This document shows, one piece after another, positions 1 to 61,629 of a stretch of 61,629 nucleotides of DNA. Origin of the DNA: a virus (lineage: Duplodnaviria; Caudoviricetes); the IMG/VR virus record IMGVR_UViG_3300043772_002642, positions 1-61,629 of that record; one strand, 5' to 3'. Both the position numbers and the translations under genes were made by a program. How positions within the stretch are numbered: position 1 is the first letter of the stretch; each line of letters begins with the position of its first letter. Under the pieces are notes generated by a model. That model saw nothing but the letters and a program-made list of their open reading frames with translations. It was not told the origin of the DNA and did no database searches.

Positions 1-186
1 ACTGACTTGGTAAATTTTACAAAAATGTCTTTTACAACACAAGACTCTGAAATGTTAGTTTTTGAATATAAAATGTTAGCCTTTGACAAGTGTGTTGAAT
101 ATAACGGTAACTATATAGTTAAAATGTTTGCTGAGTGTACATCTGATGGACGCTGGCTGGCCGAAAAATATATGCTTATTGACTAA
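1..186 (+). CDS. Partial hypothetical protein (5' end outside window)
   Basis: Frame 1 is open from base 1 to TAA at 184-186 (TDLVNFTKMSF...KYMLID*). Confidence 0.6.
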   Translation, partial: TDLVNFTKMSFTTQDSEMLVFEYKMLAFDKCVEYNGNYIVKMFAECTSDGRWLAEKYMLID

Positions 187-230
187 TTAAATTATTATTA
201 ATATAGTTAAAATAGACAAGATTAATTTTG

Positions 231-752
231 ATGAATAAAAACAAAGTTTTCCATCGTATTAATGAAGGAATCAGGAGCCCACAAATTAGAATTGTAGGTG
301 ATGGTATCGAATCAAAGATTTGTTCGGTACAGGAAGCAATGAAAATTGCCGAACCATTAGATGTTGATGTAGTTGAAATCAACTCAAAGGTTAGTCCACC
401 TGTCTGTAAATTAATTCGTTATGACAAATTTCTTTACGAAGAAAAAAGAAAAGCTAAAGAAATTGAAAAGAAAAACCGTGAACAACGTGTCGATATTAAA
501 GAAATAGGTTTAGGACCAAATACTGACACACACGACATTGAATTTAAAGTTAAACACGCGGTTAACTTTTTAAAAGAAGGTAATAAGGTAAAACTTGTTA
601 TGAAATTTAGTGGACGTGAGATGGTTTATAAAGAGAGGGGTGAAAAATTAATGTTGGAGTTTGTTCAAAAATTAGAAGATTATGGGGTAGCAGAAAGTCT
701 ACCCAAAATGGAAGGTAAAAGAATGTTCGTTACTTTAAAACAAAAAAAATGA
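231..752 (+). CDS. infC: Translation initiation factor IF-3
   Basis: RINEGIRSPQIRIVG, VEINSKVSPPVCKL, IKEIGLGPNTDTHDIEFK, GNKVKLVMKFSGRE and PKMEGKRM match the IF-3 N- and C-domain motifs. ATG at 231; in-frame TTG at 228 and ATT at 225. Confidence 0.95.
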   Translation: MNKNKVFHRINEGIRSPQIRIVGDGIESKICSVQEAMKIAEPLDVDVVEINSKVSPPVCKLIRYDKFLYEEKRKAKEIEKKNREQRVDIKEIGLGPNTDTHDIEFKVKHAVNFLKEGNKVKLVMKFSGREMVYKERGEKLMLEFVQKLEDYGVAESLPKMEGKRMFVTLKQKK

Positions 753-1177
753 AAAAATTATTAATTATTTTATTATCGGTATTAACTTATTCAAGTTATT
801 CTCAAGTTGATTCTACAAATAGATATTTGTTGTGTTCAAATGTTACAAAAACAATTAAATATACTTTTAACACACCTAGGGTATATACACCTGTAACTTA
901 TGTTAATTTAAACTTACATAAAGATAAATTTAGTCATGAAGATAAAAAAAAGGCTTTTGCTGTTTTATTTTTAGCTGGTTTAGCTTTTACAACAGCTTCA
1001 GCTTTAGAAAATGATGGAGCTTACGGTACTTATCAATCTTCACCAAACAAAACTAGTAATTACAATAGTACTTATACCACAAAACCTTTTTGGCAACAAA
1101 CACCAAGACAGATAATGATGTGTTTAGGTATTGGTTTTACAATAGTCGGTGGTGTGGGAATGGCATCTTCTAAATAA
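749..1177 (+). CDS. Hypothetical membrane/secreted protein
   Basis: N-terminal signal-like MKKLLIILLSVL and two hydrophobic segments. Confidence 0.7.
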   Translation: MKKLLIILLSVLTYSSYSQVDSTNRYLLCSNVTKTIKYTFNTPRVYTPVTYVNLNLHKDKFSHEDKKKAFAVLFLAGLAFTTASALENDGAYGTYQSSPNKTSNYNSTYTTKPFWQQTPRQIMMCLGIGFTIVGGVGMASSK

Positions 1178-1205
1178 AAAAGGGACCTACTTGGTCCCTT
1201 TGTTT
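1177..1205. terminator. Bidirectional intrinsic terminator
   Basis: AAAGGGACC-TACTT-GGTCCCTTT flanked by A/T runs between convergent genes. Confidence 0.75.
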
Positions 1206-1576
1206 TAAAATAAACTTTCTAGTTCTTCTGCTGATTTATCTAACTCGTCTTTAATACTTGTATATTCTTTATGAAGTTCAATGTAACCAATTAAGATATC
1301 TTCTAAGTTATTAAACTTATTTACCATCTCAACATTCTGTACTTTACTTAGATTTTTGGTTAAATCAAATATTTTTTCATCATAAATTTCGTTTAAGGTA
1401 TCAATATCATCCTTATCAAAAGCTTCTTTAATTTCTTCAATTAATTCTTGATATTTGTTTTCCATCAATTCTGTTAACGAATCTTTTGGGAAATCTAATT
1501 CTAATTGTTCTTCGGTTAGAAAGTTTTTAACAAACTGCTCCAACTCCGATTCTTTGATTATTAATTTTTTCTTCAT
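1205..1576 (-). CDS. Hypothetical protein with leader-type N terminus
   Basis: MKKKLIIKESELEQFVKNFLTE, then QLELDF; acidic and helical. Confidence 0.75.
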   Translation of the reverse strand: MKKKLIIKESELEQFVKNFLTEEQLELDFPKDSLTELMENKYQELIEEIKEAFDKDDIDTLNEIYDEKIFDLTKNLSKVQNVEMVNKFNNLEDILIGYIELHKEYTSIKDELDKSAEELESLF

Positions 1577-1751
1577 TTTTAAATTTTATTTCTTTTGAGT
1601 TAAGAGTTTCCTCTATGTTACCTATTGAATAGTTGACCCACTCATCTTCATACCTTATTCTAACCATTAGTTGTTTTAATTCACTTATTGTAATCGATTC
1701 AATTACACCCTCACCATTTGGGGTTATAACAGGTATCTCTTTGTGTGTCAT
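1527..1751 (-). CDS. Hypothetical protein
   Basis: 74 aa ORF co-oriented with its neighbours. Confidence 0.6.
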   Translation of the reverse strand: MTHKEIPVITPNGEGVIESITISELKQLMVRIRYEDEWVNYSIGNIEETLNSKEIKFKNEEKINNQRIGVGAVC

Positions 1752-1765
1752 CTCATATAACGTTT

Positions 1766-1939
1766 TTATTTTTTGTGATAAGTTTCCATTAGTGACCTCA
1801 TTTCTTCATTAGTAGATTTTAAAGCCATTTTTAGATACTTTATTTTTTCTTCATCATTTGAATTATTTATCTCGTCTCGCAATGATTTTATTTTACCCAT
1901 CAGACTTTCTAGCCTTAGATAATACGTTTCCTTATCCAT
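1766..1939 (-). CDS. Small hypothetical protein (not in ORF track)
   Basis: MDKETYYLRLESLMGKIKSL...METYHKK*, 57 aa, fills the gap in a minus-strand gene run. Confidence 0.55.
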   Translation of the reverse strand: MDKETYYLRLESLMGKIKSLRDEINNSNDEEKIKYLKMALKSTNEEMRSLMETYHKK

Positions 1940-3384
1940 CTTGATTCTGTTGTAGGTTGTGGTTGTTGTGTGTCATCAACTATTTTCATAACACCTGTAA
2001 CTCTTTTTTTGTAGTTACTATAATTTCTAACAATCCTTTTACCGTTACTTAATTGAATACTTTTTTCAGCAACCCTAGTTACTTTAACTTTCTCACCTGA
2101 ACCATAACGTCTTGCACCTGTGTAGATAATAGTATCACCAACATGTAATTGACTTGTTGCAACGTTTTCATCTCTAGTGATATTAGCCTGATTAAACATT
2201 TTAACATAAGAATCAAAAACCTTGTTTCTATCTTCTGGACCCAACTCACCTAAAACTGATCTAACATCACTGTTAATAGAACCGTATCTTTCCATAATTC
2301 TTTCCATTACTTCTGATAAAGGTATTGTATTATCAGCTCTTCTCAGATAAGTTGCGGCATTCCAACTCATATAGTTTACTGTAACATCAGGTAGTTGACC
2401 GGGTCTAATACTCATTACAACATAAGGTAAACCACTACTTTTGTATCTAGATATATCAGTACCCACCTCATCATTAAATTTATTTAAAAATTCAGAAGCT
2501 TGGTCAACAGAAGCGTCACTCCAATCTTGAAGATTTAAAAATAAATAAACTAAACCTTCTCTTTTCTTAAACATTACTAAAGACTTATTTTTTAACTCCT
2601 CAAGGTCAACTTCATTTTTTTTGTATAACTCAGTCATAAATTCATTTAAATATTTAGAAGTTACTTCAATAAGGTTTTTAGGTAAAAAATTCATCATTAG
2701 AGCTGCATCAATTTTATTGTCTTCCATTGAATACCATTCCCATTGTGTTGGGTCTGGCCTGTCATATCTAATATTAACCGCTACTTTATAAGTGTTAGCG
2801 TTAGGTTTAGTAGGATTGGTACCTTTTTTATCTAAAAAGAAAACCAAAATACCTTCTTTAGTATAACGTTTATAATAATCTGGGTTAGTAGTAGAAACAC
2901 ACCAATTAGAATGTGCTCCGTATGAACAAGATGCCTCATGTGTTAAAGGTGAAACCACTAACCATTTATCATCTTCATATATTTTAACTCTTGAAGCTGT
3001 TTTAGGTTTTTGTTCTTCAAAATACTTACACATAACCTCAATATCATCAGGTGTTGGGTAAGAATTTATATCTTTTGGGGCTCTTTTAATTTTAGTATTT
3101 GTTGTATTTTCACCCTTATATATAGCATTGACATTCTTCTCACTTAAACGATTAACATTTTCGTGAAAACACTGAACCATCTTGATAATGTATTCAGAGT
3201 AGTAATCTACTCTTTGAGTACACATCCAATCAAGATATTTGTTATTTCCTGATGGGTCAGCAGCTGAAAACTGACGAACTACATCTTCAGATACTTTACC
3301 CTCATATTTCTTAATCATATCCTCCAGACGACCTTCGGTAATGATTTGTTCTAAAATGTTATATTTAATATTTTTCATAGTCAT
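1915..3384 (-). CDS. DPSGNNKYL / SCxYG..WC paralog family protein 1
   Basis: Motifs DPSGNNKYLDWM, KDINSY and WLVVSPLTHEASCSYGAHSNWC are shared with four other ORFs. Leader ILEQIITE; GATATTTAT upstream. Confidence 0.85.
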   Translation of the reverse strand: MTMKNIKYNILEQIITEGRLEDMIKKYEGKVSEDVVRQFSAADPSGNNKYLDWMCTQRVDYYSEYIIKMVQCFHENVNRLSEKNVNAIYKGENTTNTKIKRAPKDINSYPTPDDIEVMCKYFEEQKPKTASRVKIYEDDKWLVVSPLTHEASCSYGAHSNWCVSTTNPDYYKRYTKEGILVFFLDKKGTNPTKPNANTYKVAVNIRYDRPDPTQWEWYSMEDNKIDAALMMNFLPKNLIEVTSKYLNEFMTELYKKNEVDLEELKNKSLVMFKKREGLVYLFLNLQDWSDASVDQASEFLNKFNDEVGTDISRYKSSGLPYVVMSIRPGQLPDVTVNYMSWNAATYLRRADNTIPLSEVMERIMERYGSINSDVRSVLGELGPEDRNKVFDSYVKMFNQANITRDENVATSQLHVGDTIIYTGARRYGSGEKVKVTRVAEKSIQLSNGKRIVRNYSNYKKRVTGVMKIVDDTQQPQPTTESRWIRKRII

Positions 3385-3437
3385 AATTTTATATAATTAT
3401 TCTAATAAATAAATATCTATTTTTTATTAATAATCCA

Positions 3438-3466
3438 TTGACACTACGATAAAAAAGACATAATAT
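3438..3466 (+). promoter_or_regulatory. Candidate sigma70-like promoter for the 3.5-4.0 kb ncRNA
   Basis: TTGACA (3438-3443), 17 nt spacer, TAATAT (3461-3466). Confidence 0.45.
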
Positions 3467-3616
3467 TAACTTGTAATCGAAACGGTGAAACCACACAAAA
3501 GTTAAGACGGTAAGATTGATGGACGGATTAAGTAATCACAGAAACAATCAAGGACTGTAAATATAGAGAAAGGGTTTCCTCAATTACAGGAAAGTGGCCC
3601 TACAGACCACTACTAC

Positions 3617-3693
3617 GCGGAGGTAGTTTAATTATTAGAACACAACACATTCCTGTGTTGAAGTGGCAGTGAAAATCTGATTCTTCCGCTCCA
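3617..3693 (+). tRNA. Degenerate tRNA-Gly(UCC)-like element
   Basis: Acceptor GCGGAGG/CTTCCGC plus TCCA; D stem GTTT/GAAC; anticodon arm CAACA-CATTCCTG-TGTTG (8-nt loop). Lacks D-loop GG and T-loop TTC. Confidence 0.6.
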
Positions 3694-3696
3694 AAT

Positions 3697-3770
3697 GCGA
3701 GGGTAGTATAAATTAGTATACTGTGTATTTCCTATACAGAGGCGGGGTTAGTAACCACCCTCTCGCTCTA
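3697..3770 (+). tRNA. Degenerate tRNA-Gly(UCC)-like element
   Basis: Acceptor GCGAGGG/CTCTCGC plus TCTA; D stem GTAT/ATAC; loop TTTCCTA. Weak T arm (TTAGTAA loop); no D-loop GG. Confidence 0.5.
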
Positions 3771-3970
3771 ATGGTGTTAGTTATTCACCAACGTGACTAT
3801 CAGGCCGATGGTCACCATAACAAAAATCCTCTGTCACCGAGTGGTGTTGACCGTTGACTTACGTACAGTCCTTTTTTACGGGTTTTTTACGATCAAAAAA
3901 ATTCATCGGCCAACAGCTGTTAGAGACCTGACCTTTAGTTTGATTTATCACTCTTTTGGTCAGGTTTTTT

Positions 3971-5098
3971 TTAAAATTCAAAGGGATTTATGAGAAAATT
4001 AATTGGATTTCCATCATCATCGACAAAAATAAACTCTTCTGCCCAATATTTACCGTTATTTTCTGTTTGAGAAAAATTATAAAGTTCTTGTTCCGATAAT
4101 TCAGGACCTATATTCCATCTACCATTTTGACGTACATTGATTGTACGTTTAATCCATTTTGTAATTTCGATGTAAGAAGTTTTTTTACCAAAAGATTCTA
4201 AAGTGTCAGGATAATAATCATTGTCTTCTAAAAAATATGCTATCTTGTTGAATCTTCTATCCCCAACCTCAACAGGTGGGTTAAACATTATATATTTAAC
4301 ATCTTCCAATCTAACAGGTTTTCTTGGGTTATCTCTCATTAGTTGATAGTGAAAAGGTTCTGTTACCAAATTTTCAGCCCAACCAAAATCATCCTCAGAT
4401 TCATTTAATGGTGGACTTAAGTGGTAACCATTGTTACCAATTGGTCGCCAATATTTTTCATTAACTAAATTTAAAGCATCTTTATATTTGATAGTATCGA
4501 TATTACCATAATGACAACGTGGTTGTGTTGGGTTAAAATCTTTGGGATTGTATGAAATACCTTGGTTATTACAGTGTTTATATTCTACTTTAAAGTCACC
4601 ATTTCTTTCATAGATTTTGGTAACAAAAAATATATAACGAACATTTTCTGGTCTATAATCAATTGGATGTTCTATACCAACACCGAAATTTGTATCTACA
4701 ATATAAAAAACATCCCCAACTTTAATTGGATCTTCATTAATAATCTCGTTAGCCCAACCAAAATCATCTTTTTCAGATTCAGATAACCTATTACCGGTAT
4801 CGTCAATACCACAAAAATCTTTTTCTAAAAAGGCTTTCTTTGGAAAATAAACTTCTGGGTAATGGTCATCAAGTTTAATTATATAACAATCTATTCCTGT
4901 AAAAATTTCTTCACCAACAATTTCATAACAACCTAACCAACTACACCTAGATTTAAAAATACCTTCATCCTGTCGGTGAACAGGGTTTTTAATGTAAAAA
5001 GGTTTTCCATTTACTATAACCTTTAGTCCTACTTCACCTTGGTCAGGTAACCAATCAAATTCCGATTCTTTTAATATTTTATTAATAATATTTCTCAC
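3971..5098 (-). CDS. Leader-tagged three-module putative polyprotein
   Basis: MRNIINKILKE-SEFDW; internal LSE-SEKDDFGW and LNE-SEDDFGW. AATATTTAT upstream; GTG start. Confidence 0.8.
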   Translation of the reverse strand: MRNIINKILKESEFDWLPDQGEVGLKVIVNGKPFYIKNPVHRQDEGIFKSRCSWLGCYEIVGEEIFTGIDCYIIKLDDHYPEVYFPKKAFLEKDFCGIDDTGNRLSESEKDDFGWANEIINEDPIKVGDVFYIVDTNFGVGIEHPIDYRPENVRYIFFVTKIYERNGDFKVEYKHCNNQGISYNPKDFNPTQPRCHYGNIDTIKYKDALNLVNEKYWRPIGNNGYHLSPPLNESEDDFGWAENLVTEPFHYQLMRDNPRKPVRLEDVKYIMFNPPVEVGDRRFNKIAYFLEDNDYYPDTLESFGKKTSYIEITKWIKRTINVRQNGRWNIGPELSEQELYNFSQTENNGKYWAEEFIFVDDDGNPINFLINPFEF

Positions 5099-5127
5099 TT
5101 TTTAATAAATATTCGTATATTTGTATT

Positions 5128-5631
5128 GTGACAGCCAATAATCAAAATATAACAATCAAAGGTAAAATCGTTTTTGACGTGCCCAACGTTACCCGTAAGC
5201 ACAACCGTCAAGCCGATTGGAAACGTATTGCTATGGTTGTATTTGATGATGAAATGCCTGAATATTATTCTTGGTTTATCAAACGTAGATATAACATAAC
5301 TTTAAATAAACCTTTACGTGGTGCTCACATTACCTTTATTAATGACTCTGTTCGAGAAATTAAAGGTGGTGATAAAGTATGGGAACAAGTTAGAGAAAAA
5401 TGGGATAATCAAGAAATTGAAGTTACCTTGAATGTTGATGTACGTACCAATGTGGAATATTGGTGGTTAAGAGCAAGTTCTAACACTTTCGATGAAGTTA
5501 GAACCGAACTTGGTTTGGGTGAGCCTTATTTTAGTTACCACATGACCGTTGGTTTTCCAAATGAACGTAACATTGAACAATCTGAATATATTCATAATTT
5601 AATACTTAAATTTGGTGAGGAGTATAATTGA
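5128..5631 (+). CDS. 2H phosphoesterase family protein
   Basis: Two H-x-T motifs (AHITF, YHMTV) about 70 aa apart. TATATTTG lies 4 nt before the GTG start. Confidence 0.7.
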   Translation: MTANNQNITIKGKIVFDVPNVTRKHNRQADWKRIAMVVFDDEMPEYYSWFIKRRYNITLNKPLRGAHITFINDSVREIKGGDKVWEQVREKWDNQEIEVTLNVDVRTNVEYWWLRASSNTFDEVRTELGLGEPYFSYHMTVGFPNERNIEQSEYIHNLILKFGEEYN

Positions 5632-5662
5632 TTCCCTACTTTTTTTTGTATATTATTAATAA

Positions 5663-5974
5663 ATGAATGAAAATTATTTAAACCAATTATTTAACAGGGT
5701 TAGTTGGGATTTTGTTGCATCAGGTTCAACAATTAATTACCCAATGTGGACATCAACTGTTACAACTTTTAACAAAAAAGAAGTTTCTTTTATTAAAAAA
5801 GAAATACCAAAATTTAATTTTGAAGAGTCTACTGTTGAATCCACTATGTCTGATGAAGAATTTACCAATTTTCAAAGCCAAGTTTTAAATTACCTACCAA
5901 ATTGGTTTAAAAATAGTTCTTACGGTATAATTTCAGATTCACCACAATACCATTTTTTTGACGAATTTTGTTAA
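5663..5974 (+). CDS. Hypothetical protein
   Basis: 103 aa ORF on the coding strand. Confidence 0.65.
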   Translation: MNENYLNQLFNRVSWDFVASGSTINYPMWTSTVTTFNKKEVSFIKKEIPKFNFEESTVESTMSDEEFTNFQSQVLNYLPNWFKNSSYGIISDSPQYHFFDEFC

Positions 5975-6025
5975 AAAAGACTTCAAGACTACAATATAAA
6001 TTATAAAATTGATATAATTGTTTTT

Positions 6026-6925
6026 ATGGGAAAAAAAGATTTAAAAGAACAAAATAAAGATTTAGAAATTCACGTCATTGACTTAATCAGAAAGTTTGAC
6101 CCTAGTGATACTGGTAAGTACACAAGTTTTTTAACTAAAATTTTAAAAGATAAAATTGGGGAAGAGGTTGATAGACCTAGAAAAGGTCGTCTAAGAATTG
6201 TAAATCTTCAAAACAACGTTAGGGCATTTAAAATCCCAACAGGTAAAAATGACTTAGAAGAAGTTTTAATTAATTATTTGACAGAATTTTATGGTAGAGA
6301 AAACATGGAAGCTTTATTTAGTTTCCATAAACACACAAAAGAAAATAGAATTATAGGTAAAGATATCAATTCTTATAAATCATGGGATGATTTACAAAGA
6401 GAAGTTGCGTTAGCAACATTAAAACAAAATCAAAAATTACTTGAAAAAGAAGTTCAAAAAATTGTTGAAGACGATGAATGGTTGGTTGTTAGACCTTTAA
6501 CCGTAGAATCATCTTTGACCTATGGAGCTGGTACAAAATGGTGTACCGCTTCAAGACACAATAAAGAATATTTTTATCGTTATTCAAGAAACGGTGTTTT
6601 ATGTTATGTTATAAATAAAAATGATGGTGATAAATACGGTTTGTTTTATGATATGGAAAGTAATGAATTTAGTATTTGGAACGCTCCAGATAAAAGAATT
6701 GACTCAATTGAATCAGCGATACCTTCCGATTTAATGTCTAAGCTTTATAAATTCATGAAAAGTGATAAACCTAATTATGAATATTTTTCGGAATCGGAAA
6801 AACATAAGTGTGACGAATATCTTCAGTTGAATATGGTGGAGCCTGTTTACGCTGAACCAATGCCAGACAATGAATATAACAGTGATGAAGATGATGTAGA
6901 AGAAGAAACAATACAAAGAAGTTAA
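6026..6925 (+). CDS. DPSGNNKYL / SCxYG..WC paralog family protein 2 (no leader tag)
   Basis: DPSDTGKYT, KDINSY, WLVVRPLTVESSLTYGAGTKWC. Confidence 0.85.
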   Translation: MGKKDLKEQNKDLEIHVIDLIRKFDPSDTGKYTSFLTKILKDKIGEEVDRPRKGRLRIVNLQNNVRAFKIPTGKNDLEEVLINYLTEFYGRENMEALFSFHKHTKENRIIGKDINSYKSWDDLQREVALATLKQNQKLLEKEVQKIVEDDEWLVVRPLTVESSLTYGAGTKWCTASRHNKEYFYRYSRNGVLCYVINKNDGDKYGLFYDMESNEFSIWNAPDKRIDSIESAIPSDLMSKLYKFMKSDKPNYEYFSESEKHKCDEYLQLNMVEPVYAEPMPDNEYNSDEDDVEEETIQRS

Positions 6926-6926
6926 G

Positions 6927-7127
6927 ATGATAAAAAAAGGAGTATATAGAGACAACAAAGTTTATACAAATGAACCAAAGGTTTATGATGTTGAACGTAC
7001 AATGGATTGGTGGCCAAACAGTAATCAAGAAGTTGGGTTTGAATTAGTGGGTGATAAAGCTATTATAAAATCTTTAGGTAAAACATTAAAACCTGAAGAC
7101 GCTAACAAATATATTGGAAGTTTTTAA
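6927..7127 (+). CDS. Hypothetical protein
   Basis: 66 aa ORF abutting the upstream gene. Confidence 0.6.
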   Translation: MIKKGVYRDNKVYTNEPKVYDVERTMDWWPNSNQEVGFELVGDKAIIKSLGKTLKPEDANKYIGSF

Positions 7128-7131
7128 GTGT

Positions 7132-7350
7132 ATGTCAAAGAAAAAAACCATAAAAAGTTTAATAGATGAATTTTACGTACTAGAGTCAAAAAACACGTTA
7201 GAAGAAATAATTCAATCGATATTGGATGATGTAAGTTTATCTAACGAAGGTAAAATCAATTTTATTAAACTTAAACTACAAATGGATAAGGCTAATAAAG
7301 AAATTATTAAATTATTAGAAGATGAATTAGTTAAAGAAGACCCTGAGTAA
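7132..7350 (+). CDS. Hypothetical protein
   Basis: Likely start MSKKK at 7132; followed by a terminator. Confidence 0.6.
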   Translation: MSKKKTIKSLIDEFYVLESKNTLEEIIQSILDDVSLSNEGKINFIKLKLQMDKANKEIIKLLEDELVKEDPE

Positions 7351-7362
7351 TCAGGGTTTTTT
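7340..7362 (+). terminator. Intrinsic terminator
   Basis: ACCCTGA-GTAA-TCAGGGT followed by a T-run. Confidence 0.75.
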
Positions 7363-7387
7363 GTTTTTATTGGATATTTATTTAAAG

Positions 7388-8716
7388 ATGAATAGTATCC
7401 GTAAAATTACTCGTAAAACCTTATTAAATGAAGTTGCAGGAATCTCCTTTATTGTACGTAAATGGGCTGATATCTTAGAAAAAGAAGTTAAAGAACAGAT
7501 GGCTGCTCACAGGGAAACTGAGATGAAAAAAATACAAAGTGAACCTAAAGAGAAACCAAAAAAACCACAAACTTCATTTGATTTTCCTGAAGATGATAAG
7601 AAAAATGATCCTTTTTATTGGGAAGATGAGTCGGGTTATGGTTCGGGTAGTAAATATAAACGTGATGATGACTATTTTAGTTCTTGGAAAAAAGATAAAA
7701 GATATAGTGATTGGAAAGAACGTGAAGGTGGGTATTATAAAAAAAGATATAAATCTGACGACAATTATGGATATGGTGGAAGAAGTTATGGAAGTTATTC
7801 CTACACACCAAGTCCTCAAATACCACCACTACAAGAAGTTATAGTTATGGGTGAAAAATACCCTGAAGAATACAAAGAATTTTCTGTTGACAAATGGGTT
7901 ATGAAAAGTAGTAATCGTATTGAGTATGACCATCGGTATTCTGGGTATGATGAAGAAGGTAAATACGTTGTTTACCTCAATATACCAATTGCTTCAATGA
8001 GTAAAGGGGCTTTCATACATGAGATTAAACACGCTTATGATGATTGGAATCGTATGAGTCATGGTGGTAAACCTATCCGTGATAGTTGGGAAATTAAAAA
8101 TATATACACCCCTGATTTTGAAAAGTTAGTATTGGGAGGTAGTTTAGGATATCCACAACTTGGTTCATTAATTCGTAATTTTTATTTAGGTTCTAGTTTA
8201 GAAACTCCAGCTTATCTAGAAAATGAATATGATGGTGCTGGTGTTGGTTACCAAGAAATTGGTAGAAAACTAAAAAACTTTAAAATAGATAGTTATTTTA
8301 ATAAACAAGGTGAACCTGCTAAGGGACTTGAGGAAGAATTTGAGGAAATGAAAAAACTCGACATTCCTTTGTTTAAGAAATTTAATAACGTAACCGATTT
8401 TTTAAATTGGGTTAAGAAGTATTTTAACAAAAGAGGTGAGGACATTTTTAAACGTGTTATTAAAATGAAATATGTACACGGTAAACCTTTAGACCCTTTT
8501 GAACCAAAACCATATAAACCAGTTTATACTGGAACTTACCAACCAAAGACACAAACTAAAACTAAAAAAGAATTACCAAAAGAAGATGACCCTTGGGCTG
8601 ATTTTGAAGAAGGTGAAACTATGGGTGATTGGAAGTATTCTAAACAACGTGGTTGGTATTATGTGGGTGAAGACGATGATGATGAATACAACGCAAGAAA
8701 CTATTATAATTACTAA
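7388..8716 (+). CDS. Leader-tagged HExxH (zincin-like) metallopeptidase-domain protein 1
   Basis: MNSIRKITRKTLLNE-VAGISF; HEIKH with downstream LETPAY. GATATTTAT just upstream of ATG 7388. Confidence 0.75.
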   Translation: MNSIRKITRKTLLNEVAGISFIVRKWADILEKEVKEQMAAHRETEMKKIQSEPKEKPKKPQTSFDFPEDDKKNDPFYWEDESGYGSGSKYKRDDDYFSSWKKDKRYSDWKEREGGYYKKRYKSDDNYGYGGRSYGSYSYTPSPQIPPLQEVIVMGEKYPEEYKEFSVDKWVMKSSNRIEYDHRYSGYDEEGKYVVYLNIPIASMSKGAFIHEIKHAYDDWNRMSHGGKPIRDSWEIKNIYTPDFEKLVLGGSLGYPQLGSLIRNFYLGSSLETPAYLENEYDGAGVGYQEIGRKLKNFKIDSYFNKQGEPAKGLEEEFEEMKKLDIPLFKKFNNVTDFLNWVKKYFNKRGEDIFKRVIKMKYVHGKPLDPFEPKPYKPVYTGTYQPKTQTKTKKELPKEDDPWADFEEGETMGDWKYSKQRGWYYVGEDDDDEYNARNYYNY

Positions 8717-8745
8717 TTTAAATACTACCCCTATCACAAATAAAG

Positions 8746-8770
8746 ACCCCGATAACTATCGGGGTTTTTT
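8746..8770 (+). terminator. Intrinsic terminator
   Basis: ACCCCGATA-AC-TATCGGGGT followed by a T-run. Confidence 0.75.
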
Positions 8771-8802
8771 GTTGATGCTCATTTGTTGAGATATTTATTA
8801 TT

Positions 8803-10407
8803 ATGTTAACAAAATCAAAAATATATGTAATACTATCATCACTAATAATGTTAGTATTTTTTGTTGTAAAGACTTCTGTATTACTGGGGTATATTCCTTC
8901 TACATCTACCACTCGTGGTATAGAATACACTTGTTTTTTAACTTTTGTCCCAATTTTTATTTTTATGATGAAAGAATATTCGTCAAATAAAAATAGTGAA
9001 CTTATTAATGAGTTAAAAGAATTTGATAGGTTTGTTGATCGTTCTGTTTTAGTTAGTAGAGCTGACGCTAAAGGTAAAATAACCTATGTAAATAAAAAAT
9101 TCCAAGAAGTTTCAGGTTGGTCTTTGGATGAAGCTGTTGGCAAAGACCATAACATAGTAAACTCTGGTTATCACCCTAAAGAATTTTGGGCTGAAATGTA
9201 TAGGGTAACAGTTAAAGAAAGAGATATATGGAATGCCGTTTGTACCAACAGAAATAAAAAAGGTGAGTTATATTGGGTTGATTCTTATATTAAAGCAGAT
9301 TTTGATAAAAATGGTAAACTTAAAGGATTTATGTCTATCAGATATGATGTTACAGAGCTTAAGAAAAAAGAAGTAGAGATTCGTAATAGAATGAATGCGA
9401 TAAATAAATCTAATGCGGTTATTGAGTTTGATTTAAAAGGAAATGTTATTTTTGTTAATAATTTATTTATGGAAACTATGGGATATTCTTCACAAGATGA
9501 AATAATTGGGAAGCATCATAGAATTTTTGTAGACGATGAATATGCAAAAAGTAACGATTACTCTTTTTTTTGGAAAAAATTAAATGACGGTGTATTATTC
9601 TCTGGTGAAATTACTAGAGTCAAAAAAGATGGGTCTTTAGTCTATTTACAAGCAACTTACAACCCTATTGTTGGTGTGGATGGAAAACTTTATCGTGTTA
9701 TGAAAATAGCTACCGACATTACCGATTCTCATGAACAAAAGAAAGAAATTGAAAAGAAAAATACGTATTTAGAACATGCCGCTAAAATATTAAGACATGA
9801 TATGCACTCAGGGATTAATACTTATATGCCAAGAGGACTTAGTTCATTAGAACGTAGATTAAAACCTGAAGATGTTGAGTCATTAAAAATAGACTCACCC
9901 CTTAAAATGATTAAAGAAGGTCTTAAACACTCACAAAAAGTTTATAAAGGTGTTTATGAGTTTACCAACCTTGTAAAAAAAGATGTTGTATTAAACAAAA
10001 CTGAATGTAATATAAAAAATATCCTTACCGATTATTTGTCATCAACTGCTTATATAAGTCAAGTAATATTAGAAGATAATTTACCGACGATTGAAGTTAA
10101 TGAGGCATTGTTTTGTACAGCAATTGATAATTTAATAAGAAATGGTTTAAAATATAATGACTCTGAAACAAAGTTTGTTAAAATATATCATGAAGAAGAT
10201 TTAATTTTAATACAAGATAATGGTAGAGGAATTACCCAAGAAGATTTTAATTATTTATCTAAACCGTATACAAGAAAAGAAGGTCAAAAAGAATCTGGAA
10301 CAGGTTTAGGATTAAATATTTGTGTTGCAATTTTAGAAGAACACGGGTTTAAGATTACGTGTGAAAAAAATAACATCGGCACCAAAATTATGATAAAAAT
10401 AAAATGA
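8803..10407 (+). CDS. Membrane PAS-PAS sensor histidine kinase
   Basis: Two N-terminal TM segments and two PAS/PAC domains (GKITYVNKKF..GKDHNI; GNVIFVNNLF..GKHHRIF). H-box RHDMHSG, N-box NLIRNGLKY, G1 DNGRG, G2 GTGLGL. Confidence 0.92.
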   Translation: MLTKSKIYVILSSLIMLVFFVVKTSVLLGYIPSTSTTRGIEYTCFLTFVPIFIFMMKEYSSNKNSELINELKEFDRFVDRSVLVSRADAKGKITYVNKKFQEVSGWSLDEAVGKDHNIVNSGYHPKEFWAEMYRVTVKERDIWNAVCTNRNKKGELYWVDSYIKADFDKNGKLKGFMSIRYDVTELKKKEVEIRNRMNAINKSNAVIEFDLKGNVIFVNNLFMETMGYSSQDEIIGKHHRIFVDDEYAKSNDYSFFWKKLNDGVLFSGEITRVKKDGSLVYLQATYNPIVGVDGKLYRVMKIATDITDSHEQKKEIEKKNTYLEHAAKILRHDMHSGINTYMPRGLSSLERRLKPEDVESLKIDSPLKMIKEGLKHSQKVYKGVYEFTNLVKKDVVLNKTECNIKNILTDYLSSTAYISQVILEDNLPTIEVNEALFCTAIDNLIRNGLKYNDSETKFVKIYHEEDLILIQDNGRGITQEDFNYLSKPYTRKEGQKESGTGLGLNICVAILEEHGFKITCEKNNIGTKIMIKIK

Positions 10408-11795
10408 AAAAAATATTTTTAATATTAGTTTTATTGTTTTTGTCTATTTCACTATTTTCCCAAAATAAAAACAGACAAAATATAAATGAGTCTACTTGGG
10501 ATCAAGGTGTACCTGTATTACCTGAAGATAATTACATCATGGGATTGATAGAACAACTTGGTGATTCAATAGCCGAATGGGACCATGTGACTAGTAAATC
10601 AAAAGCAAAAATATGTCGAGAGGTTGGTTTAGCATTTTATGATAGAGGTATTTACGATGCTGCCGATTGGTATTTAACCAAAGCGAAAAACTACAAAGAA
10701 GAAGCTAAAATAGAGTCTGCAAAACCAAAACCCACATCTTCGGACATAGAGAGTATGAAAGCCGACCAAAAATTTTTAGAAAATTTACCAAAATCTTATG
10801 ACAATATATCTAGGAAAGATATGAAAAAAATAGTTAAAGAAATTGAAAACAAAATTAAAGAACTTATAAGACAGAGAGACTCTTTGTTAAGTGATACAAA
10901 TGTAAGTCAAGAAGTAGTTGATGCTAAAAACAATGTTATCGGTTCATTAAATAAAGAAAAAGATATAATTGATTTGAATATACAAAAAAGTGAATTAAAA
11001 GATAGAAATAAAATATTGTTTATAGATAAAGAAAATTATAAAAAATATTTGATATGGATTAGTATTTTTTCGGTTATACTAGGTCTAGGTATTCTAGCTT
11101 TGTTACAAAGAAAAACTATAAAAATAAAAGATGATGAAATTAATAAACAACTAGAGGATATTGGTAAGAAAAATACCTATTTGGAACATGCGGCCAGGAT
11201 AATACGTCATGATATGCATTCAGGTATAAACACCTATATGCCAAGAGGTATAAACTCTTTAGAAAAAAGATTATCATCCGATGATATAAAAAATTTAAAA
11301 ATAGAAGGTTCCATAAAAATGATAAAAGAAGGTTTGGAACACACTCAAAAAGTTTATAAAAGTGTCTATGAGTTTACCAATCTAGTTAAACGAGATGTTG
11401 TGTTAAACAAAACCAAATTTGATTTGAAAGAAATTTTAATAAAATATTTAAATAACACATCATACTCATCTCAAGTCAACATAGAATATTTAGGTGAAAG
11501 TGAAGTCAACGAACCTTTATTTTGTACCGCTCTAGATAATTTTATTAAAAACGGTTTAAAATATAATGTTAGTGAAAATAAATTAGTTAAAATTTATTTA
11601 GAAAAAAATTATCTAGTAATAGAAGATAACGGCAAAGGTATGACACAAAAACAATTTGAAAAATATTCTAAACCAAAAAATTTTGAGTCTGGTTTAGGTA
11701 TAAGTATATCTGTGGCGATATTAGAAGAACATGGTTTTCCGGTTTCCTGTGAAAAGAATAACATTGGAACTAAGATGAAAATAAAAATAAAATAA
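10404..11795 (+). CDS. Sensor histidine kinase with signal peptide and extracytoplasmic coiled-coil region
   Basis: Signal peptide and one TM. The kinase core is closely paralogous to the upstream HK (KNTYLEHAARIIRHDMHSGINTYMPRG; NFIKNGLKY; DNGKG; SGLG). Confidence 0.88.
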   Translation: MKKIFLILVLLFLSISLFSQNKNRQNINESTWDQGVPVLPEDNYIMGLIEQLGDSIAEWDHVTSKSKAKICREVGLAFYDRGIYDAADWYLTKAKNYKEEAKIESAKPKPTSSDIESMKADQKFLENLPKSYDNISRKDMKKIVKEIENKIKELIRQRDSLLSDTNVSQEVVDAKNNVIGSLNKEKDIIDLNIQKSELKDRNKILFIDKENYKKYLIWISIFSVILGLGILALLQRKTIKIKDDEINKQLEDIGKKNTYLEHAARIIRHDMHSGINTYMPRGINSLEKRLSSDDIKNLKIEGSIKMIKEGLEHTQKVYKSVYEFTNLVKRDVVLNKTKFDLKEILIKYLNNTSYSSQVNIEYLGESEVNEPLFCTALDNFIKNGLKYNVSENKLVKIYLEKNYLVIEDNGKGMTQKQFEKYSKPKNFESGLGISISVAILEEHGFPVSCEKNNIGTKMKIKIK

Positions 11796-11809
11796 ACAAA
11801 AAAGAAAAA

Positions 11810-12241
11810 ATGATTGATTCAATTTTATTAGTGGATGATGAGGATTTATTCCACTTGGTTTTTGAGGATAGTTGTTCCTTATTAGACATTACCTTGTCAT
11901 TAAAAAGTTTAAATAGTTCTGATGAAGCAGCTAAATTATTTGCTGATTGGCAAAAGAACGCAAACGGTAAACCTGAATGTGTATTCGTTGACCTCAATAT
12001 TATAGGTTCATCTTTTGACGGTATTGAACTTATCCGTAAAATTAATTTTGAATACGGTAACAATGTAGTTATTGGTATTATATCTTCAAGTAACGAATCA
12101 GAAGAGCAAGCAAAGGCCGTTCAAGCTGGTGCTCAATTTTGGATAATAAAATCCGATGAAATTGAACCTCGTTTAGAAGAATTTAGAAAAGATTACGAAG
12201 GTTATAAAAATAGAACCGCACCATTTAAAGTGTATAAGTAA
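11810..12241 (+). CDS. Single-domain response regulator (receiver only)
   Basis: ILLVDDE, phospho-acceptor VFVDLN, DGIELI, IISSS, AGAQFWIIKS. No output domain. Confidence 0.9.
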   Translation: MIDSILLVDDEDLFHLVFEDSCSLLDITLSLKSLNSSDEAAKLFADWQKNANGKPECVFVDLNIIGSSFDGIELIRKINFEYGNNVVIGIISSSNESEEQAKAVQAGAQFWIIKSDEIEPRLEEFRKDYEGYKNRTAPFKVYK

Positions 12242-12921
12242 TGGTTAAACTCAACAAAGAAACTAAAAAAGAATTAATTGAATTATTAAATTCTAAAAAC
12301 ATTGCTTTAGAAGGTAATATTGTTAAATTATTTGATGCTGAGGGTGATGTTGAATTTGAAAAGTATTTAAAAACTTGTTCTGAGAAAGATAAAGATAATA
12401 GAAAAAAACGTCTAGAGATTACTAGACAAGTACAACAACAAAATAGGGACCTTACTAATCTTAATAGTGAAAATGAAAAGATAATGATAGAATTACAAGA
12501 TACATTAAAAAGTGTTGAGGATTCTAAAATTACTTTTGAGGTTCAAAATCGTGAATTAAACGAATGGAAACAAGACAATTTAAGATTAACCGAAGAATTA
12601 AAAAATGAAATGGTTAAATCTGAACGTGCCAGAATAGAAGCTGAAAAATCTAAAGAAGTTGCGTTAAACGATTTAGATTTATTACAGAAAAAAACTCAAA
12701 CAGAACTTATAGGTACAATAGTTAGGGTGGCTTTAATAGTAATACTTAGTGTTGGGGTTATAACTACAGGTCTTTATATAACCGCAATGTTTACAGGAAA
12801 AGATACTCAGATAATTGGTTCTACTTGGTCTAATATGTTTGGTATATTATTAACAAATGCTTTTAGTATTATTGGAACTATAATGGGTGTTAAATACGCT
12901 TCAGAGAAAAAAGATGGTTAA
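12241..12921 (+). CDS. Coiled-coil protein with two C-terminal TM helices
   Basis: Long Q/E/K/N-rich heptad region followed by two hydrophobic segments. Start overlaps the receiver gene stop (TAATG). Confidence 0.8.
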   Translation: MVKLNKETKKELIELLNSKNIALEGNIVKLFDAEGDVEFEKYLKTCSEKDKDNRKKRLEITRQVQQQNRDLTNLNSENEKIMIELQDTLKSVEDSKITFEVQNRELNEWKQDNLRLTEELKNEMVKSERARIEAEKSKEVALNDLDLLQKKTQTELIGTIVRVALIVILSVGVITTGLYITAMFTGKDTQIIGSTWSNMFGILLTNAFSIIGTIMGVKYASEKKDG

Positions 12922-12924
12922 AAT

Positions 12925-12952
12925 AAAAAACCCCATTTTATTGGGGTTTTTA
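12925..12952. terminator. Bidirectional intrinsic terminator
   Basis: AAAAACCCCA-TTTTTAT-TGGGGTTTTT between convergent operons. Confidence 0.75.
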
Positions 12953-12975
12953 TAATTTAATAAATTTATTAACTA

Positions 12976-13218
12976 TTACTCTGTAGGTGTGGTATTTTCA
13001 GATTTTTTACTTAAAAACTTTTCAACTACGTTACCACCTATACAAACTAAAACTATTGTTTTAACAGCGTCAACTAAATCAGTACTTGGTTTAATGTCTT
13101 CATGTGAGTAAGAATTTAATAACATAGTTACGGCTATAAATAAGAACCCTAAAAAAGCTATTACTCTTTTCATAGAAGTATCTCCACCACCAAACATTTC
13201 TTTTAAGAATTTTTTCAT
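12976..13218 (-). CDS. Putative holin-like two-TM protein
   Basis: 80 aa, two hydrophobic helices, SMKR motif, charged C terminus; directly downstream of the M15 peptidase. Confidence 0.55.
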   Translation of the reverse strand: MKKFLKEMFGGGDTSMKRVIAFLGFLFIAVTMLLNSYSHEDIKPSTDLVDAVKTIVLVCIGGNVVEKFLSKKSENTTPTE

Positions 13219-13229
13219 TTTTATTTTTT

Positions 13230-13694
13230 TTAAAATGGTTTATATGTTGTGTTACCGTTAACTCTAACGGCCTTTAAAACTTGTTTTCTTTGTCTACCTG
13301 TTGATTCATAAGAAACGTGAACCCAATCAGGATTAGAATCCGTACCAAACTCCCAAATTAATTGGTCAAAATTTAAATTACCTTTGATATAATCAAAAAC
13401 AGCTTTATTAGTAACCGTGTTTGAACGACCGTCCATATCGATATCGATAGCCTCACCACTACAATGCTGTGAAGTTAAAGAACCACCAATGGCAGTATTT
13501 AATTCTTTTGAACGATAACCTGATGATATGAAAATTGGTTGATTGAAATGTTTTCTGATTGGTTCAAAAATGTTTTCAGCCAGCTTTTTAAAATTCTCTA
13601 AGTGTTCGGGTGTTGGTTCATTTGATATGCCTTTTCTTTTGGCCATATCACTTTTTGTAACTTCTGATAAGTCTAAATGTTCTGATAATTTCAT
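13230..13694 (-). CDS. Peptidase M15A family (putative endolysin)
   Basis: ISSGYRSKELNTAIGGSLTSQHCSGEAIDID and WVHVS give the H/D/H zinc ligands. Confidence 0.88.
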   Translation of the reverse strand: MKLSEHLDLSEVTKSDMAKRKGISNEPTPEHLENFKKLAENIFEPIRKHFNQPIFISSGYRSKELNTAIGGSLTSQHCSGEAIDIDMDGRSNTVTNKAVFDYIKGNLNFDQLIWEFGTDSNPDWVHVSYESTGRQRKQVLKAVRVNGNTTYKPF

Positions 13695-13729
13695 GATACT
13701 TTTTTAATTATAAATATTTACTTTTTTAA

Positions 13730-13861
13730 TTAACGACCTTGACCCCTATACTTTTTTGGTTTTTGTTGTTTAGGTCCGTATTTTTTTTTAGCTTTTCCTT
13801 TGCTTTTTTTACCAAAAGAAACTTTCATTGAAGTTGTGGAACCACCTTTTGCTTTTGCCAT
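13730..13861 (-). CDS. Small highly basic protein (not in ORF track)
   Basis: MAKAKGGSTTSMKVSFGKKSKGKAKKKYGPKQQKPKKYRGQGR*, 43 aa. AATATTTAT upstream and an A-rich pre-ATG stretch. Confidence 0.75.
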   Translation of the reverse strand: MAKAKGGSTTSMKVSFGKKSKGKAKKKYGPKQQKPKKYRGQGR

Positions 13862-13913
13862 TTTGTTTTTAAATTTTTATTTTATTATTATTAATTACAA
13901 ATAAATATTAGTT

Positions 13914-14069
13914 ATGAGTAAAAAATTAGTAGTAAGTGAGTGTTGTAATGCTCAGGTCCAACATTACCCAACAATGGGATTAGGCCCTATGGAAAGTTCC
14001 ATGTTCTTTTGTTCAAAATGTAACAAAGAGTGTAAAACAAAAGTTATCGAACAAGATGTAAAGAAGTGA
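13914..14069 (+). CDS. Small Cys-rich, zinc-ribbon-like protein (not in ORF track)
   Basis: MSKKLVVSECCNA...FCSKCNKEC..., 51 aa. Confidence 0.65.
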   Translation: MSKKLVVSECCNAQVQHYPTMGLGPMESSMFFCSKCNKECKTKVIEQDVKK

Positions 14070-14084
14070 TATTTATATTATATC

Positions 14085-15173
14085 ATGAAAAATAAAATAA
14101 CAGAAGCGGCTGGTGTATCATTTGAGGTTAGAGAATGGGCCAACATTGTATATCACTTACTTGACGGTATACCTGATTCAGAAAATCGTTTATTGGTTGA
14201 TGGTCAAGAATGGCCTGAACAATTTGAAAAGTTTCCTGTTGATTGGTTTGTAATAGACTTTAACGATTGGACCAACGGTTATCTTGATTCAACTTCTGGT
14301 TATGATGCTGACGGTAATTATGTTGTTCACATAATGGTTTTAAATCAATTTAGACACCATCCTTATATGAAGACAATTCTTAATCATGAAATTAAACATG
14401 GTTATCAAGATTGGCAACGTAGAAGTAAGGGTTATCAAGGTATATTTGCAGCTAAAGAAGTTAAAGAAGTTTATACAGAAGATTTTATCAAGGTTGTTAA
14501 AGATAGAATTAAAGTTGGGGAATTTTTCAAAGATATATTAAAAAAATATTATCTACTAACTGATTTAGAGATGAATGCTTTTATGGAGAATGTTTATGAC
14601 AATGACCAAATAAACAACTATAAAAGAATGGTTAAAAATGTCACACAGTTTGATGCTCTTAAAGCTACTTATTATGAAAACCCCGATAGATTAGAAAAAG
14701 ATTGGCAAACACTTTTGTCCGTAAACATACCTTTTTTAAAGAAATATAAAACTTATGATGAATTTCTTAAAGCATCTACAAAATACTTTAAAGAAAGAGG
14801 TGAAGAAATACTTAAAAAAATTAACAAGTTAGAATATGTTCACCGAGATAGAAACCTAGGTGAAAGTGTAGTCAAAGAACAACAAGTAATTTGTAAAATG
14901 ATTTCACCAAAAGGACACGAAAGAGGTAATTACATGTCCAATCAAGAAGCTTTGGAACTAATAAATAAAATTCAAATATCGGGTAGGAAAGAAATTCAAG
15001 ACCCTAAAATTTTAGCACAGTTTGTAAAAACTTTGTCAGATTTTAGAAACAACATTAAAAATGTTGATACTAACAACGATACTATTGACACTTATATACA
15101 CAAATTAAGAACTTTATTGAATTGTTATGGTATGGAAACCATAGATAATTCTCCTGAAGATTTTGTTTTTTAA
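14085..15173 (+). CDS. Leader-tagged HExxH metallopeptidase-domain protein 2
   Basis: MKNKITE-AAGVSFEVREWA; HEIKH..LEMNAF; paralog of 7388-8716. Internal LGE-SVVKE precedes an extra domain. GATATTTAT upstream. Confidence 0.75.
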   Translation: MKNKITEAAGVSFEVREWANIVYHLLDGIPDSENRLLVDGQEWPEQFEKFPVDWFVIDFNDWTNGYLDSTSGYDADGNYVVHIMVLNQFRHHPYMKTILNHEIKHGYQDWQRRSKGYQGIFAAKEVKEVYTEDFIKVVKDRIKVGEFFKDILKKYYLLTDLEMNAFMENVYDNDQINNYKRMVKNVTQFDALKATYYENPDRLEKDWQTLLSVNIPFLKKYKTYDEFLKASTKYFKERGEEILKKINKLEYVHRDRNLGESVVKEQQVICKMISPKGHERGNYMSNQEALELINKIQISGRKEIQDPKILAQFVKTLSDFRNNIKNVDTNNDTIDTYIHKLRTLLNCYGMETIDNSPEDFVF

Positions 15174-15197
15174 AAAATCTTTCATATCTTTATTTTT

Positions 15198-15725
15198 GTG
15201 AAAGAAATATTAGACGAAATAAAATGGTTTTGGAAATTTAAAGTTAAATATCCTTGGTATGGTTTCCGTAGGGGTGTTCAAAATCTTTACACTCATTTTT
15301 CAGTTGTATGGAAAAGCGGTGATTTTGATTACGGTTACATTTTACAAATGATGAAGTTTAAACTTGAGAGGTTGGAAAAATCACTTCAAAATGGTTATGA
15401 AGTTGAGAAAGACCGTCTACCTAAGATCGAGGATATCAAAAGGTGTATAGAGTTAATTAACAACTACTTGGAAGATAACTACGCAGAACGTTGTGGATAT
15501 GTCCATAGTGATGGGGAAGTTGAATTTGTACCAACAGAAAAAAATAAAAATGGTGAACAACTTTATGAAATGGTTAGAGTTAAAGTTACACAGACAGATA
15601 AAGAAGAAGTACGTGAGATATTCAAAAAAGCCCGTGAATTAGAACAAAAAGAGTGGGAAGAACTTTGGGAAACCATCAAAAAAGGTAACAAATCACCTAT
15701 TGACGCTAGGGGATGGTGGGATTAA
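15198..15725 (+). CDS. Hypothetical protein
   Basis: 175 aa ending RGWWD; TATCTTTA 5 nt before the GTG start. Confidence 0.75.
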   Translation: MKEILDEIKWFWKFKVKYPWYGFRRGVQNLYTHFSVVWKSGDFDYGYILQMMKFKLERLEKSLQNGYEVEKDRLPKIEDIKRCIELINNYLEDNYAERCGYVHSDGEVEFVPTEKNKNGEQLYEMVRVKVTQTDKEEVREIFKKARELEQKEWEELWETIKKGNKSPIDARGWWD

Positions 15726-15735
15726 AAAATTTTTA

Positions 15736-15762
15736 AAAGGGACTGAAAAGTCCCTTTTTTTA
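15736..15762 (+). terminator. Intrinsic terminator
   Basis: AAAAGGGACT-GAAA-AGTCCCTTTT followed by T's. Confidence 0.8.
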
Positions 15763-15786
15763 TGATATTTATTACTGATAATTGTT

Positions 15787-16095
15787 ATGAACTGCTCGTA
15801 TAGACAGATAATACATAGAATAATAAAAGAAGAGATAATGAGTGAAAACGCAATAGCTCGTCTTCTTGAATGGTATAAGACATGGAATGATAAACTTAGT
15901 CAATCCATCACCAATGGTGATTATGCCAAAGTGATAGACACACATTTCAAAACTGGTCTATATCTATTATCTGCCTTAAAAAATGCGTCAAAAAGTCCTG
16001 AACTTAAAGAAACTTTAAAAGAAGAATTAGAAATAGTTAGAAGTAAAATGATTGCGTTGAATGGTATTAGAAAAACAATTGATAGTTTAAAATAA
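15787..16095 (+). CDS. Leader-tagged hypothetical protein
   Basis: RQIIHRIIKEEIMSE; GATATTTAT upstream. Confidence 0.7.
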   Translation: MNCSYRQIIHRIIKEEIMSENAIARLLEWYKTWNDKLSQSITNGDYAKVIDTHFKTGLYLLSALKNASKSPELKETLKEELEIVRSKMIALNGIRKTIDSLK

Positions 16096-16112
16096 TTTTT
16101 TTATTATTGTTT

Positions 16113-16310
16113 ATGATTAACGAGTACGAAAGACAGGAATTTTGGAAAACTAAAATTAAAGTTACTAAATGTAACAATCAAGACGCTTGGTATAGTGACA
16201 AAATAGGTCAAGTGTTTGAGGTTGATTCGACTACAGTTAGAGATTACTATATAAAAGAAAACGATAGTGTCAAATCCGTTTTAATAAAAGACGCTGAAAT
16301 TTTAAATTAG
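16113..16310 (+). CDS. Hypothetical protein
   Basis: KIKVTKCNNQDAWYSDKIGQVFEV resembles 46613-46828 (KVIITKTSKPTYWYANKVGQIFEC). Confidence 0.65.
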   Translation: MINEYERQEFWKTKIKVTKCNNQDAWYSDKIGQVFEVDSTTVRDYYIKENDSVKSVLIKDAEILN

Positions 16311-16336
16311 ACCCAAGAACATTCTTGGGTTTTTTC
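16311..16336 (+). terminator. Intrinsic terminator
   Basis: ACCCAAGAA-CA-TTCTTGGGT followed by a T-run. Confidence 0.75.
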
Positions 16337-16348
16337 ATATTTATAGGT

Positions 16349-17512
16349 ATGAAACAATTATTAAATGAAATCTCAGGTATCGCTCAATCTACAATACCTT
16401 ACACAAAGGCTGTATTCGATAGGGTAAAAAAAGAGATGGATTATTTTTTTAATAATGTTTACGATGAGGATTATTTAGAAAGTGTTGAGGCTTTTCGTAG
16501 AAAAGGTTATTTACCGTCACCCGACCATATAAAAGATTTAAAATTACCTTATAGATATTTAGCTCCTTTCATAACAGACCAAGATTTTAAAGACCTACCT
16601 TTGGTTCAAATAAATGTAGATTTAACTTTTAGATATGTAAGTGTTGACTCACCCCAAAACAATAAATTTACTGTCGAGGGTGGTGCATGGCCTATTTTTG
16701 TTAGTCGTTTAGGTAAGGATAGTGTGTTTGGTTATAGGGTAAAACCTGAATTGTTCCCAGTCTCAAAGAAAAGAAGTCAGTCTGTAAATAGAGCTGTTGT
16801 TGCTTCAATAGATTTTGATGTTGTTGTTTATGATGATTTTGATATCTCAAAAGATTTAAAAAGTCTTGAAAGGGAACTATATTCTGTAATCTTCCACGAA
16901 ATGATGCACATTTATGAGGCTCACAAAAACAAATCTTTAGATGTCCACTCTTTAAAAATAGGGTCCGTCAAACCAAAATCAAAAATGGAGACAGCAAAAG
17001 CCCATTTGGGTGACACCAAAATGGTTGGTGTACCTAGAGGGATACAAGATGCGATTAGGGCTTTGTTACAACTTTACTACGTTTCGTTACCAACAGAAGT
17101 CCAAGCTTTAACTCAAGAGATGTATCCATATGTAATTGATACGGAATTAAAAGACTTTTTTACAAACACTTACCAAGGTCAAATTGTTAAAAATTTACAA
17201 GGTTTTGATAAAGATTATTTTTACCAAATTTTAAACGAAGAAGCTGAAAAATATTTTGAAAAAAAAGGTGAAGAACCTACACAAGAACGTATAGATAATT
17301 TTTTTGAAGCAGTAAGAAAAGGTTTAATATCTAAATATATCAGGTCAGCCGAATCAAACCATCAAACCGTTGATAGAAAATTTATCAACAAAAAAACTTT
17401 AAAAGATTTAATCGACTATATGAGTATTCAAATAAAAAAAGCGGGTGATAGGTTACATAAAAATGTTGGTAGACTTTACGCTCTAAAAATGAATAAAGGT
17501 TTGACTGTCTAA
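16349..17512 (+). CDS. Leader-tagged HExxH metallopeptidase-domain protein 3
   Basis: MKQLLNE-ISGI; HEMMH..TEVQA. CATATTTAT immediately upstream of ATG 16349. Confidence 0.7.
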   Translation: MKQLLNEISGIAQSTIPYTKAVFDRVKKEMDYFFNNVYDEDYLESVEAFRRKGYLPSPDHIKDLKLPYRYLAPFITDQDFKDLPLVQINVDLTFRYVSVDSPQNNKFTVEGGAWPIFVSRLGKDSVFGYRVKPELFPVSKKRSQSVNRAVVASIDFDVVVYDDFDISKDLKSLERELYSVIFHEMMHIYEAHKNKSLDVHSLKIGSVKPKSKMETAKAHLGDTKMVGVPRGIQDAIRALLQLYYVSLPTEVQALTQEMYPYVIDTELKDFFTNTYQGQIVKNLQGFDKDYFYQILNEEAEKYFEKKGEEPTQERIDNFFEAVRKGLISKYIRSAESNHQTVDRKFINKKTLKDLIDYMSIQIKKAGDRLHKNVGRLYALKMNKGLTV

Positions 17513-17556
17513 AAAACTTTTTATATATTTGTACTATAAATTTAAAATTAAAAGTT

Positions 17557-17850
17557 ATGGTATATCCAGAAATCAAAATTAAAGAAAAACGTAAGTCTTT
17601 TACGATGAAAGTAAAAATTTCAAAAAAAGAAGTTGAAGGTGAGGTTTTTACTTCAGAAGAAGTGACCGAACTTAAAAGAACTATTTTAGAAGAAATTTCT
17701 TATGAATTGGACAATCTTGTTCATATGATGGTTGAGGACGAAGAGTTAAGTGTTGAACAAATTGAGGCTATGGAAAATGCCTTAAGTAAAGTTTCAGTTT
17801 CAATCGAAAATGAAACTGAAGAGGTTAGTGAAACTGAAGAAAAAGCTTAA
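17557..17850 (+). CDS. Hypothetical acidic protein
   Basis: 97 aa; TATATTTG upstream. Confidence 0.7.
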   Translation: MVYPEIKIKEKRKSFTMKVKISKKEVEGEVFTSEEVTELKRTILEEISYELDNLVHMMVEDEELSVEQIEAMENALSKVSVSIENETEEVSETEEKA

Positions 17851-17867
17851 CATCTTTAAAAAGAATT

Positions 17868-17898
17868 AAAAAGGGACAAAATTTTTGTCCCTTTTTTT
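17868..17898 (+). terminator. Intrinsic terminator
   Basis: AAAAAGGGACAAAA / TTTTGTCCCTTTTT inverted repeat. Confidence 0.75.
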
Positions 17899-17928
17899 AT
17901 ATTTATATAGTGATAAACTATATTAAAA

Positions 17929-27195: not shown

Positions 27196-27396
27196 ATGAA
27201 ATTATCTGATTTATTAAATAATGAAGGTTATAAATTAATCTTCGAAGGTTATGATTACATGTCAACATGGGTTGTTTTGGAAAAAAATAACGAAAAGTAT
27301 TATTACTATCTAAACACTGAAACTTTAGAAAAAATAGAAGAACCTAAAGAGTTAAAATGGGATGAATTTGGGAACCTTTTGGAAGAGTGTAAATAA
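27196..27396 (+). CDS. Hypothetical protein
   Basis: 66 aa ORF. Confidence 0.65.
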   Translation: MKLSDLLNNEGYKLIFEGYDYMSTWVVLEKNNEKYYYYLNTETLEKIEEPKELKWDEFGNLLEECK

Positions 27397-27413
27397 TTTA
27401 TTATCTTTGTTAG

Positions 27414-27605
27414 ATGGAAATTAAATCACATTATGAAGTTGGGTTTAAAAATGTTGACCCTGATACTGGTGATGTTAAATACACACCGATAGCGTTAACA
27501 ATGACCGAAGAAAATGCAATGGTTTTAGTTTACTCTTTACAAAAAGCAGACGAAGACCCCAATACACATTATGTTTATAATAAAATTGGTGAACAAAAAA
27601 TATGA
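27414..27605 (+). CDS. Hypothetical protein
   Basis: 63 aa; TATCTTTG 4 nt before ATG; first gene of the ligase operon. Confidence 0.7.
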   Translation: MEIKSHYEVGFKNVDPDTGDVKYTPIALTMTEENAMVLVYSLQKADEDPNTHYVYNKIGEQKI

Positions 27606-28627
27606 TAGAAGCTTTAAACAAATATTATAAAGACGCTTTGTTGTATAAACAGATACACCCAACCTTGCCTTTAACTATTTGGAATTACACCGAAGAAGTA
27701 CAGTACGAAAATAAATGGGATGAATTAACTTTGTCTACCCGTGGTTTAGTTACTGATGAATTTGGTACCATTGTTGCCAGACCTTTTAAAAAATTCTTTA
27801 ACATGGAAGAAGGTAAACATACTCCTACCACTGATTTCGAAGTATTTGAAAAAGTAGATGGTTCTTTAGGCATCGTTTTTAATTACAAGGGTGATTGGAT
27901 AATCGCGACTAGAGGTTCTTTCACCTCCGACCAAGCTGTTAAAGGTAAAAAAATGTTGGATAGATTGAAGATGGATAAAGCACCCCATAATTTGACTTAT
28001 TTGTTTGAAATCATCTATCCTGAGAATAGAATTGTGGTTGACTATGGTGACCAAGAAAAATTAGTTTTGTTGGGTGCAATCGAAGTTGGTTCTGGTACTG
28101 AAATTTCTCGTCACACCTTAGAATACTTTGCAAGTGAGATAGGTTCTGACATAGCCAAGTCTTATGACGGTATTAAAGATTATTCTGTATTAAAAGATAT
28201 GGTTAAAGATAACGAAGAAGGTTTTATAGTTCGTTTCTTTAACGGTGATAGAATGAAAGTTAAGGGTCATGAATATCTTCGTCTACACAAGATAATGACT
28301 AACATATCTACCACTTCTGTGTGGGAGGTATTAAGTAATGGTGGTAACTTTGATGACATGATTAAAGACGTTCCTGATGAGTTTTATGATAAAATAAGAA
28401 AATACTCTATTATTTTAAAATACGACTACATAGCAATATTGGAAGACGCTAGGAAAAGATTTAATTATTATTACGAAAATAATTTTTTCCCCACCAAAAA
28501 AGAATATGCTTTGTGGGTTCAAACTCAACCGCAACAATTACAGCCACTTTTATACAGAATTTTTGATAACAAAGAGTATTCTTCTTATATTTGGAGATTA
28601 ATTAAACCTGAATTTCAAAAAATATGA
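27602..28627 (+). CDS. T4 Rnl1-like RNA ligase
   Basis: TRGLV..VARPFKKFFN; adenylation motif EKVDGSLG; ATRGSF; FEIIYPENRIVV; EGFIV; RMKVK..EYLRLH. Confidence 0.88.
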   Translation: MIEALNKYYKDALLYKQIHPTLPLTIWNYTEEVQYENKWDELTLSTRGLVTDEFGTIVARPFKKFFNMEEGKHTPTTDFEVFEKVDGSLGIVFNYKGDWIIATRGSFTSDQAVKGKKMLDRLKMDKAPHNLTYLFEIIYPENRIVVDYGDQEKLVLLGAIEVGSGTEISRHTLEYFASEIGSDIAKSYDGIKDYSVLKDMVKDNEEGFIVRFFNGDRMKVKGHEYLRLHKIMTNISTTSVWEVLSNGGNFDDMIKDVPDEFYDKIRKYSIILKYDYIAILEDARKRFNYYYENNFFPTKKEYALWVQTQPQQLQPLLYRIFDNKEYSSYIWRLIKPEFQKI

Positions 28628-29043
28628 CGGAAAAAACACTTTATATTGTAAGAGGTTTACCTGGAAGTGGAAAATCAACATTTGCTAAAAAATTGGTTGG
28701 TGATGACTTTTTAGTTTGTGAGGCTGACAAGTATTTCACGGATGTTGAGGGTAATTATAATTTTGATATCACCAAAATAAAAGATGCTCACAAATGGTGC
28801 CACGATAGGGTTGAAACTTATATGAAAGATAGTTTGGTTAACAACCAATTTTATCGTGAGATTGCTGTTTCTAATACATTCACTCAAGAATGGGAAATGA
28901 AACCATATTACCTTTTAGCCGAAAAGTATGGTTACAAAGTTTTTTGTGTAATTGTTGAAAACCGTCACGGTGGTACAAACTTACATGATGTACCTGAAGA
29001 CAAACTTGAAATAATGCGTAATCGTTTTGAATTTAAGCTTTGA
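28624..29043 (+). CDS. P-loop polynucleotide-kinase-like protein (AAA_33 type)
   Basis: IVRGLPGSGKST; EAD; AHKWC; VSNTF; HDVP..MR.RF. Start overlaps the ligase stop. Confidence 0.85.
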   Translation: MTEKTLYIVRGLPGSGKSTFAKKLVGDDFLVCEADKYFTDVEGNYNFDITKIKDAHKWCHDRVETYMKDSLVNNQFYREIAVSNTFTQEWEMKPYYLLAEKYGYKVFCVIVENRHGGTNLHDVPEDKLEIMRNRFEFKL

Positions 29044-29082
29044 TGTTTATAATTTATTAAACATATTTATAATTAAAACATT

Positions 29083-29646
29083 ATGGCAAACGAATTAAAA
29101 AATAGAATATTTAAAGAAATGAAAAATGTTAACGAAAACATTAAACCTCAAATGGGACCTAAATTATATAGGTTAAGTGAAAAAACAATTAATATATTAA
29201 CCAACAGGTTAGCTGACGAATATATTGCACATTATTTTTATAGAAATGCAGCTAATTGGTGTAATGATATGAACTATAAAAAAGCTGCAGCTTTTTTTAC
29301 AACCGAAGCTAACACAGAGTTACAACACGCTGAAGGTCTTCAAAAATATATGACCGACTTTAACATTATTCCTGAGATACCATCTGTTGGAACTTCAGAC
29401 GAATTTAGTAGTTTAGTTGATATTATTTATGGGGCATACGAAATGGAGTTAGGTCTTATGAAATCTTACAATAGAGATTCACAACTTGTATTTGGTGACG
29501 ATATCACAACATTTGATTTTTTAACAGAATATAGAGAAGGTCAAAAACAATCTGTTATTGAATACAATGATTTAATTAACGCTTTAGACTTGATTGACAA
29601 AAACGATAAGTTCCAAATTTTATATTTTGAACAAACTTATTTTTAG
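29083..29646 (+). CDS. Ferritin (FtnA-like) with N-terminal extension
   Basis: Ferroxidase pattern DEYIAHYFY, EANTELQH, YEME, EGQKQSVIE. CATATTTAT upstream. Confidence 0.82.
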   Translation: MANELKNRIFKEMKNVNENIKPQMGPKLYRLSEKTINILTNRLADEYIAHYFYRNAANWCNDMNYKKAAAFFTTEANTELQHAEGLQKYMTDFNIIPEIPSVGTSDEFSSLVDIIYGAYEMELGLMKSYNRDSQLVFGDDITTFDFLTEYREGQKQSVIEYNDLINALDLIDKNDKFQILYFEQTYF

Positions 29647-29667
29647 TAAAAAATAGTCTATTCCATC

Positions 29668-29695
29668 AAACCTCTCCCCATGGAGAGGTTTTTTT
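29668..29695 (+). terminator. Intrinsic terminator
   Basis: AAACCTCTCC-CCAT-GGAGAGGTTT followed by T's. Confidence 0.8.
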
Positions 29696-29709
29696 ATTAT
29701 CTTTGTGTT

Positions 29710-29910
29710 ATGAGGTTTAAAATAAAAAATTTAGGTGTCAGCCTAATACTAACTCACCGTTGGCAAAAAGGTTTAAATTTTTATCAAAAAGAAAAATGGA
29801 ATGATTTTAGACTAGGTTTTAGGGTTAGGTACTGGGATAACCCCACACAAATTTCAATAGGTTTATATTTAATTTTTTTTAAAGTTTGGGTTGTTTTTTA
29901 CAAAATTTAA
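29710..29910 (+). CDS. Hypothetical protein
   Basis: TATCTTTG 4 nt before ATG 29710. Confidence 0.6.
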   Translation: MRFKIKNLGVSLILTHRWQKGLNFYQKEKWNDFRLGFRVRYWDNPTQISIGLYLIFFKVWVVFYKI

Positions 29911-29944
29911 AACTAATCTATATACGTATTTTATAAAAAACTGA

Positions 29945-30253
29945 ATGAGAAAAATTCTACTGATAATTTTACTTTTGATACCATTTTTAATTCAATCACA
30001 AATTGGTGGTAGAGTCAGAGAAGTTCAAAATCAAAAAAAATTAAAAATACGTATAAAAAAAAGTGGTTGGCACTATAGAAAGTGGGAACCAAATAGATTA
30101 AAAGTTGTTGAATCAGAAAAAAAACTTTTTTATAGACATAGGACAAACAACCAAAAAGAAAAAGAAAAAATACAAAGAAAGATAAATAAAAAAAGGTACA
30201 GGTTGTTAATGCGTAATAGAAATTCTTTCACCAAAAGAAAATATATGAGGTGA
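29945..30253 (+). CDS. Basic protein with signal peptide
   Basis: MRKILLIILLLIPFL followed by a K/R-rich body. Confidence 0.65.
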   Translation: MRKILLIILLLIPFLIQSQIGGRVREVQNQKKLKIRIKKSGWHYRKWEPNRLKVVESEKKLFYRHRTNNQKEKEKIQRKINKKRYRLLMRNRNSFTKRKYMR

Positions 30254-30301
30254 TTTTACTTTTAGAATAAAATTTTTTATATTTTATTAAAAATACAAAA
30301 T

Positions 30302-30460
30302 ATGGATGAAAATATAAAAGACTTACTGATATCTTTGGGTGTTGCAGGAATATCATTACTTTTTGTTAAACTTTTAGGTATAAAATCGGAAGATTTTTTA
30401 GTTGCCGCTGTGGGTATGATGGCCTATCTTACTTACAGAAATTATGAAGAATCTTTGTAG
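30302..30460 (+). CDS. Small two-TM membrane protein (not in ORF track)
   Basis: MDENIKDLLISLGVAGISLLFVKLLG...YEESL*, 52 aa. Confidence 0.55.
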   Translation: MDENIKDLLISLGVAGISLLFVKLLGIKSEDFLVAAVGMMAYLTYRNYEESL

Positions 30461-30488
30461 ATAAAAGATTTTTTTGTATCTTTACGGT

Positions 30489-31037
30489 ATGAAAGAATTA
30501 ATAAACATTCTCAAGACCGAGACCCAATCTTTAAAAGAACAATACATTCAAAAAACTAAAGAGTGGGCTGAAAGACATTTCAATCACGTGACACCAAGAT
30601 ACAAATGGGACACTATTCAATGGTGTGAACATTTTGGTTTAACTCCTGAAGTTGTATTCAACACCTACATAACCTCTAACAAAGGTAAAGGTTCAACGGA
30701 GTTTTTAACATTCCCTCGTGGTTTCTACAATACAAAACAAAGTCGTGAACACGGTAGATTACGTGACGAAGCAATCAAACTTATCAATATGGGTGTTGAG
30801 AAGTATATTGAAAAAGAAGTGATTAAAGCCGAAAAACACTACGAGGCTTCTATCGATAAATTGGCTTACAGAATCGATAAGAAAGGTTTGGATATTTCTA
30901 AACTTAAAACAATCACTTCTCATATCGGTGTTAACATCAATACTACTTTAACTGATGGTGAGAAAACTGTTAAAGCTTTTACCATCATTGCAGAAGGTCC
31001 AATCCAAAGACCACACTATCGCTATTTAATAAAGTAA
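30489..31037 (+). CDS. Hypothetical protein
   Basis: Ends IIAEGPIQRPHYRYLIK; TATCTTTA 4 nt before ATG 30489. Confidence 0.75.
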   Translation: MKELINILKTETQSLKEQYIQKTKEWAERHFNHVTPRYKWDTIQWCEHFGLTPEVVFNTYITSNKGKGSTEFLTFPRGFYNTKQSREHGRLRDEAIKLINMGVEKYIEKEVIKAEKHYEASIDKLAYRIDKKGLDISKLKTITSHIGVNINTTLTDGEKTVKAFTIIAEGPIQRPHYRYLIK

Positions 31038-31052
31038 AGTATATTTATAGGT

Positions 31053-31460
31053 GTGAAAGATATTATTAAAGAAATATTAAAAGAATCTGAAAATGAATTT
31101 GATTGGATTCCTGAGTTGAGAGAAGTTGTGGTTACCAATCCAGGTTCACGATACCCTACTCACTTAGAAGCTATGGTAGCTTTAGGAGTTACTGGAGCAA
31201 AAGAATTTATTGATAAGTTTGGAATTTATTATTTCAATACCGAAGAATTTCATAAATGGAGACAAGAGCACAGTTATGATTATGATGATGATTTATTTTT
31301 TTCAGAAAATGGTATAAACTTAACCAAACCGATTAAAGGTGAAACGTACTATATTTCCGATTTACCTTACAATGAAAACGGTACACTAATTTATAAATTA
31401 ATAAGCCCCTACAACAACAGGGAATTTATTATTGGTGAAAGTGGTTTTAAATTTCTTTGA
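31053..31460 (+). CDS. Leader-tagged hypothetical protein
   Basis: MKDIIKEILKE-SENEFDW; TATATTTAT upstream. Confidence 0.75.
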   Translation: MKDIIKEILKESENEFDWIPELREVVVTNPGSRYPTHLEAMVALGVTGAKEFIDKFGIYYFNTEEFHKWRQEHSYDYDDDLFFSENGINLTKPIKGETYYISDLPYNENGTLIYKLISPYNNREFIIGESGFKFL

Positions 31461-31487
31461 TTAAATTATTTTTGTTATCTTTACATT

Positions 31488-31874
31488 ATGATAACAACAG
31501 TAATAATCTCCTCTTTAGTTTTAAATTTGGTATTAGGTTTAATGGTTAATTCTTTATCTAAAGAAAAACCAAACAATAAAACAAAAACCATCTACAAGGA
31601 TAAAATTGTTTACAGAGACAAACCTGTAGAAAAAATAGTTTACAAAGATAAAATTGTGGAGAAAATTGTCTACAAAGATAAAATTGTGGAGAAAATAATT
31701 TACAAAGATAAACCTGTTGTCCACGAATTTGTTAAAAAAGAAGAACCAAAAGTTAGTACACAGAGAAAAGAACTTTTAGATGCTCTCGCTGACTTAAAAG
31801 CCAAGAAAAAGAAATCTAAAAAAGATATGGAAAATATCTACACGATTGAGAAAATTTTACCTAATATTAAATAA
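31488..31874 (+). CDS. Membrane-anchored protein with 10-aa tandem repeats
   Basis: N-terminal TM; about four (IVYKDKIVEK)-like repeats with a 30 bp period, about 31590-31720. Confidence 0.75.
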   Translation: MITTVIISSLVLNLVLGLMVNSLSKEKPNNKTKTIYKDKIVYRDKPVEKIVYKDKIVEKIVYKDKIVEKIIYKDKPVVHEFVKKEEPKVSTQRKELLDALADLKAKKKKSKKDMENIYTIEKILPNIK

Positions 31875-31875
31875 T

Positions 31876-32046
31876 ATGAAAAAAATAACAGACGCTTTAA
31901 TGAAGACAGCCCGTACAATGGGAATTAGTCTACTAGTAGGAATTATATGGTTTTGTATAATCCGTTTTCTTGACCCAGAATGGGCATTAGCAACAATATT
32001 TACGTTGTGTTCAGTATTTATATTTTACCTTTACTACAAAAAATAA
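31876..32046 (+). CDS. Small membrane protein
   Basis: Two hydrophobic segments. Confidence 0.6.
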   Translation: MKKITDALMKTARTMGISLLVGIIWFCIIRFLDPEWALATIFTLCSVFIFYLYYKK

Positions 32047-32171
32047 TTAAATATGGATAAAAAATTATATAATTTAGCTGTAGGAATGTTTGTGGTGGTG
32101 TTAACACTATATATTGTTGCTGGTTTAATAAAATTATATGTTATGTTCAAATAATATAACGGAAAAAAGAT

Positions 32172-32381
32172 ATGGATAGAGAAGAAATGATTAGTTTTAT
32201 AATCGAAGGTGAACTTAAAATGATGGATGCTTTTAAAAAAGGTCATAAACCCCACACAGAAGATGAATTCCAACCACTAAGGGAATTAATAGAAAAATAT
32301 AGGGAAGAACTAGGTTATAAAACTAACTACTGTCACTATAGTGGTTTACCTTCTCCATCTGCATATGAATCAGAAATCTGA
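32172..32381 (+). CDS. Hypothetical protein
   Basis: 69 aa ending CHYSGLPSPSAY. Confidence 0.65.
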   Translation: MDREEMISFIIEGELKMMDAFKKGHKPHTEDEFQPLRELIEKYREELGYKTNYCHYSGLPSPSAYESEI

Positions 32382-32410
32382 ATCAACAACACTAAACAAA
32401 CAAGACTAAT

Positions 32411-32596
32411 ATGTGGCATTATATAAAATACTTACTAAAGTTACTTACAGGATTTATGGTTATTTTAGCATTAGATACTATGCTTAAAAAAGTGGGTATT
32501 GATAAACAAGATGATTATTGGTGGCTTTATATAACATTAATATGTTACAATAGTTATTGTTATTTAGAATTTAGATTAGAAGATAAAGAAGAATAA
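32411..32596 (+). CDS. Small membrane protein
   Basis: Two hydrophobic segments. Confidence 0.6.
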   Translation: MWHYIKYLLKLLTGFMVILALDTMLKKVGIDKQDDYWWLYITLICYNSYCYLEFRLEDKEE

Positions 32597-32597
32597 A

Positions 32598-32993
32598 ATG
32601 ATAGCAAAAGAATTAAGAATAGGAAATTTAGTTTACCTTAAAAGTAAAGAAAAGATTTATCAAATTGATTCGGGACACGACATCGAAGAAATTGATGATG
32701 CTCCAGAAATGTTTGACGCTACACCAATTATTCTAACAGATGAATGGTTTCAAAAATTTGAGCAATTCTACAAAAACGAAGAATATTGGTGTATTGATAT
32801 TAATGACTACAAGTATTGTTTTAAGTATAGAGATTGGGCTGAAAATTGGGCATTTTATCAAGAATTTACTGATAGTCCTCACGAACATGATAATGGGGTA
32901 AAGTACCCTATTTCATTTGATATAAAACATGTACATCAGTTACAGAACTTATATTTTGCATTACAACACGAAGAATTAAAATTAAAGATATGA
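32598..32993 (+). CDS. Hypothetical phage protein
   Basis: ELRIGNLV...IKHVHQLQNLYFAL..EEL, a pattern I associate with Bacteroidota phage proteins. Confidence 0.75.
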   Translation: MIAKELRIGNLVYLKSKEKIYQIDSGHDIEEIDDAPEMFDATPIILTDEWFQKFEQFYKNEEYWCIDINDYKYCFKYRDWAENWAFYQEFTDSPHEHDNGVKYPISFDIKHVHQLQNLYFALQHEELKLKI

Positions 32994-33062
32994 GTTACAC
33001 AGTAAGACACAAAGGTAAGATTTTACTAGTAATAAATTTATAAAAAATTGCTCAAATAAAAT

Positions 33063-33293
33063 ATGATTAAGAAAAACGAAGAACAATTTGATAGTGGTGG
33101 TATAATGCTTAAACATACCTTTCTATTAGGCTTTAATGATTTGGATATACCAACAGAAGATATCACGGAAGAAATGATTGATAACTATGTCAAAGAAAAA
33201 TCTCAAGAATTTGAATGGTCGTTTAAAGCCTTCCTGATGCTTAAGTTAGGTTATATTGGGATGAATGAAAATGGCAAATGGGTTAAAGAGTGA
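33063..33293 (+). CDS. Hypothetical protein
   Basis: 76 aa ORF. Confidence 0.65.
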   Translation: MIKKNEEQFDSGGIMLKHTFLLGFNDLDIPTEDITEEMIDNYVKEKSQEFEWSFKAFLMLKLGYIGMNENGKWVKE

Positions 33294-33305
33294 TATTTAT
33301 ATCAT

Positions 33306-33938
33306 ATGAGAAATCTAATCCGTAAAATATTAAGAGAAGAGTTAGACCCAAAAACAGGAACAGGAAAAAAACCAAAAGGTTCAGGAAGAAGATTATACAC
33401 AGATGAAAATCCTAGTGATACAGAAAACATACAAAGAATCAAACAAATGATAGGACTTGTTACTGAAACAAGACAAGGAATGTTTAATTGGTTAAAAGAA
33501 AAACTACCAAACACTCCTGAATATGTAATAAGAGATTGGGTTTATAAAATGATTAAACAATCAGATGATATAAACACATATGAAGGTATTACAGAATGGA
33601 TTGATGAGTGGGTTAAAGACGTGGAATGGGAGACTCAAAAAGATTTTCCAATATCAATGGAAATATTTACCGATAAAACAAAAAAAGAGTTAGAAAGTAG
33701 AATTGGGGGTGAAATAAGACAAGATGTTGGTAAAGATACTGAAAGACACGAAACACAAAAAGAGTTATTACAGAATAAGGGAATATCAGAAGAACCAATT
33801 ATCTTATTTAAAACCAAAGATGGTAAATATGAATTAGGTGAAGGGTGGCATAGAACGACACAAACATTCATTCAATTCCCTGACGGATTCATACAACCCA
33901 ATGTATATATAGGATTAAACGCAAAATGGTTAGATTAA
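33306..33938 (+). CDS. Leader-tagged chimeric protein with C-terminal ParB/Srx-like domain
   Basis: MRNLIRKILREE-LDPKTGTGKKPKGSGRRLYTDENPSDT fused to ENIQRIKQMIGLVTE; EPIIL..YELGEGWHR. Confidence 0.7.
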   Translation: MRNLIRKILREELDPKTGTGKKPKGSGRRLYTDENPSDTENIQRIKQMIGLVTETRQGMFNWLKEKLPNTPEYVIRDWVYKMIKQSDDINTYEGITEWIDEWVKDVEWETQKDFPISMEIFTDKTKKELESRIGGEIRQDVGKDTERHETQKELLQNKGISEEPIILFKTKDGKYELGEGWHRTTQTFIQFPDGFIQPNVYIGLNAKWLD

Positions 33939-33939
33939 T

Positions 33940-34062
33940 ATGAACCTACAAAACGCTAAAGACCCTGAGACAAAAAAAAGGTTAAAAAGAGCTTATGACT
34001 ATATAGAAAGTAGAAAAGAAGCTTCAAAGAAAAAAACTGAGAGGTTACGTGAGAAAAAATGA
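33940..34062 (+). CDS. Short ORF, probable chimeric remnant (not in ORF track)
   Basis: MNLQ-NAKDPETKKRLKRAYDYIESRKEASKKKTERLREKK*. Confidence 0.55.
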   Translation: MNLQNAKDPETKKRLKRAYDYIESRKEASKKKTERLREKK

Positions 34063-34634
34063 AACTTGACGTTAATTTAATACCTCACAGAGATTTTCAC
34101 AAAGGCTTTTGGTTACAAACAAAAGAAAGTCCTTGGTATTTCTTTTATCAAAAACCAAGAGAATATTTTTTACCCAAAGATAATTCTTTTTATCAAACTG
34201 TTGACGATTCTTTACTACCAATAGTAAAATTGTTACACAAAAACAATATCCCGACCACACCTTCTTGTTCAGGTCATATGATGCCAAAAAAACATTATGC
34301 TAATTTGTATAACAGTATAGAAGATGTTAAAGAATACATCAAAGGTGATGGTATTATATTACAAAACCCTGAAACTAGTAGAAAGTTTTTTTATCAAAAC
34401 AAAAATTATAATTTACCTTGGCAACAAGAAGAATTTGTTGAGTTAATGGATGATTATCAAAAAAAAGGTGTAATTGGATTTGTTGACAAAGATAATGTCT
34501 ATGAATCAATTAAAAATAAATTAAAATCAAGAAAAGAAGGTCCTGTAACTTTAATATTTTCAAAATCAGAAACACCTAGAGGGATTGATAAAAATTGGCA
34601 ATATGTTTATGAAATTTTAAAATCAAATTTGTAA
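34059..34634 (+). CDS. Hypothetical protein with TTxSCxGH motif
   Basis: VDDSLLPIVKLLHKNNIPTTPSCSGH, reminiscent of the TYW3-like T-x-SC-x-G motif. Confidence 0.65.
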   Translation: MKLDVNLIPHRDFHKGFWLQTKESPWYFFYQKPREYFLPKDNSFYQTVDDSLLPIVKLLHKNNIPTTPSCSGHMMPKKHYANLYNSIEDVKEYIKGDGIILQNPETSRKFFYQNKNYNLPWQQEEFVELMDDYQKKGVIGFVDKDNVYESIKNKLKSRKEGPVTLIFSKSETPRGIDKNWQYVYEILKSNL

Positions 34635-34661
34635 TCAGTTTTCAAAGTATATTTATATCAT

Positions 34662-35276
34662 ATGAGAAACCTAATCCGTAAAATATTAAAAGAAGCTTAT
34701 GATGCTGAACATGAGGAAAGAAAAAAATTAATTCCCGATGCAATAAAAATGGCACCAAATTGGACAGGTAGACCAAAAGAAATGTATCAAAGTGTTGAGC
34801 AAGCGGAGGAGATGGAAGATAAAGCTCACAAGAAAGCGGAAGGTAAAGGTGAGGCTAGAATATATAGTGCCATAAAAATGGCAAATTTAAATAAATACGG
34901 TATTAACTTTAGAGATAGTGAAATCTCAGTATCAACAGATGATAGCCAATCTTTATTTGGTGATAACGATGTCGATGCAGTCATCTCGGGTAAAGGTTAT
35001 TTAATGTCCTGTTATGATAGAGATGTTTCAACAAATAAAATAACATCATCGGATAGAAAACTACCCATAACTCCTTTAAACCCCAAAAAATCAAGATGGG
35101 ATGAATGTTTAACCAACTACAAAGATGTTAAATGGGATTTACTATTTTATAATCCAAAAAAATTCAGTGAAAAAGTTATAAGTCATTTGGCTAAGAAAAA
35201 AGGTTTAAAAACGGTTTCAATATGGGATGAAGACATACCACAGGTTATTAAAAACAGTAGATATATTTTTAAATAA
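34662..35276 (+). CDS. Leader-tagged hypothetical protein
   Basis: MRNLIRKILKE; TATATTTAT upstream. Confidence 0.8.
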   Translation: MRNLIRKILKEAYDAEHEERKKLIPDAIKMAPNWTGRPKEMYQSVEQAEEMEDKAHKKAEGKGEARIYSAIKMANLNKYGINFRDSEISVSTDDSQSLFGDNDVDAVISGKGYLMSCYDRDVSTNKITSSDRKLPITPLNPKKSRWDECLTNYKDVKWDLLFYNPKKFSEKVISHLAKKKGLKTVSIWDEDIPQVIKNSRYIFK

Positions 35277-35959
35277 TGAAAAATTTAATCAGGAAAATAT
35301 TAAAAGAAGAACTAAATACCAAACCTAATTTAAACATAGGTGATAAAGTTACAATAATAGCCAATAAAAAAATTGGCCCAATGAGATGGGATAGATATAA
35401 AGTTTCATATGTTGGTGTTACCTTCCAAAAAGATAAAGTAATAGATACTGACGCAACTTATTTGGGTGAATGTGACTACGAAGGTATTTTGGTTTTAAGT
35501 CAAGGTCATGAACGATGTTTTGAACCCGACGAAATTAATATTACAAAAAATACAAAGTTAAAAGAAAGTCTAAATGAAGCGGCGAACGCAACTTTTGTTA
35601 AAGATTTTTTGGTTGATTTTGGGACATTACTATCTCTTAATTTTAGTCAGATAACTAAAATGGGGAAAGATGAAAATGCGACCAATGAGTTAAAAGCTAT
35701 GATGGAAAGAATTAGAAAACCAATCATCAACGGCCAAACTTATTTTGAAATTATAAAAGACATAAACGCAATACCAAACAACCCCAAATTGTTATCAGCA
35801 ATTTTATCACAAGTTAAAAATTTTATTGAATATGTTGAACCGAGGGTTGAAAGATTTGTAAAAGATGGACCTGCACCTAATGGTGTTGACTATAAAAAAG
35901 GTTGGTTGGACAGGATTAAAAAAATTAAAGAGGATTATAAAAAGATTGTTACGCCGTGA
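35276..35959 (+). CDS. Leader-tagged two-module protein
   Basis: MKNLIRKILKEE; internal KLKESLNE-AA. Confidence 0.8.
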   Translation: MKNLIRKILKEELNTKPNLNIGDKVTIIANKKIGPMRWDRYKVSYVGVTFQKDKVIDTDATYLGECDYEGILVLSQGHERCFEPDEINITKNTKLKESLNEAANATFVKDFLVDFGTLLSLNFSQITKMGKDENATNELKAMMERIRKPIINGQTYFEIIKDINAIPNNPKLLSAILSQVKNFIEYVEPRVERFVKDGPAPNGVDYKKGWLDRIKKIKEDYKKIVTP

Positions 35960-36360
35960 AAAATTTAATCAGGAAAATATTAAAAGAAATTTATTCTCCC
36001 GCGGGGGAAGAATATATTCCTGGTAAGTTTGTGGTTCATAAATCAGCACCCGTTTGGCGAGAAAACATTGAAGTAACAGGATTAGAAGTATCAGTTGGTG
36101 ATTGTTATCAAAGTTATGTTGGTGGTGATGTAGATTGTAAAGAAGCAATATTTGCAACCGATTCAATGGAAGAAAAATATATGTTTGACTCAACTTATGA
36201 TGATGATACATGGTTAATTGATACTGAATGTGCTGGGGTTAAATGGTATAAAGATAGACATTTTGATTTTGGCGATTACAAATATCATATTGTAACATTT
36301 CAAAATATACCAGCCAACTGTTTAAAACTAATACACAAAGGTACAGGAAAAAGTTATTGA
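35956..36360 (+). CDS. Leader-tagged putative ADP-ribosyltransferase-fold protein
   Basis: MKNLIRKILKE; VVHKS..RENI..TGL..AIFAT..WLID..IPANCL, an ART/Tpt1-like pattern. Confidence 0.55.
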   Translation: MKNLIRKILKEIYSPAGEEYIPGKFVVHKSAPVWRENIEVTGLEVSVGDCYQSYVGGDVDCKEAIFATDSMEEKYMFDSTYDDDTWLIDTECAGVKWYKDRHFDFGDYKYHIVTFQNIPANCLKLIHKGTGKSY

Positions 36361-36845
36361 TGAAAAACCTAATTCGTAAAATATTAAAAGAAGAACTGGA
36401 ATCAATCAAAGGTACACCAATATATCATTTCACAACAGTTGATAATGCATTAAAGATATTGGAAAGTAACGAACTAAGAGGAACCTTACCATCAGGTGAA
36501 TATCTTAGTCTTGATAAAAGATTGGCAAATACAAAACATCAAATGACCATTTCATTTACTCGTGACAAAAACTTTAAAGGCGACCAATCATTGGCAGGCC
36601 AATCAAAACAACCTTTGGATGTAATCTTGGTACTGGACAGAAATAAATTAAAAACAAGATATAAACTAGAACCATTTAATTATAACTCAATCGATGACGA
36701 CGACTTTTACAAGACAAAAAATAAAGAACTGGAAGAAAGAGTTTTAAACCAAAAGATTTATCCTGTAAGCAATTATCTAATCGACATTATCTACAAAGGT
36801 AATAATCCTAAGATAAAAGAAATTTTAGAAAGATATAAACCCTGA
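36360..36845 (+). CDS. Leader-tagged putative ADP-ribosyltransferase-fold protein
   Basis: MKNLIRKILKEE; IYHFT..ILESNEL..ISFTRD..ELEER, an H-S-E ART-like triad. Confidence 0.6.
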   Translation: MKNLIRKILKEELESIKGTPIYHFTTVDNALKILESNELRGTLPSGEYLSLDKRLANTKHQMTISFTRDKNFKGDQSLAGQSKQPLDVILVLDRNKLKTRYKLEPFNYNSIDDDDFYKTKNKELEERVLNQKIYPVSNYLIDIIYKGNNPKIKEILERYKP

Positions 36846-36864
36846 GAAATACTCGGGGTTTTTT
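36838..36864 (+). terminator. Intrinsic terminator
   Basis: AACCCCTGAG-AAATA-CTCGGGGTT followed by T's. Confidence 0.75.
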
Positions 36865-36924
36865 ATTATTAGACGGTTTCCGGATATACTTTTCATTATC
36901 CACAGAAATTATTAAATTTATAAT

Positions 36925-37860
36925 ATGAACAATACCCAAATACCAATAGGTGAAAAATTCAACCTTCTAACCATACTTTCAATAGGTGAAAAAATAAAAA
37001 GTAGTACAACAGTAAATTGCCAATGTGATTGTGGTAACATTGCCCATAATGTATATTTACGCAATGTTCTTAATGGACACACCAAGTCCTGTGGTTGTTT
37101 AAAAAATAAATGGCCTAGAGAAAAAATAATAAGGGAATATATGAAACTATATGAAGAACACCCAAACATAACACTTAATAAAATGGTAGAATTAAATATG
37201 GGTGGACTATCTCAGGCTATTGTAAAAGTATTTGGCGGTATAACAGACCTAAGAACTTCATTAAATCAAAGTAATGATATTAAAAGAGGTGAGTCAAAAA
37301 AAAGACTAGATATTAAAATAGGTGATAAATTTAACAAACTAACAGTAATAGAAATATTACCCAACCATATAAAACCATCAGGACAAATAGCAAGAAGAAT
37401 TAGATGCGAATGTGATTGTGGTACAATAAAAGATTATCATCTACATGATGTTTTGAACGGTGTAAAATTTAAAAATATGGGTACAAAATCTTGCGGGTGC
37501 CATAATCGAAAAGCAAATGGCGATAGTTGGGATGCGGCAACAAATAGAGGCGATATTAGAGGCCGAAAAACAAAGACTAGTTATGAAAGCATGAAGAGAA
37601 GATGTTATAACGAAAAAAATCATAATTACCCTAATTACGGTGGTAGAGGAATTACTGTATGCGATAGGTGGTTGGAAAAACCTGATGGGTATAAAAATTT
37701 TAAAGAAGATATGGGCGAAAGACCTGAAGGTATGACATTGGATAGAATAAACCCAAACGGAAATTATGAACCAAGTAATTGTAGATGGGCAACAGATAAA
37801 GAACAAGCCAATAATAAGAGAAATAGTAAGAAAAAAGAAGATGTAATTCCACAGAAATGA
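36925..37860 (+). mobile_element. Free-standing HNH homing-endonuclease-like gene
   Basis: Two CxCDCG..KSCGC modules; [12 protein letters not shown]; [25 protein letters not shown]. Flanked by an imperfect direct repeat. Confidence 0.85.
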
Positions 37861-37873
37861 TTATATTTGTGAT

Positions 37874-38500
37874 ATGAAAATAATTAAGATTAAAGAAGAC
37901 CACTATGTAATAGTGGATGAAACAATACAACCTGTAAATGGCTGGTATTATGATAAATTTATTGAAAAGATTAGAAATACAAATGGTGCCGAATATAACA
38001 TTAGCTATCTAACATTACAAATCACCCACTCAACACAACCACTTGCCTCAATGAAAGAATTAATGGAAAAGGGTTATGACAACATTTTACCAATCAATAT
38101 AGATGAAATAAAAAAACTAATTGGTGAGGTGGATGTGGAGAAGAAGGCGAAAGAAGAATACAAAGATAACTTACACAATCCATTTTTTACTGCAGCGCCA
38201 ATGGGATATGTAAAAGGTTACAACCAAGCCCTTGAAGATAACAAGGAGAAAAAATATACAGAGGAGGATTTGTTAAAAGCTTATGAGTACGGAAGTAATG
38301 CTTTATTAGGTATATCTAAAATAAACCTAATCCAATCCCTCCAACCTAAAACAGAATGGAAATATGTGGGAGAGTGTAAGGGTAATAATGGTGATGGTTG
38401 TTTTATGGATAGTCCTGGTCATGATTGTGGTTGTTATAAGAGAGTTCCTAAAACAGGGTGGGAAGTGGAAATAATAGATGGTAAACTTAAACTGGTATGA
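37874..38500 (+). CDS. Hypothetical protein
   Basis: 208 aa; TATATTTG 4 nt before ATG. Confidence 0.75.
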   Translation: MKIIKIKEDHYVIVDETIQPVNGWYYDKFIEKIRNTNGAEYNISYLTLQITHSTQPLASMKELMEKGYDNILPINIDEIKKLIGEVDVEKKAKEEYKDNLHNPFFTAAPMGYVKGYNQALEDNKEKKYTEEDLLKAYEYGSNALLGISKINLIQSLQPKTEWKYVGECKGNNGDGCFMDSPGHDCGCYKRVPKTGWEVEIIDGKLKLV

Positions 38501-38721
38501 CAGACAATATAAGATATATTAAAACACAAGAAGAATGTAACCAATACATGGAAGAAGTTAGACTCAGGGGAAAGAGCTTTGAACCCAATCCAACAACCGT
38601 AAGCTTTGGTGATGAAGATGCATGGACCAATATGGAAGCATATGATTTTAAGAAGGAATATCTAAAGGTAGTAAAAGAAAATAATCATGAAACCATATAC
38701 AGAATAAAATATGAAAGATAA
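38497..38721 (+). CDS. Hypothetical protein
   Basis: Start overlaps the upstream stop. Confidence 0.65.
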   Translation: MTDNIRYIKTQEECNQYMEEVRLRGKSFEPNPTTVSFGDEDAWTNMEAYDFKKEYLKVVKENNHETIYRIKYER

Positions 38722-39004
38722 AGAATTAAAATTAGAAGACCTTGAAAAACTGTATGAAGAATTTAATCTTTTTCTAGAAGAGAAGAAATTTGAAGAAGAA
38801 TATAATAAACTATTAGAGTCAAGACCTATGTTATCGATTGATAAACATTCTAGCTATCATTTATTAGTTAGAGATATATTAATAGAGTTTTTAACACCAA
38901 AAGGTTATACAACATTAGACCCATTGTTAATGTCATTTATAATGGAGTTTGATAGATTATATTTTGGAAAGATGCAAGAAACATTTATACATTGTTATAG
39001 ATAA
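38711..39004 (+). CDS. Hypothetical protein
   Basis: Start overlaps the upstream gene. Confidence 0.65.
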   Translation: MKDKELKLEDLEKLYEEFNLFLEEKKFEEEYNKLLESRPMLSIDKHSSYHLLVRDILIEFLTPKGYTTLDPLLMSFIMEFDRLYFGKMQETFIHCYR

Positions 39005-39052
39005 ATAACTAAAAACAATATATAGGATAAAGTATTAGGATATTTATAGAAT

Positions 39053-39562
39053 ATGAAAAACCTAATTAAGAAAATATTGCAAGAAGAAAGAAATAACATT
39101 AGACTGGTAAAGGATGTTTACGAACCGTCATCACTGGAGAAGGAATTTAACATTAATTTAAATACCAATCGCTTTATGAAAGAAGATGAAACCATGTATC
39201 ATATCTTTGATAAGGATGAAAAGATAGGTTATCTAGTATTATCAACTGAAAAGTATAATGATTATAACTTTCAAGAATTATTAGGTGGCAACGTTGTCTA
39301 TCTTAATTTTATCAGAACTAATAAACAAGGCTTACTAAGAGATATTATAGAAGAACTTAAACAAGAATTAAAAAACACTTTTGATTTTATTGTTCTGGAA
39401 GTTGATGGACATGATTATAATATCTTTAAGGCTTTAAAACAAAAATATGAAAACGTTGGATTTATTGGCATAATGCCTGACAATGTTGGAGAATATGATT
39501 TGGGTTTGGCTCCCGAGATAGACCCATATGAGGAAGATGTTTTTATGTATACAAAGATATAA
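39053..39562 (+). CDS. Leader-tagged putative GNAT-fold protein
   Basis: MKNLIKKILQEE; KIGYLVL..YLNFI..IVLEV..LKQKYENVGF. GATATTTAT upstream. Confidence 0.55.
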   Translation: MKNLIKKILQEERNNIRLVKDVYEPSSLEKEFNINLNTNRFMKEDETMYHIFDKDEKIGYLVLSTEKYNDYNFQELLGGNVVYLNFIRTNKQGLLRDIIEELKQELKNTFDFIVLEVDGHDYNIFKALKQKYENVGFIGIMPDNVGEYDLGLAPEIDPYEEDVFMYTKI

Positions 39563-39586
39563 AGTAACTAAAAATAATATATAGAG

Positions 39587-39612
39587 AACCCTGAATAACA
39601 TCAGGGTTTTTT
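39587..39612 (+). terminator. Intrinsic terminator
   Basis: AACCCTGA-ATAACA-TCAGGGTT followed by T's. Confidence 0.75.
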
Positions 39613-39646
39613 ATGCCATATAAAATACAATTATTATATTTGTACT

Positions 39647-39835
39647 ATGATATTCAGAAAAGGAGACATATACAAAAATACCCATAGTGAGGGTCTTGTT
39701 TATATAACAGAAGTAAAGAATAACAAATATAAATTGGAATGGACAAGCCCTGATGGAACAAAGGTAGAGAAATGGTATATACATGAATTCTTATCCATGT
39801 GTGTTAATAAAGGCTTTATGAAATTTGTTTCTTAA
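39647..39835 (+). CDS. Hypothetical protein
   Basis: TATATTTG 4 nt before ATG. Confidence 0.65.
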   Translation: MIFRKGDIYKNTHSEGLVYITEVKNNKYKLEWTSPDGTKVEKWYIHEFLSMCVNKGFMKFVS

Positions 39836-40099
39836 CTACACTTTATTAGTACCTTAATTAACTAAATGTGTGGAAACGTGTATTCCGGTTAATAGGCAAC
39901 GCCCGCTGCCGATTGTATAAAAAACAACGATTTTACTGCCTTTGCCTATTGTAAAATAACAAGGGTGTGGAAAATAGTGGTAGAATGTGGTGAAAACACA
40001 ATAGGAAATGTTGTATAAAGCGTGGGCAAGCCAAAAGGGAACTGACCCCTTCGCGAGCCTTCCCCCAAAATTCCTGACAAAATAACATAAAAAATAAAG

Positions 40100-40450
40100 C
40101 CGACAATATAACAGGCCGAGAAAAACCAGTGTACCATAACCCACATAAAATGGGTAAGACAAACTGTCATGTTAGGAGCTACCATACAGAGGACAGTTGT
40201 CATAAAACCCAATGCCATTTTCATCACAGGTTGGCGGTGACGAGCTACGTCAGACCTGGTCGGTGAGGTAAAGACCGACAGTTGTTTAAAGCCACAACTT
40301 TGTGTTAAAGGCTCCTAACTCTATTACCTTGCTAAATCAGTTTTTATTATACAGTGGTACATTCGGTCTCTCGGTTTGGCTACGAGATATTATCATTCCA
40401 CTGTTACCGTCTTTTAGATCATCAATCTTTGTGCTGATGTCTTTTTCTCT
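40100..40450 (-). ncRNA. Large structured ncRNA candidate (RNA2), apparent homolog of RNA1
   Basis: TATCTTTG promoter on the minus strand (40455-40462) with no ATG after it. Stems ACAGTGG/CCACTGT and GTTAGGAGC/GCTCCTAAC plus several hairpins. Four motifs are shared in order with RNA1. 3' end uncertain. Confidence 0.65.
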
Positions 40451-40486
40451 TCTACAAAGATAAGAATAATTTTCTAATTAATCAAA

Positions 40487-40666
40487 TTATTTTTTAAACT
40501 TATCAATCATTGGCGGAACTTCATATTGTTCCACGTAGACATTGTTGGTACCCAATGCTTCAGCTCTCGCGTAAGCGTATATCGCACTTGGGGTCCAATA
40601 TTTTTCACCATCTTTTGTTTTATAAGAGTAGATGGACTCTATGTTATTATCTTTCTCAATTATCAT
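40487..40666 (-). CDS. Small hypothetical protein (not in ORF track)
   Basis: MIIEKDNNIESIYSYK..YWTPSAIYAYARA.., 59 aa; TATATTTG 4 nt before ATG. Confidence 0.7.
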   Translation of the reverse strand: MIIEKDNNIESIYSYKTKDGEKYWTPSAIYAYARAEALGTNNVYVEQYEVPPMIDKFKK

Positions 40667-40702
40667 AGTACAAATATACTGTTTTTTATTTTATGAATCA
40701 AA

Positions 40703-41206
40703 TTAATTTTGAATTAATCTATAAGTTTTAATTAAGCTAAAATCAACCAAGGTTACTTGTTCAACTTTAATGCCCCAATCTTCAACCATTACTTTTGATT
40801 TCTCGGTAATTAATGTATCTAACTTTGTGGCATCGCCCCATGTAAAATCTTCTATGACATTTTTAATAACGCCCTGTACAGTATCAACTAGTACATCTCT
40901 TGCACTATTAACCGAGATAAGATATTTCTTTGGGTCCTCAATCTTATAACGGATAATGCCCTTTAATACAATATTCTTGCCATCCTTGGTGGTTAAAGTT
41001 TGTGATAACAAATCAACCGTTTGTGGCACGGTAAAGACAACCCAAAATTTATCAATGAATGGAATTTTAAAATTGATGCCAGGTTGGGTGGATTTTAAAA
41101 ACTTGCCAGCTCTCATATGAATGCCACCTTCCCATTCATTAACAATCTTAACGGGTATTACCTCGTCCTTTAAATTTAAAACAAAATCAATTAACTTATC
41201 AAACAT
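40703..41206 (-). CDS. SPFH/band-7 domain protein
   Basis: VNEWEGGIHMRAGKF..PGINFKIPFID..QTLTTKDGKNI..IRYKIEDP..WGIKVEQV. Confidence 0.85.
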   Translation of the reverse strand: MFDKLIDFVLNLKDEVIPVKIVNEWEGGIHMRAGKFLKSTQPGINFKIPFIDKFWVVFTVPQTVDLLSQTLTTKDGKNIVLKGIIRYKIEDPKKYLISVNSARDVLVDTVQGVIKNVIEDFTWGDATKLDTLITEKSKVMVEDWGIKVEQVTLVDFSLIKTYRLIQN

Positions 41207-41420
41207 GGTACAAATATACAGTATATTAATCTATTGGCCAAATAAATTATATCTGACAATCTGTCACGTTTTAAAAAAAAAAGGCATGCGGTGCGCTGGA
41301 TTCGCTCCTGTTGTCGTTGGCCTTTGACACTATAAAGATAAAAAAATTTTTTGACATAATAAAATATTTCTGATATATTTTTTCTTTGGCCGTATAAGAA
41401 ATAAAACTTATCTTTATAAT

Positions 41421-41870
41421 ATGATAGGATATTGGAAAAACGGTCGCAGACCCATCACAACAACAGGGAATAACTTTATGGAGAACTTTGTTTTCCTAAC
41501 CCCCAACTTTGGCACATTAATGTTTGTATTATTAATAGGCTTACCCATTGCCTTTATCTACAACATAGTTAACCCAACTTATACATATAAGTTTTCAGAC
41601 TACCACAACTACTTAAAGATTACATATCAAACAAGTGGTGATGAGGTAATAGGCACAATAGAAAAGATATGGGACGATAATGATAACAACTATCATATTG
41701 ATACCAAGTTTAAGGGCAAGATAAATGGGAATACTTTAACCGTTGAATTAGAAAGTCCTTCAGTTAGAAAAGATGTTGGTGGTCCAGCATGGGAATTAAA
41801 TAAGATGGTTACATTAACAGTTAACAATAATAAGATTTACTTTGATGGTCTTGAGGCCGAAAAGATTTGA
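41421..41870 (+). CDS. Hypothetical membrane-anchored protein
   Basis: One TM; TATCTTTA 4 nt before ATG. Confidence 0.7.
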   Translation: MIGYWKNGRRPITTTGNNFMENFVFLTPNFGTLMFVLLIGLPIAFIYNIVNPTYTYKFSDYHNYLKITYQTSGDEVIGTIEKIWDDNDNNYHIDTKFKGKINGNTLTVELESPSVRKDVGGPAWELNKMVTLTVNNNKIYFDGLEAEKI

Positions 41871-42048
41871 TAGTCTCAAGTATTATAACTATATTTGTAT
41901 ATGGGAAAGAAGAAATTAAAAGGTAAGAAAAAAATATTTATTTGGGCAGAGTAATATGACAACAGAAGTAATAATAGCAGTCACAGTTCCGATTATAATG
42001 TTCGGGATTGGTATAGGGGTAAAGATTAAAGACAGTAGAAAGAAAAAA

Positions 42049-42290
42049 TGACATAATGTCAGCTGGGGTGGCTGGATGGCTATCCCGCTGGGGACCTCCC
42101 CCCAGCTACCCCGCCGGTATCCCCCCTCCCCTAGGGAGAGCCCCCAGGGCCACAAAGGGGGGCTCGGTTACGTTTTCAGATCTGGGACTATGAAAAAAAA
42201 TTTCCCGGGAAAAATTGTCCCACAAAATCGAGCGTACCCCCCATCAATTACTAAAACCCAAAAAAAAATTTCCGGGAAAATTTACACCCC
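42049..42290. other. GC-rich hairpin/G-tract element with two TTTCC(C)GGGAAA palindromes (candidate origin or genome-end element)
   Basis: AGCTGGGG/CCCCAGCT, CTCCC/GGGAG and GAGCCCCC/GGGGGCTC stems; TTTCCCGGGAAA at 42201-42212 and a near copy at about 42269-42279. Confidence 0.5.
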
Positions 42291-42368
42291 AAGTTGTTTA
42301 CCTATAGGAATTTTCTTATCTTTGAAAAGCAGAGAGTACTTGTTTAAAAAAACTAATAGAAATAACTA

Positions 42369-42671
42369 ATGAGAAAATTAAAAATCGGTGATAAGATAAA
42401 ATGGAATCAAAGCATTGGTGGTAATATTATCTATACCATTCTTGATATTGATACCTCACGTGAACAAACCGTTCTGACCACCCCAAATAAAACTTATCTT
42501 TTTGAAAATCAAATTCTTTTACAATGGCAAGAATGGGATGGCAAAATAACCCAATCTTGGAGTTATTCCCTTGATAGCATTAATCAAGAAATTGTTAGAG
42601 GTCGAATTTCAATTTTAAATCAAGAACTTGAGCCTTATAAACATTTACCCAAATTTTCTTTTAGTAATTAA
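42369..42671 (+). CDS. Hypothetical protein
   Basis: LKIGDKI start; C-terminal LPKFSF. Confidence 0.7.
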   Translation: MRKLKIGDKIKWNQSIGGNIIYTILDIDTSREQTVLTTPNKTYLFENQILLQWQEWDGKITQSWSYSLDSINQEIVRGRISILNQELEPYKHLPKFSFSN

Positions 42672-42694
42672 AATAATTTTTATATCTTTGTCAT

Positions 42695-42991
42695 ATGAAA
42701 TCAAAAGAAGAAATAGAACAGTTGGCATTTTTAAAATATCCAAGAGTTATCAATGATCCTTACAATCCAATGGAAGATGATAATGCAGATGAAAGGAAAA
42801 TTTGGATAGATGGCTACACTCAATGTCAAAAAGATATGTTAAAAATTTTACAAGAAGAAATTAAAAAGGCATTTATGCATGGGCAAGTAAATGCTCAAAT
42901 GATGGAAATAGGTTTGGAACGAAATGAGGTTGAAGATTATACCAACAGTAGAATGTTACGTTTTACCAAAACTAATCCAAATTGTAAATGA
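42695..42991 (+). CDS. Hypothetical protein
   Basis: TATCTTTG 4 nt before ATG. Confidence 0.7.
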   Translation: MKSKEEIEQLAFLKYPRVINDPYNPMEDDNADERKIWIDGYTQCQKDMLKILQEEIKKAFMHGQVNAQMMEIGLERNEVEDYTNSRMLRFTKTNPNCK

Positions 42992-43329
42992 CATTAGAAG
43001 AAATTCATAGTATTGAAGTTGGTGATAAGCTTTATGTTGATCATAAAATTCATAAAAGGATTTTTGAAAGCAGAGGCAATATTAATGGTGATTGGTTTAT
43101 TGTCTATAAGCCTGATAAATTCTATACCGTTTTTGTTGTTGATAAAGCAAAAGATTATATTAAATTAACCACTGGTTCTGAATTGGGTTTGAATAAGCTT
43201 GTTGTGTATAAATCTTCTAATGTTAAAATCCCCATTTCCATTCCCACTCTTTATATGCAACATTTTAAATTGCTTAAGAAAATAGATTATCAGCTTATTT
43301 CTTCCATTGATTATTTTGCTCAGATATAG
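42988..43329 (+). CDS. Hypothetical protein
   Basis: Start overlaps the upstream stop. Confidence 0.65.
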   Translation: MTLEEIHSIEVGDKLYVDHKIHKRIFESRGNINGDWFIVYKPDKFYTVFVVDKAKDYIKLTTGSELGLNKLVVYKSSNVKIPISIPTLYMQHFKLLKKIDYQLISSIDYFAQI

Positions 43330-43353
43330 ATATTTATTTCTATAAGAACTTTT

Positions 43354-43809
43354 ATGTCTATTAGAAAAATAATTAAACAAGTAATTACCGAAGAAAGATT
43401 ATTAAATGAAATCGGTGATTTTGATATGTCCATGATTAAAAAACATGGTGGTCATGTTCTTGATTCTATTAACATTCAGGGTTATGAATTGGCTTTGGTT
43501 GATTTTGGTATTGCCGGTAAAACCATATCTTTAACTTATAATGATAAAGGTTATTTTCAGCCATTGCAACAGCAAAAGCAACCATCGGAATATAAAGGTT
43601 CTGATATTATTAAAATATTTAACCAGCTTAAGCCCAAAGCTTTGGAATGGGTTAATAAATATAAACGACTTACCATTGGTTCCACAAATGAATCTCGTGT
43701 CAGAAAATATCATAAATGGTTATGTTCCGATTTAAAATGTACGCCGGTTGAAAAGGGGCCGGAAATGCCACACGGTGAATCACAATATGCTTTTGTAATA
43801 GAAAGATAA
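43354..43809 (+). CDS. Leader-tagged hypothetical protein
   Basis: MSIRKIIKQVITEERLLNE-IG; GATATTTAT upstream. Confidence 0.75.
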   Translation: MSIRKIIKQVITEERLLNEIGDFDMSMIKKHGGHVLDSINIQGYELALVDFGIAGKTISLTYNDKGYFQPLQQQKQPSEYKGSDIIKIFNQLKPKALEWVNKYKRLTIGSTNESRVRKYHKWLCSDLKCTPVEKGPEMPHGESQYAFVIER

Positions 43810-43825
43810 TTATATAAAAATTGCT

Positions 43826-44701
43826 ATGAAAAAAAATACAAAAATTATTAGACTAACCGAAAACGACTTGGAGCGTATGGTTAAAAAAATTATAAAAGAA
43901 TCTAACAATTCTGGTTCTATTGAAGATTATTTTTCTAAAGAAGAATTGGATGAAATAAAAGAAAAGGCTGCAAGATTATTGTCACCAGGATTTTTTGAGG
44001 ATTATGAGGTTACTAATTATATCAGTACAGTTTCTGGTAATGATAAAAATGTTGAAAGAATGTTGGTTGATTGGTTGAAATCAGAAGGTCTTGAATTTTA
44101 TCAGCCCGAATATCGTTCTGATACCGGTTATTTTGATCATATGGATGTTAATGAAGATTATATGTCTAGTGAAGAAGATTTAATTAATGATACTTATGAA
44201 TTATTGACTGATATGGGTTATGAATATGTTGAAGATTTATATATTCAGGATTTGTATGAGGCTGCAGAAATATTAGAAAATGAATTATATGATGGCAACC
44301 ATGGTCCTCATATAAATAAAGAAATTGAAGATTTGTTAACAAACATTTATGAAATAATTGGTTATCCTGATGAGGCCAAAGATTCGGATGAAGATTATAT
44401 GGATGAAATGCCAAAGCCTGGCATGTTTCATAAATTAAAACAAGGTGTTCGTGATTTATCTGGTATTAGCAATAAAAATGATAGTGAAACATTAAAACAA
44501 ATTTATGATTTAATTTCTAAAGGTATGATTGATAATGTTCGTCGTAATAGTGATGTCGTTACCGCTTATGTTAATAATAAAGCCTTAATTGTTGATAAAG
44601 GTTCTGATGCAGAAATTATTTATGCTGGTCGCAATCTTGAATTGGCAAATCTTGAATCTGAGGCACATGATTTATATCATCTTATAACATATATATCCTA
44701 A
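43826..44701 (+). CDS. Leader-tagged acidic protein
   Basis: KIIRLTENDLERMVKKIIKE-S. Confidence 0.8.
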   Translation: MKKNTKIIRLTENDLERMVKKIIKESNNSGSIEDYFSKEELDEIKEKAARLLSPGFFEDYEVTNYISTVSGNDKNVERMLVDWLKSEGLEFYQPEYRSDTGYFDHMDVNEDYMSSEEDLINDTYELLTDMGYEYVEDLYIQDLYEAAEILENELYDGNHGPHINKEIEDLLTNIYEIIGYPDEAKDSDEDYMDEMPKPGMFHKLKQGVRDLSGISNKNDSETLKQIYDLISKGMIDNVRRNSDVVTAYVNNKALIVDKGSDAEIIYAGRNLELANLESEAHDLYHLITYIS

Positions 44702-44791
44702 ATTAATTTTATCTAATTCTTTTTGTGTGGATGGTATTAATAATTTTAAAATATAGATTATTTTGTTGATATTTATTCTTAAAGAATTGTA

Positions 44792-45250
44792 ATGAAAAAA
44801 GTAATTAGATTAACCGAACAAGATTTGGAACGTATGGTTCGAAGAATCATTAAGGAATCGGATAAAGATACTGGGGAAGAACCTAGAAAAACTAAATATG
44901 ATGAATCACCTTATGCAGATGAGGAACATCCTTTAAGAAAAGTAAAATATGATGAATCTATGTATGGACGTGAAGAAGATTTTATGGATGAAGACGGTGA
45001 GTTTGATGACGAAGAAGTACCTATTGGTGTTGATAATCTTGAATCACAAGGAACTTCCGGATTGGTTTTATTATTTAGCCCATTAGAAAGTGATATGGTT
45101 AAAGATTGGAATAATGATAAACAAATTCAGAGATTTGTTGAAGAAGAAAGATTATTCCTTAATGAACTTAGTTATGATAAATGGGAGATATACGGTATTG
45201 AAGGAGATAGGCAAGTTAGGAATTATATAATGAAAAATTATTCTTGGTAA
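44792..45250 (+). CDS. Leader-tagged acidic protein
   Basis: MKKVIRLTEQDLERMVRRIIKE-S; GATATTTAT upstream. Confidence 0.8.
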   Translation: MKKVIRLTEQDLERMVRRIIKESDKDTGEEPRKTKYDESPYADEEHPLRKVKYDESMYGREEDFMDEDGEFDDEEVPIGVDNLESQGTSGLVLLFSPLESDMVKDWNNDKQIQRFVEEERLFLNELSYDKWEIYGIEGDRQVRNYIMKNYSW

Positions 45251-45268
45251 TATAAAAAAATAAATTAT

Positions 45269-45299
45269 AATCCCATGGGCATTGTCTGTGGGATTTTTT
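45269..45299 (+). terminator. Intrinsic terminator
   Basis: AATCCCATGGGC-ATT-GTCTGTGGGATT followed by T's (includes G-U pairs). Confidence 0.7.
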
Positions 45300-45405
45300 G
45301 TTTTATAATTGTGTGGATAAAGTTTCTGATACCCGGAATCCGTCTTTTATCCCCCTACCCCCTTTTTTATTTGGTGATTTAATTTATTCTTCTTATATTT
45401 GTCTT

Positions 45406-45642
45406 ATGAAAACATTTGTTAAAATTTTATTGTTTGTTTCTTTTATTATGTCATTTATTTTTGTGGGTGGTATGGTTGTGGATGGTATCATGTCTTTATT
45501 TCCGGCATCCGCTAGTGAATGGTTTCCCGTTATTCGATTTATCTTATGGATATTTACCTTTACCTTTAATTTAATTTTAACTTTTGTTTTATATTTTATT
45601 TTGGTTTATATTATTTCTGTGGTAATGAGTTTGTTGATGTAA
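45406..45642 (+). CDS. Two-TM membrane protein
   Basis: TATATTTG 4 nt before ATG 45406; very hydrophobic. Confidence 0.7.
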   Translation: MKTFVKILLFVSFIMSFIFVGGMVVDGIMSLFPASASEWFPVIRFILWIFTFTFNLILTFVLYFILVYIISVVMSLLM

Positions 45643-45738
45643 AATAAAATTATTATATTTGTATTAATAAAGTAGTTCTGTGGGTGTGATAAAAGAATCT
45701 CTAATCCCTTTGCGAAAGGTTCTCTACTTTATTAAAAT

Positions 45739-45827
45739 AGTCAGGTGGCGGAATGGTAGACGCAAAAATAGAATTAGTAAGGTCGAAACCCCTTTACAAT
45801 TTACAGGTTCGAATCCTGTCCTGACTA
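45739..45827 (+). ncRNA. tRNA-like RNA lacking an anticodon arm (copy 1)
   Basis: AGTCAGG/CCTGACT-A acceptor, GCG-GAATGGTAGA-CGC D arm, ACAGG-TTCGAAT-CCTGT T arm. The centre is an unrelated hairpin. Confidence 0.75.
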
Positions 45828-45938
45828 CTGTGATGGTTTTTTGTGGAAAGTGAAAGCACCAAACAAAAAGTTATAGTAGCCGTTAGACTGTAACTGTAAT
45901 ACGGGAAAACAGATGACAACTTGGAAAGACAAGTAAAT

Positions 45939-46041
45939 AGTTAGGTGGCGGAATTGGTTAGACGCTAGCTAAGGAACAGACGGTGTACAACGTTTATTGA
46001 GCTTAATATGTTCCATACAGGTTCGAATCCTGTCCTGACTA
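45939..46041 (+). ncRNA. tRNA-like RNA lacking an anticodon arm (copy 2)
   Basis: AGTTAGG/CCTGACT-A acceptor, near-identical D arm and identical T arm. The centre is GGAACA/TGTTCC closing two small hairpins. Confidence 0.75.
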
Positions 46042-46255
46042 CAATGGGTAAGAGGTACTCAATGGTCTTTGGTCAATAGATGGTTAAACAGGACCCGTTC
46101 AATCCGGACAACGATAACGCCGGTTCTTAGGACTAAAGGTGCCAATCACAGCCCCTCCTTCGTAGTGTGACTGTTTTAATAGGGGATGCCCTGTAGGTTT
46201 CATCAATAGGAAAAAACCGAAATGACTACTCACCGAATCTCAAGTGGGGAAATAT

Positions 46256-46404
46256 AGTCAGGTAGCTTAAAGTTAAAGCAGGAGTACCTCCAGTGGATTA
46301 GAGTATACGAGACGGGTGTAAGTTCCCATTCCTAGTTGACCACCACTCTCCTTTAGTGGCGTCCTTTGTTGGATATGTAGGTTCAAGTCCTACCCTGACT
46401 GCCA
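46256..46404 (+). ncRNA. tRNA-like RNA with about 97 nt central insert (copy 3)
   Basis: AGTCAGG/CCTGACT-GCCA acceptor, GCTT/AAGC D stem, GTAGG-TTCAAGT-CCTAC T arm. Confidence 0.7.
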
Positions 46405-46613
46405 TGGAACGAGAAATAAAATTTAAAGAAGTCTTTGAACAAATGTGTCAGACATTTGACGAGATTCATTATATGAATGGTGATATCTCGGATGTTGGCA
46501 ATGAAATTGGTTATGCCTTGGGCAAGGTATTGGAAAATTTACAAGAAGATGAAATTAAAGATTTTATCCATGGTATTCGTCATGGTATAAGTTTAACCAA
46601 CGGCACTCATTAA
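46404..46613 (+). CDS. Hypothetical protein
   Basis: ATG shares its A with the CCA end of tRNA-like copy 3; MEREIKFKEVF. Confidence 0.7.
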   Translation: MEREIKFKEVFEQMCQTFDEIHYMNGDISDVGNEIGYALGKVLENLQEDEIKDFIHGIRHGISLTNGTH

Positions 46614-46828
46614 TGGAAATTGTTAAAGTAATCATAACTAAAACTTCTAAACCAACTTATTGGTATGCTAATAAAGTCGGTCAAATTTTTGAATGTTATC
46701 AACGTGGGTCCAATACCTTTCAAGTTGTTAAACCAGAATTTGGTTCGGTTTGTTTTATTGCGGTTGAAGATTTAATTCCTTATGATTATATTGGCCGTAA
46801 ACCAATTAAACGATTTAATTTTTTATGA
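46613..46828 (+). CDS. Hypothetical protein
   Basis: WYANKVGQIF; C-terminal PIKRFNFL. Confidence 0.7.
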   Translation: MEIVKVIITKTSKPTYWYANKVGQIFECYQRGSNTFQVVKPEFGSVCFIAVEDLIPYDYIGRKPIKRFNFL

Positions 46829-47064
46829 TTGAAAAAGGCCGATATTCTTTTTACGGTATTACAAATATTAATGTCATTGACATTAAACATGAAGATGGTG
46901 ATACCCACTATTTTATCCAACCCGATGTTAACCCTGAAGGTTGGTGGGTTACCGCTGATAATATGAAACGAATTTATAAAGATTTTAATTTATTATATGT
47001 TGGTCCTTACATCCCAATCCAACCAAAAACTTATCTAAAGGAGTTTCGTTTTTCTGTTGACTAA
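46825..47064 (+). CDS. Hypothetical protein
   Basis: C-terminal LKEFRF. Confidence 0.7.
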   Translation: MIEKGRYSFYGITNINVIDIKHEDGDTHYFIQPDVNPEGWWVTADNMKRIYKDFNLLYVGPYIPIQPKTYLKEFRFSVD

Positions 47065-47093
47065 TTTTATTTTCTTGTTGGATATTTATTATT

Positions 47094-47345
47094 ATGAATA
47101 TTCAAAAAATCCTTAAAGAAGAAATGGACGAATTTGAATGGGCTAGAGAAACTGTAAAATCTGACCTACCATCTGTTTATGCTATTTATTGGGGTAGCCT
47201 AAATCAAGCAAATCTTGAGGGTTATTTCACTATGGAAGCTTTTGACCGTTATTTGGATAGACGCAATCAAGAACGTGAAGAAATGGATGAAAGACCTGAA
47301 GAAAAGGATGAATTTATTTTTAAGAAAATTAATATTAATTGGTGA
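47094..47345 (+). CDS. Leader-tagged small protein
   Basis: MNIQKILKE-EMDEFEW; GATATTTAT upstream. Confidence 0.75.
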   Translation: MNIQKILKEEMDEFEWARETVKSDLPSVYAIYWGSLNQANLEGYFTMEAFDRYLDRRNQEREEMDERPEEKDEFIFKKININW

Positions 47346-48028
47346 GAAAGTATTATACGATAGAAGACGTGGAATTTTTCTATAACGCTAAAACGTTATT
47401 TTATGAAATTGGTTATGATGGTCAACCTGTAAAACATTCTGATATTGTTGGTGACAATCATGGTGATTTATTACATGTTGGTATTCGTGATGGTGAATAT
47501 AATATTTGTTATTATATTTTTGTTGGTGAGGATAGTACTGAAGTTGAAGAATGTATTGCTGGTCAAAAATTATTATTAAAGATTTTAAATAACGGTAACA
47601 TTGAACCGATTGAATCAGAACTTGATACCGAAAATATTTTTAATCAATTGGGTGAATCCATTAAAAGAATTATTAAAGAAGAAATGGATGAATTTGAATG
47701 GGCTAAAGAATCAATTAAAGAATATCCTTATTATCGTCCTGAAGGTCGTCGACCTAAAGTTGGTGAAATGATAAGAATTATTTCAAAAGATAATTCTTGG
47801 ATGGGTACTATAACAGCAGACGCTGGAGGGTATCAAGAATGTTTTGATAACCCAAATGATATTACCGTTACAGTTAATCAGGTTGGTATTGATTGGCTTG
47901 AAGTTTCTTTTTGGTGTCCTGTTGGTGAATACGATGCTGAATTCTACGTTCCATTTTCAACCGAACCTGTTGGTGGTTTTCGTGGTATGGATAAATACGG
48001 AATAAAAATTATGCCTCACATCAGTTAA
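47339..48028 (+). CDS. Two-module putative polyprotein
   Basis: Internal DTENIFNQLGE-SIKRIIKE-EMDEFEW. Start is TTG 47339 or GTG 47342. Confidence 0.75.
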   Translation: MVRKYYTIEDVEFFYNAKTLFYEIGYDGQPVKHSDIVGDNHGDLLHVGIRDGEYNICYYIFVGEDSTEVEECIAGQKLLLKILNNGNIEPIESELDTENIFNQLGESIKRIIKEEMDEFEWAKESIKEYPYYRPEGRRPKVGEMIRIISKDNSWMGTITADAGGYQECFDNPNDITVTVNQVGIDWLEVSFWCPVGEYDAEFYVPFSTEPVGGFRGMDKYGIKIMPHIS

Positions 48029-48029
48029 A

Positions 48030-49418
48030 ATGTATCAACCAAAACTATACCTAAGATTTGACCCACCAATCCAAAACGATAAGGTTGGTATTGACCAATT
48101 AAATAAAATTTTAGGTTTAATTGAAAATGAATATTCTAGTGTTTATTGGTTTGAAGGTCAATCTCCATCAGAATTTAATCCATTTGCTGACACGGAGGAT
48201 GAAGATATAGCAGACCAAATTAAATCTTTAACCATTGGTCATTGGCCTGATAGTCCAGATCTTTTAACTTATGGTCAATGGGATGATAACGATATGAATT
48301 ATCAAAATGCTATTGATGGTTGGCAATGGTTAAAAGATCGTGAGGTTGATTATGACCAAACATCGGATATATTTTCTAGTTTAAATGAAAATGAGGAAGA
48401 AATACCAAAAGTAACTTATGTTTTTGAACCGCCTATTGAAGACGAAGAAATATTACGACATGTGATGCATATCCTTAACGCTGAACATCCTGGTTTAGAA
48501 TGGGTTAATGGTGTGTCTGTTTTAACATATGATATTTACAATGAAGTTTTTGATAGAAATGATGCTGGAGTAGTTGGTGCTTTATCAATAGGTTTTTTTC
48601 CTGAAGAACCAAATCAATTAAGTTGGTCTAGTTGGGTAGACCCTGACGAAAATTGGGGTCCAAAAGTTGATGGTTGGTCTTTAATAAAAAAATATGGCAT
48701 ACCAAATACCGAAGATGTATTCAACCAACTAAATGAATCAACCTATCAACCAAAATTAAACTTAAGGTTTGATGAACCAATATATGATGCTAATGAACTT
48801 GATAAAGTTTTACGGGTTTTAAATATGGTATACCCTGGTTTACAATGGAAAGGTGGTGATTCTATAACAACACATAATGTTATCCGTGATGGAAATGAAG
48901 GAGATTTTGAATACGACCCAATTTATTATTTAACAATTGGTTTTTTCCCTCACGCTCCTGATAGATTGACTTATACTAACGGACCTGATGATGATTCTTC
49001 TTATGCTGATGATGAACATCACAATTTTAATTGGGTTGATGGTTGGCAATGGGTTAAAGATAATGAAGTTAACTATGATGAAACAACAGATATCTTTAAT
49101 CAATTAAATGAATCTTACGACTTTCTTGATCAAACAAATTTAAAAGGTTTTAAATTTAAAAAAATAATGGACAATAACCCTAAACTTTGGGTTATTCGTA
49201 CTGTTATGAATGATGATGGGAAAGAATTGTATTTTAAATATGATTTTTCTGATGCAGCTGAAGAACTTTTAGGATCACCCGATATCTATGGTAGCGGCAT
49301 ACCAAGATATGGTTATATAGAAAAAGAAAAAGCTATTAACCATGTAGACAATGGTGATTGGGGAATTATTGATATGCCAACTACCGATACAGAAGGTATT
49401 TTTAATCAATTAGATTAA
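48030..49418 (+). CDS. Four-module putative polyprotein with three paralogous F(D/E)(P/E)PI..IG..P..DGW repeats
   Basis: Linkers TSDIFSSLNE, TEDVFNQLNE-S and TTDIFNQLNE-S; ends TEGIFNQLD*. Confidence 0.85.
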   Translation: MYQPKLYLRFDPPIQNDKVGIDQLNKILGLIENEYSSVYWFEGQSPSEFNPFADTEDEDIADQIKSLTIGHWPDSPDLLTYGQWDDNDMNYQNAIDGWQWLKDREVDYDQTSDIFSSLNENEEEIPKVTYVFEPPIEDEEILRHVMHILNAEHPGLEWVNGVSVLTYDIYNEVFDRNDAGVVGALSIGFFPEEPNQLSWSSWVDPDENWGPKVDGWSLIKKYGIPNTEDVFNQLNESTYQPKLNLRFDEPIYDANELDKVLRVLNMVYPGLQWKGGDSITTHNVIRDGNEGDFEYDPIYYLTIGFFPHAPDRLTYTNGPDDDSSYADDEHHNFNWVDGWQWVKDNEVNYDETTDIFNQLNESYDFLDQTNLKGFKFKKIMDNNPKLWVIRTVMNDDGKELYFKYDFSDAAEELLGSPDIYGSGIPRYGYIEKEKAINHVDNGDWGIIDMPTTDTEGIFNQLD

Positions 49419-49468
49419 GCTTTTCAATACATAAATAATTTATTATCTTTGTTTAAATAATTAAATCT

Positions 49469-49717
49469 ATGAAATTCGGAACATTTTTATCTTTATTAGG
49501 TGGTACCACTAGTCTTATCCTAACTGTTGTTAATTTACTTGAAGGACAAAATCAAATAGCTTTAGTATGGGGTACAGCTTCTGTATGGGCCTTTTCTACT
49601 TTTTTTACGGAATTAAATTTAAACCGAAAAGAAAAACAAATTCAAAACATTAAAGACGCTATTGTTTCTTCTGAAAATGAAGTTGAGGCGATTAACAAAA
49701 TTAACGACATACTTTAA
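49469..49717 (+). CDS. Small membrane protein
   Basis: Two hydrophobic segments; TATCTTTG upstream. Confidence 0.65.
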   Translation: MKFGTFLSLLGGTTSLILTVVNLLEGQNQIALVWGTASVWAFSTFFTELNLNRKEKQIQNIKDAIVSSENEVEAINKINDIL

Positions 49718-49719
49718 AT

Positions 49720-49941
49720 ATGATTCGTACAACAGTTGTTAAATACAAAGGGGTTGAGTTAACTTGTAGAGGGTACCATTCCCCTTACAAAGACAATGGT
49801 TATGACAACCCACCTGAATATGAGTGTTTTGAAATTGACACTGTCCATTACCACGATACCGATGTGACCGAATTAATGGATACTTTTAATTTTGATTGGT
49901 CAGAATTAGAATGTTTATGTCTTGAGTCCTTAAAAGACTAA
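49720..49941 (+). CDS. Hypothetical protein
   Basis: 73 aa ORF. Confidence 0.65.
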   Translation: MIRTTVVKYKGVELTCRGYHSPYKDNGYDNPPEYECFEIDTVHYHDTDVTELMDTFNFDWSELECLCLESLKD

Positions 49942-49959
49942 TCAGGATATTTATATTTG

Positions 49960-51015
49960 ATGATTACGGCAGATTATTTATTTGACAAAAAAATTATATG
50001 GTTAGGTAACGACTTAATCTGTGCTGACAATTTTCCATATTTTAAAAGTGAATTAATTACTGTTTTAGAGTTTTTAGGTAAACGTCCGTTCTACAATCTT
50101 ATTTCTCAAATAGAAAGTGATATAATTAGTAAGGGTGATTGTTTATGGTACATACGTTTATATAAAGATAATGACGGTCCCAGAGTTACTTACTATTCAG
50201 CCGGTGAATTTGATTTGGAAGATGCGATGGGGGCTTATAGGGAACATATTGACATGGGGTACGAACCTTTAAAATGGTCTGATATTATAGACATCGATAC
50301 CAATACCGAAGATATTTTTAATAAACTAAACGAATCTTTTGATAACACTTTAATTGGTAAACAAATATGGTTTGACTTCCCAACCGAAAGAAACGATATA
50401 GAAAAAGTAAATCAATTTTTAATTGATAATGGTTATCGTGGTTTAAGACCTGATAACATAGATGAATTTGAAGGATTTATTTATGACTATGATGTTGCTT
50501 TTTTTTATTTTGTACAACACGATTCACCTTTACATTCCGAAGAAAGAAGAAAACCATATGTTGATTATAGTTACATGAACCACCCAGACCCTTATAGGTT
50601 AAGAGTGAAACCAAATTGGATTTATTATAAAGATATTTTGGAAATGACTGACACTACAGTTGACATTATATCTAACCTAAACGAATCCACCGAACAACCA
50701 ACACCAAAAGCTGGTGATTTTCTTTATTGTCATACAGATGTTGTTATGGAAGATAGTGGTGACGAAGAAGCAACTGTCGGTAAATTTTATCCTATTATAA
50801 AAGTTTCCCAAAATAAAAATCGAGTAGAAATTCTAAACAATTCTAAAACTGAACATGTTTTTAGTATTGACCCGGAAGAAGATTGGCATTATAGCAAATG
50901 GTTTACTTTAATTCCGAGAAAGGATAAAGAAGCTATGGAAAGATTTGATATTGATGATGTTTTCAATAAATTAAATGAAAGTTTTAACCTTTCTGATATT
51001 TCACCATTAGAGTAA
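49960..51015 (+). CDS. Three-module putative polyprotein
   Basis: Linkers TEDIFNKLNE-S, TVDIISNLNE-S and IDDVFNKLNE-S; GATATTTAT upstream. Confidence 0.8.
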   Translation: MITADYLFDKKIIWLGNDLICADNFPYFKSELITVLEFLGKRPFYNLISQIESDIISKGDCLWYIRLYKDNDGPRVTYYSAGEFDLEDAMGAYREHIDMGYEPLKWSDIIDIDTNTEDIFNKLNESFDNTLIGKQIWFDFPTERNDIEKVNQFLIDNGYRGLRPDNIDEFEGFIYDYDVAFFYFVQHDSPLHSEERRKPYVDYSYMNHPDPYRLRVKPNWIYYKDILEMTDTTVDIISNLNESTEQPTPKAGDFLYCHTDVVMEDSGDEEATVGKFYPIIKVSQNKNRVEILNNSKTEHVFSIDPEEDWHYSKWFTLIPRKDKEAMERFDIDDVFNKLNESFNLSDISPLE

Positions 51016-51065
51016 TACAGTTTATTACCTTTTTGATTAATATTTATATAATATAGATATTGGTT

Positions 51066-51419
51066 ATGACAGGTACTACAAAAAACGAAACATATAGTGT
51101 TAGAGCATTATATGAAGTCATCAAACTCAGTCTTTTAATGAAAGATAGAAATTTAGTTCATTTTCTTAGAACTATGAACGACAACATTCTTGAGGAGTTT
51201 GAAAAAATACAAAAAGGCACCAATATCAATTTAAATGATATTGTAAAACATTATGAAAACTATACAATAGTCTTTATGATGGTCAGGGCAATAATGCAGG
51301 AGGCAAACATTTCACACTATCAAGAAAAAACTCGTGAGATTACAAATTACCTTTTAAATGACGAGTTACATAAAAAATCGGAAAAACCGACAAAATCGGT
51401 TTATGATGATGAAGATTGA
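51066..51419 (+). CDS. Hypothetical protein
   Basis: AATATTTAT upstream. Confidence 0.65.
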   Translation: MTGTTKNETYSVRALYEVIKLSLLMKDRNLVHFLRTMNDNILEEFEKIQKGTNINLNDIVKHYENYTIVFMMVRAIMQEANISHYQEKTREITNYLLNDELHKKSEKPTKSVYDDED

Positions 51420-51436
51420 GATATTTATTTGATAGA

Positions 51437-52840
51437 ATGAAAAATATATTTAAATATATCATATTAGAACAACTCTTAACTGAGAACCGTATACAACAGG
51501 CCAAGGACAAATATCCTTGTATTCCACCACAATTGGTTAGTTATTTAGCAGCTGGTGACCCATCAGGGAATAACAAATACCTTGATTGGATGTGTAAACA
51601 AATTTGGGATGCTGAAGGTGTTAATACAATTACCGGTTTTAACTGGGATACTACAATACCAACACTATATAGTTGGTTAGAAGATGAAGGTGATTTTAGT
51701 GCCGGAGATGCAACAACAGCACCTCTTTGTCATTCATTATTTGTTCGTAGCTTTGCTAGAGGTAAAAGTTTTAATGATGTCCCCGTTACAGATTCACTTA
51801 AAAACTTAGCTGATTCAATAATAGATGAAGTTAAATTTTTTCATCGATTTGTTAATGCCTTACCAATTAAAGATATTAATCGTTATAACTATAATACTTT
51901 AAATGATGCTTTAGCAGGTAAAAAACTACAGGCACAAGAAAAAGAATACGCAAAAGATGTAACTAAGATTTACGAAGATAATGAATGGTTACTAGTTTCA
52001 CCTAAAACCCATCAATCATCTTGTGCATATGGGGCCAACACTAAGTGGTGTGTTACCATGAAAAATGACCCTTCTTATTATAAAAGATATACTGACGGTA
52101 ATGAATATTTAATTTTTGTTATTGATAAATCTAAAAATCAAAAATGGGCTGTACATACTTCTATACCTTTAAATTCACCTTCTGAAGATACTGAAATTAA
52201 ATTACCTTGGCATAAAGAAATTAAGTTAAGTAGATACATGTATGACCAACCTGAAGAAAGATACACTAGATTACCAAAAGGTGTGAAATTAAGTGATTTA
52301 TACAAAGGTCAGGATGAAACTAATTATTATAACGCCGAAGACGATAATATTGGTTGGTCCGAATTTATTAAACAATCTAACTTACCTGAAAAAATACAAC
52401 AACTTTTAAAATTCCTTGAAAAAAAATTTATAGTTTCAGTGGTGAGAAAGAAAAAAACCGATATTCCTTATGAGGTTAATCAAGAACCTATCCGTCTTAA
52501 AAAAGGTGATAAAGTTAAATTATTAGCTAGTGGGTACGGTTATTTACGAGGTGACGAAGGTTATGTTATAGCAACTTATATATCAGCTGGGGGTAGAGAA
52601 AAACAATTAACACCACAAAACGCTGGAGTTTATACCGTTTATGTACCACATAGACTTAGACAAAGAGGACGTTTACGAGGAGACTGGACGAGATCTTTTG
52701 ACACAATTTATTTAAAACCTACTGATAGATTATTATCAAAGTTAGATTTAAAACCTGGTGATGATTTTACGGCTGCTGAAAACGGCGATATCGCTATTTA
52801 TGGTTTAAATATTAACGGAGTATACTTAAAAAAAATATAA
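51437..52840 (+). CDS. DPSGNNKYL / SCxYG..WC paralog family protein 4
   Basis: MKNIFKYIILEQLLTE-NR; DPSGNNKYLDWM; KDINRY; SPKTHQSSCAYGANTKWC. Confidence 0.85.
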   Translation: MKNIFKYIILEQLLTENRIQQAKDKYPCIPPQLVSYLAAGDPSGNNKYLDWMCKQIWDAEGVNTITGFNWDTTIPTLYSWLEDEGDFSAGDATTAPLCHSLFVRSFARGKSFNDVPVTDSLKNLADSIIDEVKFFHRFVNALPIKDINRYNYNTLNDALAGKKLQAQEKEYAKDVTKIYEDNEWLLVSPKTHQSSCAYGANTKWCVTMKNDPSYYKRYTDGNEYLIFVIDKSKNQKWAVHTSIPLNSPSEDTEIKLPWHKEIKLSRYMYDQPEERYTRLPKGVKLSDLYKGQDETNYYNAEDDNIGWSEFIKQSNLPEKIQQLLKFLEKKFIVSVVRKKKTDIPYEVNQEPIRLKKGDKVKLLASGYGYLRGDEGYVIATYISAGGREKQLTPQNAGVYTVYVPHRLRQRGRLRGDWTRSFDTIYLKPTDRLLSKLDLKPGDDFTAAENGDIAIYGLNINGVYLKKI

Positions 52841-52843
52841 AAA

Positions 52844-53701
52844 ATGAAAAAATTTATTCTATCTGAAACACAATATAAAAATATAAGAAAATATTTAATT
52901 GAGGCTAAATTAAGGTCTTATGTTTTTGATTGGGATGATAATATCTTAAGAATGCCCACTAAGGTCAACATGGAAAAAAATGAAAATGGTAATTGGGTTC
53001 CTGTTAAAGTTTCCACTGAAGAATTTGCTCATTTTAGGTCTGACCCTGATTATAGAACAACGCCCAATTCATTCGCTGACTTTACAGACAATAAAGCTTT
53101 TTTAGTTGACGCTGAAAAGGCGATACACAATGCCAGTTTTGCACCAAGTTATAAAAAATTTATTGAAGCTTTGACACACGCAAATCCTTTTGCAATTAAT
53201 ACTGCTAGAGGTCACAGTCCTGAAACTTTAAAAAAAGGTGTTAAACTTTTTGTTAAAATGGTTTTAAGTGATGATGAAAAAAGAATGATGTTTACAAACA
53301 TACAGAAAGAACTACCAAACGCTTTAACCCAAGGTCTTAATGCCTCACAACTACTAGATTTATATATGGATGAAAGAGGTGAATTTTACCCTGTTTCATC
53401 TGAAGAGTTTGGTGAAAGATTTGGTCTTGAGGTTAAAGGAGGAGCATCAAATCCTGAACATGCTAAGAAAGTAGCAATTGAAAACTTTGTTAAGAAATTA
53501 ATTGACGGTGTTAAAAAACATATGGTTGCTGGAAAATACAAAAAAATATCTTTAGGTTTTTCTGACGACGATAAAAGAAATGTTAAGGCAGCACAAGATT
53601 TTTTAGAAAATGAACTAAGTCAAATGTATCCAGAGGTACATTTTGTAATCTACGATACTTCCGAAGGCGGTAAGAGAAAGATTGTAATTGAAAAAGAATA
53701 A
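52844..53701 (+). CDS. Leader-tagged HAD-superfamily phosphatase-like protein
   Basis: MKKFILSETQYKNIRKYLIE; motif I FDWDDN, motif II NTARG, a motif III Lys, motif IV GFSDDD..N. Confidence 0.75.
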   Translation: MKKFILSETQYKNIRKYLIEAKLRSYVFDWDDNILRMPTKVNMEKNENGNWVPVKVSTEEFAHFRSDPDYRTTPNSFADFTDNKAFLVDAEKAIHNASFAPSYKKFIEALTHANPFAINTARGHSPETLKKGVKLFVKMVLSDDEKRMMFTNIQKELPNALTQGLNASQLLDLYMDERGEFYPVSSEEFGERFGLEVKGGASNPEHAKKVAIENFVKKLIDGVKKHMVAGKYKKISLGFSDDDKRNVKAAQDFLENELSQMYPEVHFVIYDTSEGGKRKIVIEKE

Positions 53702-53706
53702 AGTGT

Positions 53707-53976
53707 TTAAGTAAATTTAAAGGGTTTTATACTTTGTGAAACACTACCACTATCTATAACATTTTTTAATGCCATAGAATAACCGTAATTCATTCCATTA
53801 ACAATACTATCCACTATTGCGATATCTGTACTGTAATAATTTTGTACTCTTTCCCCTTTAAAAGAAATAAATTTACCTTCATGGTTAATTTCAAAAGGAT
53901 TAACACTATAGGAACCTTCATCATCAATAACTGAACCTGTACCAACTACTTTTTCTAAAAATTCTTTTAATTCCAT
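53707..53976 (-). CDS. Hypothetical protein
   Basis: C-terminal IKPFKFT. Confidence 0.65.
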   Translation of the reverse strand: MELKEFLEKVVGTGSVIDDEGSYSVNPFEINHEGKFISFKGERVQNYYSTDIAIVDSIVNGMNYGYSMALKNVIDSGSVSQSIKPFKFT

Positions 53977-53977
53977 A

Positions 53978-54304
53978 TCAATATAAGTTTTCTGAAAATA
54001 ATCCTATACGTTCATTTATAATCTCGTCAGGTTTAATTTGATTTGCTGACCTAGCTATTTCAAGAGCTTCTAATCTATCAACAAATCTGTTTGTATTTGT
54101 TAAAAAACCTTGTTCGTGTTCACCTACACTATCGGGACCAAATGTTACAGTCCTTAAAGTACCTAATGAACGCATAACATCTATACAGTGACCATGTCTA
54201 TGACCACAAACAACTATTCCCTTATCAATATTTTTAGGTAAAAAATGTTGTGTCGGTAAATCTTTATACCAAATGGCCGCACATAAAATATACTCTTTAT
54301 CCAT
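53978..54304 (-). CDS. Hypothetical phage protein
   Basis: ILCAAIW..GHRH..QGFLTNTNRFVDR.EA..LFSENLY; TATATTTG upstream. Confidence 0.75.
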   Translation of the reverse strand: MDKEYILCAAIWYKDLPTQHFLPKNIDKGIVVCGHRHGHCIDVMRSLGTLRTVTFGPDSVGEHEQGFLTNTNRFVDRLEALEIARSANQIKPDEIINERIGLFSENLY

Positions 54305-54339
54305 TATTACAAATATATGAAATATTTATTAATTAGAAA

Positions 54340-55323
54340 ATGAAAATTAAAAAAATTATATCAGAACAAATATTATTAGAAAGTCGTGTTGATGATGCAA
54401 AATCTTTTGTTGTTAAAGACTTCCAAGATTTGTTAATACCACAATCTTACAAAGAAGGTAAAAGAATACCTAAATGGCTTCAAGAGTTGATTGACCGTGA
54501 CCCATCAGGAAATCAAAAGTATTTAATGTGGATGTTAAAAGAAATTAAAAAAACAACAGGTAAGTTTCACCCATTTACTGTTGCAAGTATGTTACTTGAA
54601 AATTTAATTACAGGGGTAACTAATTTCCATGAATTACAAAATAAACTAACCAAAGAAAACATTGATAAAGTTATCATTTGGAAAGCTGTTGCAAACCCAA
54701 CAGAATTTTCAATATCTTACGGAGCACCATCACCTTATTTTAAATTTAGATACCCAATTGATTACTTGGAAAAAATATTAAAAAACCCAAAAGATATTAA
54801 TTCTTATGAGGACCACTATCTATTGTTTGAAATTACAAATGCGATAAAACAATTACCATCTAAAACTGATATTAAAAAAGAAGGTCTTAAATTAATGGAT
54901 AATGATTATTGGTTGGTTATTGTACCATTAACGCACAGAGCATCTTGTGCTTACGGTAGTGGGACTCGTTGGTGTACGACCGCAAAGGAAGATGTTCAAT
55001 TTAATAGGTACCAATCTAAATCCAGTTCTTTATTTTATTTTATACCTAAAACAAACCCTGTTAAAGATGTTTCTGATTACTTTTTAGATTATTTAGATGA
55101 AGAACATGACATGAGTAAAATAGCTCTTCACATGAATGTTGATGGTGATATGATATTTTACGATGCTACAGATAATGAGGTCGACCAGCTTTTTTCAACT
55201 CTTCTCTTTTCGCAGCGTAATATATCCAATATGGTAAAAGAAGTTTTTGGGTTAGAATCTGCTCAAGCCTTTTGGTCTGGGGTTCTTAGAGCTGAAGATT
55301 ATCATAAAGAAAAAGTTAAATAA
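54340..55323 (+). CDS. DPSGNNKYL / SCxYG..WC paralog family protein 5
   Basis: MKIKKIISEQILLE-SR; DPSGNQKYLMWM; KDINSY; PLTHRASCAYGSGTRWC. Confidence 0.85.
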   Translation: MKIKKIISEQILLESRVDDAKSFVVKDFQDLLIPQSYKEGKRIPKWLQELIDRDPSGNQKYLMWMLKEIKKTTGKFHPFTVASMLLENLITGVTNFHELQNKLTKENIDKVIIWKAVANPTEFSISYGAPSPYFKFRYPIDYLEKILKNPKDINSYEDHYLLFEITNAIKQLPSKTDIKKEGLKLMDNDYWLVIVPLTHRASCAYGSGTRWCTTAKEDVQFNRYQSKSSSLFYFIPKTNPVKDVSDYFLDYLDEEHDMSKIALHMNVDGDMIFYDATDNEVDQLFSTLLFSQRNISNMVKEVFGLESAQAFWSGVLRAEDYHKEKVK

Positions 55324-55324
55324 A

Positions 55325-55567
55325 TCATAGGGTATCATTCTTAACCTTCTCAACCCATTTGATTTTTTCTATGGTAATAGTGTCATAAATTTTTATAACT
55401 TTTTTAACAGATATGGTATCGTAAATTTTTACATGATCCTCAACTTTAGTGTTTGTATTATTTTTTTCTAAAATAATTGGTAGTATGATTAGGATAATCA
55501 AAAGAAAAAGAGGTAAACCAACAATTACAAGTCCTGTATATAGTAGATTATTAAATTGATTCTTCAT
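55325..55567 (-). CDS. Small membrane protein
   Basis: One TM followed by two KIYDTI repeats. Confidence 0.65.
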   Translation of the reverse strand: MKNQFNNLLYTGLVIVGLPLFLLIILIILPIILEKNNTNTKVEDHVKIYDTISVKKVIKIYDTITIEKIKWVEKVKNDTL

Positions 55568-55979
55568 TTATTAAACTTTTATAAATGTTAGACAATGAAT
55601 GTTTTACGTTTGATTTAATTTCTTTTTCCATAGCAGACCTCCTAGATTCAACTTCATTATCAAAAATATGGATTAACCTTTCACAAGCCTTAGGGTGTAA
55701 ATCTATTGTATAACTATATTGATGGTTGACTATGGTTAAAGTTCTATTCGGTTCAAAAATAATGAATATTCTTTTTTGGTCATTTTTTATATAACGTTTT
55801 TTAGAAATAGGTGAGATTAAAAGTTTTGAGTCTTCCCTTGAAATTAAATTTTTACAAATAGAAAGACCTTCATTTTCAAAATCACCGTGTTCAAATTGTT
55901 CGTCCAAAGAAAAAAGTTTAAAATATTTTATAGCAATTTTTTGAATTTTTCTTTTAAATCTATGTTTTAAATTATTCAT
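55551..55979 (-). CDS. Hypothetical protein
   Basis: Likely start MNNLKH at 55979. Confidence 0.7.
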   Translation of the reverse strand: MNNLKHRFKRKIQKIAIKYFKLFSLDEQFEHGDFENEGLSICKNLISREDSKLLISPISKKRYIKNDQKRIFIIFEPNRTLTIVNHQYSYTIDLHPKACERLIHIFDNEVESRRSAMEKEIKSNVKHSLSNIYKSLINEESI

Positions 55980-55989
55980 CTTTAATTTT

Positions 55990-56196
55990 TTATATTTTAA
56001 TGTCACTAATATCAACACCACCTAATTCATAGAACTTTTTTTCTATGTGACTTTTAAAAGTACTAGAGTAAACCCCGTCATCTAAGTATTTATTAGACCA
56101 AAATGTCAACATTTTTGACGCACCTTTTAATTGTTCAATAGTTTTACAACTATTAATGACTTTTAAAACTTTTTTGTAATCATCCCAAATCTTCAT
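55990..56196 (-). CDS. Hypothetical protein
   Basis: KVINSCKTIEQL; TATATTTG upstream. Confidence 0.65.
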   Translation of the reverse strand: MKIWDDYKKVLKVINSCKTIEQLKGASKMLTFWSNKYLDDGVYSSTFKSHIEKKFYELGGVDISDIKI

Positions 56197-56232
56197 AATA
56201 ATACTTTTACTTTACAAATATAATCAATTTAA

Positions 56233-57531
56233 TTAAATATTTCTACCATTTTCATAGATATGTTTTAAAACAGGGAATCTAAGACTAAACCCGCCTTCTT
56301 GGTTTTGAGTTTCCTCAAAATATTGGATGTTTACAGTTTTACCAACAATTTTAGAAGCGTCTTTATAAAATTCCTGACGTTGTTCAATTGTAAATCCACT
56401 ACCAACACCAACTTCAAAACCTTTATGTTCAATCACAATTTGTGATGTCATAGTTTCTGTCACTTCCTTTCCATTAACAATAATACGGATTGGACCATAA
56501 GTAATCCCTTTTACAACATATTCTGCGTCATGGAATTTCTTAGCCTTCAAAAGGTCTTTACTACGTTTACCTTTATACCCAACATTCTTACGTACCATCA
56601 CACCTTCCCACTTACCACTGTCCGCGGCATCCAACCAAGTTTGAAAATGATTTAAAGATTGAATCTTTTCTTGTGGTAAAACTTCAAAGGTACAATTTTC
56701 TTGTTCACACTTAATAATCTCACCCAAAACTTTAAGACGTTCTGAAAGTTTTTTAACACTTCTTTGGTTAGAAAATTCTTCCATAGTCAAACAGTCAAAC
56801 ATTTTGTATTTAACATTTTCAATAGTGTGGTTTTTTCTACGGATTTCTTTCATGATGGATTGAAAATCTTCGTCACCATTTTTATCAACCATACAAATCT
56901 CACCATCGAATACAATATTACGGAGTCCAAGGTTACTAACTGCCTGTTCTACTTTGCCCAAGGTATCAAAAATTTTGCCCTGACGAGAGTAAGAAGTTAC
57001 CTGACCGTTTCCCCCAACAACAACAATACAACGTACACCATCAAGTTTACGAGATACATACCATTCTTCAGTTTCAAAGTTAACCATCTCAGGTTCAAAC
57101 TTTTCTGCTAATGCGACATCAAAGGTTGGGACAGTCCCTGGAACCGCCTTATTAATCAAAGATTCACCAACACGGCATTTCAAATCTTTGTCGATTATGT
57201 TGAATATGAGTTCTTTATGTTCAAGGTTCGATTGTACAAATGAGTTTACAAGACCGATAGCGTTATGACCCGTAACTTCACGATTACGTAGTTCATCTAA
57301 CAATTCAAAAATAGTATATTCTTTTTCAGTTAAAGCAAGAAGTGAATTTAATTTTTTACAATTATCAGAAGTTACATGAAACTGATAGAATGGATTTGTG
57401 ACATACATCACAAGTTTTTTCAAATCAGAATCTTGGAGATACTCTCTTAAAAGTTCTACTTTTTTATTTGAAGAAGAGTCGGCTTGTAATTTAGTAACTA
57501 ATTCTTGGAGACGTGATAGAATATTTTTCAT
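56233..57531 (-). CDS. ATP-dependent DNA ligase
   Basis: KLDGVRC (motif I), FDGEI, FDCL, WEGVMVR, KRSKDLLKAK, VGSGF, SLRFPV. Confidence 0.93.
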   Translation of the reverse strand: MKNILSRLQELVTKLQADSSSNKKVELLREYLQDSDLKKLVMYVTNPFYQFHVTSDNCKKLNSLLALTEKEYTIFELLDELRNREVTGHNAIGLVNSFVQSNLEHKELIFNIIDKDLKCRVGESLINKAVPGTVPTFDVALAEKFEPEMVNFETEEWYVSRKLDGVRCIVVVGGNGQVTSYSRQGKIFDTLGKVEQAVSNLGLRNIVFDGEICMVDKNGDEDFQSIMKEIRRKNHTIENVKYKMFDCLTMEEFSNQRSVKKLSERLKVLGEIIKCEQENCTFEVLPQEKIQSLNHFQTWLDAADSGKWEGVMVRKNVGYKGKRSKDLLKAKKFHDAEYVVKGITYGPIRIIVNGKEVTETMTSQIVIEHKGFEVGVGSGFTIEQRQEFYKDASKIVGKTVNIQYFEETQNQEGGFSLRFPVLKHIYENGRNI

Positions 57532-57578
57532 TTCACAAAGATACGATTATTAATTTAAAATACAAATTTAATAAAATA

Positions 57579-57603
57579 AAAAAAGGACCTCTAAGGTCCT
57601 TTT
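57579..57603 (-). terminator. Intrinsic terminator
   Basis: AAAAGGACCT-CTA-AGGTCCTTTT. Confidence 0.75.
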
Positions 57604-57623
57604 CTCAATTCAGTGTCCTACTT

Positions 57624-57806
57624 TTATTTTGTAGCTGTAGATACTGCTGTTGAATCAGTAACAACTACTGATTCTGTAACAACAACTGCAGTTGTGTCAA
57701 CTGCGGCTACAGCTGTACTATCAGTTTTAGGGGCTTCAGCTTCCGATGAAGATCCACAAGCGGTCATAAGACCAATAACACTTAGAGCTAAGATAACTTT
57801 TTTCAT
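57624..57806 (-). CDS. Small lipoprotein
   Basis: MKKVILALSVIGLMTA-C lipobox followed by an A/T/V/D/S-rich tail. Confidence 0.75.
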   Translation of the reverse strand: MKKVILALSVIGLMTACGSSSEAEAPKTDSTAVAAVDTTAVVVTESVVVTDSTAVSTATK

Positions 57807-57874
57807 TTTGTTTTTTGTTTTTTTCTTGTTTATGTGATTAATTATAATGAATTTCTTTCTAATTGTAAATATGC

Positions 57875-58771
57875 TTAGACCAATAAAAGACCAAATTTTT
57901 TACGATATTCTAATACAGAAAGTTCTTTTGCTTTTGATTCAAACATCATATCTAAATCGTAACCATACGTATTAACTTCATTAACAACATAGTCATGATG
58001 AGCACGAAAGTTTTGTTCATCACGAGGTTCAGATATATGGACTGTTGGTGTTATGTCGGAAGGCCAAGTTGCCACGGCAAGTTTTAAGGCATCTTCCGTA
58101 CTCATACCGTCATTGTGACAGTTATGGTGATGATAATCAAATACAATAGGTATTTTAGTGTGTTCATGAATGTATAATAAATCCTTTACCGTAAACATAT
58201 TTGGTTTATCGTCATTCTCAACAGTCAAACGTTTTTTTGTATTTTCACCAAGTAATTGGAAGTTATCAACCCAACGTTTCATCGCATCTTGTTTATTACC
58301 ATAAGCACCACCAACGTGGATGTTAATTTTAGAAAAAGGTGAAACAGGTAAACCTATCATATCCATAATTTCTGAATGTTTGTCTAATTCTGAAATTGTT
58401 TTTTTAACAACACTCTCACTAGGTGAGGCTAAAACATTAAAGGGACCTGGGTGAAAACTTAAACGATGATTATATTGCCTGACAAGGTTACCTAAACCAC
58501 TTAATAAATTTTTAATTTTACCAATATCAGGTAAGTCATCAAAATTATATTCACTAGACCAAGGAAACATGTCAGAACTCATACGATAAAGATTAATACC
58601 GTTTTTTTCATTCCACTTAATAACCTCAATAAGGTCACGAACATTTTGTAAAGAAAGTTCTGAAACATAATTAAGACCTTTAGAATCAAAGGTTTTACGA
58701 ATCATACCACGATTAGTCGTGATATTCTTCTCACCCAAGGTCATATTGATACAAGCATATCCAATTCGCAT
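57875..58771 (-). CDS. uvsE: UV damage endonuclease
   Basis: MRIGYACIN; YRMSSDMFP; RLSFHPGPFNVLAS; INIHVGG; LTVENDD; IVFDYHHH; VHISE; AHHD; ESKAKE. Confidence 0.92.
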   Translation of the reverse strand: MRIGYACINMTLGEKNITTNRGMIRKTFDSKGLNYVSELSLQNVRDLIEVIKWNEKNGINLYRMSSDMFPWSSEYNFDDLPDIGKIKNLLSGLGNLVRQYNHRLSFHPGPFNVLASPSESVVKKTISELDKHSEIMDMIGLPVSPFSKINIHVGGAYGNKQDAMKRWVDNFQLLGENTKKRLTVENDDKPNMFTVKDLLYIHEHTKIPIVFDYHHHNCHNDGMSTEDALKLAVATWPSDITPTVHISEPRDEQNFRAHHDYVVNEVNTYGYDLDMMFESKAKELSVLEYRKKFGLLLV

Positions 58772-58820
58772 ACACAAATATAGTTATTTATATTTTATTA
58801 AACAATCTTATATTATTGTT

Positions 58821-59003
58821 ATGAAAAATTATTTTGTTGATGCATATGTTAAAACTAAATCACCTGATTTTATTATGGCTTACGTAAAGATGATGGAAGA
58901 ATATGTACCATATCTTAAAAATGGTAAGTTAGAATACAAAGAAAAATCAATTAGTCCTGAACATAGGTTAAAACCACATATATTTATTAGTAATGGAAGA
59001 TAA
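58821..59003 (+). CDS. Hypothetical protein
   Basis: Likely start MKNYFV at 58821. Confidence 0.55.
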   Translation: MKNYFVDAYVKTKSPDFIMAYVKMMEEYVPYLKNGKLEYKEKSISPEHRLKPHIFISNGR

Positions 59004-59232
59004 AGCTAGTAAAGTGTTTATTATTTTGGATTCTATACTTGAGTCTAAAGCTAGATACATTGAGATTTCTAAAAACAATGAATCTATTTTTAAAGTTAAG
59101 TTAATTACTGAGGCGGAAGATATGGTTGAATTTTTAGACGGGTTTTTTGATAACGGTTTTACTGTTAAAGAAATTAGTAAAAAAGAATTTGACGATTTTG
59201 AAGGTATAGAAACTTTAAAATTTAATATCTAA
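58993..59232 (+). CDS. Hypothetical protein
   Basis: CATATTTAT upstream. Confidence 0.65.
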   Translation: MEDKASKVFIILDSILESKARYIEISKNNESIFKVKLITEAEDMVEFLDGFFDNGFTVKEISKKEFDDFEGIETLKFNI

Positions 59233-59263
59233 AGACATATTTATTATTAAACATAAAGGTAAA

Positions 59264-59677
59264 ATGAAAAAAAGAGTTAGAATTAACAATGATAAAGTTA
59301 AAAAACTTGTTAGTGAAAAACTAAAACAGGGTGGTACCTTTGTGCATGAATCTAAAATCGATAAAGCAATTAAACAATATTTAAGTGAACGTAAAGAAGG
59401 TTTAGATCCTGAAAACGCTCCTGAATATGAAGAAAAAAACTTTAGTGATAGAGCTAAAAAAAGTTTTAGTGATATGACTAAGGCTTTATATGATATTGTT
59501 GAGGACTTAATGATAATTCAAACAAAAGAACCAGATGTTTTAGTTGATATGTACCCTGAAGAAGTTTATTCAGAAGGTTATATAGAAGAGGTTGTTAACC
59601 AATTAGAACTTATCATAGAACATCTTGAATACTTGGAAGGTTTTAACCCAGAAGATTTTGAGGATTTTAAAAATTAA
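59264..59677 (+). CDS. Hypothetical protein with leader-like N terminus
   Basis: KVKKLVSE and KAIKQYLSE; CATATTTAT upstream. Confidence 0.7.
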   Translation: MKKRVRINNDKVKKLVSEKLKQGGTFVHESKIDKAIKQYLSERKEGLDPENAPEYEEKNFSDRAKKSFSDMTKALYDIVEDLMIIQTKEPDVLVDMYPEEVYSEGYIEEVVNQLELIIEHLEYLEGFNPEDFEDFKN

Positions 59678-59727
59678 TATTTAGTATCAATTATAAATTA
59701 TTTAGTTTTATCTAAACAATCAAATTT

Positions 59728-59973
59728 ATGATAGATGAATTATACGATTCCGTATTAAGTATTACAAATCAAACAGGTTATATAGATAAAATAGTGGAAA
59801 TTGAAGATAAAAAATCTCATTTACGCTGGTCTTCGAACAATCTATTCAAACACAATAACCATAAAATTTACAATCCAAATTACCCAATAAAAACTTTTTC
59901 ACACGATTACAATTTTAGACTACCTTTTTCTTTTATAATAAAAGAAGATGGTACCATTGATAATGTTGATTGA
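59728..59973 (+). CDS. Hypothetical protein
   Basis: 81 aa ORF. Confidence 0.6.
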   Translation: MIDELYDSVLSITNQTGYIDKIVEIEDKKSHLRWSSNNLFKHNNHKIYNPNYPIKTFSHDYNFRLPFSFIIKEDGTIDNVD

Positions 59974-59985
59974 TATTTATATTTG

Positions 59986-61209
59986 ATGGCAATTAAAGGA
60001 CATAAAGAAAGAGCGTTATTACGTAGAGGTTATCAAGTTCAAGAGGCTTTACAACGTAGACCTTTATTGAATGAAAATTCTTTTTTACGTAGAAATCTAA
60101 TTTTAGAATATGAAGATATAGACGAAGGTTTAAACCTATACCAACTTTGTGATAAAGAACGTAAATCAGGAAACCAAAACGGTATTTATTGTAAATTAGT
60201 GGATATTTTAGAAGATATTTCAAGTACCTCACCAATTTTAGCGAAAAAAACTTTTAAATCAATTTTAAAAATATATAAATTTTTTAGACCTAAAGAGTTA
60301 GATAATAGGGTTGTTTTTGGAAAAACTATAGAAGCAGTATTAAAAAATGAAAACCCCGGTAATTCGTTAAGGTTAATAGCTAAATTTTTATCTGACCCTT
60401 ATTTTAAAGAAGATGATGTTAAAAAGGCTTTAATAAAATTTAGAAACCAAGAATCGGTTGCACAAGACGAGTTAGAAGAATTTTTGAAAAAAGCTAGGTT
60501 TAAAGAATATTCTAAATATGAAGAATCTTTCTCTGGAGAAAACTTTAAACTTTTAAGAGGTATTAGTAAATTGTCACACGGTCAAATAGACCCTGAAACT
60601 GGTAAATCTAAATCTTTTTTTAAATTAATATTAGCTGTATATAAGGGTTCAATAGATTTAGAAAATTTTATAAATTCAGTAGCCGATGCGGTTTTAAAAA
60701 CTGATGTAAAAGATTTGTTATATAAATCAGATTTAAATGTTTTAAAAGACTTAAAAGTAGGTGAAGACGTTATAATCCCAGCTGGTTCAAGTATTGAGGT
60801 TAAAAAATTTGATTACGAAATAGATAGTTATTTTTCAGAATATTTTTCAATATACAAAAGTAGTGACCTACCTGAAGAAGCCTACCAAGAAGATTTTAAA
60901 AATTTATATAACCAAATAATAAATGGTATTTTTAAAATAGTAGAAAAAAAAGGTCAGTTCATGATTAACAAAATATCTGATAATGTTGATGGTATCATGT
61001 TTGATAAAAATATTATTATTTTAAAAAAAGATATTGAATTTTATTGGAGTAATAAAGGTCAAAGAGGTTGTGATGAACTTAGGTTGAGTATTAGATTTAG
61101 GGTTATGAATCCTGAAATTACAGGTTATATTTATGATTCAAAAACACATAGTAATCAATTAACACCACAAGAAATTAGTTTAAATCCTAAAACAAAAGTT
61201 TTCTGTTAA
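59986..61209 (+). CDS. Hypothetical protein
   Basis: N-terminal PLLNE and LILE; GATATTTAT upstream. Confidence 0.75.
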   Translation: MAIKGHKERALLRRGYQVQEALQRRPLLNENSFLRRNLILEYEDIDEGLNLYQLCDKERKSGNQNGIYCKLVDILEDISSTSPILAKKTFKSILKIYKFFRPKELDNRVVFGKTIEAVLKNENPGNSLRLIAKFLSDPYFKEDDVKKALIKFRNQESVAQDELEEFLKKARFKEYSKYEESFSGENFKLLRGISKLSHGQIDPETGKSKSFFKLILAVYKGSIDLENFINSVADAVLKTDVKDLLYKSDLNVLKDLKVGEDVIIPAGSSIEVKKFDYEIDSYFSEYFSIYKSSDLPEEAYQEDFKNLYNQIINGIFKIVEKKGQFMINKISDNVDGIMFDKNIIILKKDIEFYWSNKGQRGCDELRLSIRFRVMNPEITGYIYDSKTHSNQLTPQEISLNPKTKVFC

Positions 61210-61629
61210 TAATTTTTAACAACACTTTTTCCTGTTATAGCATTGTAATTGATTAAAATTCTACACAAATCTACAGGTATTATCACCCTATCTGATTCAA
61301 AGATAAATCTTTTGGGTACATTTTCAAAAATAGCGACATGGTATTCCTGACCACTCTGTTTTCCAAAAATTAATAAATCGGTGTTATAATCCCTTCTTAA
61401 CGAATCGGTAGATACATACCAATATTTTTTACCTTTCGATAGATTCCCAAATGTTTTAACTTGTGCGGTTGAAGATTTTTTAGGGAATCCATTATAATTT
61501 GAATCTATAGTCATATCAACACCAGCAAAGTCTAAACTACCACCAGCTTCGGAAACCATAGTAACTTTAGTTTCAGGTAATGATTCTAAAACAATTTTAA
61601 CAAAATTTTCCCTTTTAACCCCACTACGT
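61206..61629 (-). CDS. Partial PD-(D/E)xK-like nuclease (5' end outside window)
   Basis: Frame stays open to the window end (RSGVKRENFV..); D-FAGVD..TAQVK motif. Confidence 0.5.
   Translation of the reverse strand, partial: RSGVKRENFVKIVLESLPETKVTMVSEAGGSLDFAGVDMTIDSNYNGFPKKSSTAQVKTFGNLSKGKKYWYVSTDSLRRDYNTDLLIFGKQSGQEYHVAIFENVPKRFIFESDRVIIPVDLCRILINYNAITGKSVVKNY

Follow-up and report, generated by a model that had tools for sequence, protein, structure and literature searches.

GOLLD (RF02032) is a large structured RNA, phage-borne and lake-derived, in which a conserved domain is followed by a variable linker able to hold tRNAs and then by a second domain. ROOL is a large, ornate RNA found in phages and prophages, often near tRNA islands. 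The tRNA-like mascRNA at the 3' end of MALAT1 is a processing signal. The tRNA cluster of phage T4 contains the GIY-YIG homing endonuclease SegB, and the processing of the RNAs from this region is established. In T4, small stable RNAs of unknown role are co-transcribed with tRNAs (PMC3014915).

The window analysed here, a stretch of 61,629 nucleotides, is a fragment of a lake-water jumbo (giant) phage whose host probably belongs to the Bacteroidota. On balance we lean toward the view that it carries two unrelated structured non-coding RNA loci, and that the first, RNA1 (3468-3972, + strand), is a composite, tRNA-punctuated stable-RNA operon rather than a single fold. The second, RNA2 (about 40449-40090, - strand), is about 340 nt long, possibly up to 600 nt. 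The two regions have a G+C content of 40-41%, compared to 30% window-wide. Neither matched tmRNA, RNase P, group I or group II introns, GOLLD, ROOL or other families in Rfam 15, the sole exception being borderline tRNA matches within RNA1. Like mascRNA-type signals, these tRNA-like units lie directly between other RNA modules.

Results

RNA1 opens with a promoter-like motif and a 5' domain of 148 nt, which are followed by one or two tRNA-like units, a 3' domain of ~150 nt and a terminator (Table 1). A homolog with 88% identity is present in the related sequence G001, and homologs were found in all 13 of the metagenome loci fetched through the adjoining 375-aa gene. Because every RNA1 locus was found via that gene, the link between the two is one-directional. 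The family comprises only about five distinct lineages, and the covariation counts given below therefore rest on few events. Identity to G001 is 94% in the 5' domain and 96% in the 3' domain, with 78% in the tRNA-like part and 82-84% (nt) in the flanking genes. An A-run and a TAATATTAA core lie upstream of all RNA1 family members, and we infer that the motif at 3438-3466 acts as a promoter.

Table 1. Positions of the features of RNA1, RNA2 and their surroundings in the window.
Feature	Position	Strand	Basis
RNA1 promoter-like motif (TTGACA, 17 bases, TAATAT)	3438-3466	+	motif scan; identical in G001
RNA1 5' domain (rod of helices P1, P1b, P2, P3, P4, plus hairpin P5)	3468-3615	+	model R1, covariation
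tRNA-like unit 1	3617-3690	+	tRNA model, 29.3 bits (cut-off 29)
tRNA-like unit 2, loop UAUUUCCUA (CAUUCCUG in relatives)	3697-3767	+	cloverleaf, compensatory changes relative to G001
RNA1 3' domain (four covarying hairpins, invariant loop C(A/U)GGCCG, conserved joiners)	3770-3920	+	model R2
Terminator-like hairpin CCTGACC ... GGTCAGG, then T-run	3927-3972	+	read from sequence; conserved in G001
RNA2 promoter (TTTG, 20 bases, TAtcTTTG; Bacteroidota type)	40455-40486	-	recurring motif in relatives
RNA2 body	40090-40449	-	predicted pairs, compensated relative to G001
RNA2 5' hairpin	40442-40416	-	
RNA2 long-range helix, 18 pairs	40374-40355 with 40136-40116	-	
RNA2 compensated hairpins (three)	40319-40284, 40277-40261, 40252-40238	-	
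Conserved non-coding extension past RNA2 (GGGAA/TTCCC hairpin, GGCAGCGGGCGTTGCC hairpin, repeated GTGG-rich words)	39845-40089	-	blocks conserved relative to G001
Shared word AAGACGGTAA	RNA1 3504-3513, RNA2 40413-40404		coordinates confirmed
Shared word ATAGAG	RNA1 3563-3568, RNA2 40324-40319		coordinates confirmed
Shared word TCCTCTGT	RNA1 3827-3834, RNA2 40193-40186		coordinates confirmed

Covariance models were built for the 5' domain (R1) and the 3' domain (R2) of RNA1. R1 scored 139-174 bits in 12 of the 12 sources whose contig extends to the 5' domain. Within this domain 98.5% of the cells are paired, both partners have changed in 7 of 26 pairs (0-2 in slid controls), and the covariation score was reached by none of 500 shuffles. 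One such change can be read directly from the alignment, where helix P1b changes from GAAACC/GGGUUUC to GAGACC/GGUCUC in L119 and L120. On the + strand, 27 of 298 cells are G-U pairs and 4 are broken, and the consensus energy is -20.3, compared to -13.0 for the reverse strand. R2 scored 134-169 bits in 10 of 15 sources; 96.3% of the cells are paired, and 13 of 28 pairs have changes in both partners (1-5 in slid controls). The C(A/U)GGCCG loop was found in seven of seven members and is followed by a second invariant GGCC downstream. The terminator-like hairpin was missed by a simple terminator scan because of its long loop, and its stems covary in L113 and L117.

The units between the two domains share a cloverleaf with tRNA (RF00005), including acceptor, D and anticodon stems that covary. 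Across nine units, in an alignment whose row for unit 2 of the window was five bases short, both bases have changed in 10 of the 18 predicted pairs, and the stem below the invariant CAUUCCUG loop of unit 1 carries two compensatory changes relative to G001. At least one unit with the CAUUCCUG loop is present in all RNA1 family members; L118, L119 and L120 have one unit, and the window, G001 and L113 have two. All matches to the tRNA model lie on the + strand. In contrast to genuine tRNAs, the units score at or just above the cut-off (39.4 bits for that of L119), and ARAGORN found no tRNA in the window or in the loci of eight relatives. CAUUCCUG forms an 8-nt loop or closes as a 7-bp stem capped by UUCC, a register in which U33 is absent. 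GG is missing from the D loops, and the T loops are mostly irregular and the T arms mostly degenerate. The units retain G1-C72, C2-G71, G3-C70, U73 and UCC in the loop, which are identity elements of tRNA-Gly, and in some of them an encoded CCA follows U73. They are non-canonical tRNA-Gly(UCC)-like cloverleaves, poor as tRNAs, and putative substrates of RNase P and RNase Z. The gene at 5128-5631, nearby, gave a weak 2H-phosphoesterase-like match (E 0.004, below the Pfam cut-off).

The make-up of RNA1 is modular. Five of the 15 sources (L111, L112, L114, L115 and L116) lack the 3' domain and retain the 5' domain and a tRNA-like unit. In L117, unit 1 is separated from unit 2 by a GIY-YIG/NUMOD3 homing-endonuclease gene, which is preceded by a hairpin and T-run and followed by a promoter-like site. 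Every conserved RNA1 domain abuts a tRNA-like unit. The word AACGGU of the 5' domain is complementary to ACCGUU of the 3' domain, and both words are nearly invariant (6/6 paired in five of six members), so the two domains may be in contact. Three metatranscriptome runs, from three studies, each gave one contig with a relative's 5' domain and the start of unit 1, a weak hint that RNA1 is present in RNA libraries. Because these contigs pass from the 5' domain into unit 1 without a break, they correspond to an unprocessed form or to DNA.

RNA2 has a single ortholog, in G001, and its structure was predicted from the same two sequences on which it rests; between the two, 10 of 121 predicted pairs differ in both bases, compared to 0-1 in slid controls. 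The hairpin at 40277-40261 has all four of its stem pairs swapped between the window and G001 beneath the conserved loop CUUUACCUC. The upstream motif follows a TTTG/TAtcTTTG consensus, which is that of Bacteroidota promoters, and it recurs (34-38 nt, 80-88% alike) in eight related records, often in two copies. The 3' end is uncertain because the T-run at 40097-40089 is not conserved in G001. The reading frame of the adjoining segment (39845-40089) is not conserved between the window and G001, and this segment may be part of RNA2, a separate element, or read from the other strand.

An earlier note on this DNA had described both regions as ORF-free. Mechanical ORFs of 66, 93 and 102 aa do overlap them, but no reading frame is conserved, because the ORF of G001 corresponds to the window in two different frames and indels of 1-2 bases occur in the alignment of the RNA1 family. 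The note was right to regard both regions as conserved non-coding sequence, here with compensatory base-pair changes, to place them on the + and - strands with a promoter-like motif before each, and to separate them from tmRNA, RNase P and group I/II introns. GOLLD- and ROOL-type classes, which it had left open, gave no match in Rfam-wide scans at E<=10.

The note had further read RNA1 and RNA2 as two divergent representatives of a single family of large pseudoknotted RNAs, which we now consider very improbable. Its shared words, including TGACCGTTGACTTAC and TGACAGTTTGTCTTAC, all occur where it had placed them, save that the spacer in AT(A/G)ACAA-N4-TCCTCTGT is N3. Eight short words are common to the two regions in the same order, both regions are G+C-rich and lie 3' of promoter-like motifs, and a combined pattern of 19 specified bases matches the window only at RNA1 and RNA2, with 0 matches expected from window shuffles. 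However, this test is circular because the pattern was derived from RNA1 and RNA2 themselves. In the whole viral collection, the pattern matched only the G001 copy of RNA1, tRNA-Asn (three loci) and three other unrelated sites. Against 500 dinucleotide shuffles of RNA2, the ordered similarity is at chance level: the Smith-Waterman score was 193 (183.5 ± 21.7 for shuffled sequences; reached by 152/500), the colinear chain of shared 6-mers was 69 (57.8 ± 8.6; 59/500), and the longest common word was 10 (97/500). The reverse complement of RNA2 gave a longer 6-mer chain with RNA1 (75). A blastn search of RNA1 against its own record gave no RNA2 match at E<=10. With filters off, R1 and R2 produced 36 and 29 matches at E<=10 over the whole window, none within 40085-40455, and in G001 their matches were confined to the RNA1 ortholog, leaving the RNA2 ortholog without a match. 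Because the shuffle tests are at chance and the models match neither RNA2 nor its ortholog, these comparisons do not show RNA1 and RNA2 to be homologous. ATAGAG and CTCTGT are not retained in the RNA2 ortholog, CTTAC and GGGTT are not retained in the RNA1 family, and the two promoters differ in type.

The crossing pairings proposed for each RNA fared no better. Both self-complementary pairs of RNA1, and TTAGGAGC and GCTCCTAA of RNA2, are present in the window, but they decay in relatives without compensation, and competing local helices covary instead. The pairing 3550-3559/3864-3873 is 10/10 in the window and 7, 9, 9, 6 and 6 in relatives. ATAGAG/CTCTGT of RNA1 drops to 5/6 and 3/6 paired, GTAA/TTAC is 0/4 paired in two members, and the two pairings proposed for RNA2 retain 3/6 and 5/8 in G001. 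The modularity of RNA1, whose 3' domain can be absent and whose halves are separated by a gene in L117, likewise argues against one large pseudoknotted RNA.

Discussion

The operon that we favor for RNA1 would comprise a promoter, a ~148-nt 5' RNA, one or two cloverleaves, a ~150-nt 3' RNA and an intrinsic terminator. The tRNA-like units would act as punctuation within the transcript: each unit would be cleaved at the 5' end by host RNase P and at the 3' end by RNase Z or E, so that both flanking structured RNAs, and the tRNA-like pieces too, would become stable molecules in their own right. This would be analogous to phage T4, which produces RNAC and RNAD out of its tRNA cluster, and the GIY-YIG/NUMOD3 gene in L117 recalls SegB in the T4 region. 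In contrast to T4, where processing is established, cleavage is only proposed for RNA1; RNAC and RNAD have no sequence relation to RNA1, whose tRNAs are non-canonical look-alikes and whose best-conserved parts are the flanking RNAs. RNA2 would be a separate RNA, driven by a strong Bacteroidota-type promoter and closed by its long-range helix. Both loci would be transcribed and could yield processed RNAs with functions of their own.

It is unlikely, though worth weighing, that RNA1 is one large GOLLD-type RNA, with two domains and a variable linker carrying tRNA-like units, that replaces GOLLD in a clade lacking it; perhaps such an RNA would self-assemble into a higher-order particle via the 3' domain's palindromic GGCC loop. 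The layout parallels that of GOLLD, the GGCC loops are invariant, and the complementary AACGGU and ACCGUU words could join the domains. True GOLLD is present in 16 of 41 related records (279-335 bits) and is found in neither the window nor G001, although it may lie off these fragments, since their completeness is 23% and 33%, respectively. However, GOLLD gave no match at E<=1 in the window's whole record, and none of the 16 records with GOLLD was matched by R1 or R2. Each RNA1 domain measures about 150 nt, compared to 416 nt for the conserved part of GOLLD, the 3' domain is dispensable, and the halves in L117 are split by a gene with terminator-like and promoter-like sites. In 15 of the 16 GOLLD-bearing records, GOLLD lies 92-4553 nt upstream of an SPFH gene. 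A profile of the sequence upstream of GOLLD in relatives matched the window solely at the RNA2 promoter (E 0.033), and a profile of GOLLD 5' regions had no match in the RNA2 body.

We also doubt, somewhat more strongly, that the tRNA-like units are themselves the functional product, with the 5' and 3' domains as leader and trailer controlling their maturation. Such units could be charged, non-canonical tRNA-Gly(UCC) variants that serve in translation, perhaps through an expanded anticodon loop, or in a non-ribosomal reaction, or they could be decoys for host anticodon nucleases. The retained tRNA-Gly-like elements, the encoded CCA of some units, the CAUUCCUG unit in every member and the weak phosphoesterase-like match nearby would suit this role. 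Nevertheless, the flanking domains are better conserved than the units, ARAGORN rejected all units, their anticodon-arm loop has 8 nt or closes to a UUCC tetraloop without U33, and the D and most T loops are irregular. Finally, there is very little likelihood that one or both regions are mainly DNA elements, such as a replication origin, a packaging site or a protein-binding array, with incidental hairpins. The segment at 39845-40089 has repeated GTGG-rich words and lies between convergent genes, and minimum-free-energy z-scores are modest and alike on the two strands (RNA1 -2.6/-2.2; RNA2 -1.7/-3.0). Yet compensatory changes preserve pairing despite sequence change, the G-U pairs of the covarying helices suit one strand only, and the tRNA-model matches, promoter and terminator have matching orientation. 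RNA1 is a new RNA of modular design, centered on odd look-alikes of tRNA and present in a small phage clade whose cousins carry GOLLD.

Conservation and covariation of RNA1

RNA1 was modeled as a 5' domain (covariance model R1) and a 3' domain (R2), separated by tRNA-like units (unit 1 and unit 2). An ortholog in the related 105-kb IMG/VR record G001 is 88% identical to RNA1, with identities of 94% in the 5' domain, 96% in the 3' domain, 82-84% in the flanking genes and 78% in the tRNA-like stretch. When metagenomes were scanned with aligned sequences of the 375-aa protein encoded next to RNA1, 13 loci (L108-L120) were recovered, and nhmmer found RNA1 sequence adjoining the 375-aa gene in every one, at protein identities down to 43-44%; one small ORF lies between the two in L113 and L117. 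RNA1 is a real family. It comprises about five distinct lineages and the partial locus L118: the window and G001, identical to L108-L110; L113 and L117 with L111, L112, L115 and L116; and L114, L119 and L120, which are each separate.

For the 5' domain, 10 distinct sequences were aligned by model; 98.5% of cells pair, and both sides have changed in 7 of 26 pairs compared to 0-2 when partners were slid by 1-3 columns. This covariation score was reached by none of 500 shuffles. For the 3' domain, 96.3% of cells pair and both sides have changed in 13/28 pairs, compared to 1-5 in the slid controls. Both domains covary above these controls, in agreement with an earlier note that took RNA1 for a large structured RNA. 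The tRNA-like units have changed on both sides in 10 of 18 pairs (one row being 5 bases short), and their invariant loop, CAUUCCUG, forms either an 8-nt loop or two more pairs that close a UUCC tetraloop on a 7-bp stem. Judging from complementarity, AACGGU in the 5' domain may pair with ACCGUU in the 3' domain, both of which are nearly invariant, making an inter-domain contact possible.

Transcription of RNA1 from the plus strand is supported because G-U cells are numerous in the covarying helices, the consensus energy is lower than that of the reverse strand, the tRNA matches lie on this strand, and the promoter and terminator share its orientation. By the z-scores of minimum free energy, neither strand stood out. 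The RNA1 and RNA2 regions had been described as free of ORFs, which is not literally so, as mechanical ORFs of 66-102 aa overlap both, but the description holds in that these are not conserved as reading frames, because a 102-aa ORF of G001 matches two different window frames and the RNA1 family alignment contains indels of 1-2 bases.

Positions and composition of RNA1, RNA2 and associated features
Feature	Position	Strand	Description
RNA1	3468-3972	+	
RNA1 (i), promoter-like site		+	conserved; upstream of the 5' domain
RNA1 (ii), 5' domain			148 nt; rod, then hairpin P5
5' domain, P1			UUGUAAU/AUUACAG
5' domain, P1b			GAAACC/GGGUUUC; GAGACC/GGUCUC in L119 and L120
5' domain, order of parts			large conserved internal loop, then P2, P3, P4, then hairpin P5
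RNA1 (iii), tRNA-like units			one or two cloverleaves per RNA1; covarying acceptor, D and "anticodon" stems
RNA1 (iv), 3' domain			about 150 nt; four covarying hairpins, invariant loop C(A/U)GGCCG, conserved joiners
RNA1 (v), 3' end			hairpin and T-run
375-aa protein gene	3971-5098	-	neighbour of RNA1
167-aa protein gene	5128-5631	+	two genes from RNA1
RNA2	about 40449-40090	-	
RNA2 long-range helix	40374-40355 with 40136-40116		18 pairs
T-run of RNA2	40097-40089		not conserved
Conserved stretch beyond RNA2	to about 39845		non-coding
GTGG-rich words	39850-40000	+	repeated
SPFH gene	40703-41206	-	
Rfam tRNA matches	45739-46401	+	three: 42.1, 33.7 and 39.9 bits
Homing-endonuclease gene of L117	L117 1955-2581	-	GIY-YIG/NUMOD3; between unit 1 and unit 2
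Gene-free island of related record G002	L029 3300-4950		1.6 kb, upstream of SPFH; GOLLD (327 bits) and a tRNA

Distribution and gene neighbourhood

R1 and R2 did not find RNA1 in another 39 related records, of which three are 90% complete or more; across 40 records the two models returned G001 and two weak rows for R1, at E values of 0.003 and 0.009 per record, which we take as chance. An 18-mer that is invariant in the 5' domain matched only G001 in the IMG/VR viral collection, and its 28 matches in GTDB genomes are close to the number that we estimate for chance. The highest R1 score among these 28 is 27 bits, for a match within sequence that reads as coding. Neither the RNA1 nor the RNA2 region had a blastn match among 50,697 phage records, and nhmmer searches with RNA1, RNA2 and the RNA2 extension over 80 viral loci fetched via SPFH returned G001 only. 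In the 10 of these 80 loci that were inspected, ordinary genes lie downstream of SPFH.

The runs in which RNA1 occurs almost verbatim come from lake-water metagenomes, and 88-96% of the sampled RNA1 words are present in six runs from six studies (runs not flagged as a possible source). The window has a G+C content of 30%, and the RNA1 and RNA2 regions are both at 40-41%. CheckV rates the 61,629-base record 23% complete, and it is therefore a fragment of a jumbo phage. Literature searches of open-access main texts found no description of RNA1 or RNA2, and none of the papers listed for freshwater Bacteroidetes phages contained GOLLD.

Homologs of the 375-aa protein (P0001-P0032) range from 252 to 601 aa and are conserved only in the C-terminal ~130 residues. 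The protein matched no Pfam, NCBIfam or PHROG family, and its AlphaFold model (mean pLDDT 57.8) had no Foldseek match at E≤0.001. A partial, 92%-identical homolog is encoded on a contig of 298,845 bp. The nearby 167-aa product weakly matches 2H phosphoesterases (E 0.004, under the Pfam cut-off), a class that acts on RNA ends, and also phrog_12204.

RNA1 is modular

R2 is present in 10 of 15 sources. The remaining five (L111, L112, L114, L115 and L116) keep R1 and the units, then run straight into the neighbouring gene. Every conserved domain touches a tRNA-like unit. L117 is otherwise nearly the same as L113, and the endonuclease gene that splits it is preceded by a hairpin and T-run, with a promoter-like site behind. 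Because L114 equals L117 in the sequence directly after unit 1 and lacks everything downstream, the comparison suggests that endonuclease-linked rearrangements removed the 3' domain.

RNA1 had been proposed to be one large pseudoknotted RNA, a description at odds with the sources that lack R2, the variable number of units and the split in L117. The long-range pairings behind that proposal are eroded in relatives, with no compensating changes. The 3550-3559/3864-3873 pairing falls from 10/10 in the window to 7, 9, 9, 6 and 6 in relatives; ATAGAG/CUCUGU is complete (6/6) in four members, with 5/6 and 3/6 in others; GUAA/UUAC drops to 0/4 in two members; and the GGCC core is the only part kept of 3803-3810/3904-3911. 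It is the local helices competing with these pairings that covary: for example, ACGGU/ACUGU becomes AUGGU/ACCAU in G001, and the hairpin GACU/AGUC is replaced by AACU/AGUU, GGUUA/UGACC and UGGUA/UACCA.

RNA1 and RNA2 are not detectably related

The earlier note presented RNA1 and RNA2 as apparently homologous on the strength of shared, ordered motifs. Every listed word was found in place, although the four-base spacer before TCCTCTGT is actually three bases long. The resemblance does not exceed chance in dinucleotide shuffles of RNA2: the local alignment score was reached by 152 of 500 shuffles, the colinear 6-mer chain by 59/500 and the longest shared word by 97/500, and RNA1 chains better with the reverse complement of RNA2 than with RNA2 itself. 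A blastn search of RNA1 against its own record gave no match in RNA2 at E≤10, and a direct MAFFT alignment did not line up the motifs. With filters off, R1 returned 36 rows and R2 29 over the whole window (E≤10), none inside 40085-40455, and in G001 they matched the RNA1 ortholog only, leaving the RNA2 ortholog unmatched. Shuffle tests, blastn, MAFFT and the covariance models all fail to support homology.

The combined motif occurs within the window only at the RNA1 and RNA2 sites, from which it was itself derived. Across 2.9 million viral contigs it matched 7 loci; the one relevant locus is the G001 copy of RNA1, and the other six are tRNA-Asn (3 loci) and three unrelated sites in coding-looking sequence. 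Nothing in the window points to a pair of homologous giant RNAs that form one family, and we correct the original claim. On the unrelated viral contigs L020, L021 and L026, a sigma-70-like promoter and a ~240-nt G+C-rich leader run directly into tRNA-Asn, and this may be another leader-plus-tRNA RNA locus.

RNA2 and its conserved extension

RNA2 has an ortholog in G001 only, 73% identical over 611 bases. Between the two, long stretches of identity are interrupted by variable hairpins and by an insertion of 36 bases. A 20-mer search found RNA2 only in G001, and blastn over 39 related records matched it at its promoter motif alone, apart from two short pieces put down to chance. In the consensus fold, a 5' hairpin is accompanied by the long-range helix and three compensated hairpins, one with all four stem pairs swapped beneath a conserved loop, CUUUACCUC. 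Both sides have changed in 10 of 121 pairs compared to 0-1 in slid controls, in a structure predicted from the same two sequences on which it is scored. The previously proposed pairings ATAGAG/CUCUGU and UUAGGAGC/GCUCCUAA retain 3/6 and 5/8 pairs in G001, and UUAGGAGCC pairs locally with compensation.

Upstream of RNA2 lies TTTG, 20 bases and TAtcTTTG, which we take to be the Bacteroidota promoter form; this 34-38-base motif also occurs in 8 related records. The 3' end of RNA2 may lie at 40090 or as far on as about 39845, because the T-run is unconserved and conservation continues past it. The GTGG-rich words of the conserved stretch (TGTGGAAA, GTGGTAGAA and GTGGTGAAA) are candidate sites that could bind protein.

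Comparison with known RNA classes

Scans against Rfam 15 (4227 models) gave tRNA-type matches only; the earlier note had been unable to place the two RNAs with tmRNA, RNase P or group I/II introns and left GOLLD- and ROOL-type classes to a search. At the gathering threshold the window yields only the three tRNA matches listed in the table, and permissive scans of the RNA1 and RNA2 regions added a 29.3-bit tRNA match in RNA1 and chance-level rows. No match was obtained in Rfam 15 to ROOL, OLE, raiA, HEARO, tmRNA, RNase P, group I/II introns, ribozymes or riboswitches. With the tRNA model (cut-off 29 bits), the RNA1 match is window unit 1, an L119 unit scored 39.4 bits and other units gave none at E≤0.1; six relatives' loci searched against Rfam at that threshold gave one tRNA match only. 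ARAGORN called 0 tRNA genes in the window and 0 in 8 relatives' loci. A canonical tRNA (5-bp anticodon stem, 7-nt loop with U33 and a purine at 37, canonical D and T loops) was rejected on the misfit of the loop and the ARAGORN result. The three matches at some 4.5-5.2 kb from the SPFH gene, none of them called by ARAGORN, have good acceptor, D and T arms and inserts of 33-68 nt at the anticodon-arm position.

Other candidates were also discarded. The core letters of a hammerhead differ and Rfam gave no match; a TnpB/IscB guide RNA was rejected with such a protein absent nearby; an intron between two minus-strand genes was rejected as both genes begin and end separately, with starts and stops of their own, and intron models were unmatched; and a T-box was dropped.

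GOLLD (RF02032) had no match at E≤10 in 3300-4100 or 39750-40550, nor at E≤1 in the whole window record or G001. As a positive control, 16 of 41 related records exceeded the membership cut-off (150 bits) at 279-335 bits. In 15 of these 16 related lake phages an SPFH/Band-7 gene follows GOLLD on the same strand, at a distance of 92-4553 bases, and in the window RNA2 lies directly downstream of SPFH. The G002 island carries the RNA2-type (Bacteroidota-type) promoter motif several times, along with further short promoter-led transcripts. A profile built from the regions at the 5' side of GOLLD has its sole match at the RNA2 promoter, with the RNA2 body unmatched, and RNA2 therefore has the promoter type and neighbourhood of GOLLD but is not GOLLD; it also lacks GOLLD's domain-linker-domain layout. 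All 18 aligned homologs of the SPFH protein start with MFDKL.

Expression and a model for RNA1 processing

Three metatranscriptome runs from three studies each contain one contig of 176-360 nt that is 90-99% like the window over 3449/3490-3632 and runs on into L113-type unit 1 sequence, bridging the 5' domain and unit 1. These contigs, which carry neither ends nor strand and do not prove a single transcript, hint only weakly that the RNA1 of relatives occurs in RNA. In the three runs the flanking genes are uncovered except by a 34-nt piece, an absence that we do not count as evidence. Run X14 is probably DNA.

The modules of RNA1 share a single promoter-like site, and the only terminator lies after the last of them. 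RNA1 is demonstrably conserved, covarying and modular; we further infer that it may be a tRNA-punctuated stable-RNA operon, whose cloverleaves would be cleaved by host RNase P and by RNase Z or E to release the structured 5' and 3' RNAs. In phage T4, the tRNA region yields the transcripts RNAC and RNAD, whose roles are still unknown (PMC3014915). By analogy, RNA1 can be likened to T4 in that structured RNAs would be released beside tRNA-like units. The main rival is that RNA1 acts as a GOLLD-like single RNA with the tRNA-like units held in its linker. GOLLD is likewise phage-borne and has two structured domains with a variable linker able to hold tRNAs, a resemblance of design only, but this rival is weakened by a 3' domain that is dispensable and by the split form in L117.

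The processed operon is our preferred reading. We regard as improbable a bolder proposal, that RNA1 is an undescribed phage RNA class whose two ~150-nt domains on tRNA-like adaptors take GOLLD's role in a clade of lake jumbo phages lacking GOLLD in their sequenced fragments. Such a takeover might work by self-assembly through the invariant palindromic GGCC loop, or by making the invariant UUCC loops available to a partner from host or phage. To our knowledge, GOLLD and ROOL are large structured phage RNAs whose shapes are known but whose function is not; if the proposal is true, comparing RNA1 with GOLLD would provide a handle on GOLLD function. The RNA1 locus is compact and covaries well, with tRNA look-alikes in its middle, and the phages that carry it are close relatives of many GOLLD carriers. 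It exists in natural "deletion variants" that keep or lack the 3' domain, contain one unit or two, or are split by a homing-endonuclease gene, a series suited to testing which parts cooperate.
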